DNA of 48,037 nt from a virus. Positions 1 to 48,037 of the stretch are shown here, one piece after another; the stretch's first letter is position 1; the number at the start of each line of letters is the position of its first letter. The stretch lies in IMG/VR virus record IMGVR_UViG_3300045594_000630; one strand, 5' to 3'. Made by a program: the position numbers and the translations under genes. The notes under the pieces were generated by a model that saw only the letters and a list, made by a program, of their open reading frames with translations, searched no databases and was not told where the DNA came from.

Positions 1-1
1 G

Positions 2-916
2 ATGCGATCACCCAGATCTGTCTCCATTCTCATAGAGTCTAGCGCTGGTCGACGGAATGAACGGGCCATCAATGCTGGCTTCGATGCGATGGATGGTAAC
101 GGAGCGGTGATCTGCGTGACCAGTCCGCGTGGAGGTACAGGCAAGACATCAATGGCTGTAAGCATAGGCGCGGTCATCGGAGCAGCGGGATTGCGGGTCT
201 GCGTGATCGATCTTGACCTCATGAATGCTCCCATCAGCACGATCCTTAACGTGATCAGTCCTGACATCCGTGATCTACTGGAGACAGGGCAACCATCGGA
301 TCCGGACACGATCATTAAGAACACGATCTATAGTAAGGAGCTGAAGAGCAGATTCCTTCTCGGACCGCGTAGATCCATGACCGATGACTATCTTCCTGTC
401 AGCACGCTTGGATCCATTGTCAGCACGATGCGGTCACTGTTCGATGTGATCATCATCAACACTCCATCTTACCACCGTACCCCGATCGTGACGGACGGGG
501 CATACCGCGTGGCCGACGAGATCGTTCTGGCCACTGATAAGGATAAGACGTCGATCATCAGCACGGTGAAATGGCTGATGACTGTTGATCCAGCCCTGAT
601 GATGAAGACAATGATCGTCATGAACAAGTGCGGACGACCTGGTGAGATCAGTGATGACGCTGTCCGCCGCGTGATTACGATGACATCTTCCAGCGTTGCG
701 GACAGTCATGCTGGAGACGATGCCGGAATAGATCTTATCGAGTCCGTACCATTCAATGACGCTGTACGGATCGCATCTGACGCCAGCAGCCTTGGCCGCA
801 TTCTTGAAGACACGGCGTTCCGGTCAGCGATAGCAACCGTGGTCTCAGATCTGCTTCCAGATCAATATCTTAATCGTATGCATACAGACAACACTAAGGG
901 GGATCATCATGAGTGA
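2..916 (+). CDS. ParA/MinD-family ATPase, probably CpaE/TadZ-like (may be 5'-truncated by the window edge)
   Basis: Deviant Walker A VTSPRGGTGKTS, VCVIDLD, FDVIIINTP and IVMNK motifs; Tad genes elsewhere in the window. Confidence 0.75.
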   Translation: MRSPRSVSILIESSAGRRNERAINAGFDAMDGNGAVICVTSPRGGTGKTSMAVSIGAVIGAAGLRVCVIDLDLMNAPISTILNVISPDIRDLLETGQPSDPDTIIKNTIYSKELKSRFLLGPRRSMTDDYLPVSTLGSIVSTMRSLFDVIIINTPSYHRTPIVTDGAYRVADEIVLATDKDKTSIISTVKWLMTVDPALMMKTMIVMNKCGRPGEISDDAVRRVITMTSSSVADSHAGDDAGIDLIESVPFNDAVRIASDASSLGRILEDTAFRSAIATVVSDLLPDQYLNRMHTDNTKGDHHE

Positions 917-1802
917 TGAAGATGAGAAGCAGGAGTTCCCACCTGTACCAGCGATCGACTGGCGGAAGGTAACCATCAAGCCATTCAGATCTTGCCAGCA
1001 CGTGAATGACCGGCAGGGTGAGATCGTAAGAGAAGCCCTAGTCCATGGGAAGCGGCACTTCGGGGCGGCGGCAGGGTCCCTCACCTGGATGAAGAGCCCC
1101 CAGATGAAGGGCAAGCTGCCGGAGGGATGGAGGTCTGAGGTCGTTGATGTGGCCATGGGCGCGGAGAAGAGAACGACCAGGAATCTCCTCGAATGGATGA
1201 AGAACAAGCCCGCCGCCGTTCTCATTGACTCTGTACACATACCCGGGGTCGGTAAGGAGGAGGTCAACGAGGAGACCGGGCTTATCGAGGGCGGTGACAC
1301 TGATCATATTCTTATCATTGGTTCCCATGTCTACGTGATCGACACGAAGAACTGGAAGAAGAAGGCCCAGTACACGGTAGGTGACGACGGATCTGTACTC
1401 AGGAACGGTAAGCCGTTCCCTGGCGGCAAGGTCCACATCAATGCGGCCACGAAGATGTGGTATGACTATCTTGACTCTGATGACGCTGAGGTCGTCGGAG
1501 CGATCTATATCGACAATGAAGACGAGCCAGATCCGAAGACGAAGGAATGGACGACCTCAGTCTTCAGGAATAAGAACTGGTGGCGGAACTACTGGTTCTT
1601 ACTAGAGGAGCGCCGGTGGAGGGATTGGATCGATGAGAAGTATGCGGAGCAAGCCGGGTACGACAAGACCACCGGTAAGGCGGACGATCCGGAGAGCGTA
1701 AGCTTCATTGACCCATCTCTGATAGCCCAGGTCGCCGTGACCTGCGTGAAGCCATATGACCGCAGGGATGGTCTCATCAACATGAAAGCGTTCGAGAGTT
1801 AA
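909..1802 (+). CDS. NERD-domain (PD-(D/E)xK) nuclease-related protein
   Basis: GDTDHILIIGSHVYVIDTKNWK matches the NERD signature; start overlaps the upstream gene. Confidence 0.7.
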   Translation: MSDEDEKQEFPPVPAIDWRKVTIKPFRSCQHVNDRQGEIVREALVHGKRHFGAAAGSLTWMKSPQMKGKLPEGWRSEVVDVAMGAEKRTTRNLLEWMKNKPAAVLIDSVHIPGVGKEEVNEETGLIEGGDTDHILIIGSHVYVIDTKNWKKKAQYTVGDDGSVLRNGKPFPGGKVHINAATKMWYDYLDSDDAEVVGAIYIDNEDEPDPKTKEWTTSVFRNKNWWRNYWFLLEERRWRDWIDEKYAEQAGYDKTTGKADDPESVSFIDPSLIAQVAVTCVKPYDRRDGLINMKAFES

Positions 1803-1865
1803 CGATCTTAACTTGATAGATCAGATGAGTATCATAACTGAATAGTATCTACGGGAGAGTGGATC

Positions 1866-2659
1866 ATGGCTATCGGGAAGAAAGCGCAGTACGGTGAGAA
1901 TGAGGACGGATCATGGTCCGTGCGAAGCCGGAGAATGTAGGCAGGTACAACTGCCATCATGTGAAGCATGCTAACATGACGCCTCGTGAAGCGTACGATA
2001 AGAATCAGGAAGTCTATAAGAGATCTGCGTCATCAAATCGACCGGAAAAGACTGGAGTAGCAACGGGAGATGTAAGGTCACTGCTATCAATGGCCAGCAG
2101 GGATGATCTCACCGCCAGTGAATGGATAAGTTGTCTGACAGCAAGTATGAAGTCGTAAGGGCTCGACTCGCTAGAAACCATTCTATTCCCCAGGGGTACA
2201 AGGAGAGGCTGTCAAAAGATCCAAGCTCTAAGGTCAAGCAAGATCTTATCGGGAATTCCGGAGACCATAACCATTACAACCAGCTGGGATGGAAGTCCAT
2301 CAGCAATCTGGTAAAAGACCCTGATGCATCCATCATAGCGGACATCGCGGCCCATCCGCAGACCCCAATAACCGAACTGGACAAGCTCAGTGAAGACAAA
2401 GACGAAGATGTGAGGGAGGTCACTCGGTCAGAATACGCTATCGCTCTGTCAACGATCGCGGAGGAAAGAAGAAGCTGACCGACCTGTCAGCTTCTTCGAC
2501 TTCCCGGAGCATGCAGACATGGCGAGGTCATCTGGAGTCAAGCCGATAACGTCTGATGAGTTCATATCTGAAATGGATTGGCAATCCGTCGATAAGGCTA
2601 AGACAAGACGGCTCTTGGCGGGTGGACTAGCCCTCGGACTGATCCTTGGAAGCAATTGA
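1866..2659 (+). pseudogene. Frameshifted gene: N-terminal Cys/His module plus HEAT/LRV-like repeats
   Basis: RBS and ATG at 1866 give MAIGKKAQYGENEDGSWSV. The frame shifts near 1917 into RAKPENVGRYNCHHV (paralogue of the 11808 N-terminus) and again near 2121 into MDKLSDSKYEVVRARLARN...LSKDP...LVKDP...LSEDKDEDVRE. A possible third shift near 2430-2470 leads to TGA at 2657-2659. Confidence 0.7.
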
Positions 2660-2712
2660 TCTCATACCTGCAACGAGATCACCGAAGACTGTCCTATCTT
2701 CTGTCACAGACG

Positions 2713-2807
2713 CAATCTATGACGCCATAGACGTGAGAACCTGCACGGCATGCGTTTTTTACTGTCCATAAAGATCTCGCGTCTAAGGCACGTTAGAATG
2801 CATCTGA
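2713..2807. repeat. Dispersed ~90-bp inverted-arm element, copy A (core inverted relative to copies B and C)
   Basis: Left flank CAATCTATGACGCCATAGACG has 1 mismatch to copy C; right flank TCTCGCGTCTAAGGCACGTTAGAATGCATCTGA has 4 mismatches to copy B; the core matches the reverse complement of the B/C core. Confidence 0.85.
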
Positions 2808-2834
2808 TACCACGACTCAGATCTGCGCACTATT

Positions 2835-2851
2835 GATATCCTCAATCCATG
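2835..2851 (+). promoter_or_regulatory. GATATC-N8-ATG putative promoter of a leaderless gene
   Basis: GATATC at 2835-2840, 8 nt, ATG at 2849; no SD sequence; same spacing at 23344, 28206 and 31320. Confidence 0.6.
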
Positions 2852-3715
2852 AACAGATGGTGGAACGGTATCCAATATGACGACGATCATGCATCAATGG
2901 CTCCAGTCCCTTCCAAGGTGTACCAGGGCCCGGAAGGATCGTACGGCGCTCATGATAGCAGTGCATCTGCGGACAGATCTGCAAGCAACGTGCTTAACGG
3001 ACAGATACGATACAAGATCTTCGTCTATGATCCAAGACCACTCGACGGGATGTCCTTCAATGACCAGTTCACGGCTGATGTCATGCAAGATCGTGTGATC
3101 ATGCGAAGCGCGTTGAACGGAAGCCTGTGGAGATCATGGGATCATGACGGTCTTGCATTAGGCTATCACGGACGGCCATTCGGAGTGATCTTCAATGAGG
3201 ATCTTGCCAAGATCATCGATCACAAGCATGCGACCAAGATCGTATGCATCTTGGAGGGATGGTTCGATCATACTCGTGGGATACCGGAGGCGAAAGCACT
3301 CGCTCCGCCGCCCATGAACTCACCGAATGGGGACCTTATCTCAGATCTCATGCACGTCTCACGGTATGACATCCATGATCTGTATGACATCGTCACCGTG
3401 TGGAATTACCGGGACGCGCCAGATCTGGACGCACTGCTAGTACAGTCTGGCGGCAGGCTGAAGACGGATGTGGACGTGCGGATGATACCTACTCCAGAGG
3501 TATCTTCGGCAAGACCGCACGTCGGTGTCTTCATCGGTGATGGCAAGATCCTTGAGTACAATGCGCGGAACAGCCGGTACCAGGACATGACGACGATCAT
3601 CGGGCGCCGGGTCATGCTTGCCGAGCACGTTGATGCGGAAGATGATGAGGATCCCTTCTACAGGATACTGTTCTTATCACCGAAGAGCGCACGATCTGAG
3701 CAAGGAGCGGAATGA
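2849..3715 (+). CDS. Hypothetical protein
   Basis: 288-aa ORF, stop overlaps the next start; no family recognised. Confidence 0.75.
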   Translation: MNRWWNGIQYDDDHASMAPVPSKVYQGPEGSYGAHDSSASADRSASNVLNGQIRYKIFVYDPRPLDGMSFNDQFTADVMQDRVIMRSALNGSLWRSWDHDGLALGYHGRPFGVIFNEDLAKIIDHKHATKIVCILEGWFDHTRGIPEAKALAPPPMNSPNGDLISDLMHVSRYDIHDLYDIVTVWNYRDAPDLDALLVQSGGRLKTDVDVRMIPTPEVSSARPHVGVFIGDGKILEYNARNSRYQDMTTIIGRRVMLAEHVDAEDDEDPFYRILFLSPKSARSEQGAE

Positions 3716-4134
3716 TGGCAGATGAAGACAGGGTGGAGGGGCAGATCATATGGAGGCAGCGGAAGCGGAACTGGTGCAGGACGAGTCTTAGCTTCACCGT
3801 CTACACGCTGACGACGGATGAACTCACCGTCGAGTCGGGGATACTTCGGCAGGTGTTCGACACGACGCAGCTCTTCAGGATCAATGATGTCAGGGTCACG
3901 AGGACGCTACTCCAGCGCATCTTCGGGCTGTCCACGATCGTCGTGTATGCGTACGATGCCAGCAGTATCGTATCCAGCAAGCGCGGAGAGCCATTGCAGA
4001 TCACGTTGAAGAACGTCATTGACGGATTCAAGATCAGGAAGCAGATACAGGCTGCTGTCAATGCTGCCAGATCATCGAATGGAGTGATCGCTAGGGACAT
4101 CATGGGCGATGTTGATGAAGACGGCGTTTACTGA
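3712..4134 (+). CDS. Bacterial PH-domain (bPH_2-like) protein
   Basis: YTLTTDELTVESGILRQ...LFRINDVRVTRTLLQRIFGLSTIVV is typical of the family. Confidence 0.8.
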   Translation: MMADEDRVEGQIIWRQRKRNWCRTSLSFTVYTLTTDELTVESGILRQVFDTTQLFRINDVRVTRTLLQRIFGLSTIVVYAYDASSIVSSKRGEPLQITLKNVIDGFKIRKQIQAAVNAARSSNGVIARDIMGDVDEDGVY

Positions 4135-4159
4135 CCTGATACATGATTGCTATCAGAAT

Positions 4160-4188
4160 TTGCATACGAACAATGATCTTGATATGAT
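4160..4188 (+). promoter_or_regulatory. Sigma70/SigA-type promoter
   Basis: TTGCAT-17 nt-TATGAT upstream of the ORF at 4233. Confidence 0.6.
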
Positions 4189-4232
4189 TAGATCAGATCT
4201 ATGATAATCAATCGTTGAAGGCTGTGAATCAC

Positions 4233-4682
4233 ATGGGTGACTATTATTCCGCGTTCGTGTATGACAAGGGAGATCATCGTGACCGAGCCAGAGAGATCGA
4301 GCTGCATAAGAACTATGCATTCATCGAATTCATTCTCTGCGAGGAGCCGCACCCTAGGAATGACAGATGGAGCGTCTTCTCCGATTACTCTACTTGGAGC
4401 AAGATCAGGGACTTCATTCTAGATTACGGATCGTCATCATGGCAGCGGCAGCAAGTGCTGTCATATGATGGCACGAGGCGCAGCATCGGCTATGACAAGA
4501 TGATCGATGGGGAGCGCGTCGTGACCATGCCCATCGCTGAAGACAGCTGGATCGGCTATTACTGGTGGAGAGACGGGAAGTTCTGTCCCAATGATCTGGC
4601 GAGAATTGACGCAGAGGTGAATAGGCTGTTGAAGCGAGTCGTTCCAGATCGTGTACTCATTGAATTCAGACAAGTCTACTGA
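4233..4682 (+). CDS. Hypothetical protein
   Basis: ORF 4215..4682; ATG at 4233 preferred over the TTG; has its own promoter. Confidence 0.7.
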   Translation: MGDYYSAFVYDKGDHRDRAREIELHKNYAFIEFILCEEPHPRNDRWSVFSDYSTWSKIRDFILDYGSSSWQRQQVLSYDGTRRSIGYDKMIDGERVVTMPIAEDSWIGYYWWRDGKFCPNDLARIDAEVNRLLKRVVPDRVLIEFRQVY

Positions 4683-4758
4683 ACCCTTTGATAAGCCGTT
4701 AAGAATATGATAGCGATTGATAACTCGCTGTATATCTTAGTATTGCCATCAGGTAAGA

Positions 4759-4847
4759 GTATTCCCCGCGTTGCGGGGTTGAACCTGTATTGCCCGCGTT
4801 GCTAGGTTGGACCTCTGGCGGTATTCCCCGCGTTGCGGGGTTAATCA
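4759..4847 (+). CRISPR. Orphan type I-E-like CRISPR mini-array or repeat cluster
   Basis: GTATTCCCCGCGTTGCGGGGTTGAACCT at 4759-4786, a degenerate copy at 4787-4814, CTGGCG, then GTATTCCCCGCGTTGCGGGGTTAATCA at 4821-4847. CCCCGC/GCGGGG hairpin as in I-E repeats; AT-rich upstream region; no cas genes in the window. Confidence 0.65.
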
Positions 4848-4881
4848 AAGCATGTGATGACGTACCCGAATGATGAATCGA

Positions 4882-4910
4882 TTGACTCCTCCCGTCATTC
4901 ATAGTATGAT
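4882..4910 (+). promoter_or_regulatory. Near-consensus sigma70/SigA promoter
   Basis: TTGACT-17 nt-TATGAT upstream of the ORF at 4950. Confidence 0.75.
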
Positions 4911-4949
4911 TGGAATCACATGAATGACATGACGGTGAGGAGTCCGGCA

Positions 4950-5225
4950 ATGATCAACAATGACGACATTGAAGAGACGAACGATCTGTGCGAGGGCATA
5001 CTCGCAGGCGATGAAAGCTATCAGTTCCACACAGATCAAGACATGGACAACATTGAGAGTATGGCATTCTTCATCGATGAGAATGGACTCGGTGACCTTA
5101 TTGACATTGATGATGGCACGCAGGTGACCTTATCATATCGCGGACACGTCATTGTCATGAATTCGCACGGCCTCGGTGACTTCTATTCTCATGAGATCTT
5201 GTTCACCGTTGATCCCGAAGACTGA
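4950..5225 (+). CDS. Small highly acidic protein (91 aa)
   Basis: GAGGAG SD then ATG at 4950; D/E-rich with no Lys and one Arg. Confidence 0.75.
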   Translation: MINNDDIEETNDLCEGILAGDESYQFHTDQDMDNIESMAFFIDENGLGDLIDIDDGTQVTLSYRGHVIVMNSHGLGDFYSHEILFTVDPED

Positions 5226-5380
5226 ACGAACGGGTATTCCACGCTGAAGGGTGAATCTTTCGCGCAGATCTGTCACGGCCGAATCCATCTTGCATTCACC
5301 TCGTAATGATGTTAGCTCGTCTGATATCCATCATATGCTATTCCACAATTGTTCAGATCATGTAAAGATAAGGCGTAAAG

Positions 5381-6649
5381 ATGGACGGTAAGGACTTTCT
5401 CTCGAAGATAGCCGTGATGTCGGATAAGGTTTCAGATCAGAAAGATCTTGCCGTCACTGAGGAGGCTACCAAGACCGCCTTCATATCCCCGTTCTTGCGA
5501 GATATTCTCGGATTTGATACCAACGATCTCAATGAGGTCATCCCTGAGTACACGGCAGATGTTGGTATCAAGAATGGAGAACGCGTAGATTACGCCATAA
5601 AAGTGAATGGCAGAATAGAGATTCTTGTTGAGGCTAAGAAGATATCCGAACCGTTGAACGTTCATAACTCCGGACAGTTGTTCAGATACTATGCAGTGTC
5701 GAATGCTCGTATCGGTATCTTAACGAATGGACAGTACTGGGAGTTCTACACAGATCTTGAGAAGCAGAATATCATGGACGACAGACCATTCATGATTCTT
5801 GATCTTCTTGATGTTGATGCAAAGCTGATCAATCCAATCCGTAAGCTAACGAAGACTGAATTCGACATTGATGGACTCATCACTGTAGCGCGAAGAATGA
5901 AGTATCTTACCCAGTTCGAATCTATCATCAATGAGAATATCGACAATCCATCAGACGATCTTGTTAAATCACTTGGACATCATGTCATGGATGTTATGAT
6001 CACGAGACCGAAGAGGGAAGAGCTGCGGCCGATCGTACTGCAAGCATTGAAAGATGTCATCGCTGATCGTGTGAACGATCGTCTTGAGGGCGCTATCAAT
6101 GATGTCCAATCAGACGTGAAGCACGTGATCATTGAAGACAATGACGATGATGACATCGATAACAATAACGGCATCGTGACGACAGAACTCGAGCTTGAGA
6201 CGTACAGGGTCATCCAGTCGATATGCTGCGAGATAGTTCCGGCATCAAGGATAACGATAGCCGATAGAAAGCAATACTGTAACATTGTTCTTGATAACAA
6301 CAGCCATAAGATCATCGTGAGAATAGTGTCTAATAGCTTGGAGAACAGAATCCTCTACCCAGACGGAGATGACCCGACATGGAATCGATGCCCGTATTTT
6401 GTGTACAAGGACTTGAACGACATCTATAATCATAAGGACATCATACTGAATTCTCTTAGATTCAGATTAGGGATATCGAACAGCAATGATGATCCCAGTA
6501 CAGGCAATGGATCTGATACGGATACGAAGAATGGCGTTCAGAACGCTGACAATCATGAAGACATCAGTGAATCCAATATCGTTCAAGATGATCATTCGAG
6601 ACAAGCTGATCCAACGACAACTCCAGTGATCAATCCGTTCATGCTATAA
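5381..6649 (+). CDS. Stand-alone HsdR N-terminal-like (PD-(D/E)xK) restriction endonuclease family protein
   Basis: TEEATKTAFISPFL..LGFD...EVIPEYTADVGIKNGERVDYAI...ILVEAK...QLFRYY...GILTNG. Confidence 0.8.
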   Translation: MDGKDFLSKIAVMSDKVSDQKDLAVTEEATKTAFISPFLRDILGFDTNDLNEVIPEYTADVGIKNGERVDYAIKVNGRIEILVEAKKISEPLNVHNSGQLFRYYAVSNARIGILTNGQYWEFYTDLEKQNIMDDRPFMILDLLDVDAKLINPIRKLTKTEFDIDGLITVARRMKYLTQFESIINENIDNPSDDLVKSLGHHVMDVMITRPKREELRPIVLQALKDVIADRVNDRLEGAINDVQSDVKHVIIEDNDDDDIDNNNGIVTTELELETYRVIQSICCEIVPASRITIADRKQYCNIVLDNNSHKIIVRIVSNSLENRILYPDGDDPTWNRCPYFVYKDLNDIYNHKDIILNSLRFRLGISNSNDDPSTGNGSDTDTKNGVQNADNHEDISESNIVQDDHSRQADPTTTPVINPFML

Positions 6650-6759
6650 CATTCTTATCAATCACTGCTCTGTCAATTGTTTGCTTCATAAGATCTAAGC
6701 GATATCTTACGTTTAATGGCAAGATCAATTGTCAGAAATCAATAATGGAGGAATGAATT

Positions 6760-7038
6760 ATGGCCATTTCTAATGAACATATTAAAGATGCACTTGCGAA
6801 ACATGGAATTTTATATTCTATATCTGATGACAAATCACAAATAATAGCTTCCAATTTGATTATTTTTATCAATAAGAATAACAACCCTCTTTATAACACT
6901 CTAAAAGAGTATGCTAATAATTTAGACAGTCTTGATAAGAGCAAGACATTGTTCATTAAAGATGATAATGATGCTACATCGGATGATCTTGATAGGTATG
7001 CTGACGTTGTAGTGAAAAAGCTGTATAACGTTAAATAA
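6760..7038 (+). CDS. Hypothetical protein, AT-rich
   Basis: GGAGG SD, 92-aa ORF, followed by a hairpin. Confidence 0.7.
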   Translation: MAISNEHIKDALAKHGILYSISDDKSQIIASNLIIFINKNNNPLYNTLKEYANNLDSLDKSKTLFIKDDNDATSDDLDRYADVVVKKLYNVK

Positions 7039-7060
7039 ACGTCTTACATATTTAGATATA

Positions 7061-7080
7061 GCCAGCACATCCATGCTGGC
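7061..7080 (+). terminator. Putative terminator hairpin
   Basis: GCCAGCA-catcca-TGCTGGC followed by T-rich sequence. Confidence 0.45.
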
Positions 7081-7221
7081 GATGTTACTTTTACAGATTG
7101 TTTTTGTACATAAGGTATCATCTTACGAGAACGTTGGTACAATTCTTACTGTAATCAAAATTCAACACGATTCCGACAGCCACCATTCCGGTATGGCGAG
7201 AATCATTTAAGGAGAGAATCC

Positions 7222-9120
7222 GTGACGGAAACTGATGAAGACAAGAGTAAAGACAAGCTGATATCAGATCTGCGACAACAGTTGAGAACAGCGCGGCAAG
7301 CTCAGAATAGTCTAGGTCTCTCCTATAAGCATATTCCTGAAGCCGGTGAAGACGCTGCACATCTTGCCGCCGGGGACATTCCTGTCCTCACCCGTGTTCC
7401 CGATCTGTCCACGGACAAGCATAATGACGAGACGGATCACATGATCGTCGAGGGCGACAATCTGATCGCATTGCACACACTGCTCCCACGGTATGCGGGC
7501 AAGGTGAACGTGATCTATATTGATCCTCCGTATAACACCGGGAATCAAGATTTCGTCTATAATGATAAGTATGTAGATCCAGATGATGGATTCCGGCACT
7601 CCAAGTGGCTGAGCTTCATGGAACCTCGTCTCAAGATCGCCCGCGAGATGCTTGCAGATGATGGCATTATCTTCGTGTCTATCGATGATCATGAACATGC
7701 GTATCTGAAGATCTTGATGGATAAGATCTTTGGATCTAGGAATTTCCTTGCTAATTTCATTTGGCATAAAACTGATCATGTATTTAAATCTAAGAAGAAT
7801 GTCTATAGCAAACATGAGTACATTCTGTGCTATGTAAAAGATATAACTTCTCGTAATGATGAAGTATTCCTATCAGGTAAAACTCAGACAACGTTCCAAC
7901 CAGCTCCTCTCTATAATGCTCTAATGGGTGAGCCACAGAGAATTGTGTTTCCTAAGGATTCCCTGATCGTCAAACTAAAAGACGGAATATACAACAAGGC
8001 GACTAACAACCATTATCAGCTTATGAAACCATTCATCGTAAAGAATCATCAAGCTGTAACAGATCTTGATATTAAATTCACTTCTAGATGGGGACAGAAA
8101 ACTGTTGACAAAAATGTGAAGAGGGGAGATAAGTTCATCATTCGTAAGGACACCTTCTCTCTGACCGTAATGTATTCTAGTGATAAGGATAGCTTCACTT
8201 CAAGCTTAGATTCTATTCTTCCAGGTACGGTAGGAACTACATCAAGAGGCACGAATTTATTGACGGGCATTATGGATGAGCATCAGTTCTCGTACCCCAA
8301 ACCAATGGAGCTTATTAAATATCTTATTAAAGCTACACGGAATAAGAACGGTATCGTGCTTGATTTCTTCGCCGGATCTGGAACGACTGGACACGCTGTA
8401 GCCATGCTGAACGCAGAGGATGGAGGCCATCGCAAGGCGATACTTGTGACGAACAACTTCGAGACCCGCAATGATGGCAGCAGGCGTGAGACCGGGATCG
8501 CCCGCGGAGTGACGGCACCCCGTATGCGAGCTGTACTCACCGGCCGCTGGGCCGACGGGAAGCCTCATGACCCGCTCCCAGGCAATCTTGTCTATTACCG
8601 TGTAGATTGGCTGCCGCGTCCGTCTGGCGGCAATCTGACGGAGACCGTCCCCATCAAGACGTGGATCGGACAGATCGCCGTCGACGAGGACACGCTCCGT
8701 GTGCTCCCGGTTGACGGTGAAGACACCGGCGGAACAGATCTGTCTGATCTTGTCCGTAAGGGCAAGGCGATCGTCCTCACGAATGAAGACAGAAGCAAGC
8801 ATGTTCTCGTGGTGCTGGATCCAGATCTGTCAGTCATTGATCCGGACTCACTGACGGCCGCAGGCAGCGTGTTCAGCAAGCTCAATGGTGCGGACACAGT
8901 GTACTCACCGTCTGATCTCAATGCCGACGTGTACTTGCGGACAGGATGCTTCCCTGACAATGTAGATGAGAAGCCGTTCCCTACAGCATTCGTCAGCAGG
9001 ATCAGGAGCAGGGTGAAGACACTTGAGAACAATGGAACGATCGTGCATGACGGTAAGACCAGCGCGACGTCTGAACCAATTGAAGACAGTCTTGAAGACA
9101 ACAAGGGGAATCAGCAATGA
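7222..9120 (+). CDS. mod: Type III restriction-modification methyltransferase (beta class)
   Basis: IVEGDNL, IYIDPPYNTG (motif IV), HSKWLSFM, YPKP, VLDFFAGSGTTGHAV (motif I); ATGA overlap with res. Confidence 0.92.
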   Translation: MTETDEDKSKDKLISDLRQQLRTARQAQNSLGLSYKHIPEAGEDAAHLAAGDIPVLTRVPDLSTDKHNDETDHMIVEGDNLIALHTLLPRYAGKVNVIYIDPPYNTGNQDFVYNDKYVDPDDGFRHSKWLSFMEPRLKIAREMLADDGIIFVSIDDHEHAYLKILMDKIFGSRNFLANFIWHKTDHVFKSKKNVYSKHEYILCYVKDITSRNDEVFLSGKTQTTFQPAPLYNALMGEPQRIVFPKDSLIVKLKDGIYNKATNNHYQLMKPFIVKNHQAVTDLDIKFTSRWGQKTVDKNVKRGDKFIIRKDTFSLTVMYSSDKDSFTSSLDSILPGTVGTTSRGTNLLTGIMDEHQFSYPKPMELIKYLIKATRNKNGIVLDFFAGSGTTGHAVAMLNAEDGGHRKAILVTNNFETRNDGSRRETGIARGVTAPRMRAVLTGRWADGKPHDPLPGNLVYYRVDWLPRPSGGNLTETVPIKTWIGQIAVDEDTLRVLPVDGEDTGGTDLSDLVRKGKAIVLTNEDRSKHVLVVLDPDLSVIDPDSLTAAGSVFSKLNGADTVYSPSDLNADVYLRTGCFPDNVDEKPFPTAFVSRIRSRVKTLENNGTIVHDGKTSATSEPIEDSLEDNKGNQQ

Positions 9121-11696
9121 GCATTACATTAAGATCGTTCCAGGACCGCGCTGTACGGAAGATCATCAGCGGAATCAATGAGATCGAGCAAGATGAACTG
9201 GCCAATTCGGGCCAGAATCTTGATAACACGGATTCATGCCGGATCGTGTTGAAGTCGCCAACCGGATCTGGCAAGACCGTGATGATCTCAAAGGTCATCG
9301 AAGACAAGCTTAAAGACAATTACGCGACGATCTTGTTCTCTCCCGGACAGGGGCAGCTTGAGAACCAGACGAGAGACAAGCTGAACTCATACTTCACGAC
9401 GAGCGGGCTCAAGGCCGAGATCTTGACTCCGGAATCCGTGTCCACTCCGCTCAGCCAGGGCGACGTGTACGTGACGAACTGGGAGAAGCTGTCCAGAACT
9501 GACAGGGAGACGGGTGAGCTTACCAATGTGATCACGCGAGATGATGAATGGGGTAGTCTTGAAAGCGCGATCACGGCTACCGTTGAATCGGGTACGCCAT
9601 TGGCTATCATTATTGATGAATCGCATTACGGTACGAGGAATCGTGACTCGAACATCGTTCATCTGTTGACGAAGATCCAGTCATGGGTGGCGACAGCATC
9701 GAGTAGACGACCTGTCATCATTGAGATGAGTGCAACCCCGATCACAAGAATTGGCCATAATCCAAGCAAGTTCATAGCTATCACGAACTCGGAGGTCAAG
9801 GAAGCCCAGCTGATGCGGAAAGGCATCATCAGAAATGACGCTGACAAGGGAGGGCTTGACATCAGGGTGGATGAAGATCCGAATGATGATCAGGTCATGG
9901 ATACAGAGCGTACACTGATGAGATCAGCATTGAAGCGGCTTGATGAGATCGACGCCGGGTATGCTCAGGCCGGAGAGAACCAGCATGGTCTTATCGGTGT
10001 GAACATTCCGAATGGTCGTGACGGCAATGCAGCCATGGAGCGTATCGAATCATGGATGGCCGATCATGGTATCTCGAAGGCTAACGGTCAGCTTGCAGAA
10101 GTGCTGTCAGACGAGAAGACCGTTGACATCAAGTCCATATCATCACCCGACTCCCCGGTTCGAGTTCTGATCTACAAGCAAGCCATATCAACCGGATGGG
10201 ATTGCCCTAGAGCGCAGATACTTATCGGCTTCCGTCACATCAAGAGCAGGGTCTTCTCCGTCCAGAACATGGGACGATTCTTAAGGACTACGAACGGGAA
10301 GTATTACTCTGATCCAGATCTTGACTTCATGAACTGGACGTATGTCTATGACAACAGCTCCATGAGGGACGTCGAGAGGGACCCTGATTCGATCATCGAG
10401 GAAGACAAGACGATCATACCAGACTTCGTTGACATCAACTTGAATTCCAGATGGTTCGCAGACAGGCTGAACAACTATCATCTCCCTAAGACCGTTCTGA
10501 AAAGAACCGGAACTAGAGGGTTCACGAAGGCCGATCTTGGAAGCGTCATACAACCGGTGTATCAGGCGTATAAGGAATCCACCCTCTTGAATGATCAATT
10601 GGCAGACATGAACGATCAGTTGCTGTCAGGCCGCTTGAAGACGGAAGATCTTGACGAGCTTAGCCAGAAAGACTCCATCTCGTTCACGATGCTCAGTACC
10701 ACGGCCGTGAAGACGGCAGAAGCCAACGTATCTGAGCGTCTGTTCAAGGAGATAGAGGGCGTCGTCAACGTCACGGTGCCCGCATTCCCTGATAAGGCCA
10801 ATCTGATCTGGAACATTATAGATCTGTTGGAGATCTATATCAAAGATGATAGCAATCTGAAATCTGCCGTAACGAAGTCTGACGCGGTGAAGCTCATGAT
10901 TGATCCGTCTAATCTTCAGACGATAAAGAACATGATCAGGACATCTCTGGAAGGATCATTGTTCTCCCAGAACGATGATGGCACTGCACCTGAGGCCGTT
11001 AAGAACAAGAATAACAAGAAGGAATTCCTCGCTAGCAATAAGTCGTGGTCGCTTGGAGTGTCCGCTAGAGTGCCTACAGCCGCGTTGACCGTGCCGGATG
11101 ATCGTGCGAGCAAGTATCTCTACATGAGCTCTGGTCTGAATGGAGCTAAACGACAAGCCTTCTATACGGAGTCCGGCAGGAGATCTAGCCCTGAGAACGA
11201 GTTCGAGAAAAGCATGCTCGAATTGAAGGACAGCACTGACGGCAGGCTTGAACTGTCCACGTTCTTCAAGATACCTCCGTATGCGAACCGGGAAGATTCG
11301 CTAAGCATGGTGATCTTCGTCACTAATCATGACGGATCAATGTCCAGCATGACCTTCTACCCCGACTATCTTCTCTTCATCCACGATCTTGAGAACAACA
11401 CCGTGTTCCCGTTGGTCGCTGAGATCAAGGACAAGGATGGCGGCAGGGAGACGCCGGAGACGATCAACGCTAAGGCGAAGGCGCTTGAACAGTACTCCGA
11501 ACATACCGGACTTCCATGCGGCTTGTTCCATGACGTCAAGGGCAGATTCATGCTTCATGGTGAAGACATTGAGTTCAATGATTACTGCATGTCTCACAGA
11601 TCTGACAAGATCACGCCATTCAAGAAGAATGCCGGGATACCTGACTGGATGAACTCGCTCGGCCTTGAAGATGCGGCAGATCAGACGGAAGACTGA
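9117..11696 (+). CDS. res: Type III restriction enzyme Res subunit (SF2 helicase plus PD-(D/E)xK nuclease)
   Basis: SPTGSGKT, IIDESH, MSATP, GWDCPRA, QNMGR and C-terminal FYPDYL...EIKD; coupled to mod. Confidence 0.88.
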   Translation: MSITLRSFQDRAVRKIISGINEIEQDELANSGQNLDNTDSCRIVLKSPTGSGKTVMISKVIEDKLKDNYATILFSPGQGQLENQTRDKLNSYFTTSGLKAEILTPESVSTPLSQGDVYVTNWEKLSRTDRETGELTNVITRDDEWGSLESAITATVESGTPLAIIIDESHYGTRNRDSNIVHLLTKIQSWVATASSRRPVIIEMSATPITRIGHNPSKFIAITNSEVKEAQLMRKGIIRNDADKGGLDIRVDEDPNDDQVMDTERTLMRSALKRLDEIDAGYAQAGENQHGLIGVNIPNGRDGNAAMERIESWMADHGISKANGQLAEVLSDEKTVDIKSISSPDSPVRVLIYKQAISTGWDCPRAQILIGFRHIKSRVFSVQNMGRFLRTTNGKYYSDPDLDFMNWTYVYDNSSMRDVERDPDSIIEEDKTIIPDFVDINLNSRWFADRLNNYHLPKTVLKRTGTRGFTKADLGSVIQPVYQAYKESTLLNDQLADMNDQLLSGRLKTEDLDELSQKDSISFTMLSTTAVKTAEANVSERLFKEIEGVVNVTVPAFPDKANLIWNIIDLLEIYIKDDSNLKSAVTKSDAVKLMIDPSNLQTIKNMIRTSLEGSLFSQNDDGTAPEAVKNKNNKKEFLASNKSWSLGVSARVPTAALTVPDDRASKYLYMSSGLNGAKRQAFYTESGRRSSPENEFEKSMLELKDSTDGRLELSTFFKIPPYANREDSLSMVIFVTNHDGSMSSMTFYPDYLLFIHDLENNTVFPLVAEIKDKDGGRETPETINAKAKALEQYSEHTGLPCGLFHDVKGRFMLHGEDIEFNDYCMSHRSDKITPFKKNAGIPDWMNSLGLEDAADQTED

Positions 11697-11709
11697 TCTG
11701 ACAGATGGA

Positions 11710-11752
11710 CGCTGTATTCAGATCAGATCTGCATCCAGATCTGAATACAGCG
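11710..11752. terminator. Long hairpin after res
   Basis: CGCTGTATTCAGATC and GATCTGAATACAGCG form a 15-bp perfect inverted repeat. Confidence 0.6.
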
Positions 11753-11807
11753 CAGATTCGCTGAGTGATGTTAGATTCCCCTTGCACACCTTATAAGGAG
11801 GAATCTC

Positions 11808-13118
11808 ATGAATAATGAATCTAAGAAGCAGTACGGCAGGAGCCCGGACGGAACGTACTCCATCTGCAGGGCTAAGCCAGGCAACGAGGGAAGGTACGGA
11901 TGCCATCACGTTGCGTCCAAGGATGGCAGTGAGCCCGCCCACGAGCTACTGTCCGCATCGCAAGCCCAGGCATTGAATGAGAAGGCCTATGAACGCAAGA
12001 TCGTTGGCAAGTTGAACAAGTCGCGTGCAGATCTGAGTAAGAAGCCGAATCCAGCTCTTCCCGCAACGGCACCTACCGCTCCATTGCCGTCTGATGAAGA
12101 TCTCTCCCACGAGACGGAAGAGAAGACTATCGAATTAGATCACGCCAGTGGCCTTGCCAGAAGAGCTGGTCTTTCTGACGTGCTTGAGGTCAACGGCCAT
12201 GACGTAAGCGATTACGGACCACTTGAGATCAACAATGGTCGCAAGTACGTGACCATCAAGAGTGCTCAAGATCCAAGCAAGGAAGCCATACGGGTACCAC
12301 TTGATGATCATATATCGTTCAAGAGGAAGCAGCCAACGCAAAGATCGTTCCGGGCAAGATTCCGTCTTGACTATGAGAAGGCGGCTAACGAGCATGATGA
12401 CGCTGTCAAGAAGAACCTCTATGACAGCAGTAACGCGATCCGCGCATCAATCACCAATGGCCAGCCTCTGAACGATTTCAAGGTGAATGCCAGGGATGAG
12501 TCCAGAATCATATCGAACTTCGCTGACAATGTGAATGCGTACGGTGAGAAGAAGGGTCTTAACAGGTATGACGCTGCTGTAAGCGTTCTATCAGGTCCAG
12601 CGGCTGACAGAATATCCGCAGCACCGGCTGAGAATCCGTACGATACCGGGGAAGCCGTCCGCAACGCATCATATCTTGATGAGGTGAATCGTGTAGTCTC
12701 CGGTCTTGGAGATCCAAGCGCATTCTCCGCGGGTGAGATAACGGAGGAACTTGAATCTGAGCGCAAGCGTGTGAACAATCAACTACAGATCAGCGCTAAG
12801 AACATGGAGACCATGGATCCGGACACTAATGACATCAACCAGTACATCATGCAGTCAAGCTATGCGAGAACTCTGAACAACATCCATCAAGTAGTCACAT
12901 CTCGTAAAGACTTCAAGCCTGAATACATTGGAAGGGTCATAAAGAACGAGGCCGGGCTGAACGGGACATGGCTCGGTGAGACGAATCGTGACAATAACCT
13001 GGATTTCGTCTTCAATAACAGCACGCTGGCTGCTGCAAGAGCTCAGAACAACGCTGAGATCTCCGCTCATGCAAGAGTCGTGGCCATTCTCATGAAGAAC
13101 GCTGAATTCGAGAAGTGA
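11808..13118 (+). CDS. Hypothetical protein with N-terminal Cys/His module
   Basis: AAGGAGG SD; N-terminus QYGRSPDGTYSICRAKPGNEGRYGCHHV shared with the 1866 pseudogene. Confidence 0.85.
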   Translation: MNNESKKQYGRSPDGTYSICRAKPGNEGRYGCHHVASKDGSEPAHELLSASQAQALNEKAYERKIVGKLNKSRADLSKKPNPALPATAPTAPLPSDEDLSHETEEKTIELDHASGLARRAGLSDVLEVNGHDVSDYGPLEINNGRKYVTIKSAQDPSKEAIRVPLDDHISFKRKQPTQRSFRARFRLDYEKAANEHDDAVKKNLYDSSNAIRASITNGQPLNDFKVNARDESRIISNFADNVNAYGEKKGLNRYDAAVSVLSGPAADRISAAPAENPYDTGEAVRNASYLDEVNRVVSGLGDPSAFSAGEITEELESERKRVNNQLQISAKNMETMDPDTNDINQYIMQSSYARTLNNIHQVVTSRKDFKPEYIGRVIKNEAGLNGTWLGETNRDNNLDFVFNNSTLAAARAQNNAEISAHARVVAILMKNAEFEK

Positions 13119-13160
13119 TCATCTGGATTCAGATCTGAGGGCACTGATCTGAAGATCGTT

Positions 13161-13269
13161 CTATCACGCCATAGACGCTCTGAATCATCCATGCAATAAA
13201 AAACGCATGCCGTACAGGTTCTCGCGTCTATGGTGCGTTAGAATGCGTCTGAACGGCATCTCATGGCAT
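13161..13269 (+). repeat. Dispersed ~90-bp element, copy B
   Basis: 13170-13255 is identical over 86 nt to 14934-15019; internal inverted arms CCATAGACGC and GCGTCTATGG. Confidence 0.92.
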
Positions 13270-13412
13270 TAGAACGTGACGATCTGCATTCTGCCGCATA
13301 TCTGAGTAAGATCGCCTCACCGAATCGCCAGATCTGCGATCATGTCCGCATTCAAGACACGCCGTCTGCAGATCTGTGATACTATTGCATTGTAACGGCA
13401 GGAGGGATTGAC

Positions 13413-13724
13413 ATGGCTAACAATACTGAGGACACCCTGAAGACAATCGTCATCGACTGGGGTCTTGGCAGACTGACCGACCGTGAAGCCGTTCTTCGTG
13501 CTCGCAAGCTGCCTCCACTCAAGTACAAGACGACCCACGATCCATGGCAGGGTGAGGGCTACGAGCTCGTATCCGGCAATCCTGACAATGAGTTCGACGC
13601 AGCACGAGGACTTGGTTACGCCAGGAAGTACGGGCTCACGCCAGAGGGCGTTGATGCACTGTTAAGAGAAATCGCGCACGATCGCGGAGTATACTCACCA
13701 TCAGAAACCAGTAAGATCAACTGA
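13413..13724 (+). CDS. Small hypothetical protein convergent with the zeta toxin gene (candidate antitoxin)
   Basis: GGAGGG SD; extended -10 TGATACTAT at 13377-13385; 3' end overlaps the zeta gene by 8 nt. Confidence 0.75.
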   Translation: MANNTEDTLKTIVIDWGLGRLTDREAVLRARKLPPLKYKTTHDPWQGEGYELVSGNPDNEFDAARGLGYARKYGLTPEGVDALLREIAHDRGVYSPSETSKIN

Positions 13725-14850
13725 CGAGATCCGTGACATCCCCGGAGAAGTCATCATAATCAACTCTGACCGGTTGCCTTCCATCCACGTTGTTGTCCCA
13801 GACCTCTGGCTTCTCATCAAACAGCCCGGACGAATACAAGCTCGTGAGATTCTCCGCGTTCTTAGATGAGAACCTACTGTCTTCAGATCTGTTATCATCA
13901 ATGATTCTCAATGGAAGCCATCGGCCGCCCGAACCAGATCCTCCCATCGTGTACCGATCCATTCCATCCTTGTAGCGGATCTGCGCCCTCTTCTTACTCG
14001 TATCCGGATCAATGTCCACGAAGACCGCCCTGACAGACGTGTAGCCAGCCGACCTGAGTTCACGGATCTTCCTCTCCGCTGATCTGGTTGACCCTAACGT
14101 TCCGTCAATGATGACATTCAGCTTCCGTTCCTCAGCCGTTCGCATAAGCTTCTTCATGATGTCACTTGCCTCTTCATGGACGAGTGATGAAGCCTCCATT
14201 GGTGTCAAGCCAAGTACCTTCGGGACCGCTCCCCTCTTCGCAAGCTCTTCCTTGATGTCATCATTGTTGATGGTGAGATACTTGTCGGGATGATAACCTC
14301 CATGCTTCAAGACATATGACTTGCCAGCACCACCGAGACCACCTGAGAACAAGGCCCTGCCCTCGGCCGGAACACCTCGCTTCACCGCATCGTTGATGAA
14401 TGATTCAATGATCTCACGATGCATTGCCTCTCTATCAGGATCATATGATACGGTTCCGTTTTCCACGGTCGAATATCTGTTCTGGCTGTCTTGCTTGTTC
14501 TCATTCAGCTTAGCAATGACCTTCTCGACGTAATCTTTGCGATTCTCCAGATCCATTCCATTGATGGACGTCTTGTTCTTGACGGCAGTCCTGAGAACAT
14601 CTCTCTGATGATGGCCGCGTGCTAGCAGGGAGTTCTCATCATGGGCGGAGTCATCACCATTGATCATCTTCTTGAGTGATGGTGAGTTCAAGGCCTCCGC
14701 GATCTTCTCCGCCGCTTCTGTAGCCTTGCCGAGAGAATCATAGTGACCGGTCTTCCTGAACGGGCATGATGCTTCACTGGCGGCATGGCACTTGCCGGGC
14801 TTGCCATCTCCAGCCACATGCCATAGTCCGTTCCACTTTCTCTCGGCCAT
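13717..14850 (-). CDS. Zeta toxin family P-loop kinase with N-terminal Cys/His module
   Basis: GGLGGAGKS, INNDDIKEEL, VHEEAS, NVIIDGTL, GGRWLP and VWDNN motifs. Confidence 0.85.
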   Translation of the reverse strand: MAERKWNGLWHVAGDGKPGKCHAASEASCPFRKTGHYDSLGKATEAAEKIAEALNSPSLKKMINGDDSAHDENSLLARGHHQRDVLRTAVKNKTSINGMDLENRKDYVEKVIAKLNENKQDSQNRYSTVENGTVSYDPDREAMHREIIESFINDAVKRGVPAEGRALFSGGLGGAGKSYVLKHGGYHPDKYLTINNDDIKEELAKRGAVPKVLGLTPMEASSLVHEEASDIMKKLMRTAEERKLNVIIDGTLGSTRSAERKIRELRSAGYTSVRAVFVDIDPDTSKKRAQIRYKDGMDRYTMGGSGSGGRWLPLRIIDDNRSEDSRFSSKNAENLTSLYSSGLFDEKPEVWDNNVDGRQPVRVDYDDFSGDVTDLVS

Positions 14851-14920
14851 ACCGATCCCCCCCTGCTACCACACCGCCTGTCGGAATTAATCTATCAACC
14901 GGCGGGAAGACGGTTGCCAT

Positions 14921-15033
14921 CAATCTATGACGTCATAGACGCTCTGAATCATCCATGCAATAAAAAACGCATGCCGTACAGGTTCTCGCGTCTATGGTGC
15001 GTTAGAATGCGTCTGAACGACATCTCGTGACAT
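14921..15033 (+). repeat. Dispersed ~90-bp element, copy C
   Basis: 86-nt identity to copy B in direct orientation. Confidence 0.92.
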
Positions 15034-15132
15034 CGGTCGCATCGAATCCGGTTAGAATGACAGATTGCCGCTATGATCATACGATCGTATGGTATTATGA
15101 TCCGCATCAATGGTCGTAGGAGGATATGTCCA

Positions 15133-18100
15133 ATGTCATCAGATGGATCCGGGTTCGTCAATCTTCACATGCACTCGCATTACTCGATACTTGACGGGTA
15201 TGCGACACCGGAGGAGTACATCAGAAGAGCCGCGCGGCTAGGCCAGACCGCCCTCGCCCTGACTGATCACGGCAACATGTACGGTATCCATGAATTCATC
15301 AAGACGGCGAGGGATCTCTCCAAGAGCAAGGATAAGAAGGGTCATCCGCAGGAACCGATCTTCGTGAAGCCGATAGCAGGCATGGAAGCATATGTAGCCC
15401 CGTTGAACCCGGATGGAGCCAGATGCAAGCAGCCTGTCTTCTATGGAGGCGAGGATCAACGCTCTGATGACGTGTCCGCCGGGGGAGCGTATCTGCATCT
15501 TACCCTGCTGGCCATCAATGATGTTGGCTTCCATAATCTTATCAGACTGTCCACGGAGTCATTCCGCAGGGAGAACTTCTACAAGAAGCAGCGGATCGAC
15601 CAGGACATGCTTGCTCGATGGAATGAGGGCGTCGTTGCGTTCACCGGCTGCCCGTCCGGTGAGGTGCAGACCCGTCTCCGCCTTGGTCAGGTCGATGAGG
15701 CCTATGACTACGCTCGCCGGATGAAAGAGCTGTTCCCCGGAAGGTATTACGTTGAGGTCATGGAGCATCATATGAAGCGAGATCTTGAACGCGATCTGCT
15801 CCCGATGCTGGTCAAGATGGCTTCAGATCTTGACCTTCCCCTCGTCGCCACGAACGACTCTCACTACTCCGCTCCGTCAGATGCTATCCATCAGGAGGAG
15901 ATGCTCTGCATCAATCAGAAGGGCATGGTCAAGGATGAAGATCTTCAGGGGAACAAGATCTCCAGACCCGTCAACATGACTGACGCGAAGCGCGACGAGG
16001 GTGGACCCCGATTCGCATTCGACGGTGATGATTACTATCTGAAGTCGGAAGAGGAGATGCTGAAGACCTTCCCTGACGACAAGTACCCCGGAGCTGTCTC
16101 CAATACGGTGAAGATAGCGAACATGGCCGCTGACTGGTGGTCGATGGCCGAAGATCTTGGCAAGAAGCTCCCGCATGCTCACGGAGGGATGGTCGATGTC
16201 CGTGAGCCTTCAGGCAAGGGGTTCGCGTACGGCTCTCACGGATCTCATCCGTCAGGATGGTCGCAAAGCGTTGACCCTGACGTCCAGAAGATGATCGATG
16301 ACGGGGACATAGCCCTCGGACCGTACGATCTTAGCCTGAACAAGGGCATCAGACCGAAGATAACGATACCCGATGGATGGACTGAACGCAGATGGTTCCA
16401 GAAGAAGATCAATGACGGATTCGAGAATCGTAGGGTGGCAGCAGGTGATCCACCCGCGGTTCTGAACGAGGCGAAGAAGAGGATCTCAACTGAATTCCCG
16501 GTGTTCGCAGACAATGACTTCATGCAGTACATGCTGGTCGTCCAGGACTACATCAACGCAGCCCGGTCGAAGGGCATCGCCGTCGGATACGGCAGAGGAA
16601 GCTGCGGAGGATCAGAGATAGCGTATGATCTTGACATCTCGAGAACTGACCCGATCCGTCACAACCTGCTGTTCGAGAGGTTCTTGAACCCTGAACGTGT
16701 CTCCCCACCCGATGTGGACACTGACTTCCAGGCCAGCCGTAAGAACGAGGTTCTTGTCTATGCGAAGCAGAAGTACGGTGCGGACAAGGTTGCGAACATC
16801 ATCACGTTCGGAACGTTCGGATGCAAGACTGCGTTCAGAGACATGGCCAAGATCTATACCATGGCGCCATTCGAGGTGAACAAGATCTCGAAGCTGATCC
16901 CTGACGGATCAACCGAGGAAGGCCAGCCGACGATGGCGGCCATGTATGATCCGTCGTCGAAATGGTACGCGCAAGCAGCTGATTTCAGGAGGGCCGTGGA
17001 GGCCGGTGGCGACCGATGGTCTAAGATCGGCAAGTCAGCAGCGGCCGTCGAAGGCAGGGTGCGGTCAACGGGAACGCATGCTTGCGGCGTGATCATGAGT
17101 GACGAGCAGATCGTGAACCGCGTCCCGCTGTGCTGGGAGAGCGATGAGAAGAAGGCCGCCAGCAACGTCTGGGTGGACTGTAAGGTCCAATGGGGCTATG
17201 AGGCCTGCGAATCCCTCGGACTTATCAAGATGGACTTCCTGAGTCTCTCCGATCTTGACGTGGTGAAGAACACGCTGAGCAACATCGAGGGCATCAATGA
17301 GAATGTGGATGAGCTTGCCAGGTCAGGATCCGTGTCAGCATCTGTCGTCAAGCAGTTGAGGGCGAAGGGTCTGGAGCCGCCAGATCTTGATGCTCTCGTC
17401 CATGGTCCGATGGATGACAAGGCCACATATGAGATGCTTGGACGGGGTGATTCCGTAGGATGCTTCCAGCTTGGGAGCGACGGAATCCGCGACCTGCTCC
17501 GCATGATGAAGCCGACCGTGTTCGACGACATCGCGGCCGTGAACGCTTTGTACCGACCAGGTCCAATGAAGGCGAATGCTCACATCGCGTACGCAGACCG
17601 GAAGAACGGCAGGGAGCAGGTCTATGTGATCGATCCGATTCTTGACAAGGCGTTCAAGGGGACTCCGGTTGAGGACATCTTGAAGCCGACATGGGGATGC
17701 ATGGTGTACCAGGAGCAGGTCATGCAGATCTCGCAGAGACTATGCGGCTACAGCCGTGGTGGAGCTGACTCCCTCCGTAAGGCGATCGGCCATAAGATAC
17801 CTGCGGAGATGGAACGGAATCACGCCAAGTTCGTTGACGGCGCCATGGCGAACAACGCTGATGGCAAGTATGCGTACACGCGGGAAGACGTGGAGGCTCT
17901 CTGGCAGAAGATCGATGCGTTCTCGAGCTATGGCTTCAATAAGTGCGCCGATGGCTCAACAAATGTCTATGATGAATATTGGCGAACAATAAACATTGTA
18001 GACCTTCTTAAGCGTTGGAATAATGGTGATCGTGACATCAAAATCATGTCCATGTGGGAGGATGGAACAATACGACCTCATCAAGTTAAGAATGTCGTGT

Positions 18101-20340
18101 ATTCCGGGAGGAAGCCAGTCTATAAGATTACGCTCGAAAGCGGACGGTCAATCACCATCACGAAGGAACATCGTCTATTGACCACAAATGGCTATGGAAC
18201 GATAGATGACGGATTGCTTGCCGTAGGGTCTACGCTTATTACAGACGATATTGATCATGGATGGCCAGTGTCTGATGAAGATCGGAAACGCAGATCTAAT
18301 TATATGAAGACTCTTAACACAAGTGATGAGCAGAGAGATCGTGATGCTAAGAGAATGATCATTACACAATCCAAAATCACGCATGAACAAAGATGCTTAC
18401 ATCAACAAATGATTCAGAAGATTCATCCTCACAGAGGAGACAATAGCGTTGTGGCTATGCATAATAAGCTAAAGGAGCTCAGAAAAGACCCTGTATGGGT
18501 AGCTTCATATGCGCAAAGTCTTGCCACTAGGGGTCATGAAGGGTATAGAGGATATGGTCATGTGACCGCATTGTCTGATGGAAGACTATGTGATTCTTAT
18601 GTCGAGGCTGCTGCTGGAGAATATTTGCTATCTCGTGGAGTTGACTTCGAGCTTCATAAGCCAATTCCGAACCCGGTGAACGGTACCGTACGAATCTGCG
18701 ATTTTTACGCTGATGGGATCTACTTCGAGATGGATGGACTTAGTAGAGGAGAGAAGTGGTTCAGAGACAATAAATATGGGAACGATGTTCCGTTCGTCTA
18801 TATGACGCCAGAAGATTATATAGAAAAAATAGACGCTGCCTTAACGAGCATCCATGTTCACAATGGTGACAAGATCGTTTCGATATCGAAATATCCTCTT
18901 GATCATAGGGTCTATGACATTGAGATGGAACTTGACGGACCATCTAATTTCGTTGCGAATAAGGGCATCGTATCTCATAACAGCCACGCGGTGTCTTACG
19001 GTATCGTCGCGTACGAGACCGCGTACTTGAAGGCGCATTACCCTGCGGAGTTCTATGCGGCTCTGATGACGAACGACATCGGTGATAAGGACAAGCTGTA
19101 CGCACTGCTGCAATCATTGAGATCTCGTGGACTCACCGTTGGATCCATCAATGTGAACAATTCGACGAACGAGATCAACGCGGCCGTCAAGACCAAGCCG
19201 GGCGATCCGGACATCGTATTCGGATTCTCCATGATCAAGGGAATGAGTGACAAGGTCGGTGAGGAGATCGTGAAGGCCCGGAAGGCGAATGGAGGCACGT
19301 TCTCATCACTGGATGATTTCGTGAGGACGATCCCTGAAAGCATCTTGAGCGAGAAGATCATCAGGAATCTTGCTGATGTCGGGGCGTTCGAATGCTTCGG
19401 GCTGGGTAGGCGAAGGATATCTGAAGACGCCGAGAACATCGTGAAGAACGAGAAGAAGCGTAGATCTGTGAAGAGCAAGATGACCGGATCACTCTTCACA
19501 GCCGTCGGCCAAGCCCCGATAGGGAATAGCCATATCAAGCTCCCGGAGCTTGAGGAGCTGCCATGGACTGAGAGGCTGAAGAAGGAGTCAGATCTGATTG
19601 GCATGACGATCTCTGGCGAGCCGATTGATCATGTTGGACCCGGACTAGACTGGATCGTCTCGAATGAGCCTGATTACCGGAGCTATGTCCAGATCGATAC
19701 GCTTGCAGCCAGGAAGGCGGCCTTGGACGATGACAGCAATGGTGGCGGTGCAAGCGGGAAGAAGAAGAAGGAGATACTGACCGTCGGATTCTTTGAAAGC
19801 ATCGTGAAGAAGAAGCTGAGAAGCGGTGAAGGCTCATGGTACTCGTGCATCGTGAAGTATGATAGGAAGTCGATCAGTGCAAGGATCAGTGGATCAAGCG
19901 CTGCCGAGATCATCGAGTCTCTGGGCCGTGAACCAGATCTGTACCATGTCTATCTGATCCGTGGATCACTCGGATGGAACAATGATCTCACCATCGAGTC
20001 GCTAGACACCGTTGAGCTCGACCATGAAGGCAGGGCGCCGTTCGTCGTCAGGATCAAGGAGAAAGCACTGTCCAGGAAGAACGTCCAGGAGCTTCAGGAG
20101 AGGTTCAAGCATGATAAGTCTGCCACCGTTCCAGCATACTTCAACATAGCCAAGGAGAATGCTGACGGCAGCATGAACTATGATACGATGATGCGATGCG
20201 GGAAGGCGAATCTGACCACTGAATCGATCATTGAATATGAGAGGCTGGTCGGAAGGCAAAGATTGATGTCATGGAAGCAGTACTTCACCAGAAAGACCGT
20301 TGCTGATAAGAGCCGTAAGGATGACCAATCCGGGTCGTGA
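15133..20340 (+). CDS. dnaE: DNA polymerase III alpha subunit with intein
   Basis: PHP motifs HMHSHYSILDG, LTDHG, ATNDSHY; GRGSCGGS, LLFERFLNPERVSPPDVDTDF, THACGV, KMDFL, YQEQVM, YGFNK/SHA; AGGAGG SD favours ATG at 15133. Confidence 0.96.
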   Translation: MSSDGSGFVNLHMHSHYSILDGYATPEEYIRRAARLGQTALALTDHGNMYGIHEFIKTARDLSKSKDKKGHPQEPIFVKPIAGMEAYVAPLNPDGARCKQPVFYGGEDQRSDDVSAGGAYLHLTLLAINDVGFHNLIRLSTESFRRENFYKKQRIDQDMLARWNEGVVAFTGCPSGEVQTRLRLGQVDEAYDYARRMKELFPGRYYVEVMEHHMKRDLERDLLPMLVKMASDLDLPLVATNDSHYSAPSDAIHQEEMLCINQKGMVKDEDLQGNKISRPVNMTDAKRDEGGPRFAFDGDDYYLKSEEEMLKTFPDDKYPGAVSNTVKIANMAADWWSMAEDLGKKLPHAHGGMVDVREPSGKGFAYGSHGSHPSGWSQSVDPDVQKMIDDGDIALGPYDLSLNKGIRPKITIPDGWTERRWFQKKINDGFENRRVAAGDPPAVLNEAKKRISTEFPVFADNDFMQYMLVVQDYINAARSKGIAVGYGRGSCGGSEIAYDLDISRTDPIRHNLLFERFLNPERVSPPDVDTDFQASRKNEVLVYAKQKYGADKVANIITFGTFGCKTAFRDMAKIYTMAPFEVNKISKLIPDGSTEEGQPTMAAMYDPSSKWYAQAADFRRAVEAGGDRWSKIGKSAAAVEGRVRSTGTHACGVIMSDEQIVNRVPLCWESDEKKAASNVWVDCKVQWGYEACESLGLIKMDFLSLSDLDVVKNTLSNIEGINENVDELARSGSVSASVVKQLRAKGLEPPDLDALVHGPMDDKATYEMLGRGDSVGCFQLGSDGIRDLLRMMKPTVFDDIAAVNALYRPGPMKANAHIAYADRKNGREQVYVIDPILDKAFKGTPVEDILKPTWGCMVYQEQVMQISQRLCGYSRGGADSLRKAIGHKIPAEMERNHAKFVDGAMANNADGKYAYTREDVEALWQKIDAFSSYGFNKCADGSTNVYDEYWRTINIVDLLKRWNNGDRDIKIMSMWEDGTIRPHQVKNVVYSGRKPVYKITLESGRSITITKEHRLLTTNGYGTIDDGLLAVGSTLITDDIDHGWPVSDEDRKRRSNYMKTLNTSDEQRDRDAKRMIITQSKITHEQRCLHQQMIQKIHPHRGDNSVVAMHNKLKELRKDPVWVASYAQSLATRGHEGYRGYGHVTALSDGRLCDSYVEAAAGEYLLSRGVDFELHKPIPNPVNGTVRICDFYADGIYFEMDGLSRGEKWFRDNKYGNDVPFVYMTPEDYIEKIDAALTSIHVHNGDKIVSISKYPLDHRVYDIEMELDGPSNFVANKGIVSHNSHAVSYGIVAYETAYLKAHYPAEFYAALMTNDIGDKDKLYALLQSLRSRGLTVGSINVNNSTNEINAAVKTKPGDPDIVFGFSMIKGMSDKVGEEIVKARKANGGTFSSLDDFVRTIPESILSEKIIRNLADVGAFECFGLGRRRISEDAENIVKNEKKRRSVKSKMTGSLFTAVGQAPIGNSHIKLPELEELPWTERLKKESDLIGMTISGEPIDHVGPGLDWIVSNEPDYRSYVQIDTLAARKAALDDDSNGGGASGKKKKEILTVGFFESIVKKKLRSGEGSWYSCIVKYDRKSISARISGSSAAEIIESLGREPDLYHVYLIRGSLGWNNDLTIESLDTVELDHEGRAPFVVRIKEKALSRKNVQELQERFKHDKSATVPAYFNIAKENADGSMNYDTMMRCGKANLTTESIIEYERLVGRQRLMSWKQYFTRKTVADKSRKDDQSGS
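17944..18981 (+). mobile_element. Intein (346 aa) in DnaE with an internal PD-(D/E)xK-like endonuclease
   Basis: YGFNK|CADGST ... ITITKEHRLLT (block B) ... VYDIEM...NFVANKGIVSHN|SHA; lower GC than its flanks. Confidence 0.93.
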
Positions 20341-20390
20341 ACCGATATCTTCACCATATTGGAATAGTTCAATGATCATGGGAGGAAGTC

Positions 20391-22148
20391 GTGTCTAGAA
20401 GACGATATGACGATTTCTCAGCGTGGAACACTCCATCAAAGTCTCATAAGCATCGGGTCACGCCGCCGAAGTATTCGCTAGAAGGATGGAGTGATCCAGC
20501 GGACGATCATAAGTCAAGCGTCCCCATTGATCATTCGTCTAGTGGCCGCAGATCTGAACCCGATCCGTCTACAGGACATGCCGGCAGCCCTGAACGCACC
20601 GTGAAGACGCATCGTATCCACCCTGTATCCAGTCCGGCAAGCACTACTGATGACAGGAAGACGGACAGGACCGATGCTGACAAGATCGCCAGCACGGACA
20701 AGCAGACAGGATCAGACATCGGATTCGACATCCCATCTGAATCCAGATCTGCTCCGCCGGTGCATGACAATCCGGCTACTCCGATACCCGGGATCGATGA
20801 TGTTCTTGACATGAGTGATGACAGATCTGCGGTCAAGCAACTGCACGCAGATGACCGTCAGAACAATCCCTCAGGCCATGGAATAGACATGAAGAAGCAT
20901 GGCCTTAGCTACATGATGCAGCGCCATAAGAGGCATGCAGTACGTGATCCCAGACAGCTTGCCGAAGATCTTGGCGCGTTCAGGCCTGACGGCAATGATG
21001 AGGGCAAGAGCAAGCCAGATCTGGAGCCCCGTCAGAGCAAGCCTGCCGTCCGCTCTTCCCAGTCTCATATCAGTCAAGAACCGTCTCCTGAACCAGTCGA
21101 AGACCATGAGGCTGACATCCCCGCGTACGATGTGGATTCAGACTATGACGTCACACCTACAAGATCATACCCGACGGACAATGGCATCGGTTCTAATGCA
21201 GATCTAGTTGACCCGGATCTGAATGATGATCCATTAGATTCATCGAAGATCCCATCTGACGACGCTCCCATAGATTGGGGTGTAGACGATGACGACGTTG
21301 ATGACAGCAACCAGTTCGTCTTTGATGACCCGTCGAGCAAGGATAAGACTGAACCGGAATCAGATGATGACACGGAGTCTGCAGAGGATGCGGAACCGCA
21401 AGATGAAGATGATGGATCAGAAGCTGATGAACAGCAAGATGAATCTGACAGCAAGCCTGCCGGCGGATGGAAGCAGAAGCTGAGAAGACTGGCGGATCAG
21501 GCTAAGGCGGAGCTTCACGGTGAAGACGTCCCTGATGAAGACAATGCGGACAAGAGTGAAGACACTGAGGACGAGGGTGAAGACACTGAGGACAGATCTG
21601 ACGGTAAGGATGCGCCATCTGATAATGACCGGAAGTCGTCAAAGAACCCGGATCAGCATGATCATGGTGGATCAGGCCATCATTTCAATCTGCTCTCACC
21701 GATCACCGGGCTGTTCAGAGCGATCTTCGGTCTGCTGCATCTTACAGGGAGACTAGCGCGGGCCGTATTCAGCCTGGGCTCACTGTTCATCATCTTGTGG
21801 ATCGTGCTGGGTCTGGTCGCCGCGTTCACGGGCAACGGAACGTCATATGAAAGCAATGATGAGGGCACTGTCACCGTATCTGGTAAGAGCTTCAACGGAA
21901 CGACGGTAAGCATGACGATGAAGAACGATTCAGATCTGATTGCTCATGTCAGCGGTACAGCAACGGTGAAAGCATGGGCGCCAGATCTGAATCCAATAAG
22001 CTGGGTGAACCCTAAGATCGTTGCGTCTTGCACCGTGGATTCAGTCGACATCAATCCTGGGGAAACAAGATCAGTCGAATCAAAGCCTTGTGACGGTGCT
22101 GGCAATGGTGTATGGAAGCGCGTTGCTGTCAAGCTGATCTATGAATAA
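20391..22148 (+). CDS. Acidic low-complexity membrane protein with C-terminal extracellular domain
   Basis: GGAGG SD and GTG; long D/E/P/S-rich region, TM segment LFIILWIVLGLVAAF, beta-rich C-terminus with a Cys pair. Confidence 0.8.
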   Translation: MSRRRYDDFSAWNTPSKSHKHRVTPPKYSLEGWSDPADDHKSSVPIDHSSSGRRSEPDPSTGHAGSPERTVKTHRIHPVSSPASTTDDRKTDRTDADKIASTDKQTGSDIGFDIPSESRSAPPVHDNPATPIPGIDDVLDMSDDRSAVKQLHADDRQNNPSGHGIDMKKHGLSYMMQRHKRHAVRDPRQLAEDLGAFRPDGNDEGKSKPDLEPRQSKPAVRSSQSHISQEPSPEPVEDHEADIPAYDVDSDYDVTPTRSYPTDNGIGSNADLVDPDLNDDPLDSSKIPSDDAPIDWGVDDDDVDDSNQFVFDDPSSKDKTEPESDDDTESAEDAEPQDEDDGSEADEQQDESDSKPAGGWKQKLRRLADQAKAELHGEDVPDEDNADKSEDTEDEGEDTEDRSDGKDAPSDNDRKSSKNPDQHDHGGSGHHFNLLSPITGLFRAIFGLLHLTGRLARAVFSLGSLFIILWIVLGLVAAFTGNGTSYESNDEGTVTVSGKSFNGTTVSMTMKNDSDLIAHVSGTATVKAWAPDLNPISWVNPKIVASCTVDSVDINPGETRSVESKPCDGAGNGVWKRVAVKLIYE

Positions 22149-22199
22149 GCTTCCAGATATCACCATACTGTAATCATACGTTCAAATGCGGAGGCAATC

Positions 22200-22469
22200 A
22201 TGTTAGACGTCATAGAGTCGGAGGGCGGTGCTGAGACCGTTGAGATCATCATCGGTATCGTTGTCTTCGTCATCTTCGGCTTGACTGTCTTTGGCGTGGT
22301 TACGAACACGGCCGGCAAGAAGGCTGCTAAGATCTCGAACTGCTTCTCTGATGCAGGATGGCTGCTTGAATGGCATGCCAGAACGAACTCAGATACGTCT
22401 AAATGGACTTGTACTAATACTAAGTATGGTGAAGACCCTTCCACCGCGACGTACAACGGTCAGTCGTAA
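22200..22469 (+). CDS. Flp/type IVb-like pilin, paralogue 1
   Basis: Class III signal ESEGG|AETVE followed by hydrophobic IIIGIVVFVIFGLTVFG; GGAGG SD. Confidence 0.8.
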   Translation: MLDVIESEGGAETVEIIIGIVVFVIFGLTVFGVVTNTAGKKAAKISNCFSDAGWLLEWHARTNSDTSKWTCTNTKYGEDPSTATYNGQS

Positions 22470-22503
22470 AGAGCTTGTTCAATCCACGATCGTACTACAC
22501 CTT

Positions 22504-23286
22504 CTAAGCTGTCTTACTGGCCACGGCATTGTCCACAGTCTGACCCCACCATCGTGATCCAACGGTCTTGTACTTGACGCCATGCTCTTCACAGAATTCA
22601 AGCGTCCCATCGTGCGCTGATTCGCCGATCAGCCAGCACTCCGGATCTGACAAGCTCTTCATCGTGATAGCCGTCGGATCAGCATCTTCCATCATGACCC
22701 TCAGATCGTTGAAGATCTTGCTGCCGCTCCCATTCTTACTGATGTCCGTCAGCACGGCCTCACGGTACCTGAGAACTTGATAGACATCATTCTTCTTAGC
22801 TTTGCGCTTCACCTCGACTATGATCATCCTGTCAGTTCTCAGATCATATCCGGCAAGATCGATCTTCCCGTTTGACGTGGCCAGCTCGCGTCCAATGAAG
22901 ACAGTGTCTTCGCCGATGGTCTCATTCCAGATCTCAGGTCTTGACAACCATTCCTGCAACTGGCGCTCGGTTCCATTCACCATGGTATCAGCCGTGTCCT
23001 TCTCCATCGGGATCGTCAGGTCTAGCAACTTGTTGAAGACGATGACATCAATGGTCTCACCCTTCTTACTCTCCACGCTGATGATCGACTGGCCGGGCTC
23101 GTCGTCCGTCTCCGTCACGCTGGTCACATCAGTCATGTAGTTCACGGGCTTCACTCCTGTAGATCTATGGATGAGGAACGATCCGTCATCCTTGATGATG
23201 ATCAATCTCATACCGCGTCCACGTCTTGTGGATCCGCGCCCATCATAGTCTATCTCGCAGTCGGCCTTTATGATCCTCATAGACAT
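22504..23286 (-). CDS. nucS: Mismatch endonuclease NucS/EndoMS
   Basis: ADCEIDYDGR...RLIIIKDDGSFLIH...KPVNYM, GTERQLQ, GRELAT..GKIDL, IVEVKR, QVLRY. Confidence 0.88.
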   Translation of the reverse strand: MSMRIIKADCEIDYDGRGSTRRGRGMRLIIIKDDGSFLIHRSTGVKPVNYMTDVTSVTETDDEPGQSIISVESKKGETIDVIVFNKLLDLTIPMEKDTADTMVNGTERQLQEWLSRPEIWNETIGEDTVFIGRELATSNGKIDLAGYDLRTDRMIIVEVKRKAKKNDVYQVLRYREAVLTDISKNGSGSKIFNDLRVMMEDADPTAITMKSLSDPECWLIGESAHDGTLEFCEEHGVKYKTVGSRWWGQTVDNAVASKTA

Positions 23287-23357
23287 AGCATAGTACCACG
23301 GCGCGCCAACGGGTCATATCTGACTACGGATCGTCGTTCAGACGATATCTTCGTCTC

Positions 23358-25349
23358 ATGAATGATGTCTCCAGGAATGCATTCGATGGGATGGGACGCA
23401 GGATTCCAGGAACCTTGAAGGACGGGTCCACGGCTAAGATCCGGCATCCCGCCGTCCACAGAATGTCAACAGATGTACACAAGATCGCACAGACTGACAC
23501 CAAGACGGATGAGAAGCCCGTGAAGGTGAATGATAATGGATCTGCGTCCGCTCCGCGTACGATCCTTGAGGTCCCATTCGATCAACGGTACGAGGCCCGG
23601 AACGCTGGAGCCAAGTATGACAGCAAGCTGAAGATCAGCTACTATGAGGGCGATCTTCCCGACAAGCTCCGTCCGTGGAGATCTGAAGACTACTCGTACA
23701 CAAGATGGGTGGAAGACCAGATGAACGGCAAGCTCAGACCCGTCCAGCTAGGTCCGACCATGTTCAAGCCAAGACCACATCAGGTCGAGGCCGCCGTCAA
23801 GATCGGGTTAGCCTATCATAATGACCTGCCAGGATTCCTCATTGCTGACTCGACCGGTCTTGGCAAGACGCTCAGCATCGTTGCGGGCATCTGTAAGATC
23901 GCGAATGAGCGGGGAGCATCACGATCTAAGCGTCTGAAGGTTCTGATCTCATGTCCGAAAGGTGCGATGCCGGTATGGAGGCAGACCCTGAAAGCATATG
24001 CGGACAGCAAGCTCCTCCGCCCCATGATCTTGAACTATCAGCAACTTCAGAAGCTCTTGAAAGAGCCTCAAAGCATGAAGAAAGAGCTCAGGAATGCCCG
24101 CAAGGCGAAGACACGGACCGGCACCAAGCACGCGAAGAGCAGGGCGAACCGGAATCTTGCCCGTGACGGTGTTCCAACGATCCATTTCGATGTGATCGTA
24201 TATGATGAGAGCCATTACCTGAAGAACTACGGGTCAAGCAACATGAGTCTTGTGGCCGCGAACATCGCCTGTCTTCACGATCCGTACAAGAGGGGAAGAT
24301 CCCCATTCGTGATCTACTCCACGGCCACGCCGGGAAGCACGCCGTTGAACCTCGCGATCATGAGTCCGCTACTATCCAAGATCATTGACCCCGATCTGAA
24401 GACACCGGTTGATCCCAAGAACTGGGGACAGTTCCTGCATGATCATAAGTTCCATGTCAGCAGGAAGGATAGTCGTAGCCCGTGGACATGGATCACGGTT
24501 CCATGGTACGGCGCGAAGTCTGACGATCCCAAGGAGAAGGCGCGTTACGAGAAGAGCAAGCAGAAGGTGGTTGATCTTCAGAATTCGGACACTGAACGCA
24601 TCGGACAGGCATGGAACGGATCCAAGGGGTACATCGCCAGGGATCCATCTGATGTCCGTGGATGGCCGATCCAGCAGGTCGAGCCGTACTACATCGAATT
24701 GGACGCTGAGGGCCGTGAAGCGTATGATGAGGCGTGGACAAGATTCAGAACATTCTTGAAGCTCAAGAGCAGGGGACAGACGGATCCGAAGGGCGCGCTG
24801 GTCGAGAATCTTCGGTTCCGGCAGAAGGCTTCACTGCTGAAAGCACCGATGATAGCAGAGCATGCGTCCGATCTTGTCCAGGATGGCAAGCAAGTGTTCA
24901 TCGGCTGCCAGTTCTTGGAGACCGTGGACATGATCGAGAGAGTGCTGTCCTCGAGACGGGTGAAATGGACTGAGGTGTCAGGCCGCGTTGAGGACAAGAT
25001 CGCGAACAGGCTTGTCTTCCAGCGTGGAGAGGCCAAGGTCGTGATCTGCACGGTGACGGAGGCCGTATCATTCCATGCGGGTGAGATCCTCCCTGATGGC
25101 ACGCGGGCTACAGATGCTGACAGGGTGACGATCATGGCTGACATCAGGCAGAATCCGAATGACTGCATCCAGCAGATGGGTAGATGCCATCGTGAGGGCA
25201 AGCATTCGCTCTGCGAGTTCCCCGTGATCCTGGACACGGTCGACGTCAAGGTCATGGACTCATTCATCAGCAAGGCGAGGAATCTGAAGAAGATGAAGGC
25301 GGAGGACGATCCGGACTACCTGGATCGCGTATTCGAGGAGATCGCATGA
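23358..25349 (+). CDS. SF2 (SNF2-like) helicase with N-terminal DUF5710-like domain
   Basis: LIADSTGLGKT, YDESH, STATP, QQMGRCHR; LEVPFDQRYEARNAGAKYD. Confidence 0.85.
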   Translation: MNDVSRNAFDGMGRRIPGTLKDGSTAKIRHPAVHRMSTDVHKIAQTDTKTDEKPVKVNDNGSASAPRTILEVPFDQRYEARNAGAKYDSKLKISYYEGDLPDKLRPWRSEDYSYTRWVEDQMNGKLRPVQLGPTMFKPRPHQVEAAVKIGLAYHNDLPGFLIADSTGLGKTLSIVAGICKIANERGASRSKRLKVLISCPKGAMPVWRQTLKAYADSKLLRPMILNYQQLQKLLKEPQSMKKELRNARKAKTRTGTKHAKSRANRNLARDGVPTIHFDVIVYDESHYLKNYGSSNMSLVAANIACLHDPYKRGRSPFVIYSTATPGSTPLNLAIMSPLLSKIIDPDLKTPVDPKNWGQFLHDHKFHVSRKDSRSPWTWITVPWYGAKSDDPKEKARYEKSKQKVVDLQNSDTERIGQAWNGSKGYIARDPSDVRGWPIQQVEPYYIELDAEGREAYDEAWTRFRTFLKLKSRGQTDPKGALVENLRFRQKASLLKAPMIAEHASDLVQDGKQVFIGCQFLETVDMIERVLSSRRVKWTEVSGRVEDKIANRLVFQRGEAKVVICTVTEAVSFHAGEILPDGTRATDADRVTIMADIRQNPNDCIQQMGRCHREGKHSLCEFPVILDTVDVKVMDSFISKARNLKKMKAEDDPDYLDRVFEEIA

Positions 25350-26734
25350 AGTTCATCCGTGACCACAAGATCGTCCTCATCTTGGCGATCCCTCAGATCG
25401 TCTGCCTGATCATATTCTGGCCGGGTCAGATCCAGTATGATCATCTTGTCGAGATCGTCAGCGTGAACTCGTCATACATCAGTGAATGGCATAGCGTCAT
25501 ATGGGGATGGGTGGCCAGTGCCATCATGATGCATACGGGAACGATGGGGATATACGGATCATTACAAGTCCTGATCCAGATACTGATAGAATGGACTGCA
25601 CTCGACGTCTTACGGAAGACCGGCATCGTCAATGACAGATGGATCACGGTTCTGGCCATTGTCTACGGACTGTCCCCATGCTACCTGATGTACGGACTGC
25701 TATGGGGAACGGATACTGTCTTCGCCCTGCTCATGCTTCTCGTGACCACACTGATGATACAGTATGCGCACGATCATGCGGTCATGACCAGTCGGAGCTG
25801 GATGATCACCATGATCACATCATTGTTCTTCATCTCCCAGTTCAGGAAGAACGCTATTCTTATCCCCGTCATCATTGGTGCCAGCCTCCTGTTCACATCG
25901 GGCAGGAAGATACGGCCGATCATCGTCCTTGCCGTTCCGCTGTTGATGACAGGCCTGGTAGCGCTATCGTTCTCAATGATCGGCACTCATCCCTCGCCAG
26001 TGCAAGAACTGCTGTCAGTTCCATCCCAGCAGGTCGGTCTCGTCGCCAAGTCTAACGGATCCGTATCCGATGCTGCAAGGAAGGAGTTCGAGAAGGTCCG
26101 TCCGTGGTCGAAGTGGGCAAGCGAGTACAAGCCTACTGACGCTGACTTCGAGAAGGAAGGCATAACTGACGCCGGAGGATTCATGAAAGCATGGATGGAG
26201 ACCGGAGCCCGCAATCCGGGTCTGTACGTGCAAGCATGGTACGATCTCATGTACCCGTACTGGAAGATCACCGTAGACTATTCGAACGAGGTCCATGTTG
26301 ACGATGTCCCGGCAGACTTCATGAACATGGACAAGTATCGTGATCACATCTGTCTGCAGGACAACTACTCATGCTATAGCGGAGCAGCGGTCAGCCAGAT
26401 GTCAAGCATGGCCAGCCATAATGAGCGTACTGAATGGTTGTCTAACGTGTACGGATGGGTCATCAACAGTAAGCTGCCGATCATTCCAGATCTGTTCATC
26501 ATCCTGTTCTTCGACGCTGCGCTTCCGCTCATCTCCCTGCTGTCCTCATTCTGCATCGCCGGGCGGAAGCGAAGATGGCTGCTGATCTTCACGCCGGCTG
26601 TCTTCATCATGCTGACACTGCTTGCATTCTCACCGATAGCCATGCACAGGTACGCTATCGAGCTGTACTGGATCATACCCGTACTGTTCGCCTGGTCAAT
26701 ATCCGATAGGAAGGGGATCCAATGTCATCAATAG
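25346..26734 (+). CDS. Multi-TM membrane protein, DUF6020/GT-C glycosyltransferase-like
   Basis: About 10 hydrophobic segments; FWPG...YD...SEWH, FRKNA, NPGLYVQAW, C-terminal HRY; overlaps the GT2 gene. Confidence 0.6.
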   Translation: MKFIRDHKIVLILAIPQIVCLIIFWPGQIQYDHLVEIVSVNSSYISEWHSVIWGWVASAIMMHTGTMGIYGSLQVLIQILIEWTALDVLRKTGIVNDRWITVLAIVYGLSPCYLMYGLLWGTDTVFALLMLLVTTLMIQYAHDHAVMTSRSWMITMITSLFFISQFRKNAILIPVIIGASLLFTSGRKIRPIIVLAVPLLMTGLVALSFSMIGTHPSPVQELLSVPSQQVGLVAKSNGSVSDAARKEFEKVRPWSKWASEYKPTDADFEKEGITDAGGFMKAWMETGARNPGLYVQAWYDLMYPYWKITVDYSNEVHVDDVPADFMNMDKYRDHICLQDNYSCYSGAAVSQMSSMASHNERTEWLSNVYGWVINSKLPIIPDLFIILFFDAALPLISLLSSFCIAGRKRRWLLIFTPAVFIMLTLLAFSPIAMHRYAIELYWIIPVLFAWSISDRKGIQCHQ

Positions 26735-27642
26735 CCGTGATCATACCATGCTTGAATGAGGCGCAGACGATCGGTAAGGTAGTCACCGATTTCAGGAGGG
26801 AGCTGCCAGACGCTGACATCTACGTCTATGACAATGCAAGCACTGATGCTACCATCCATGAAGGCATCACGCACGGAGCGATCATCAGGAAGGTGAAGAA
26901 CCGCGGTAAGGGCCATGTCCTCAGATCTGCGCTCAGAGACATCACCGCTGACCGGTACGTACTCGTGGATGGTGATGACACGTACCCTGCGGACGCGATC
27001 CATGATCTGCTTGACGAACTTGATGACGGATATGATCTCGTGGTCGGTGACAGGCTGTCTTCAACGTACTTCACTGAGAACAAGAGACCATTCCATAACG
27101 TCGGCAACAGGGTGGTCCGTGGAGCGATCAACTGGGCGTTCCATGCTCACGTGAAGGACGTCATGAGCGGGTATCGCGTCTTCAATCGCAGATTCGCCAA
27201 GACGTACGCTGTTCTCAGCGATGGATTCGAGGTTGAGACCGAGATGACGATCCATGCCCTGGACAAGCGTCTCAGGGTGGCCGAGGTTCCGATCACGTAC
27301 AGGGACAGGCCGGAGGGATCACATAGCAAGCTCAAGACGTTCAGTGACGGCTTCAAGGTGCTGAACCTGATCCTGCGCCTGTTCTATAAGCATCGTCCGC
27401 TTCCATTCTTCTGCGGGAGCGGAACGATCATCATGCTGGTCGGCACCCTGCTGACATTCAGTGTCTTCATGGACTACTGGAAGACCGGAGTCGTCCTCAG
27501 ATTCCCCACGCTGATAGGATCCGTCATGCTGATCGTACTCGGTGTGATCTGCTTCTTCACCGGTCTGATACTCGATGTGATCGCGAGGAATGATCGTGAG
27601 AAGTTCTCGATCGAGGCTGAGATTCTCTGCTCGAATCGATGA
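26722..27642 (+). CDS. GT2 polyprenol-phosphate glycosyltransferase (GtrB/DPM-synthase-like)
   Basis: IIPCLNEAQTI, YDNASTD, RGKG, VDGDDTY, DVMSGYR, FEVETE; two C-terminal TM helices. Confidence 0.92.
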   Translation: MSSIAVIIPCLNEAQTIGKVVTDFRRELPDADIYVYDNASTDATIHEGITHGAIIRKVKNRGKGHVLRSALRDITADRYVLVDGDDTYPADAIHDLLDELDDGYDLVVGDRLSSTYFTENKRPFHNVGNRVVRGAINWAFHAHVKDVMSGYRVFNRRFAKTYAVLSDGFEVETEMTIHALDKRLRVAEVPITYRDRPEGSHSKLKTFSDGFKVLNLILRLFYKHRPLPFFCGSGTIIMLVGTLLTFSVFMDYWKTGVVLRFPTLIGSVMLIVLGVICFFTGLILDVIARNDREKFSIEAEILCSNR

Positions 27643-27854
27643 TCTGAAACTGTTGCAGATCGGTTAGATTGCGCTTTCCGACGACCATAGATAGGTTCTT
27701 GCATTTTCACGAGAATGTAACGCTATTGATGGACTCTTGAAAATGGCTACTCGTGACTCAATCTAGTGATATCTTCATTGCGTGGAACGTGCGGGAATGC
27801 GCGCTTCATGGGAAACAAAAGGTAAGAAACGCGCATAACATGGAGGTTCCTATC

Positions 27855-28121
27855 ATGGAATTTTTCAACGATAAGATCAATTCTGAAGAGGGTGCTGAGA
27901 CCGTTGAGATCATCATCGGTATCGTTGTCTTCGTCATCTTCGGTCTGACTGTCTTCGGTCTGGTCACGAATGCAGCTGGCGGTAAGGCTGCAAGCATTTC
28001 CAACTGCCTCGCTGATAGCGGTAATCTGCTCTCCGGCGCTAGCACCGACGGTCATGCTAGTTCCGCCAACACCTGCAAGAAGACTGACGACAAGACCTAC
28101 ACTTACAACGGCAACAAGTAA
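27855..28121 (+). CDS. Flp/type IVb-like pilin, paralogue 2 (likely the major pilin)
   Basis: GGAGG SD, MEFFNDKINSEEG|AETVEIIIGIVVFVIFG; strong hairpin downstream; next to tadC. Confidence 0.85.
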   Translation: MEFFNDKINSEEGAETVEIIIGIVVFVIFGLTVFGLVTNAAGGKAASISNCLADSGNLLSGASTDGHASSANTCKKTDDKTYTYNGNK

Positions 28122-28143
28122 TAAGTTGTAGGGTCTGTCCAGA

Positions 28144-28175
28144 TGAGGCCCGAGGGATCACTCCCTCGGGCCTCA
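28144..28175 (+). terminator. Hairpin terminator after the pilin gene
   Basis: TGAGGCCCGAGGGA-tcac-TCCCTCGGGCCTCA, 14-bp perfect stem. Confidence 0.75.
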
Positions 28176-28219
28176 ACTGTCTTTCCAGCACTTATATGAC
28201 GAGCTGATATCTCACTGTT

Positions 28220-29125
28220 ATGGACGTTTTCACACCGAAGCTTATAGGACTGCTGTTCTTCACCATGATCATCCTCATAGGCTATGCTTTCACCGTGCAC
28301 AAGTCGTCCGTGGACGCGAAGTTCAACACCCTCGAGAAGTCGAAGGGCATGACGAAGTATCTTGCGCTCCTCGGCCGCGAGACCGTGAAGATCATTCCTG
28401 ACCGCATCGTGCGGACGAACAGGGTGAAAGAGGGATCAATCACCGCGCGTCTTAGACGGGCCGGCAATCCGTGGGGCGTGACCGCAACCGAATTCGCTGT
28501 TCTCAAGATCGGCTCGGCCGTGGCTGGCCTCATCCTTGGCGTGTTCTTGTGGTTCGTTCTTAAAGACTACATGCCATTGCCGATCTATGTCTTCATCCTC
28601 GCCACCGGTGCATTCGGCTACATCTATCCCGACCGGGTCTTATCCAAGAAGGAGAAGCTGAGGGTCATCGCGTTCAGGAAGGAGCTCCCTGAGGCTCTTG
28701 ACCTTCTTGTAGACTGCATGTCCGTGTCGAATTCGATCGAGGCATCGATCCCCAAGGTCACCCCGCTGCTTAAAGAGGGGATAGTCAAGCAGGAGTTCGA
28801 GCAGGTCTGTAAGGATCTGAGAGCAAAGCGTGGAGTCATTGATGCCCTCACTGACATGGCCGAACGATCGCCTTCGCCCGACATCGAAGCGTTCGTGAAC
28901 ATCATCGTCCAGGCCAGGCGTGTCGGATCGGACATGACGAAGGCACTTGAACGCAGATCGAAGACATCTCGCCAGGAGTACATCGCCCTGCTTGACACGA
29001 GGATCGCATCACTTGAATCCAAGATCATGGCCATGCTGATGCCGACAATGGTTGGAGCGCTGGTCTGTGTAGCCGTCGGACCGTCACTAACATCCATCTT
29101 CGAAGCCCTCGGAGGTGCGATCTAG
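28220..29125 (+). CDS. tadC: Tad pilus platform protein (T2SS F family, TadC-like)
   Basis: RLRRAG, TM pair, GYIYPD, FRKELPEALDLL, ALTDMAER, C-terminal TM. Confidence 0.8.
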   Translation: MDVFTPKLIGLLFFTMIILIGYAFTVHKSSVDAKFNTLEKSKGMTKYLALLGRETVKIIPDRIVRTNRVKEGSITARLRRAGNPWGVTATEFAVLKIGSAVAGLILGVFLWFVLKDYMPLPIYVFILATGAFGYIYPDRVLSKKEKLRVIAFRKELPEALDLLVDCMSVSNSIEASIPKVTPLLKEGIVKQEFEQVCKDLRAKRGVIDALTDMAERSPSPDIEAFVNIIVQARRVGSDMTKALERRSKTSRQEYIALLDTRIASLESKIMAMLMPTMVGALVCVAVGPSLTSIFEALGGAI

Positions 29126-29200
29126 CGAACAGCATTGGACCATGTCACGGTCTGATATCTCTACCATGGAATCATTCATCGTCATTTAAAGGAGAAACGG

Positions 29201-30700
29201 ATGGCATTCGAGAATATCAAGAGGGAGCTGCAATCCAATCTTGATTACAATCATGTTCTGTTCAAGAACAACGATCAATCATTGGGGGACTACGTCATTC
29301 TCATCGATAATGGCGCTGTCATCGGTGCATACAACACGTCACCAACAGGCAGATTCAAGATGACGACAAGAGCAGGATTCAGCATCGACAAGGAGATCGC
29401 GCAGACCTCGACAGATCAGGGCGCGTTGAAGATCAAGCTCATCGACAACCCTGACGTGCTCACCGAATGGAAGGAGAACTACGTCGTCTCCGTTCTTGCC
29501 GAGCTGTCGGAAGCCGAGGTAGAGCCGGCGGTCGGGACGAACGAGCCGGTGAAGGACGACGAGAAGGCCACTCTGATCGACCCGGTCAGTCTTGACGACA
29601 TCGAGTACGCTGTGAACGAGGAGCTGAAGAATCAGGAGATCGTTGACCAGAAGATCGGTCTTGACGACTTCTCGAACGTCACGTTCAAGCTTCTTAACGA
29701 TTTCATCCCGTCAAGTGACGAACAGAACTTCGTGAAGCTTGCCACATCCACCGGGAAGGACATCAACAGTCTGCTAGGATTCTCCAACGGATTCCTGCTC
29801 AGTAAGATCTTGAATGCATCGGTGGCCTTGACCCTGAACGGATCCATCGAGTACGCCAAGCTGGTCGGCACCTCCGCCGGGGACAAGATCTTCATCAAGG
29901 CCGAAAGGCCGGTCGAGGAAGACGACAATGAGGACTCCGTAAGCCAGTACGTTGATGATCATCTCGCCGATGGTTCAGACAATGTTGGAACCCAGTCGAT
30001 CGTCAAGGAAGGATTCGGTGACGACGATAATGAGTCCGATGCTGATGACAGATCTGACGACACGATGCCGCTTATTGATCTTCCGCATGAGGCGCCGGCT
30101 GAAGAGACTGAGCCCGAACCTGAATCCACCGATGACAGCACTGAGGACGAACCGGCCGACGTGCCAGATCTTAGCGTTCCGCTGCTGCAGCCGGTTCAGA
30201 TCGGTGATCCGAATGAGCTTACGGCTCTGAACATTACGGGCCAGTCGACCACAGACGCTGTCACCGATGCAGACAGCCAGGTAGATGAAGATGATCCGTA
30301 TGCTGGTGATGGTGACGCGGAAGCCGAGGCCATGCTTGACAGCATTGAGAGCAAGCATGGTGACGACGTCGACTCGCTCGTGTCTGCCGTCGAGCAGGCT
30401 AAGCAGAAGCTGGAAGAGCTGAAGGCCAGGAAGGATGACGTCGACAACAAGATCGCAGATCTTCCGGTCGAGGAATCCGAGCAGATCAGCAAGGAGATCG
30501 ATTCCCTGCGGGAGGATCGTAAGGAACTTGATGACAGGATCAATGACCTCAGATCTCAGAAGGTTGATGTGGACAGTCAGATCAGTGACGCTAAGAAGCG
30601 CAAGGCTGACGTCGATGAGAAGCTAGCTCATAAGGACGAGCTTGAATCTGAGCAGACTGACCTCGCCGCTAAGATCGAGACCCTGGAGAACGTGCTCTGA
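29201..30700 (+). CDS. Acidic protein with C-terminal coiled coil
   Basis: AAGGAG SD; heptad-rich C-terminus. Confidence 0.8.
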   Translation: MAFENIKRELQSNLDYNHVLFKNNDQSLGDYVILIDNGAVIGAYNTSPTGRFKMTTRAGFSIDKEIAQTSTDQGALKIKLIDNPDVLTEWKENYVVSVLAELSEAEVEPAVGTNEPVKDDEKATLIDPVSLDDIEYAVNEELKNQEIVDQKIGLDDFSNVTFKLLNDFIPSSDEQNFVKLATSTGKDINSLLGFSNGFLLSKILNASVALTLNGSIEYAKLVGTSAGDKIFIKAERPVEEDDNEDSVSQYVDDHLADGSDNVGTQSIVKEGFGDDDNESDADDRSDDTMPLIDLPHEAPAEETEPEPESTDDSTEDEPADVPDLSVPLLQPVQIGDPNELTALNITGQSTTDAVTDADSQVDEDDPYAGDGDAEAEAMLDSIESKHGDDVDSLVSAVEQAKQKLEELKARKDDVDNKIADLPVEESEQISKEIDSLREDRKELDDRINDLRSQKVDVDSQISDAKKRKADVDEKLAHKDELESEQTDLAAKIETLENVL

Positions 30701-30724
30701 TCTGACACGAGGCATTAGGCGCAG

Positions 30725-30756
30725 GGTGGCCGTTGATCATGAGGTCAACGGCCATC
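30725..30756 (+). terminator. Hairpin
   Basis: GGTGGCCGTTGATC-atga-GGTCAACGGCCATC. Confidence 0.55.
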
Positions 30757-30778
30757 GTCATATTGGGAGGACGCAAGA

Positions 30779-31303
30779 ATGAGTGACAATGAAGATGTAG
30801 AACCCGTGGTCATCAACGTGTACACGAGCTTCTTCAAGAGGGATCTGCAGATCTATGCTCTTGGTGACATCCGATTCCAGAAGCCGAAGTCATTGAAGGC
30901 TGTTGGATACACGCTTGCATTCATGTTCTTGTGGTCAGGGCCGATGTTCGCGCTTATCGGACCGGCCAGGGTCATATCGAACATCGTCTGGGCGTTCATC
31001 ACGTTCGGGCCGCCGGTCATCATGGGCATGATCGCATCAAAGCCGGTCTTCCATAACAAGCCTCTTATCAAGGATCTCATATCGATCTTCAGATACTTCA
31101 ATCATCCTAAGATGTACACGGACTTCCAGTCATATGACGCACCGGACTACGCTGATCCGAGCTTCACGATGTGGATAGCGGATTGGGATTGCTATGGTCA
31201 GGAAGAGGAGGATCTTGATGAGCCCGACGGTGGATACAAGACCGTGGTCAGGAAGCGCCGTAAGGATGCTATCCATAAGGTCGGCCGCCGCGGTAAGAAA
31301 TGA
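30779..31303 (+). CDS. TcpE-family (VirB3-like) conjugal transfer membrane protein
   Basis: VYTSFFKRDLQIYALGDIRFQKP, two TM segments, HNKPL; directly upstream of the VirB4-like ATPase. Confidence 0.65.
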   Translation: MSDNEDVEPVVINVYTSFFKRDLQIYALGDIRFQKPKSLKAVGYTLAFMFLWSGPMFALIGPARVISNIVWAFITFGPPVIMGMIASKPVFHNKPLIKDLISIFRYFNHPKMYTDFQSYDAPDYADPSFTMWIADWDCYGQEEEDLDEPDGGYKTVVRKRRKDAIHKVGRRGKK

Positions 31304-31333
31304 TCATACCGGCCCTGTGAATATCTTACTGTC

Positions 31334-32542
31334 ATGGCGAATAAAGACATCCAATGGAAGGGTCCGGTCATAGGACTTAACCAACAGGGGTACCCGACAC
31401 CGGTATTCTATGATCCCCATACGGCTATCAACATGAAGTCAAGGTCTGGCGGCGTCATCATCACGGGATCTCCCGGATCTGGCAAGTCACAGCTCGGCAT
31501 GAATCTTGCCATGATGAGCGCACTTGCCGGCAAGAAGACGATCTATGTTGACCCTAAGAATGATGCGCTTGGCCTCATCGAGCTTCAAGACGAGCTTGAC
31601 GGCCATCTGCAGATAAAAGATCTGAACGAGGGCAAGAAGAACGGGTCCATGGACCCGTTGATCACCGAACAGGATCCGGCGGACAAGGTCGCAAAGACCC
31701 AGTCACTTATCCATATCTTGGTCGGAAATCTTAAGGATGAGCAGGAGATCTATCTCCCGAACAAGATCGTTGACGTTGCTTACAGCGCTGAGCCGTCCAT
31801 GTCCCTGCTCGTCCAGCGACTGCTGAGGGATGAAAGATCTAGCATGGCGGCCATAGGGGCGAAGCTCCAGGGCATCGAGCAGGCTGACCCTACCATGGCA
31901 GGATTGATCTTCAAGAAGGGCCATGAGAAGACGGTCATTGAAGATCTGGAGGATGGACTCACCGTCATCACGGTGCTTGGCCTCAAGATGCCGTCAGCTG
32001 ATACCGATCCGCAGTCATACAGCTCTAAGGAGAGGCTGTCCATCGGTATCATGTATCTTATCGTGGAGTTCCTCCTCAAGTCCATGCAAGATCCAGCGCA
32101 CCATCTTGAACCTAAGACCGTTCTTATTGACGAGGCGTGGGCGTTCATCGCGTCGGAGAGCGGTCTTGAGGCCGTAAAAAGCTTGTTCAGGCTCGGAAGA
32201 TCAATGAACACGACCTGTATTCTCATGACGCAGAACATCTCAGACTTCGCAAGATCAAGCGGCGGGAGAGACGGTGAAGGAAATGGATCACTCTTGAACT
32301 CTGCTGCGACAAGGTTCGCGTTCAGAGCTGAAGACGACAATGAAGCCCGTCTGCTCTGCTCTAGTCTCGGGATCAGTTATGATTCATTCGGTGAAGACTT
32401 CGCAAGCATGTTGCCGGGCGTCTGCGTCATGAAGGACTATATCGGCAGAGTGAGTAGGGTCTACATCTTACAGCAGAACGCGAAATGGAAGCATGCATTC
32501 GAGACCAACCCATTGAAGAAGCTACAGGGGATGAAGCAATGA
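31334..32542 (+). CDS. VirB4/TcpF-like conjugation ATPase (ATPase domain only)
   Basis: ITGSPGSGKS, YVDPKND, LIDEAW, RLGRSMN, MTQ, RFAF, MKDYIGRV. Confidence 0.8.
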   Translation: MANKDIQWKGPVIGLNQQGYPTPVFYDPHTAINMKSRSGGVIITGSPGSGKSQLGMNLAMMSALAGKKTIYVDPKNDALGLIELQDELDGHLQIKDLNEGKKNGSMDPLITEQDPADKVAKTQSLIHILVGNLKDEQEIYLPNKIVDVAYSAEPSMSLLVQRLLRDERSSMAAIGAKLQGIEQADPTMAGLIFKKGHEKTVIEDLEDGLTVITVLGLKMPSADTDPQSYSSKERLSIGIMYLIVEFLLKSMQDPAHHLEPKTVLIDEAWAFIASESGLEAVKSLFRLGRSMNTTCILMTQNISDFARSSGGRDGEGNGSLLNSAATRFAFRAEDDNEARLLCSSLGISYDSFGEDFASMLPGVCVMKDYIGRVSRVYILQQNAKWKHAFETNPLKKLQGMKQ

Positions 32543-33363
32543 AGACGAATAGGAAGACCATCTGGACGACCGTCGCGCTGGTCGGTGTGATCGTCATCTT
32601 AGGAACGATCTATCTGATGGATCGGAACATTGCGAAAGCTCCAGACCAGCAGGACTATGATCTTAGCTCTGCGGACAAGAGCGCACTCACCGATGTCACG
32701 AAGACGTTCATCTCGGAAGATGGAACCTTCGGGGTCTACTGGGATAGCGTACCTGACGATCAAGATCTGGAGTCGATCCATGACGCATGGATCGTAGCGA
32801 ACGCCACCGATGATGATCTTCCAGACGATGTATCCGGCATGCTGGCCACCAGGGGGTCAGTTCTCTACAAGCTTCTCCAGAAACGATCTGATGACAGCCT
32901 GTCACTATTGTCGACGGATAGCGCTATGGCGAAGTACGGGAAGAATGAGCTGAATGTCTTGAGTGATTCCACAATGATGTCAGGGTTCACCACGAACGCG
33001 GATGATGTCACGATCAATTGGGGCAAGTCTCACGCCGTGAAGACCAGAAGCGCGGTCGAGGCCAGCATTGATGTCAGCTGGTCGACCCGTTGGATAAGAT
33101 CAACCAAGACGCCTGACGCTTACGAGAACACGAAACGATCTGATTGGGATGTCCAGTCAAAGTCCGTAGATCTGAAGGATGTCACGGTCACACTTGTCAG
33201 ATCCCAGGATGGTAAGCAATGGCAGGTGACGAACGTTTCCGGAGGCAATCTGTCCGACAAGGGATTCGTGCTTGCCACCGCGGGGGACATATCGTACAAT
33301 GTGGATGGATCTATTACTGGATACCATGTGAATCGTAATCAATCTAATGCAGATGGGAGCTGA
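32539..33363 (+). CDS. Membrane-anchored exported protein (possible T4SS component)
   Basis: ATGA overlap with the ATPase gene; N-terminal TM helix. Confidence 0.7.
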   Translation: MKTNRKTIWTTVALVGVIVILGTIYLMDRNIAKAPDQQDYDLSSADKSALTDVTKTFISEDGTFGVYWDSVPDDQDLESIHDAWIVANATDDDLPDDVSGMLATRGSVLYKLLQKRSDDSLSLLSTDSAMAKYGKNELNVLSDSTMMSGFTTNADDVTINWGKSHAVKTRSAVEASIDVSWSTRWIRSTKTPDAYENTKRSDWDVQSKSVDLKDVTVTLVRSQDGKQWQVTNVSGGNLSDKGFVLATAGDISYNVDGSITGYHVNRNQSNADGS

Positions 33364-33365
33364 TC

Positions 33366-34172
33366 ATGACGACAAGGAGACGTTCTAAGGGGAAACCTCG
33401 AAGAAGAAGACCATACCAGCGCGCTGTCAACAGACGACCTCAGCAGGGGAAGGAAGATCAGTCGGAGAAGCTCGAGGATCTTCAAGATGAGATCAACGCC
33501 CTGAAGTCTAAGATCGGCCTGCATGATGACAGCATGGATGCCGAGGACAAGCCTGTTGTCACCGAGTCCAGCACTGTCGACGATGCTGACACTGAACCTG
33601 AAGACACTGCTCCCGTTGACGCCACTGATGATCATGAACCAGATCTGGAATCCGAGCAGCTGGAAGATCTGGAAGCACATGATGATGACGATGATCTTGA
33701 CGAGCTTGATGACTCCACGTATGAAGATCTTGTCGGTGAAGATGGCAGTGTCTTGGTCGACACTGAGGACAGTGGCGCGGTCAGAGTTCTTGACTCGCTT
33801 GTCTACTATGAGATCGATGGCTGGATCAATGAGAAGACCGGAAAACCGTTCAACAGGATGAAGCTACTGCAATCCCCTCCTCGGCTTGTTCTCAGACAGC
33901 ATATCAGTGGTGATGACGATCCGGATAATGACGCTATGGTAACGATGGTCGTGAACCGTCAGCTTGCAGCCCATCTTGCATCAACGTTCGAGAGCATCCG
34001 TAAGACCTATGATGGTGAGCCGCTGGACAAGAAGAAGGAGCCGTTCTCATGGAAGCGCGTTCGGGACAACTTCGCCAAGACATGGAAGTACGAGCCGGTG
34101 AAGATCGTCATCGGCGCTGTCGTGGCGGTCATCTTCATCGCGGCCATCATCTACGGCTCCATAGTAGCATGA
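33366..34172 (+). CDS. Hypothetical protein (basic N-terminus, acidic linker, C-terminal TM)
   Basis: 268-aa ORF within the operon. Confidence 0.75.
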   Translation: MTTRRRSKGKPRRRRPYQRAVNRRPQQGKEDQSEKLEDLQDEINALKSKIGLHDDSMDAEDKPVVTESSTVDDADTEPEDTAPVDATDDHEPDLESEQLEDLEAHDDDDDLDELDDSTYEDLVGEDGSVLVDTEDSGAVRVLDSLVYYEIDGWINEKTGKPFNRMKLLQSPPRLVLRQHISGDDDPDNDAMVTMVVNRQLAAHLASTFESIRKTYDGEPLDKKKEPFSWKRVRDNFAKTWKYEPVKIVIGAVVAVIFIAAIIYGSIVA

Positions 34173-34183
34173 AAGAATGAGAT

Positions 34184-35101
34184 GTGGACATGGATTATGG
34201 ATCATCTGCAGCAATCGAAGGAGTCATGACACCGGCATCGAATACGATCAAATCGACCTGCATCTTCGCTGACGGAGGATCAGTTACGATCCGCATACAG
34301 GATCTCATGACCCTTCAGAACAAGTACACGGCGTCAGTGAAGATCCGTGACCATGATGACCTCAATGAGTTCATGGCCGACGCATACCAGCTGCTTGCAG
34401 ACTCGCCGGCATCGAAAACGATTGACCTCATTGTCAGCACCTCGGTGAAGAATGGCAAGATCAGGAAGCCGCTCCTCGGCGTGAACGATGAAGATCTGTT
34501 CATCAACTACGGGATGTGGCTGAACGCTCGTAAGATCAAGATCATTTCCGCAGATGACGCCATGGCCGTCGCCGGCTGGGAGAAGATCGGATACGGTCTC
34601 ACCGCTCGGCCGAACAAGCAGATTGAATGGTCAAGAACGGGACGGCTGCTAGCACTGCAATGCTATCATGATCATGTCGGGATCGGTCTGATGGATGGAG
34701 GGCGCCTGATCAATGGCCTGTCCTTCCCTGATGACGACTATACGATGAATCAGTGCGCTCTGGTCAAATCATCGGACACTGATGACGGACGATACTACCG
34801 ATGGTCATTGTCTAATCTTGTCAAGCAGGCGATCACTGACTGGTCGCCGGACTCCGTTCTGGTGTCTATTGACTCTACGGACAAGAAATACATGATCGGG
34901 AACACGGATGAGTACACCGTCCCCGTCCATGTGGTCACGTCAGGTGATGACAGATCAGATCTGCTGGCCAATGGAGCTACCATGATCAATCATCGTGAAC
35001 TATTCGGATGGAAGCCAAGATTCCTGCAAGACGCTGACGAACGGACCAGACGTGAAGATCAGATGATCGAGTACGAGTTCGAAGATGCTAGCAAATGCTG
35101 A
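34184..35101 (+). CDS. Hypothetical protein
   Basis: 305-aa ORF within the operon. Confidence 0.7.
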   Translation: MDMDYGSSAAIEGVMTPASNTIKSTCIFADGGSVTIRIQDLMTLQNKYTASVKIRDHDDLNEFMADAYQLLADSPASKTIDLIVSTSVKNGKIRKPLLGVNDEDLFINYGMWLNARKIKIISADDAMAVAGWEKIGYGLTARPNKQIEWSRTGRLLALQCYHDHVGIGLMDGGRLINGLSFPDDDYTMNQCALVKSSDTDDGRYYRWSLSNLVKQAITDWSPDSVLVSIDSTDKKYMIGNTDEYTVPVHVVTSGDDRSDLLANGATMINHRELFGWKPRFLQDADERTRREDQMIEYEFEDASKC

Positions 35102-35162
35102 CGGCTGGAGACATATCTTCATCATATACTGCGGTAACAGATCCATGAGAGGAAATAGCTGA

Positions 35163-35984
35163 ATGATCGGACAAGGAATCATAGTCATACTGGCCGTCAC
35201 GGGGGTCATGTTCCTCACGTCATGGCTGCTTCCCACGATGAAGATAGGAAAGCTCGTCAATGATTCGACTGACGCCGAGGGCCATCATACGATGGTGAAG
35301 TCAGCCAGATCAATCGACTGGATGCAGGGCAGTGCGATCGGCTCACACTGGATCGGGTTCAATGTCTTGTCCGCATTCCTTGCGATCATTGTCTCCACGA
35401 TCGTCTTCATAAGTCCGTTCAGCGACGCCCTATGGAGGCAAGACCGGATCGCATGGTACTTGCTGATCGTGGTGTCGACCGTCATCGGCTATCATCTTGT
35501 CTGGTCGACCACGCTGGATTGGAGATTCCATAAGATACCGCGCTGGCCTCTCGTCGTCCATATGATTCTGATGTTGACGGCTTCAACCATGCTTACATCG
35601 TTGTCGGCTGATCTGAAATGGCTTACGGTGTCCGTCGTGATCATTGGTGTCATGTGCTGGCTGATCGGAACCGTTCCCGGATCTGGCATGAGTGATGGCA
35701 GGATGTACGTGATCATATCTGCCAGCGTCATACCGTTCATGGCGTCAACGGCCTTCTTGCCGCTGCTTGTATCGGCCGTACTTGCCATCATCAATGCGGT
35801 CATCGTTGCGGTCGGACCTGGCCGCAGGGTCAGTCAGAGCGATACGACTGTTCCAGTCATGCAGCGGATCATGAAGACCGGTTCCCCAATGGGTCCATTC
35901 GTGATGATCTCGTTCACGATCGCAATGATCATGCTCTCATATGGGGTCATCTCGTCACCGATCACGGCCATGATGGGGATGTGA
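35163..35984 (+). CDS. Prepilin peptidase (A24 family)
   Basis: Multi-TM; LDWRFHKIP and GMSDGR correspond to the two catalytic Asp motifs; C-terminal PMGPF. Confidence 0.7.
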   Translation: MIGQGIIVILAVTGVMFLTSWLLPTMKIGKLVNDSTDAEGHHTMVKSARSIDWMQGSAIGSHWIGFNVLSAFLAIIVSTIVFISPFSDALWRQDRIAWYLLIVVSTVIGYHLVWSTTLDWRFHKIPRWPLVVHMILMLTASTMLTSLSADLKWLTVSVVIIGVMCWLIGTVPGSGMSDGRMYVIISASVIPFMASTAFLPLLVSAVLAIINAVIVAVGPGRRVSQSDTTVPVMQRIMKTGSPMGPFVMISFTIAMIMLSYGVISSPITAMMGM

Positions 35985-35985
35985 T

Positions 35986-36438
35986 ATGATGATGGCGAAG
36001 ATGACGGATCGGGCAGATCGCCTCCTGAATGCGGTGAAGAGCGGATCTGAACGCAAGTTCTCAACGATCAACGGCGACGAGCAGCTGATAGTTGATCATG
36101 CGCAAAGATTCCGTGATCTGAACGCTTGGTCTCGCGGTAAAGCGTACAAGCTCGTTGACGGATCCGTAGGATGGACGCAGAAGCAGGAGGTTCTGAAATT
36201 CTTGTCACTGACCCCTGAAGATCATTGGCAGCAAGCTCTGAATCTTGTTGAGTACTGTGGTACTGCCGACCTGTCCTTCAACAGCGGTATCCTGGAGAGG
36301 ATCTTAAAGCGCGCCGAGGCTGATGGCGTGCCGCCGGAGTGGATAGCCGATGAGACGCTTCACGATCTGAAACCGCAGGACGCTAACAGGAAGGATCCCG
36401 GACACGGGTTCTTCATTGATCGAGACGCGGTGAAGTGA
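35986..36438 (+). CDS. Hypothetical protein
   Basis: 150-aa ORF abutting its neighbours. Confidence 0.7.
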   Translation: MMMAKMTDRADRLLNAVKSGSERKFSTINGDEQLIVDHAQRFRDLNAWSRGKAYKLVDGSVGWTQKQEVLKFLSLTPEDHWQQALNLVEYCGTADLSFNSGILERILKRAEADGVPPEWIADETLHDLKPQDANRKDPGHGFFIDRDAVK

Positions 36439-36442
36439 TCTG

Positions 36443-37207
36443 ATGGCGTTACCGAGAAGACACCGGCCGGCGGCGCCCGGCCGCACTGGTGAGAACAGAT
36501 CTGAACGCGCTCCGGACAGGAAGACGCCACGAGAGGACAAGGACACCCCGATGGTGCTTCCGATTCCAGATCTGGAACCGGAGCCGGTTCAGCAGGCCAG
36601 CACTGAGCGCAAGGTCAAGCATGATCAGCCACGACCTGCCCGTCAAGAGCAGCAGGTCAAGGCATCCAGCGCGGCGGGTCCGGAACGATCACATGATGAT
36701 CATACCCCTGCGCGGAAGAATCTCGGCCAGACCAGATTCAACGGCCTGCTGGAGAAGACAAGACCGTTAGCGCCTGCTCACACCCCATTCCATTATCCCG
36801 GATGGCATGGGAAGGGGTATCCCAAGGGGCTGGGTCACGGCCCGATCGTATGGCGATACGACAACAGGAAGGACAAGATGGTCAAGGTCGAGGGGCTGTC
36901 ATATGAATCCCTTGGACGGAAGACGTCTGACAGCAAGTCGTCATGGCAGAAGATGCTTGACGAGCAGCCGTATGACGAGGCGGGACAGCTCAGGATCTTC
37001 AGACACGGAACGAGTGGAACGCAGCTGATCGTGGAATGGGATTCGGATCAGGCTGCCGTCATGAATCGGAACGCTATGGATAACAGAGCGAAATCAATGT
37101 TCGACTCCGGGGTCGATATCTCATACGGGAAACGGCCAAGACTTGACGATCGTGACACTGACGAGAAAATGACGTTCCCGACGCCTAAAAAGAGCCGCAG
37201 GAAATAG
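36443..37207 (+). CDS. Hypothetical basic, Pro-rich protein
   Basis: 254-aa ORF abutting the upstream gene. Confidence 0.65.
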   Translation: MALPRRHRPAAPGRTGENRSERAPDRKTPREDKDTPMVLPIPDLEPEPVQQASTERKVKHDQPRPARQEQQVKASSAAGPERSHDDHTPARKNLGQTRFNGLLEKTRPLAPAHTPFHYPGWHGKGYPKGLGHGPIVWRYDNRKDKMVKVEGLSYESLGRKTSDSKSSWQKMLDEQPYDEAGQLRIFRHGTSGTQLIVEWDSDQAAVMNRNAMDNRAKSMFDSGVDISYGKRPRLDDRDTDEKMTFPTPKKSRRK

Positions 37208-37391
37208 CTGAGATCAAGCTATGTTCAGAAGCGTAGGCCCTACTGCCATTCTAGACGCATCAAGAACGCTACGATGCTGGAAAGCGCAATCTAGTATGAC
37301 GTTACTTCCTGAACGCTATTGCGTCTTCAGATTGCAGATCTGTCAACGGTACCATATAGAATAGATCATAGGGAAATCAAGGAGATCATTC

Positions 37392-38321
37392 ATGGCGGAC
37401 ACCGCTGTACTCATCGTTGACGGCAACAATATCGCATGGAGGGCTGCGTCCGTGATAGATCTGGAACGATTCAGATCTGAGGGTGACGACCTTAGTCTCG
37501 ATCTTCTCGACCGCATGCTGGCGAAGCGGATGCGGGAGATGCAGTCAGATGGATACGACCGTGTGATCCCACTGATCGCATTCGACGCCGGGTACAAGCC
37601 GATCGTGAATGACGCGAAGGTGGATCGGTACGCTTTCTACGATACGTACAAGGCGAATCGCAAGGATGACGGATCAGATCCGGATAAGACCGAGCTGAAT
37701 CATCTGAGAAGCAAATGGAAGAACCGGTGGCGAGATCATCTGCTAGATACAGGTGACGTGGTGATCGAGCATCCGTGCGTGGAGGGCGACGACATCATCG
37801 CGTACTCATCTGAGCTTGTCTCCGGACAGACCGGATCCAACGTTGACGTGGCCATATGGACCGTGGACAAGGACATGATGCAGCTCATTGATGACGACCC
37901 TGACAGCAGGGTGATCATGTATCGTAAACGATCTGCCGTCGTGAACGGGCGCAGGACGTCCATGGAGAAGCTGGTCGATACGGCGGAGGTTCTGAAGGAG
38001 AAGGGCGTTCCCCCGGAGAAGGTCAGGATGCAGCTTGCGCTCGCCGGCGACAGCGCTGACGACTATGCTGGTATCAGGGGCTACGGCGGAAAGCTCGGCG
38101 TGCAGATCGTGAATGCGTCTGACGGCATTGCTGACCTCACGGAGAATCTCATGATCAGTCTACGATCCAGGAAGAATCCACCCTCCGAATCCGATCTGAA
38201 GATCATCAAGTCAGATCTTATGCGGAATTGGACGCTTGCCGGATGCGGTAAGGACTGGATGCCGTCAACTGCCATTCAGGGCGTTGAGCTCGGTGTTGAT
38301 CACATTCTGTCATCACTGTAG
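37392..38321 (+). CDS. 5'-3' exonuclease / flap endonuclease (PolA N-terminal-like)
   Basis: IVDGNN, AFD, YKANRK, EGDDII, DKDMMQL, LAGDSADDYAGIRGYG (H3TH). Confidence 0.9.
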   Translation: MADTAVLIVDGNNIAWRAASVIDLERFRSEGDDLSLDLLDRMLAKRMREMQSDGYDRVIPLIAFDAGYKPIVNDAKVDRYAFYDTYKANRKDDGSDPDKTELNHLRSKWKNRWRDHLLDTGDVVIEHPCVEGDDIIAYSSELVSGQTGSNVDVAIWTVDKDMMQLIDDDPDSRVIMYRKRSAVVNGRRTSMEKLVDTAEVLKEKGVPPEKVRMQLALAGDSADDYAGIRGYGGKLGVQIVNASDGIADLTENLMISLRSRKNPPSESDLKIIKSDLMRNWTLAGCGKDWMPSTAIQGVELGVDHILSSL

Positions 38322-38378
38322 CGCCGGCGCGTCATATTTCCATCTACCACCGTCTCATGTTATGATGGACTTGCAAGC

Positions 38379-39965
38379 ATGAAGGTATGGATGGAGGATC
38401 CATTGAACAGTCATATCCGTTGGAAGCGTCTTATCGCAATAGTGGCCCTACTAGTCGTGGTCATAGGCATTCCGGTATTCTTGTTCTCCACGTGGTGGGC
38501 AGACGCCGGACACTTCATCGTCTGGTACTTGCAGGGATCATGGATCACGTGGACACTTATCGCCGCGAGCATCACTGCTTTCATTCTCGGATTCAGAGCG
38601 TATGGACGTGAATCATCCGGTCTGGTTGGAATCATCGTGGGGATCGTATCCATCCTCGGATTGATCTTCTTCATGTCCACGTACGGATACTTCTCGAAGC
38701 GCGGACTGCTTGAAGACTCTAACGTCCAGACCACGGAGTCTGCCGGCGAATTGTCATTCAAGGAGCGGGCCGCGTGGGACGTTGCTACGCAGGTGTCGAA
38801 TCGCTGGCTGGGCAACACGACGGGCGAATCCACAGGGACCGTGAAGTCATTGTCAGGATCTGGCGAATGGACCGTGTCCGTCGTGAAGAGGGGGATCGGC
38901 CAGGGCTATGAGTCAGTCCAGTCCATGAAGCTGCCGCTGTACGGCGAGGCGAAGCAGTCTGACATCAAGTTCTGCAAGTACTCCGCCAAGGCTGACAGAC
39001 GGCTTGGCGGGTTCTGGTGGTGGAACGCCCTCGGCATGGAGATCTCCAAGGTGTCTCCATTGAACACGATCTATGACAGGGATGACGCATTCGCGTCATG
39101 TGAGAGCGATCATCCGGTCTTATACGTCCCGTTGAAGAAGAACGTCGGCTTCCCGTACACGCATTCAGCGCCGGCCGGCGTGGTCATCTATGACGGCATC
39201 ACCGGTGAAGTCACGTACCACGCTGACTACAAGAACGTGAAGTATCCGGTCTATCCGCAGAGCGTGGCAGCCGACCAGCGTGAAGCTCTTAAGGCCAGCG
39301 GAAGCTATTGGGATTACCTGTTCGGCAGATCTGGCTACGAGGACACGTCTGGAGACAATGGGGATCCGAATGGTGCCAACAGGAATGAGTTCAATCTGTC
39401 CTATATGAAGGGCGGATCTGCCTACGTCTCCCCGCTTACTCCGCGAGGATCATCCACCTCGATCGTTGCCATCAGTACCCTGGGGAACAATACGATCACT
39501 TATGGCAAGCTTGCCCCCATCACCGTGAACAAGTTCGCCGACGACAAGAGCAGGCAGGCGAACTCATCCGTGGAAGCATCGATAACGGCAGGCGCGCTGA
39601 GCGGTTACAAGGCGGCCGGTCTCACCGTGTTCGAGATCGTGCCGTCAAGTGATGGCAACTGGACGGCAAGCATCGGGAAGTCTCAATCCATTCTTTATCG
39701 AGCGACGATCACGCTTGACGGTGACATCACTCTGAAGGACAAGGATGGCAACGTGGTGAACGCGGACAATGAATCTGCCGGCAATGACGACTCTGGTTCC
39801 AGTGATGACGGCAACGATCTTATCGGAACGGACGATGATGGATCGTTGAAGCTCAAGAAGCCCCTGAAGGACATGACGACGGATGAGCTCAAATCCGTGA
39901 GCAGGTCGATCTTAAGTGAACTCACTGCTATCAATGACGAGTTGTCAGATCGCGCGTCAAAGTGA
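38379..39965 (+). CDS. Membrane protein with three N-terminal TM segments and a large soluble domain
   Basis: 528-aa ORF upstream of the TelA-like gene. Confidence 0.8.
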   Translation: MKVWMEDPLNSHIRWKRLIAIVALLVVVIGIPVFLFSTWWADAGHFIVWYLQGSWITWTLIAASITAFILGFRAYGRESSGLVGIIVGIVSILGLIFFMSTYGYFSKRGLLEDSNVQTTESAGELSFKERAAWDVATQVSNRWLGNTTGESTGTVKSLSGSGEWTVSVVKRGIGQGYESVQSMKLPLYGEAKQSDIKFCKYSAKADRRLGGFWWWNALGMEISKVSPLNTIYDRDDAFASCESDHPVLYVPLKKNVGFPYTHSAPAGVVIYDGITGEVTYHADYKNVKYPVYPQSVAADQREALKASGSYWDYLFGRSGYEDTSGDNGDPNGANRNEFNLSYMKGGSAYVSPLTPRGSSTSIVAISTLGNNTITYGKLAPITVNKFADDKSRQANSSVEASITAGALSGYKAAGLTVFEIVPSSDGNWTASIGKSQSILYRATITLDGDITLKDKDGNVVNADNESAGNDDSGSSDDGNDLIGTDDDGSLKLKKPLKDMTTDELKSVSRSILSELTAINDELSDRASK

Positions 39966-39994
39966 TACCATGAACTATATGGAGGAGATCAAAC

Positions 39995-41314
39995 ATGAGT
40001 GAAGCACAGGCAGCAACGGCGAAATTTGATGCGTCAGTACTTGGTGATAGCGATCTGAGTGCATCTGAGCAACGGAATCTTGCCATGGCGAAGGATTCAG
40101 ATCCGGCATTGCAGGTGACCGGTCAAGATCAGGCGCCGTCAATGACGATGTCGTTCTACAATGCGTTAGACGATTCGACGCGGAAGGCGCTTGACGCGCA
40201 GGCCGAGGCGTCTTTCGAATCGTTCATGAACAGTGACGACAAGATCAATGAGTTCGGTAAGAACGCCGTCGAGGCTGTGAATGGTGTGGTCGACCAGCTG
40301 CTTGAGACGCAGAAGAACATGCGGATCCCCGTGATCGACGATCTGCTCAAGCAGGCGAATCGAGATCTGGATGGGTACTCGGCCAAGTACAAGGACACTA
40401 TCACCGAGAAGCGGATCCCCGGTGTTCTGAAATGGCTTGGGAATCGTAAGCGTGACTTCAATGACATGATCTATGACCGTCAGAACCTCGTCCACAAGAT
40501 CGAGGTTATTGATGGCAAGATCATTGGCAAGCGTGAAGAGCTGAAGCAGTCCGCGTCATACGTGAAGCAGCTTCTTATCAAGAACAAAGAATCAATGAAC
40601 AAGATGGTGGGTGTCCTGGCCGCGCTTGAATCCATCCACATCGTTGCCCGTAATCACGCTAATGACATCAAGCGCCAGATCAGCCTTATCAATCCGGACA
40701 ACGTCCATTACAATGAGCTTCAGGATCGGCTCAGCAGGATGGCCGAGGTCAGCAACGCTATCGAGCAGCAGCACGCGAATTACATGGCGAGACTGGCCAT
40801 AGCCAGGGCAACGAACAGTCAGGTCCGGAATCTGATGCATACGTCGAGCTCGGTCATCCGGAATCTGACGATGGTCCACACGCACACCGTCCCGATCATC
40901 AAGCAGACCATCGTTCAGATCGGTTACGCTGAGACGGTGAAGGGTGCGAGTGACGCGGCCGAGTCCCTTAAGAATGCGAATGAGCACGCTCTTGGGATCA
41001 TGGCCGACTTCAATGCGAAGGTCATCCCCGAGATGGAACGGAAGTCTCAACAGCCGATCGTATCCGCGGAGTCCATATCCAAGCTTACCGACAATGCAGT
41101 CGCCGGGAATGCCGGCATCGTTGAGGCCATTCGGCAGGGTCGTGAGGCTCGTCAAGCCCTGGAGAAAGCCGTCGAGGCGTCTAACGCCAAGATCAAGGAA
41201 TCAGATCTACTCCGTGATGAAGAGCTAGTGAAAGCCCTTCTTGACGAGAACAGGAATGACGACAAGGCTGTGGACGACTTCGACCGAATCGCAACAAGCG
41301 CATATCGAGGATGA
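39995..41314 (+). CDS. Toxic anion resistance (TelA/KlaA-family) protein
   Basis: All-helical; FGKNAVEAVN, IDDLL..ANRDL, terminal RQGREARQALE pattern; GGAGGAG SD. Confidence 0.7.
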   Translation: MSEAQAATAKFDASVLGDSDLSASEQRNLAMAKDSDPALQVTGQDQAPSMTMSFYNALDDSTRKALDAQAEASFESFMNSDDKINEFGKNAVEAVNGVVDQLLETQKNMRIPVIDDLLKQANRDLDGYSAKYKDTITEKRIPGVLKWLGNRKRDFNDMIYDRQNLVHKIEVIDGKIIGKREELKQSASYVKQLLIKNKESMNKMVGVLAALESIHIVARNHANDIKRQISLINPDNVHYNELQDRLSRMAEVSNAIEQQHANYMARLAIARATNSQVRNLMHTSSSVIRNLTMVHTHTVPIIKQTIVQIGYAETVKGASDAAESLKNANEHALGIMADFNAKVIPEMERKSQQPIVSAESISKLTDNAVAGNAGIVEAIRQGREARQALEKAVEASNAKIKESDLLRDEELVKALLDENRNDDKAVDDFDRIATSAYRG

Positions 41315-41376
41315 CATCATCCAGCGATATCTCAATCAAATAGACCGTCAATCAACAATAATATGGAGGTAATCAA

Positions 41377-41718
41377 ATGAGTAAGATCGACTACGGCGCG
41401 CTGGTATCAAAGATGGCGAACAGCGCTGGCAGGTTCACGCGGAAGGCTGTGGACACCGGTGTCAGCCTGGTGAAGCCGGAGAATCTTAAGGCTGCCGGCG
41501 ATGCCCTCAAAGGCGTTGCAGACTCGGCCGCCGAAGGATGGAAGAAGGCCGGGGACGAGGATAGCACCGAGGATCCCGTGGAGTCTGTCGGCAAGGCAGC
41601 CCGCAGGGCTGCTGATGCGGTCAAGGCGAAGGCGGCTGACGTGAAGAAGGGCTTCGAGGAAGCGGCTACCGCAGAACCTGAAGATCCGTCTGACGCAGAT
41701 GATGAATCCAAGAAGTGA
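41377..41718 (+). CDS. Small Ala/Lys/Asp-rich protein
   Basis: GGAGG SD; GATATC motif upstream. Confidence 0.75.
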   Translation: MSKIDYGALVSKMANSAGRFTRKAVDTGVSLVKPENLKAAGDALKGVADSAAEGWKKAGDEDSTEDPVESVGKAARRAADAVKAKAADVKKGFEEAATAEPEDPSDADDESKK

Positions 41719-41788
41719 CCTCAGCTGCATCTGAATGCATTGAAGATCATATATAAGCGTTGAGATCTCAACGTTCTTCATGATCATA

Positions 41789-41813
41789 AATGGCGACCTG
41801 AACGGTCGCCATT
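41789..41813. terminator. Hairpin between the small ORF and recA
   Basis: AATGGCGACC-tgaac-GGTCGCCATT. Confidence 0.5.
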
Positions 41814-41873
41814 CTCATATCCGCGGTACCATGTATCCAGTAATAACACATAAGAGATGACTGGAGGTCATAC

Positions 41874-43049
41874 ATGGCAAGATCAAGGAAGACACCGTCT
41901 GATACTGTGAAGTCTGGTATCACGGCCGAGGACAAGTTGAAGGCTCTGAAGCGGGCTACGGACGAGATCAATGAAGAGTTCGGGGACATGTCCGCGTATC
42001 TTCTCGGATCTAATCCAAAGGTCGAGGTCCATAGGACAAGCACTGGATCCCTCGCTCTTGACTATGTTCTTGGCGGGGGCGTCGCCGATGGAAGAATCCA
42101 CGAATTCTTCGGGCCGGAGGGTTCAGGTAAGACGTCAGCCGCTCTGCAGACCATTGGCAACGCGCAGAAGAATGGCGGGGTGGCCGCGTTCGTTGACGTC
42201 GAGCACGCGCTGGATCCAAGACAAGCGCATCGACTCGGAGTAGACATCGACAAGCTCATGTTCAGCCAGCCCGATAACGCTGAACAGGCGCTGAACATCG
42301 TTGAGATTCTCGTGCAGTCAGGGGCTGTTGATGTCATCGTGCTTGACTCGATAGCATCACTCGTCCCCAAGGCCGTCATGGAGGGCAATGCGGAAGATCA
42401 GACGATCGGCCTGGTCGCCCGGCTCATGAGCAAGGAGCTGGCTAAGATCGCCACGCTTGCCAGCAATTCGGGTACAGCGGCGATCTTCATCAATCAGGTC
42501 CGTGACGCGATCGGTGGATACGGCAACCCTGAGACCACGCCTGGTGGCCGCGCCCTGAAGTTCTACTCGTCCATCCGTGTAAGAATCAGCAAGGGCAAGC
42601 AGATCAACCGTAAGGTCAATGGTGAAGATCGCCCCGTCGGACAGGACGTCTACTTCCGTTGCAAGAAGAACAAGGTGTCCACACCATTCCTCACGTCAGA
42701 ATCCAAGTTCTTCTGGAAGAGAGGCTATGACACGGCGACTGACATCGCCACGTTCGGTAAGAAGTACGGTGTCTTCAATTCCACCGGATCCAAAGATCTC
42801 ACCAGTAGCCCTGACGGTGAGCAGATCTTGTGGAAGGGTGATAAGGTCACGAAGACTGACATGCTGATCTCCGCGCTTCAGGATAAGAAGTCTGGTCTGC
42901 TGGACAAGTACTACCCGATCGTCCTGCAGAAGATGGAAGAAGCCCAGGACTTCGACGATGAAGATGATCTGGAGGAAGATGAGGATACCGAGACGGGATC
43001 CACGGTTGACGATCTTGACCCCAATCTGGAGACAGAGCCAACCGAATGA
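41874..43049 (+). CDS. recA: Recombinase RecA (divergent)
   Basis: STGSLALD, GPEGSGKT, DVEHALD, SQPDNAEQAL, DSIASLVP, ARLMS, FINQVR, GNPETTPGGRALKFYSSIR, KNKV. Confidence 0.96.
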   Translation: MARSRKTPSDTVKSGITAEDKLKALKRATDEINEEFGDMSAYLLGSNPKVEVHRTSTGSLALDYVLGGGVADGRIHEFFGPEGSGKTSAALQTIGNAQKNGGVAAFVDVEHALDPRQAHRLGVDIDKLMFSQPDNAEQALNIVEILVQSGAVDVIVLDSIASLVPKAVMEGNAEDQTIGLVARLMSKELAKIATLASNSGTAAIFINQVRDAIGGYGNPETTPGGRALKFYSSIRVRISKGKQINRKVNGEDRPVGQDVYFRCKKNKVSTPFLTSESKFFWKRGYDTATDIATFGKKYGVFNSTGSKDLTSSPDGEQILWKGDKVTKTDMLISALQDKKSGLLDKYYPIVLQKMEEAQDFDDEDDLEEDEDTETGSTVDDLDPNLETEPTE

Positions 43050-43080
43050 TCATATGACGTGACACGGTAGGCAAGACTAA

Positions 43081-43103
43081 GGCGACTGAGTAGATCAGTC
43101 GCC
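43081..43103. terminator. Terminator hairpin after recA
   Basis: GGCGACTGA-gtaga-TCAGTCGCC followed by TTTCT. Confidence 0.65.
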
Positions 43104-43334
43104 TTTCTCTATGCTGCTGGAATACCTGATCATGGCATCATTCGCGTATCCACGGTCATGCGGAGATGTGATCTTGATAGCATTCTGCATCCATTCATGG
43201 CTATCAGATCCGTCAGGATCACCTGGCACTGTCTTCATGGCGAGGTCAACATGCTGGTCACGGATTGATCCGGTCAGCATCGACCCTAAGGCTACTGGTC
43301 CCAAGATGTGCAGTTGACGATCACTATCAATCAT
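43095..43334 (-). CDS. Possible small hypothetical protein (79 aa)
   Basis: Fills the recA-dnaG gap from an internal ATG (MIDSDRQLHILGP...); no clear SD. Confidence 0.35.
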   Translation of the reverse strand: MIDSDRQLHILGPVALGSMLTGSIRDQHVDLAMKTVPGDPDGSDSHEWMQNAIKITSPHDRGYANDAMIRYSSSIEKGD

Positions 43335-43386
43335 ATCCGTGGTAAAATAGATCCCGTATGAGTATTGGTAAGAGCAAGGTGATAGC

Positions 43387-45495
43387 ATGAGCGTAAGCTT
43401 CAGTGAGGCGAAGAGCATCATCAAGGAGCGAGTAGACCTTGTATCGTTCTTCGAGCGCCGTGGATACGATCTGAAACCATCCGGATCCACCCGTTACGTC
43501 ATGCTATGTCCATTCCATGACGAGAAGACACCATCGTTCAGTGTCAGTACGACGCGGAACAGCTGGAAGTGCTATGGATGTGGTAAGAGCGGTGACGTGT
43601 TCACGTATCTTATGGACAAGGAAGGGCTTACCTTCCCCGAGGCCGTCAAGACGATGGCCGAGGAGCTTGGACTTGACATCACCTCGTCCCCAAAGGAAGA
43701 TGAGGCCGATCATAGAAGATCGTCTCTACTCTCCATCATCAGTGATACCTGGGAATGGTTCCGGACGAACTATGACCAGCTCCCTGAAGATCATCTCGTG
43801 AAAGCACATGAGATCAGGGAGAAGCGAGGCATCAGCTCTGACGCGGGAGACAATCACGATCTTTTCGGATGGGCACCGGAGAACGGGAACCTGCTCGTCG
43901 TGTATCTGAAGCATAAGGGGCACTCGGTCGCTGACATGCTGTCGGCAGGCGTCGTGTATGAATCTAATTCAGACAACTCAGTGTACTGTCCATGGCGCGG
44001 ACGGTTGATGTTCCCGATCTGCGACATACTTGGCAGGGTTCTCGGCTTCGTAGGGCGTCAGGTCTTCTATCATGAGGGCGAGAAGATCAAGCGGAAGTAC
44101 GTGAACAGTAAGGAGAATGAGGTCTATCATAAGGGTGATCTTCTCTTCTGCGCGTCCATAGCCAGGGAGCAAGCCCATCGTGATCATACCCTGTTCGTGG
44201 TCGAGGGGCAATTCGACGTGATCGCCATGCAGCACGCCGGATTCGAGAATACGATCGCATCGTCCGGCACCGCTCTCACCCAGCAGCAAGCGCAGATCAT
44301 GAGACGGATGGTCGGACCTGAGGGCAAGATCGTCTTCATGTTTGATGCGGATGAGGCCGGGCAGAAGGCCGCACGCAGGACGCTAGCACTGCTAGGTCAG
44401 ATCCAATCACAGGCTTATGCAAGCATCACTGAAGGCAAAGACCCTTCAGACATGCTGCGCTTTGACGGAGCTGACGCTCTTCGGAAGCAAGCAGGGACAT
44501 ACGTCGAATTATGGCGGCATGTGGTCACTCATCTCGCCGACGATTATGATCTCAGCAAGCCGGACCAGAGGACAGCGTTCCTATCGGCATTCAAGACGAC
44601 CGTATGGGATCATCTGACGGACACCAGCGTCAGCGAAGATGCCGCCAGACTGGCCGCACTGATCTCAGGATCATCATACTCGACGCTTGTCCAGAAACTC
44701 GGTGCCCATAAGACCGATGACGGCAGATCGGGAGCGATCATGGTGACAGGCTTGTCAAATGACCCAGATCTATCCACGAATCCAACGGCGGCCGCATTGC
44801 TGGCGAACACGCTGGAGAATCCTGGACTCCGGCCGATCTTGAACATGGTTCGGATGAGCGGGATCGATGAGACCGTCCGTGGAATCATCTTGTCCGCGGG
44901 TGATGCTGTCATCGTCCCGGAGGCCTATGACGACGCTATCTCAACGTATATCACGCGACTGGACCGGATCATTGACAAGATGCATGAGCTTGAACGGGCT
45001 GCACCTGTTCTCATGAACCCTGCCCGGCTCGCTGAACAGCAAGTGCAAGCACTGCTTAAGGACAGGAAGCGTCAGAGGGAGCAATCGATCATCGCTCTGA
45101 ATCTTAAGGCCGGGCAGTCGACCAGTGAGGCCATCATGAAGACATATGATGACACGATCCGGACTGATCTGAGTAAGGCTGATGAGATCTATCATCGTAA
45201 TCTGAAGCGGGCCATGGATGCGATCGCCGACATCTCGAAGAAGAACGGATATGATCTTGCCGTCAAGCAGAATCTGGACTCTGACTACCTAGACGTCGGG
45301 GATCATAAGAACTCGTACTCTAAGAAGTTCGATGAGTACAAGAACGATCTGAAGACCCAGGCGATCACAGATCTGGTTGACTTGAATGAGCCGTCATACT
45401 CGACGGTCAATGGACCTGAATATGATGACGATGTCCCGTACTATGATCCCAGCGAGTACGATCTCTCCCATGAGAGCTGGTTCCCCGAAGATTGA
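43387..45495 (+). CDS. dnaG: DNA primase
   Basis: CHC2 zinc finger CPFHDEKTPSF...CYGCG, RLMFPI, KYVNS, TOPRIM VVEGQFDV, FDADEAG, KDP. Confidence 0.96.
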   Translation: MSVSFSEAKSIIKERVDLVSFFERRGYDLKPSGSTRYVMLCPFHDEKTPSFSVSTTRNSWKCYGCGKSGDVFTYLMDKEGLTFPEAVKTMAEELGLDITSSPKEDEADHRRSSLLSIISDTWEWFRTNYDQLPEDHLVKAHEIREKRGISSDAGDNHDLFGWAPENGNLLVVYLKHKGHSVADMLSAGVVYESNSDNSVYCPWRGRLMFPICDILGRVLGFVGRQVFYHEGEKIKRKYVNSKENEVYHKGDLLFCASIAREQAHRDHTLFVVEGQFDVIAMQHAGFENTIASSGTALTQQQAQIMRRMVGPEGKIVFMFDADEAGQKAARRTLALLGQIQSQAYASITEGKDPSDMLRFDGADALRKQAGTYVELWRHVVTHLADDYDLSKPDQRTAFLSAFKTTVWDHLTDTSVSEDAARLAALISGSSYSTLVQKLGAHKTDDGRSGAIMVTGLSNDPDLSTNPTAAALLANTLENPGLRPILNMVRMSGIDETVRGIILSAGDAVIVPEAYDDAISTYITRLDRIIDKMHELERAAPVLMNPARLAEQQVQALLKDRKRQREQSIIALNLKAGQSTSEAIMKTYDDTIRTDLSKADEIYHRNLKRAMDAIADISKKNGYDLAVKQNLDSDYLDVGDHKNSYSKKFDEYKNDLKTQAITDLVDLNEPSYSTVNGPEYDDDVPYYDPSEYDLSHESWFPED

Positions 45496-45508
45496 CCGGC
45501 AGAACGCA

Positions 45509-45573
45509 TTCAGACACATTCTAACGCACCGTAGACGTGAGAACATGCACGGCATGCGTTTTTTATTGCATGG
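45509..45573 (-). repeat. Dispersed ~90-bp element, copy D (partial, reverse orientation)
   Basis: 5 mismatches over 65 nt to the reverse complement of copy B. Confidence 0.88.
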
Positions 45574-45613
45574 CTGCTTGCAACCCTTAGAACGCAATCT
45601 AAGCATTCTCTTA

Positions 45614-45933
45614 TCAGTTGTATGAGTAGGCCTTATTCCGCGTGCATTGGAATGCCTGAGCACCGGTGGCAGGGCAATCCAGATCTGGGCCACTGACAAG
45701 ACACGTCTGGTTAGCGCTGTAACTATTCCAATTCGGAATATTGTCATGATTGTCGTCTTCAAGCACTTGCCCGGTATCGCTCAGGCAGTTCGACACGTTG
45801 ACAGCTCTACCACCTGCAGCATTCGTGACCATTCCAAAGACGGTCAGACCGAAGATGACGAAGGCCACGATGCCGATGATGATCGCACGGTCTCCGCTCC
45901 GGACTCACACCTTATGACTTCAACTATCCCCAT
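45614..45933 (-). pseudogene. Flp-like pilin paralogue 3 with a 1-nt frameshift
   Basis: MGIVEVIRCESG|AETV, then a 2-nt remnant (CG) where the paralogues have GAG, then IIIGIVAFVIFGLTVFGMVTNAAGG...SNC...YSYN. Confidence 0.8.
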
Positions 45934-46013
45934 GATGGACCCCCGATTGCAGACAGACTTGATGGCAGTAAGATAAAGACCCGCCTACCGTCATGTCAGG
46001 CAACGAGTCCTGC

Positions 46014-47435
46014 TCAGTTCGTGAGAATAGAACCGTCATCATCTGCATTCGACACGGTCTGCAGATCTGCATCCATCCTGACCTCATGCCCGGATCCATC
46101 CGTCGGCACAAGCGTCCACACCATCGTATTCACGTCGAGCGGTACCAGACCCATAGGACAGGTGATTCCAGCTTGCTCCGAATGGTGCTTGTCGTCCGGC
46201 ACCGGCTTACCGTTCTTGTCAAGAACCTGATGCAGCTTCCCATCTTCACTCTTCTCCATCTTAGCTCCCCAGCCCTGACCGGAGAGATCCCACGTGACCT
46301 CACCATTCACAGATCTACCAAGACGGATAAGATTCCACGGAGTCTCATCAAGATCATCAGGGAGCGAGGCCATTGTCGGGAGTGGCGGCATGGTCTTCAG
46401 CCAGACCTTCTGCTTGTCGAAGTCCCATCCATCCTTCTGCACGATACGACCGTTACGGTTCACCTCTCGCTGGGCGATCCATTCGACAGTTCCACCACCG
46501 ATCGTCTGGTTGATATGATCCATGAACGCAGGGATCGACGACTGCATGAAGTTCGCATCGAACGAGATGACCATTGATGACGGAACGTCACGGAACCTTG
46601 CTATCCTCGGCTTGACCTCACGGCCACGCTTATCCCGCGGATGGATGATCTTGTCAGCCTCCTCCGACTGCCCGATCTCAGATGCGTACACGATCGCGTC
46701 CGCCACTGCTTGCGCCTCACCAGCAGCCTCCCATCCCGTGATCTGCACCATGTCCTTCACCGTCGCGCCATTCTTCAAGGCAGATCCGAAGAACTTGCTA
46801 TAGATCGTTCCGATCTTCTCCCATGTCGCATCTTCCGACTGGATGCAAGCCTTTCCCTGCTTGATCATGACACTCAAGACGACGGACGATATGATGAACG
46901 GAATGATCAGCAAGGGCCATAGTCTTACCAGTATGATGAGGGATGAGACGACGAATGACGCGAGGAACCCGATCTTGTATGTCCTCACCCATGTCGGCAC
47001 GTTCTTACCAGGGTCAACAGGCAGCGGCTTCTTCTCCTTCAGATTAGGATTGCAGTACTTGTCAGTGAACTTGTCAAGACTGTACTCCTTGATGACCTTG
47101 CCGTCATCGTCCTTAGCCGGGACCATTGCAGCCTGCGACGGATCATCCACCACGCTGCCGGACTTATCGACCATGTTCCCCTGCTTGTCTTCCTTGGGGA
47201 CCATCACCTTCTTCTGCAGACCGAGAAGACGCTTGTCATGCCATGCTGCTCGCAGTCTTGACCGCATCGTGGACAGATGGACGACCCGCTTCATCAGCTC
47301 GTCATAGTCGTTCCGGTTCGCATTCCTGGCCTTGTTCTTCGCCAGCAGATCCTGACACCATGCGAACAGCATGGATATGATGATCGGGCTGAACGTGGTA
47401 AGCGCTCCTAGCACGATGACAAGAATGAAGCTCAT
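46014..47435 (-). CDS. Membrane protein, possibly the N-terminal part of an FtsK/TcpA-like coupling protein
   Basis: Three TM segments; ends IRLGRSVNGEVTWDL...PMGLV as found just before FtsK Walker A, but no P-loop follows. The ORF is solid and the product is tentative. Confidence 0.5.
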   Translation of the reverse strand: MSFILVIVLGALTTFSPIIISMLFAWCQDLLAKNKARNANRNDYDELMKRVVHLSTMRSRLRAAWHDKRLLGLQKKVMVPKEDKQGNMVDKSGSVVDDPSQAAMVPAKDDDGKVIKEYSLDKFTDKYCNPNLKEKKPLPVDPGKNVPTWVRTYKIGFLASFVVSSLIILVRLWPLLIIPFIISSVVLSVMIKQGKACIQSEDATWEKIGTIYSKFFGSALKNGATVKDMVQITGWEAAGEAQAVADAIVYASEIGQSEEADKIIHPRDKRGREVKPRIARFRDVPSSMVISFDANFMQSSIPAFMDHINQTIGGGTVEWIAQREVNRNGRIVQKDGWDFDKQKVWLKTMPPLPTMASLPDDLDETPWNLIRLGRSVNGEVTWDLSGQGWGAKMEKSEDGKLHQVLDKNGKPVPDDKHHSEQAGITCPMGLVPLDVNTMVWTLVPTDGSGHEVRMDADLQTVSNADDDGSILTN

Positions 47436-48037
47436 GAATCCTCCCCGAATACCGTAGATCTCAGCTCCGCGGTCCAGCGACCAATCGGGACGGACCCTTT
47501 GATCTTAAGATCAATGCTCGAACTGTCTACCAGCGGATCTTCCCCTGAACAGTAAGCATACCTGCCGTCATACGATGCATTCACGTTGTCTCCCCTCAGG
47601 AATATCTTACCGGACGGTATTCTGATCTCAACCCTGTCGTCAGGATTCAGGCCACATCCGGCTGCATACGATGATTCCCTCCCGTCAAGAGCGGCCACGC
47701 GGTCTTGACAGCCATGGATTGAAGATATCATTCCGCCAGGCTCGACGCAGACCACGTCACCCGGGACGGCAAGCACTCTCTTCACAAGCTCGCGATCATT
47801 GGTGATGCTCCCCAGGGTCCATGCCGGAGGCCTCTCCACGATGACCACGTCCCCCGGCTGCACGTCTTGCGTCCGCGTCCCGTACAGCACGTCACCGTCA
47901 TAGTAAGTGTCTCGCATCGAATTCCCGGACACCGTCCAGTATGATCTTGACGTGGATCCCCAGATCACGGCTGCTGACACGATGATCGATGCGAGCACGA
48001 TGACAGCACTGATGATCGCACCCGCCCTAGATCTCAT
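47432..48037 (-). CDS. Signal peptidase I (S26)
   Basis: TM then VSGNSM, LVKRVLAVPGD, GDNVNASYDGR. Confidence 0.88.
   Translation of the reverse strand: MRSRAGAIISAVIVLASIIVSAAVIWGSTSRSYWTVSGNSMRDTYYDGDVLYGTRTQDVQPGDVVIVERPPAWTLGSITNDRELVKRVLAVPGDVVCVEPGGMISSIHGCQDRVAALDGRESSYAAGCGLNPDDRVEIRIPSGKIFLRGDNVNASYDGRYAYCSGEDPLVDSSSIDLKIKGSVPIGRWTAELRSTVFGEDS

What the first reader, a model, noticed from the sequence alone, without database searches (positions are those of the whole stretch)
1..48037. Highly iterated palindrome CAGATCTG and GATC enrichment as a backbone signature
Seen: I count 18 GATC in bases 1-600 (about 2-3 expected by chance) but only 3 in the AT-rich mod insert at 7741-8340. 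The 8-mer palindrome CAGATCTG, naively expected less than once in 48 kb, occurs for example at 13, 846, 2818, 2974, 3420, 5265, 7265, 8735, 8822, 11597, 11724, 11736, 12028, 13130, 13329, 13369 and seven times in 20549-21989, in genes and between genes. Known: cyanobacterial HIP1 (GCGATCGC) is a GATC-centred iterated palindrome linked to methyltransferases. Inference: a HIP-like motif on an actinobacterial mobile element, possibly a methylation or repair mark, a protein-binding site or a recombination signal.
Basis: partly seen in the sequence, partly recalled or inferred. Interest (0 to 1): 0.72.

Follow-up and report, generated by a model that had tools for sequence, protein, structure and literature searches.

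The report
Iterated CAGATCTG palindrome, giant phage-like element
A giant phage-like DNA element has written the palindrome CAGATCTG, on top of a general excess of GATC and a newly noticed spaced palindrome TGNNNNCA, into its genes and spacers far beyond chance; it resembles the still poorly understood "highly iterated palindromes" of cyanobacteria, and what reads or creates it is unknown.

Summary
CAGATCTG occurs 39 times in 48 kb against 2.9 expected. GATC occurs 787 times and is the commonest 4-mer. Both survive synonymous-codon shuffling (z about 18).

The octamer lies in two reading frames and is three times denser between genes. About 40% of peptide sites that could carry it do carry it, against 2-3% expected.

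The signal is nested:
- GATC excess is shared, more weakly, with the two closest relatives (420 kb and 491 kb elements).
- GATC is avoided in a more distant relative.
- The octamer is about 16 times rarer in the closest relative.
- No iterated octamer was found in 802 sampled genomes of two phyla.

New here: motif sites have dyad-symmetric flanks, YG-N4-motif-N4-CR. These flanks belong to a second genome-wide spaced palindrome, TGNNNNCA. It has 595 copies, an observed/expected ratio (O/E) of 2.4, appears in all frames and between genes, and is graded across relatives.

GATC-poor spots are three AT-rich inserts: the Mod target-recognition segment, the PolIII intein and a small ORF.

No writer or reader was found. 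The only methyltransferase in the window is a type III Mod, an unlikely cause. The host is unknown, and "actinobacterial" is not shown.

The scan noted this motif before on the same DNA (e1-5356637). I file it as a HIP-like variant with an unresolved mechanism.

The parts
1..48037 (.). Window-wide signature: 39 CAGATCTG, 109 AGATCT, 787 GATC and 595 TGNNNNCA. Octamers start at 13, 846, 2818, 2974, 3420, 5265, 7265, 8735, 8822, 11597, 11724, 11736, 12028, 13130, 13329, 13369, 13884, 19589, 19934, 20549, 20744, 20822, 21016, 21593, 21931, 21982, 26487, 26922, 30049, 33640, 34956, 36496, 36567, 37335, 37472, 39326, 45368, 45680 and 46062.
20391..22148 (+). Fast-evolving 585-aa ORF of unknown function (30% identical to its counterpart in relative G001) holding 7 octamers. 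Seven of its 10 compatible peptide sites are written as the motif.
11712..11750 (+). Perfect 15-bp inverted repeat just after the res stop codon. It contains two octamers 12 bp apart (11724, 11736) and looks like a terminator hairpin.
   Evidence: sequence read directly
13119..13412 (.). Intergenic spacer with 3 octamers (13130, 13329, 13369) and 8 GATC in 294 bp.
2818..2825 (.). Intergenic octamer 24 bp upstream of ORF 2849-3715.
5265..5272 (.). Intergenic octamer upstream of the endonuclease gene 5381-6649.
37335..37342 (.). Intergenic octamer 50 bp upstream of the 5'-3' exonuclease gene.
13884..13891 (-). The only octamer whose position is conserved in relative G001 (N-R-S in the zeta-toxin gene).
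7222..9120 (+). Type III Mod methyltransferase (PF01555), the only DNA methyltransferase in the window. It has no counterpart in G001.
7650..8250 (+). AT-rich (36-38% GC), GATC-poor segment inside mod, at the place of the target-recognition domain. It looks like a recent import that has not yet acquired the signature.
9117..11696 (+). Type III Res helicase-nuclease subunit. It is GATC-rich (16.3 per kb) like the backbone.
17944..18979 (+). Intein inside the PolIII alpha gene, absent from the orthologues of G001, L028 and L150. It holds one of the lowest GATC densities in the window (18301-19050).
6760..7038 (+). Small ORF at 29% GC in the lowest-GATC stretch of the window.
22504..23286 (-). 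NucS/EndoMS-like mismatch endonuclease, conserved in all relatives seen. It is a candidate part of an element-own repair route, but it is not specific to the motif-rich lineage.

Best explanation
CAGATCTG is the most specific layer of a DNA-level, dyad-symmetric sequence code. A giant phage-like element has written this code over its whole genome by point substitution. The layers, measured against synonymous-codon expectation, are GATC (1.6-fold), AGATCT (3.5-fold) and CAGATCTG (11-fold). Symmetric flanks, YG four bases outside each end, extend the site to about 20 bp and tie it to a second genome-wide palindrome, TGNNNNCA. I think the most likely cause is sustained selection for many recognition sites of a symmetric (dimeric) DNA-recognising protein that acts on the whole element. 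That protein would be a GATC-family modification enzyme or its reader, as proposed for HIP1 in cyanobacteria. Such sites would mark or organise the element's own DNA for replication, recombination or protection. Shown here: the enrichment, its independence of codon use and reading frame, its origin by substitution, its restriction to this lineage, and the symmetric flanks. Inferred: that a protein reads it, that methylation is involved, and what the benefit is.
For: The octamer gives 31 observed against 2.8 expected after synonymous shuffling. 17 of 46 [SPTA]-D-L sites and 13 of 27 x-R-S-[GAVDE] sites are written as the motif, against 1.5 and 0.4 expected. Density between genes is 2.3 per kb against 0.70 per kb in genes. 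At orthologous places relatives carry synonymous or different codons, and only 1 site is shared with G001, so the motif arose by substitution, with amino-acid changes in loosely constrained stretches. Preference at the outer position is graded, C > A or T > G (11-fold, 5-fold, 1.2-fold), as expected for binding energy. Flanks carry TG at -6,-5 or CA at +5,+6 in 27 of 76 half-sites against a 7% background (p = 1e-12), and in 11 of 42 half-sites at the 21 sites of G001. In the extra 9.4 kb, G at -5 or C at +5 occurs in 9 of 14 half-sites (read directly). TGNNNNCA has O/E 2.38. It is enriched in all three frames (1.5- to 2.5-fold over same-phase spacings) and between genes (2.05), and it falls with GATC across relatives. 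Many other 6-bp palindromes are avoided, so the DNA is exposed to site-specific enzymes and the GATC family is the exception. Precedent: HIP1 is recognised by two methyltransferases and raises transformation when methylated (PMC13756078; bioRxiv 10.1101/2024.09.10.611283). GATC is reported as over-represented in haloarchaea that carry the cognate methylase (PMC7230728).
Against: No candidate reader or writer was found. The window's only methyltransferase is a type III Mod, a class with asymmetric targets, and its recognition segment looks recently imported. The closest relative has a 2.5-fold GATC excess yet no hit to PF02086, PF01555 or PF00145. Octamer sites are clustered (coefficient of variation of the gaps, CV, 1.27) rather than evenly spaced. 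They are not positionally conserved, and they are rarer in conserved genes (0.44 against 1.08 per kb). All of this fits a neutral directional bias as well as selection. Only 57 kb of an element of at least 262 kb could be read.
Confidence: 0.4

Rival explanations
1. The motif is a by-product of biased mutation or repair. The element replicates and repairs its own DNA (PolIII alpha, NucS-like endonuclease, RecA, 5'-3' exonuclease). A context-dependent correction bias, analogous to very-short-patch repair raising CCWGG-like words in E. coli, would drive sequences toward GATC, AGATCT and CAGATCTG with no function for the sites themselves.
For: Every sub-word and near-cognate that keeps GATC is enriched in a graded way. 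Compatible synonymous sites are highly saturated. Spacing is not regular and positions are not conserved. The motif is rarer in constrained genes and absent from recent AT-rich imports. AGATTT/AAATCT, the deamination neighbour of AGATCT, is the most depleted neighbour at 4 observed against 14.5 expected.
Against: NucS, PolIII and RecA are shared with relatives that lack the octamer. No Vsr-like or C5-methylase domain was seen in the window or in G001. The AGATTT depletion is confounded by a general avoidance of A/T runs. A repair bias does not readily explain symmetric flanks 5-6 bp outside the octamer.
Confidence: 0.27
2. The signature is inherited from the host. The element mirrors a host chromosome that is itself rich in GATC, TGNNNNCA and CAGATCTG, because both are shaped by host methyltransferases, repair or uptake machinery.
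For: GATC ranges from avoided (O/E 0.69) to 4.25-fold enriched among related elements, as expected if different hosts impose different pressures. G001 has the GATC excess without an evident methyltransferase of its own.
Against: No genome among 401 sampled from the phylum of a Pseudonocardia genome and 401 from the phylum of a Ruminococcus genome has more than 2 close octamer pairs. A genome at this element's density should have about 80. A 491-kb relative from the same sample has 0 octamers in 22 kb. The element carries its own replication and repair genes. The host is unknown, so the test is weak.
Confidence: 0.15
3. The motif is tied to the type III restriction-modification system in the window. 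CAGATCTG holds two overlapping, inversely oriented CAGAT half-sites, so a Mod enzyme with such a target would methylate both strands there. The system is absent from the motif-poor relative G001.
For: Mod and Res (7222-11696) have no counterpart in G001. Eight octamers lie in the 2.3 kb just downstream of res. CAG/CTG triplets in inverted arrangement are specifically enriched at spacings N2 and N4.
Against: Restriction targets are normally avoided, not enriched. The recognition segment of Mod is compositionally foreign and so probably younger than a genome-wide signature. The presence/absence correlation rests on a single comparison.
Confidence: 0.06
4. The excess is an artefact of codon use, amino-acid composition or repeated DNA.
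For: Codon and amino-acid usage alone already lift GATC to about 10 per kb in shuffled genes. D-L and R-S dipeptides are 1.3-fold over-represented.
Against: The excess survives synonymous and codon-order shuffles. It is strongest between genes. Flanks of the 39 sites are all different, so they are not copies of a repeat.
Confidence: 0.02

Closest known systems
HIP1 (GCGATCGC) and alternate highly iterated palindromes of cyanobacteria (Elhai 2015, PMC4390886; Xu, Lawrence & Durand 2018, PMC5861425; Rodriguez-Cruz et al. 2026, PMC13756078)
   Same: An 8-bp palindrome with a GATC core. It is enriched an order of magnitude or more over codon-aware expectation, lies in genes (several frames) and between genes, spreads by substitution, and shows nested enrichment of its inner words.
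   Different: It is on a giant phage-like element, not a cellular chromosome. It is confined to one lineage: 16 times rarer in the closest relative and 0 in 22 kb of the next. No cognate orphan methyltransferases were found. Sites are clustered rather than quasi-periodic, and they are not positionally conserved at the distance I could test. It also has symmetric flanks and a companion spaced palindrome, TGNNNNCA.
GATC over-representation in haloarchaeal genomes that carry the cognate methylase (as stated in PMC7230728)
   Same: A genome-wide excess of GATC rather than the usual avoidance. Related viruses show the opposite trend, as relative L150 does here.
   Different: That is a property of cellular genomes, with a named methylase. 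Here it is a mobile element, and the closest complete relative shows no hit to three methylase families.
DNA uptake sequences (DUS of Neisseria, USS of Haemophilus); my own knowledge
   Same: About one copy per kb, inside genes, with one inverted pair forming a terminator-like hairpin (11712-11750).
   Different: Uptake sequences are not palindromes and are read in one orientation by a competence protein. No competence context is known here.
Very-short-patch repair raising CCWGG-related words in E. coli (Dcm/Vsr); my own knowledge
   Same: Graded enrichment of a methylase-type palindrome and of its partial matches.
   Different: No Vsr or C5-methylase domain was seen, and the enrichment here is far stronger and extends to 8-20 bp.
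Other iterated palindromes noted by this scan in phages (AGTACT/CAGTACTG in jumbo phages, e1-123044; ACGGCCGT, e1-3291012)
   Same: A phage-borne palindrome written through genes while other palindromes are purged, with no known reader.
   Different: The word is different, it has a GATC core, it is lineage-specific rather than clade-wide, and it comes with TGNNNNCA. Those notes were not checked by me.

Membership tests
HIP1-type highly iterated palindrome | 8-bp palindrome hyper-abundant relative to a codon-aware expectation | tested here: met
   31 observed against 2.8 expected in genes after synonymous shuffling, z = 18. 39 against 2.9 overall.
HIP1-type highly iterated palindrome | Present in coding DNA in more than one frame and in non-coding DNA | tested here: met
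   Frame counts are 17, 13 and 1, with 8 intergenic sites. Intergenic density is 3.3-fold higher.
HIP1-type highly iterated palindrome | Propagates by nucleotide substitution, not by copying a longer repeat | tested here: met
   All 39 flanks differ. Orthologous sites in G001 and L028 differ by synonymous or missense changes.
HIP1-type highly iterated palindrome | Cognate orphan methyltransferases for the inner words (GATC, CGATCG in HIP1) in the same genome | tested here: inconclusive
   Only a type III Mod lies in the window, and none in the next 9.4 kb. G001 has no PF02086, PF01555 or PF00145 hit. The rest of the element could not be read.
HIP1-type highly iterated palindrome | Sites conserved between related genomes more than control words (Xu et al. 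2018) | tested here: not met
   1 of about 22 alignable octamer sites is shared with G001. GATC sites are conserved at 28% against a 25% median for all 4-mers. Synonymous sites are saturated at 66% identity, so the test is weak.
HIP1-type highly iterated palindrome | Quasi-periodic spacing along the genome | tested here: not met
   Octamer gaps have CV 1.27, which is clustered. GATC gaps have CV 0.91, only slightly regular.
HIP1-type highly iterated palindrome | Signature of cellular chromosomes across a whole phylum | tested here: not met
   It is confined to one lineage of a mobile element. It was not found iterated in 802 sampled genomes of two phyla.
Restriction-modification target of the resident type III system | Short asymmetric target methylated on one strand by Mod | not testable with these tools
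   Mod's specificity is unknown. Its recognition segment is compositionally foreign.
Polar chromosome motifs (Chi, KOPS) | Strand-oriented word with skew relative to replication | tested here: not met
   The word is its own reverse complement, so it cannot carry orientation.
Vsr-type biased repair product | Vsr endonuclease plus C5 methylase; depletion of the T:G deamination neighbours | tested here: inconclusive
   No such domains were found. AGATTT/AAATCT gives 4 against 14.5, but A/T runs are depleted in general.

The most novel reading that the evidence does not exclude
The element encodes or exploits a dimeric DNA-binding protein that coats or marks its whole genome in a 12-bp register, TG-N4-CA-GATC-TG-N4-CA. 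On this reading GATC, TGNNNNCA and CAGATCTG are three views of one genome-wide self-recognition code of giant phages, and it evolves fast enough to differ between sister lineages.
Probability: 0.12. Interest if true: 0.85.

Novelty: new variant of a known kind. Interest (0 to 1): 0.58.

Why it matters
Highly iterated palindromes have been studied almost only in cyanobacterial chromosomes, and their function is only now being approached, as a DNA uptake or recombination signal that depends on methylation. A GATC-centred case on a giant phage-like element could be more tractable. It is strong in one lineage, weak in a sister and reversed in a cousin, which gives a natural comparison for finding the gene that writes or reads such motifs. 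The companion signal TGNNNNCA and the symmetric 20-bp footprint are not described in the papers I could search. They suggest that the octamer is only the visible tip of a broader DNA-level code.

Tried and rejected
- **Codon or composition artefact:** rejected by two kinds of shuffle.
- **Copies of a repeat or insertion footprints:** rejected. All flanks differ, and only 1 of 9 well-aligned sites coincides with an indel.
- **General excess of inverted repeats, such as quasi-palindrome correction:** rejected. Mean O/E of inverted dinucleotide pairs is about 1 at all spacings, and only TG..CA at N4 stands out.
- **TGNNNNCA as the decay product of a methylated CGNNNNCG:** rejected. CG-N4-CG is not depleted, at 1.22.
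- **Helical or other periodicity of GATC:** none beyond the 3-bp coding period.
- **Shared promoter context of intergenic sites:** none convincing.
- **Strain polymorphism to polarise gains and losses:** Logan contigs are identical to the window, apart from a collapsed paralogue end.
- **Host identification by CRISPR repeat:** no exact match, and the relaxed pattern gave only single chance hits.
- **Other searches that found nothing:**
  - Megablast against phage and plasmid collections found no match.
  - A metagenome scan with the SNF2 alignment found nothing.
  - No whole genome is held.
  - The genome search could not reach the JGI record.
- **Literature search for TGNNNNCA:** only unrelated barcode uses.


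Full report
**1. Observation**

The window holds 39 copies, against 2.9 (maximum 7) in dinucleotide-preserving shuffles. GATC occurs 787 times against 546 in shuffles and is the commonest tetramer. The local counts are exact: 18 GATC in 1-600 and 3 in 7741-8340. The segment around 7650-8250 is 36-38% GC between flanks of 51-63%.

**2. Not a coding artefact**

I called 42 ORFs, covering 93% of the window, and shuffled synonymous codons within each gene.

| Word | Observed | Expected | z |
|---|---|---|---|
| CAGATCTG | 31 | 2.8 | 17.9 |
| AGATCT | 97 | 26 | 17.0 |
| GATC | 728 | 456 | 18.6 |

Shuffling codon order gave the same picture. Under this null, GATC is the top tetramer and AGATCT the top hexamer of the whole window.

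The octamer is read in several ways:
- xCA-GAT-CTG: 17 times
- xxC-AGA-TCT-G: 13 times
- CAG-ATC-TG: once
- between genes: 8 times

Intergenic DNA is 7% of the window but holds 20% of the sites, 2.3 against 0.70 per kb.

Among peptide sites that could carry the word:
- 17 of 46 [SPTA]-D-L sites do, against 1.5 expected from codon usage.
- 13 of 27 x-R-S-[GAVDE] sites do, against 0.4 expected.

Another 9.4 kb of the same contig, outside the window, repeats all the numbers: GATC 18.6 per kb and 7 octamers.

**3. What the DNA is**

The window is 100% identical to JGI metagenome 3300046047, contig Ga0455796_000023 (262 kb). It also occurs in three Logan runs. Another assembly holds a 349.7-kb contig with the same SNF2 protein.

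Genes in the window:

| Group | Genes |
|---|---|
| Partition and replication | ParA; PolIII alpha carrying an intein; DnaG |
| Repair and recombination | NucS-like endonuclease; SNF2 helicase; 5'-3' exonuclease; RecA |
| Nucleases and defence | NERD protein; PD-(D/E)xK endonuclease; type III Mod and Res; zeta toxin |
| Conjugation- or secretion-like | T2SSF; TcpE; VirB4-like AAA_10 ATPase |
| Other | TelA; S26 peptidase |

Earlier notes of this scan describe the same element as carrying 51 tRNAs, RNase P and tmRNA. I did not check that.

RecA's nearest protein clusters are viral. I call it a giant phage-like element. Its host is unknown, and nothing I found shows it to be actinobacterial.

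**4. Relatives**

The closest is IMG/VR UViG_3300044557_000292 (G001, 419.7 kb). It is syntenic with the whole window, with 66.5% nucleotide identity in 22.5 kb of orthologous codons. Next is a 491-kb contig from the same sample (L028, SNF2 73% identical), then L151 (65%), L150 (59%) and L152 (48%).

| Element | GATC per kb | GATC O/E on base composition |
|---|---|---|
| Window | 16.4 | 4.25 |
| G001 | 9.9 | 2.54 |
| L028 | 9.5 | 2.49 |
| L151 | 6.6 | 1.86 |
| L152 | 5.5 | 1.41 |
| L150 | 2.6 | 0.69 (avoided) |

The octamer counts are:
- 39 in 48 kb in the window
- 21 in 420 kb in G001
- 0 in 22 kb in L028

So the GATC excess belongs to a small sub-clade, and the octamer is an addition of this lineage.

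Where a dipeptide is conserved between the window and G001, codon choice is bent toward GATC in both:
- D followed by a C-starting codon is GAT-C in 74% (window) and 66% (G001) of cases, although GAT:GAC is 50:50 overall.
- X-Ile is xxG-ATC in 55% and 30% of cases.

**5. Origin of the sites**

At the places orthologous to the window's octamers, relatives carry one of two things:
- Synonymous alternatives, for example TCT-GAC-CTC or CTG-AGA-TCG.
- Different residues, mostly in poorly conserved stretches.

Only the site in the zeta-toxin gene is shared. Flanks of the 39 sites are all different. The motif therefore arose by point substitution. GATC positions are not conserved more than other tetramers, 28% against a 25% median, but synonymous sites are saturated at this distance.

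**6. Distribution within the window**

GATC density does not depend on how conserved a gene is (rho -0.01). RecA, SNF2, NucS and DnaG have 17-23 per kb.

The octamer is rarer in genes at least 60% identical to G001, 0.44 against 1.08 per kb (rho -0.33, p = 0.08), and it is clustered (CV 1.27).

The lowest GATC densities fall in three places:
- the AT-rich segment of mod;
- the AT-rich ORF 6760-7038;
- the intein of PolIII alpha, which the relatives' orthologues lack.

Other lineage-specific genes (res, the endonuclease, ORF 38379-39965) carry it fully.

**7. A wider footprint and a second palindrome (new here)**

Aligning the sites shows G at -5 and C at +5 in about 60% of them. TG at -6,-5 or CA at +5,+6 occurs in 27 of 76 half-sites against a 7% background (p = 1e-12). 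Other AGATCT or GATC sites show 5-6%. The 21 sites of G001 show it too, in 11 of 42 half-sites (p = 1e-4). In the extra 9.4 kb, G at -5 or C at +5 occurs in 9 of 14 half-sites.

The flank signal is part of a genome-wide spaced palindrome, TGNNNNCA.

Within the window:
- It has 595 copies, 12.4 per kb.
- In genes it gives 555 observed against 227 after synonymous shuffling, z = 24, the strongest of all spaced dinucleotide pairs.
- O/E on dinucleotide frequencies is 2.38 in the window and 2.05 between genes.
- It is enriched 1.5-, 2.5- and 2.2-fold over same-phase spacings in the three codon frames.
- The central four bases have no consensus.
- It is not a general inverted-repeat effect.

Outside the window:
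- O/E is 2.29 in the extra 9.4 kb.
- O/E is 1.84 in G001, 1.65 in L151, 1.41 in L028, and 1.14 in L150 and L152.
- O/E is 0.82 in a pool of 0.6 Mb of bacterial DNA.

CTG-N4-CAG gives 43 against 16 (z = 8), specific to that spacing. Motif-like sequence recurs at +12 and -12.

The full pattern is TG-N4-CA-GATC-TG-N4-CA. The octamer remains about twice as frequent as GATC excess and CA-N4-TG coupling together predict. This is my arithmetic: 39 observed against about 20.

**8. Neighbours and avoided words**

One-letter variants that keep GATC are enriched 1.2- to 5-fold, and the outer position prefers C > A or T > G. Variants that break GATC are at or below expectation. AGATTT/AAATCT is lowest at 4 against 14.5, but A/T runs are depleted throughout. 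Several other hexamer palindromes are nearly absent: ACGCGT, ACATGT, GTGCAC, GGGCCC, GTTAAC and CCTAGG occur 1-4 times.

**9. Search for a writer or reader**

The only DNA methyltransferase in the window is the type III Mod. It has no counterpart in G001, but its recognition segment is compositionally foreign. None lies in the next 9.4 kb. G001 gives no hit to PF02086, PF01555 or PF00145. The rest of the element could not be read.

**10. Host test**

The CRISPR repeat shared by the window's mini-array and G001's arrays has no exact match in GTDB species genomes. I searched 401 genomes sampled from the phylum of a Pseudonocardia genome and 401 from the phylum of a Ruminococcus genome. I looked for two octamers within 30 bp of each other. 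None has more than 2 such pairs. A 4-Mb genome at this element's density should have about 80. This is a weak negative, because the host may not be sampled.

**11. Reading**

The facts fit a HIP-like motif (PMC4390886, PMC5861425). Its function in cyanobacteria is now proposed to be methylation-dependent DNA uptake or recombination (PMC13756078; bioRxiv 10.1101/2024.09.10.611283).

| Reading | Confidence |
|---|---|
| Selection for recognition by a symmetric protein, probably linked to GATC modification | 0.40 |
| By-product of biased repair | 0.27 |
| Host-imposed signature | 0.15 |
| Link to the type III restriction-modification system | 0.06 |
| Artefact | 0.02 |

I favour the first because of the 20-bp dyad footprint, the graded outer preference and the intergenic excess.

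The scan has already reported this octamer on the same DNA (e1-5356637). My results agree with it. They add the nesting in a sub-clade-wide GATC excess, the reversal in L150, the flanks and TGNNNNCA.

Noticed in passing
window 1-48037; G001 whole genome: The spaced palindrome TGNNNNCA is the strongest spaced-dinucleotide signal in the window. It has 595 copies and O/E 2.38, appears in all codon frames and between genes, and has no consensus in the central four bases. It is graded across relatives (G001 1.84, L151 1.65, L028 1.41, L150 and L152 1.14) and is below 1 in pooled bacterial DNA. I found no description of it in the searchable literature.
   Followed up: yes
window 1-48037: Several 6-bp palindromes are nearly absent: ACGCGT has 1 copy against a Markov expectation of about 13, ACATGT has 2 (both strands 4 against 17.9), and GTGCAC, GGGCCC, GTTAAC, CCTAGG and GTATAC have 1 each. 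ACGT is the most depleted 4-mer palindrome. This suggests exposure to several type II restriction systems, for example ACRYGT.
   Followed up: partly
window 7650-8250: The target-recognition part of the type III mod gene is 36-38% GC between flanks of 51-63% and has few GATC. It looks like a recently swapped specificity domain.
   Followed up: partly
window about 17944-18979: The PolIII alpha gene carries an intein (PF14890) that the orthologues in G001, L028 and L150 lack. The intein is AT-richer and GATC-poor.
   Followed up: partly
window 4759-4850; G001 positions 1-6000 and 414000-419707 approx.: The window's two-repeat mini-array uses the same repeat (one mismatch) as about 93 repeats at both ends of G001. 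The 'direct terminal repeats' by which IMG/VR rates G001 complete may therefore be CRISPR repeats, so its completeness is doubtful.
   Followed up: partly
window 1-48037 (coding): There is strong codon-context bias apart from GATC. Off-frame TGA words (TGAA, TTGA, GTGA, TGAC, CTGA) are 1.4- to 1.7-fold enriched. A/T runs (AAAA, TTTC, GAAA, GGAAA) are 2- to 4-fold depleted relative to synonymous shuffles.
   Followed up: no
L150:1-22151: A 536-kb relative (SNF2 59% identical) avoids GATC (O/E 0.69, Markov ratio 0.47, rank 169 of 256), the opposite of the window.
   Followed up: partly
L028:1-21986: The 491-kb relative from the same sample has the non-palindromic word TTCTGAGCAT 9 times in 22 kb. 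This may be a different iterated motif or a promoter element.
   Followed up: no
window 28220-32542 and syntenic parts of G001, L028, L150: A conserved block of T2SSF, TcpE and a VirB4-like AAA_10 ATPase sits next to the replication genes in all relatives seen. These are secretion- and Gram-positive-conjugation-type genes. It is unusual for a phage and relevant to whether these elements are phages, plasmids or both. G001 gave no Terminase_6C hit.
   Followed up: partly
window 22227-22352 and 27891-28016: Two 127-bp stretches 85% identical to each other, inside small ORFs 22160-22456 (-) and 27753-28121 (+). G001 has three copies of the related peptide. This is a small dispersed paralogue family of unknown function.
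   Followed up: no

Follow-up and report, generated by a model that had tools for sequence, protein, structure and literature searches.

Mobile genetic elements are known to carry solitary CRISPR repeats (Racr), cr-like RNAs directed at promoters (Cracr), and mini-arrays directed against the genes of rivals. Racrs rely on repeat mimicry on a mobile element against the Cas6 or Cas7 of a cognate system; type I-E Racrs have been shown to work, and Racrs form aberrant sub-complexes (Camara-Wilpert et al. 2023, PMC10651486). In one case a Racr and an Acr gene lie on a single bicistronic RNA. Racrs are by definition solitary; a unit that has a partial repeat less than 100 bp away is dropped by SRUFinder (PMC10651486). 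Cracr arrays are repeat-spacer-repeat units that lie on mobile elements outside a cas locus and without an adaptation leader; maturation by a trans-acting Cas6 is predicted, as is loading of the effector with a guide to the element's benefit (Liu et al., bioRxiv 10.1101/2024.10.29.618823). Their spacers copy those of the host CreR/CreA mini-arrays (PMC10120712) and have PAM-proximal matches of at least 9 nt to cas or creT promoters; type I-E examples exist, and the arrays often lie beside small anti-CRISPR genes (bioRxiv 10.1101/2024.10.29.618823). Virus mini-arrays hold one or two spacers, lack cas genes, and share their repeats with a system acting in trans, with the spacer directed at the ordinary genes of a related, rival element and the Cas proteins supplied by the host (Medvedeva et al. 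2019, PMC6858448; reviewed in PMC11656645). Reports of a crRNA guide directed against the CRISPR repeats themselves were not found, and the closest case was the protein-guided insertion of Tn7 into arrays (PMC11837452).

The locus described here lies in a 48,037-nucleotide stretch of DNA from IMG/VR (hereafter the window). An earlier note made from its sequence alone had proposed an orphan type I-E-like mini-array preceded by an AT-rich region, in which two repeats 62 nt apart enclose a 34-nt spacer that is itself a hairpin-broken copy of the repeat. These components were all recovered, as follows, where G001 denotes a sister element and coordinates are those of the window:

4683-4758, plus strand: AT-rich stretch 5' of the first repeat, 37% GC over 76 nt
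4759-4786, plus strand: R1, a complete 28-nt type I-E repeat, identical at 28/28 positions to the consensus of G001 arrays A1 and A2
4787-4814, plus strand: R2, the repeat-like part of the spacer, 24/28 identical to R1, hairpin abolished
4815-4820, plus strand: 6-nt tail CTGGCG, which completes the 34-nt spacer and gives the canonical 62-nt R1-R3 spacing
4821-4848, plus strand: R3, hairpin intact, positions 1-22 identical to R1 and to the G001 consensus

Positions 4759-4848 are therefore occupied by R1, the abutting R2 with its 6 nt, and R3, and the starts of R1 and R3 (4759 and 4821) are 62 nt apart. In R1 a 6-bp GC stem (4764-4769/4773-4778) with a 3-nt loop is followed by the 3' tail TTGAACCT, in place of which R3, identical to R1 at 24/28 positions overall, has TTAATCAA as its last 6 nt. 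R2 departs from R1 at four repeat positions, of which 6, 17, and 18 fall inside the 6-bp stem and 24 outside it, and the calculated folding energies are -11 kcal/mol for both R1 and R3 versus -2.8 kcal/mol, without a stem, for R2. A 19-nt core pattern with up to three mismatches allowed matched only the R1, R2, and R3 sites in the 48 kb and nothing in 100 shuffles. The GC content of the window as a whole is ~52%, versus 37% in the 76 nt upstream of R1, where the sequence GTATTGCC at 4740-4747 forms an 8-nt trace common to the start of R2. An independent Logan assembly (L059) has the same sequence at this locus, base for base, which rules out an assembly artefact. That contig (Logan SRR16378848, short-read) breaks exactly at the first base of R1, window position 4759, as would be expected if the sample holds other arrays with the same repeat in which the next spacer starts with GTA; two spacers with this start occur in G001.

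The mini-array is intergenic and its flanking genes are co-directional. An 83-aa minus-strand ORF (4699-4950) extends over it, but as the only 'homologues' of its product are translated G001 CRISPR repeats, we consider this ORF spurious and do not annotate it as a gene; the small ORF upstream of the mini-array has no relatives in IMG/VR and, with the start codon assigned here, no recorded entry, and an Rfam scan of positions 4500-5100 returned chance microRNA-like matches only. An intergenic site between co-directional genes would suit a role that does not involve Cas proteins, with the GC hairpins serving as a terminator or insulator or the repeats as a homology patch for recombination with arrays, a possibility raised for solitary repeats (Faure et al., cited in PMC10651486). 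However, no terminator-like site was found at the mini-array, no U-run lies 3' of either hairpin, and such roles would require neither exact identity to a CRISPR repeat, including in the flanks of the hairpin, nor a 62-nt period. We consider a role of this kind very improbable.

The repeat belongs to a complete type I-E system on the sister element. G001 is an IMG/VR contig of 419,707 bp on which the repeat core occurs ~55 times, with three arrays of 62/63-nt period and 75 extractable spacers, 63 of them 34 nt and 12 of them 35 nt long. One array lies directly 3' of a complete, Pfam-confirmed I-E operon (cas3-cse1-cse2-cas7-cas5-cas6e-cas1-cas2), and R1 equals the repeats beside this operon at 28/28 positions, which bears out the proposed type I-E assignment. 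Among GTDB species-representative genomes, in contrast, the exact repeat core was absent, and leaving the loop free gave seven isolated single matches and no array; scans of metagenome contigs with the repeat core and the NERD protein returned nothing, and the window DNA had no match in phage and plasmid collections. The closest cellular Cas7e proteins are actinobacterial, at 45-50% identity. By its 28-29-nt length, stem-loop, 8-nt 3' tail, and identity to cas-linked repeats, the repeat is that of a type I-E array, and the 62-nt period and 34-nt spacer fit the constant spacing of the G001 family. The conserved leader of such arrays is missing: the 76 nt upstream of R1 aligned to four G001 leaders and to the leader of a second relative (L053) with scores at the level of shuffled sequence, versus 106-189 for the G001 leaders against each other.

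G001 and the window are collinear over ~50 kb at 25-80% amino-acid identity, in the order ParA, NERD ... dnaE, NucS, SNF2, Tcp-type conjugation genes, RecA, and DnaG, with DNA identities of 71% in dnaE and 76% in NERD. Cas7 of the G001 type (99-100% identical) was found in JGI Ga0455790 and Ga0455795 and in Logan runs SRR16378546/7, and the element of the window in Ga0455796 and SRR16378848, placing the two in consecutive JGI sample numbers and neighbouring SRA runs. In the type I-E system of E. coli, the last position of the repeat derives from the PAM. The same position in G001 units (n=75) is T in 45, C in 28, A in one, and G in one, a variability as expected if it is PAM-derived there as well. 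The bases that precede R1 and R3 in the window are A and G, which together occupy the last position in only 2/75 G001 units.

The earlier note had reported no cas gene in the 48 kb, and this holds: Pfam scans of the ORFs in the window identified none, and tblastn with the eight I-E Cas proteins of G001 found no cas gene, remnant, or pseudogene fragment. The window belongs to a larger element, of at least 350 kb, as identical copies of its proteins occur on contigs of 262,079 bp (Ga0455796_000023) and 349,703 bp. This element may itself be incomplete, at 350 kb versus 420 kb in G001, and cas genes could lie on it outside the window, so the mini-array is an orphan within the window and probably within the element as a whole. 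Profile scans of the window revealed replication genes and Tcp-type conjugation genes; the latter include TcpE, a VirB4/TcpF-like AAA_10 ATPase, and a T2SSF-like protein (28220-32542), a set whose sequences point to a Gram-positive conjugation apparatus. By gene content the element resembles a giant conjugative plasmid more than it does a phage, although its relative is filed in IMG/VR.

The size of the element makes it conceivable that the mini-array serves a distant cas operon of its own, and G001 offers a parallel, with two arrays situated 90-240 kb away from its single cas operon and no fewer than six scattered repeat-like units or mini-arrays. Against this, none of the 120 best Cas7e relatives lies on a contig of 262,079 or 349,703 bp, the conserved leader is absent, and no PAM-proximal guide match of 9 nt or more was found to anything but repeats in the window. 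A guide that targets repeats would in addition endanger the element's own arrays, and we judge service to a distant operon to be improbable.

To trace the origin of the mini-array, three relatives were compared across the variable island between NERD and dnaE, namely G001, the window, and L053, a contig of 10 kb encoding a Cas7e with 58% identity to the G001 protein. In G001 the island reads HSDR_N gene, cas operon, leader, array, and dnaE. In L053 an upstream array, of which the contig includes the end and whose repeat is nearly identical, precedes an HSDR_N gene by ~370 nt; cas3 to cas2 come next, then a short leader and a second array. The order in the window is mini-array, an acidic ORF, HSDR_N gene, a 92-aa ORF, a type III methylase, a Res subunit, further genes, a zeta toxin, and dnaE. 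Two features of the window bear on the comparison:

5234-5258, plus strand: psiR4, an eroded fourth repeat, 21 matches and 3 gaps
5381-6649, plus strand: HSDR_N-domain gene, synteny anchor, 56% identical over 216 aa to the HSDR_N protein of L053

The HSDR_N gene of L053 lies between its upstream array and cas3, and the 56% identity of its product to that of the window (versus 27% between the window and the HSDR_N encoded before cas3 in G001) indicates that the mini-array occupies the place of the L053 upstream array. The local alignment score of psiR4, 12, equals the maximum of 4,742 background windows, of which the 99.9th percentile is 10; it lies ~400 nt from R1-R3, with identity down by a quarter and three indels. 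Together with the GTATTGCC trace, psiR4 shows that the array was once longer. On this comparison of sequences, the mini-array is probably the remnant of an array whose cas operon gave way to a type III restriction-modification system, and that it is a genuine type I-E mini-array and a remnant by origin appears to us nearly certain. The earlier note had set its proposal against an ordinary array that has collapsed. As an account of origin, collapse is supported by the ordinary array beside a cas operon at the syntenic spot in L053 and by the erosion of psiR4, and these findings go part of the way towards refuting that proposal; what was left may nevertheless have gained a new role, as decoy or retargeting RNA.

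The locus could accordingly be an inert young relic, the still undecayed end of an upstream array after recent loss of the I-E cas operon, and possibly the scar of autoimmunity. CRISPR arrays are a known acquisition hotspot of the E. coli type I-E system, and Cas1-Cas2 would on this account have taken a repeat-like spacer from such an array, with self-targeting perhaps driving the loss of cas. The ordinary array upstream of an orthologous HSDR_N gene and cas3 in L053, the cas operon and array within the same island in G001, and the traces of a longer, eroded array all fit this account, as does the failure to recognise a leader or promoter. The 34-nt length and exact period of the spacer fit true acquisition by Cas1-Cas2 from an array, and a degenerate, hairpin-broken repeat, changed also at positions 17-18, ends array A1 of G001 at its trailer end. 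Stern et al. are said to have reported in 2010 that self-targeting spacers are associated with degraded CRISPR loci and cas loss. Such spacers share with the present one a target of the carrier's own kind and the loss of cas, although the target here is a repeat and the flanking repeats are perfectly preserved. This preservation speaks against the relic account, as do the distribution of changes in R2 and the lack of any remaining cas pseudogene fragment.

R1 and positions 1-22 of R3 are identical to the G001 consensus at 50/50 positions, while conserved genes of the window differ from those of G001 by 24-29% at the DNA level. Under uniform neutral decay the probability of such identity is 0.75^50, or ~6e-7, and beside an eroded psiR4 it cannot reflect decay of this kind but calls for selection or for an event in the recent past. 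R2 contains all four departures from the consensus, and R1 and R3(1-22) contain none, for which the chance is ~0.017. Type I-E Cascade flips out every sixth base of the guide (6, 12, 18, 24, and 30), leaving it unpaired. This rule has also been applied to mini-arrays (PMC10120712). The mismatches of R2 lie at guide positions 6, 17, 18, and 24, three of which (6, 18, and 24) are unpaired in Cascade, suggesting that pairing with repeat DNA would stay nearly intact; the probability of at least three of four mismatches at unpaired positions is 0.0047, a value that is post hoc and hangs on the 8-nt handle register. These three changes, together with that at 17, also destroy the Cas6e hairpin. To judge by its sequence, the guide looks like a copy of the repeat that has lost its processing site and kept nearly all of its effective pairing to repeat DNA. 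The confinement of all four differences to R2 and the concentration of three of them at unpaired positions (P ~0.005) count against an inert relic, as does the 50/50 identity next to psiR4, and we regard that account as a good possibility that falls clearly short of an even chance.

Cas6e of E. coli cuts at the base of the repeat stem and leaves an 8-nt 5' handle. In alignment with this E. coli handle the R1 tail shares AACC at -5 to -2; guide position 1 is thereby set at 4787, and the following product would result:

4779-4840, plus strand: predicted crRNA-like product of 62 nt, from the E. coli Cas6e cleavage rule

This product would consist of an 8-nt 5' handle (4779-4786), a 34-nt guide (4787-4820), and a 20-nt 3' hairpin (4821-4840), in keeping with the normal-length crRNA that the earlier note had foreseen and with the 34- and 35-nt spacers of the G001 arrays. 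A promoter scan found no sigma-70-like or promoter-like site upstream of R1 on the plus strand, and expression would thus need read-through from the upstream gene.

Scanning all of G001 and the window with the guide seed identified CRISPR repeats only, plus one 10-nt match in dnaE that resembles chance. Against the ~85 repeats of G001 the guide matches at 24/28 positions, and 22-26 of the 29 guide positions that pair in Cascade are complementary. Neither the R1-R2 junction nor an R2 20-mer matched anything in IMG/VR, that is, no outside protospacer was found. The 75 G001 spacers gave chance-level matches and no protospacer in the window, G001, or INPHARED phages, and hence yielded no PAM.

We propose, tentatively and as somewhat less than an even chance, that the mini-array has been maintained in functional form and works in trans, either as a decoy or as a retargeting guide. 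The remnant of an array that once flanked an I-E cas operon, later replaced by the type III restriction-modification system, would in this proposal share a cell with a cognate I-E system, for example the one found on sister elements of the same reactors. The locus would be transcribed either by read-through from the gene upstream or from a promoter that escaped the scan, and Cas6e supplied in trans would cut 3' of the R1 and R3 hairpins and spare the hairpin-dead R2, freeing one canonical 62-nt crRNA (4779-4840) able to build a full Cascade. Since the guide mimics a repeat, it would at the least occupy Cascade uselessly and withdraw the effector from real crRNAs. It might further retarget the complex, pairing with repeat DNA and bringing Cascade, and possibly Cas3, to those places in rival arrays where a spacer ends in a PAM. 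Taken to its extreme, this would be a 'poison guide', a repeat-mimicking crRNA, Cas6e-resistant through changes that lie for the most part at positions unpaired in Cascade, that the rival's Cascade loads and that turns it onto the rival's own arrays, so that pre-crRNA transcription is blocked or Cas3 shreds the rival replicon; the carrier would escape, having no cas genes and no PAM beside its own repeats. This stronger version we think unlikely.

Activity in trans is suggested by the identity of the repeats to those of a cognate system, their 50/50 conservation, the mismatch pattern of R2, and a period and spacer length like those of the G001 family. The A and G before R1 and R3, rare at what would be a PAM-derived position, point the same way, as do the presence of a sister I-E system in the same sample series and the precedents of Racr and Cracr. 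Against it stand the lack of a promoter-like site upstream of R1 on the plus strand, and the synteny with L053 and the eroded psiR4, which mark a remnant that could simply be young; cas genes of the element outside the window would likewise count against it.

By analogy, the mini-array is in its working most like viral Cracr arrays and mini-arrays. With Cracr it shares the succession of repeat-like, spacer-like, and repeat-like parts outside a cas locus, the missing adaptation leader, and the predicted maturation by Cas6 in trans; however, its guide is full length (34 nt) and matches only the repeats in G001, at 24/28 positions rather than in a short partial match. As the scan of G001 and the window gave no promoter-directed seed match, it lacks the property that defines a Cracr. 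With Racr it shares repeat mimicry on a mobile element, here one with conjugation genes, and a repeat identical to that of the I-E system on G001. Yet three repeat-like units within 90 nt are not solitary, and with two intact repeats at array spacing the mini-array should form a complete Cascade rather than the aberrant sub-complexes of Racrs. Like virus mini-arrays, it is a cas-less array with very few spacers on a mobile element, and its repeats equal those of a system that would act in trans. It differs from virus mini-arrays in that the only match of its guide is to the CRISPR repeats of a rival and the only known cognate system is on that rival. If active, the locus would offer a compact way to turn the immunity of an array-bearing competitor on itself, in a contest between sister giant plasmids, with a simple design rule in which mutation of positions 6, 18, and 24 loses the hairpin and keeps target pairing. 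If a relic, it documents the exchange of an I-E system for restriction-modification within one defence island and may preserve a self-targeting spacer that accompanied the loss of cas.

Between R3 and psiR4 lies a short gene that offers a further parallel with the Racr whose RNA includes an Acr gene:

4929-5225, plus strand: acidic ORF, 98 aa in the JGI call, 91 aa if translated from the ATG at 4950

Its 91-aa product contains ~24 Asp/Glu and one Arg, and a promoter-like site (4882-4910, 10/12) precedes it. The protein belongs to no Pfam, PHROG, or PADLOC family, and its AlphaFold model (mean pLDDT 44.8) is unusable. The same domain recurs N-terminally in proteins of 259 aa encoded by two phage contigs of IMG/VR (L015 and L016), at 45% identity over the full-length alignment and 47% in the best tblastn segment, with no CRISPR repeats near the gene on either contig. 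From its context, we regard the acidic ORF as a candidate anti-CRISPR or DNA mimic.

The HSDR_N gene lies directly before cas3 in both G001 and L053. We rejected it as a cas-associated gene, as the gene in cellular Actinomycetota is found within prophage-like regions that lack cas genes. HSDR_N together with an ORF of ~92-94 aa (5381-7038 in the window) recurs in prophage-like regions of Bifidobacterium and Coriobacteriia (L060-L063); the ~92-94-aa ORF is the partner in two of three genomic contexts examined, and a 143-aa bPH_1 protein takes its place in the third. HSDR_N and its small partner are possibly an uncharacterised defence pair.

The repeat-like units of G001 outside its arrays lie at 17749, 64206, 65636, 264113, 314361/314298, about 343246/343183, and 388720. 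Among them are an empty array, consisting of a full leader and one repeat, and two one-spacer mini-arrays with weakened hairpins; others are in the 5' untranslated regions of two divergent genes. The distribution is suggestive of a giant plasmid with its own set of cr-like regulatory RNAs or of Cas6e sites. The layout of the 64206 unit resembles that of the mini-array, but as the two share only one derived base we do not claim homology. The first 9-10 bases of the spacer in the mini-array at 314333 match a repeated motif at 35061, 381311, and 376849 that is preceded by CATC, and a one-base variant of this motif precedes the leader both at array A3 and at the 17749 unit. The motif is a possible operator of a cr-like RNA and a possible hint of a PAM ending in C. 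The 'direct terminal repeat' of G001 (1-1146 and 419307-419707), on which its IMG/VR completeness mark rests, is a CRISPR array that runs across the contig ends, and the occurrence of the same spacer at both ends is consistent with a circular molecule. Finally, the dnaE gene of the window (15073-20340, 1755 aa) contains an intein (Pfam Intein_splicing, residues 996-1303), while its 1405-aa orthologue in G001 does not.
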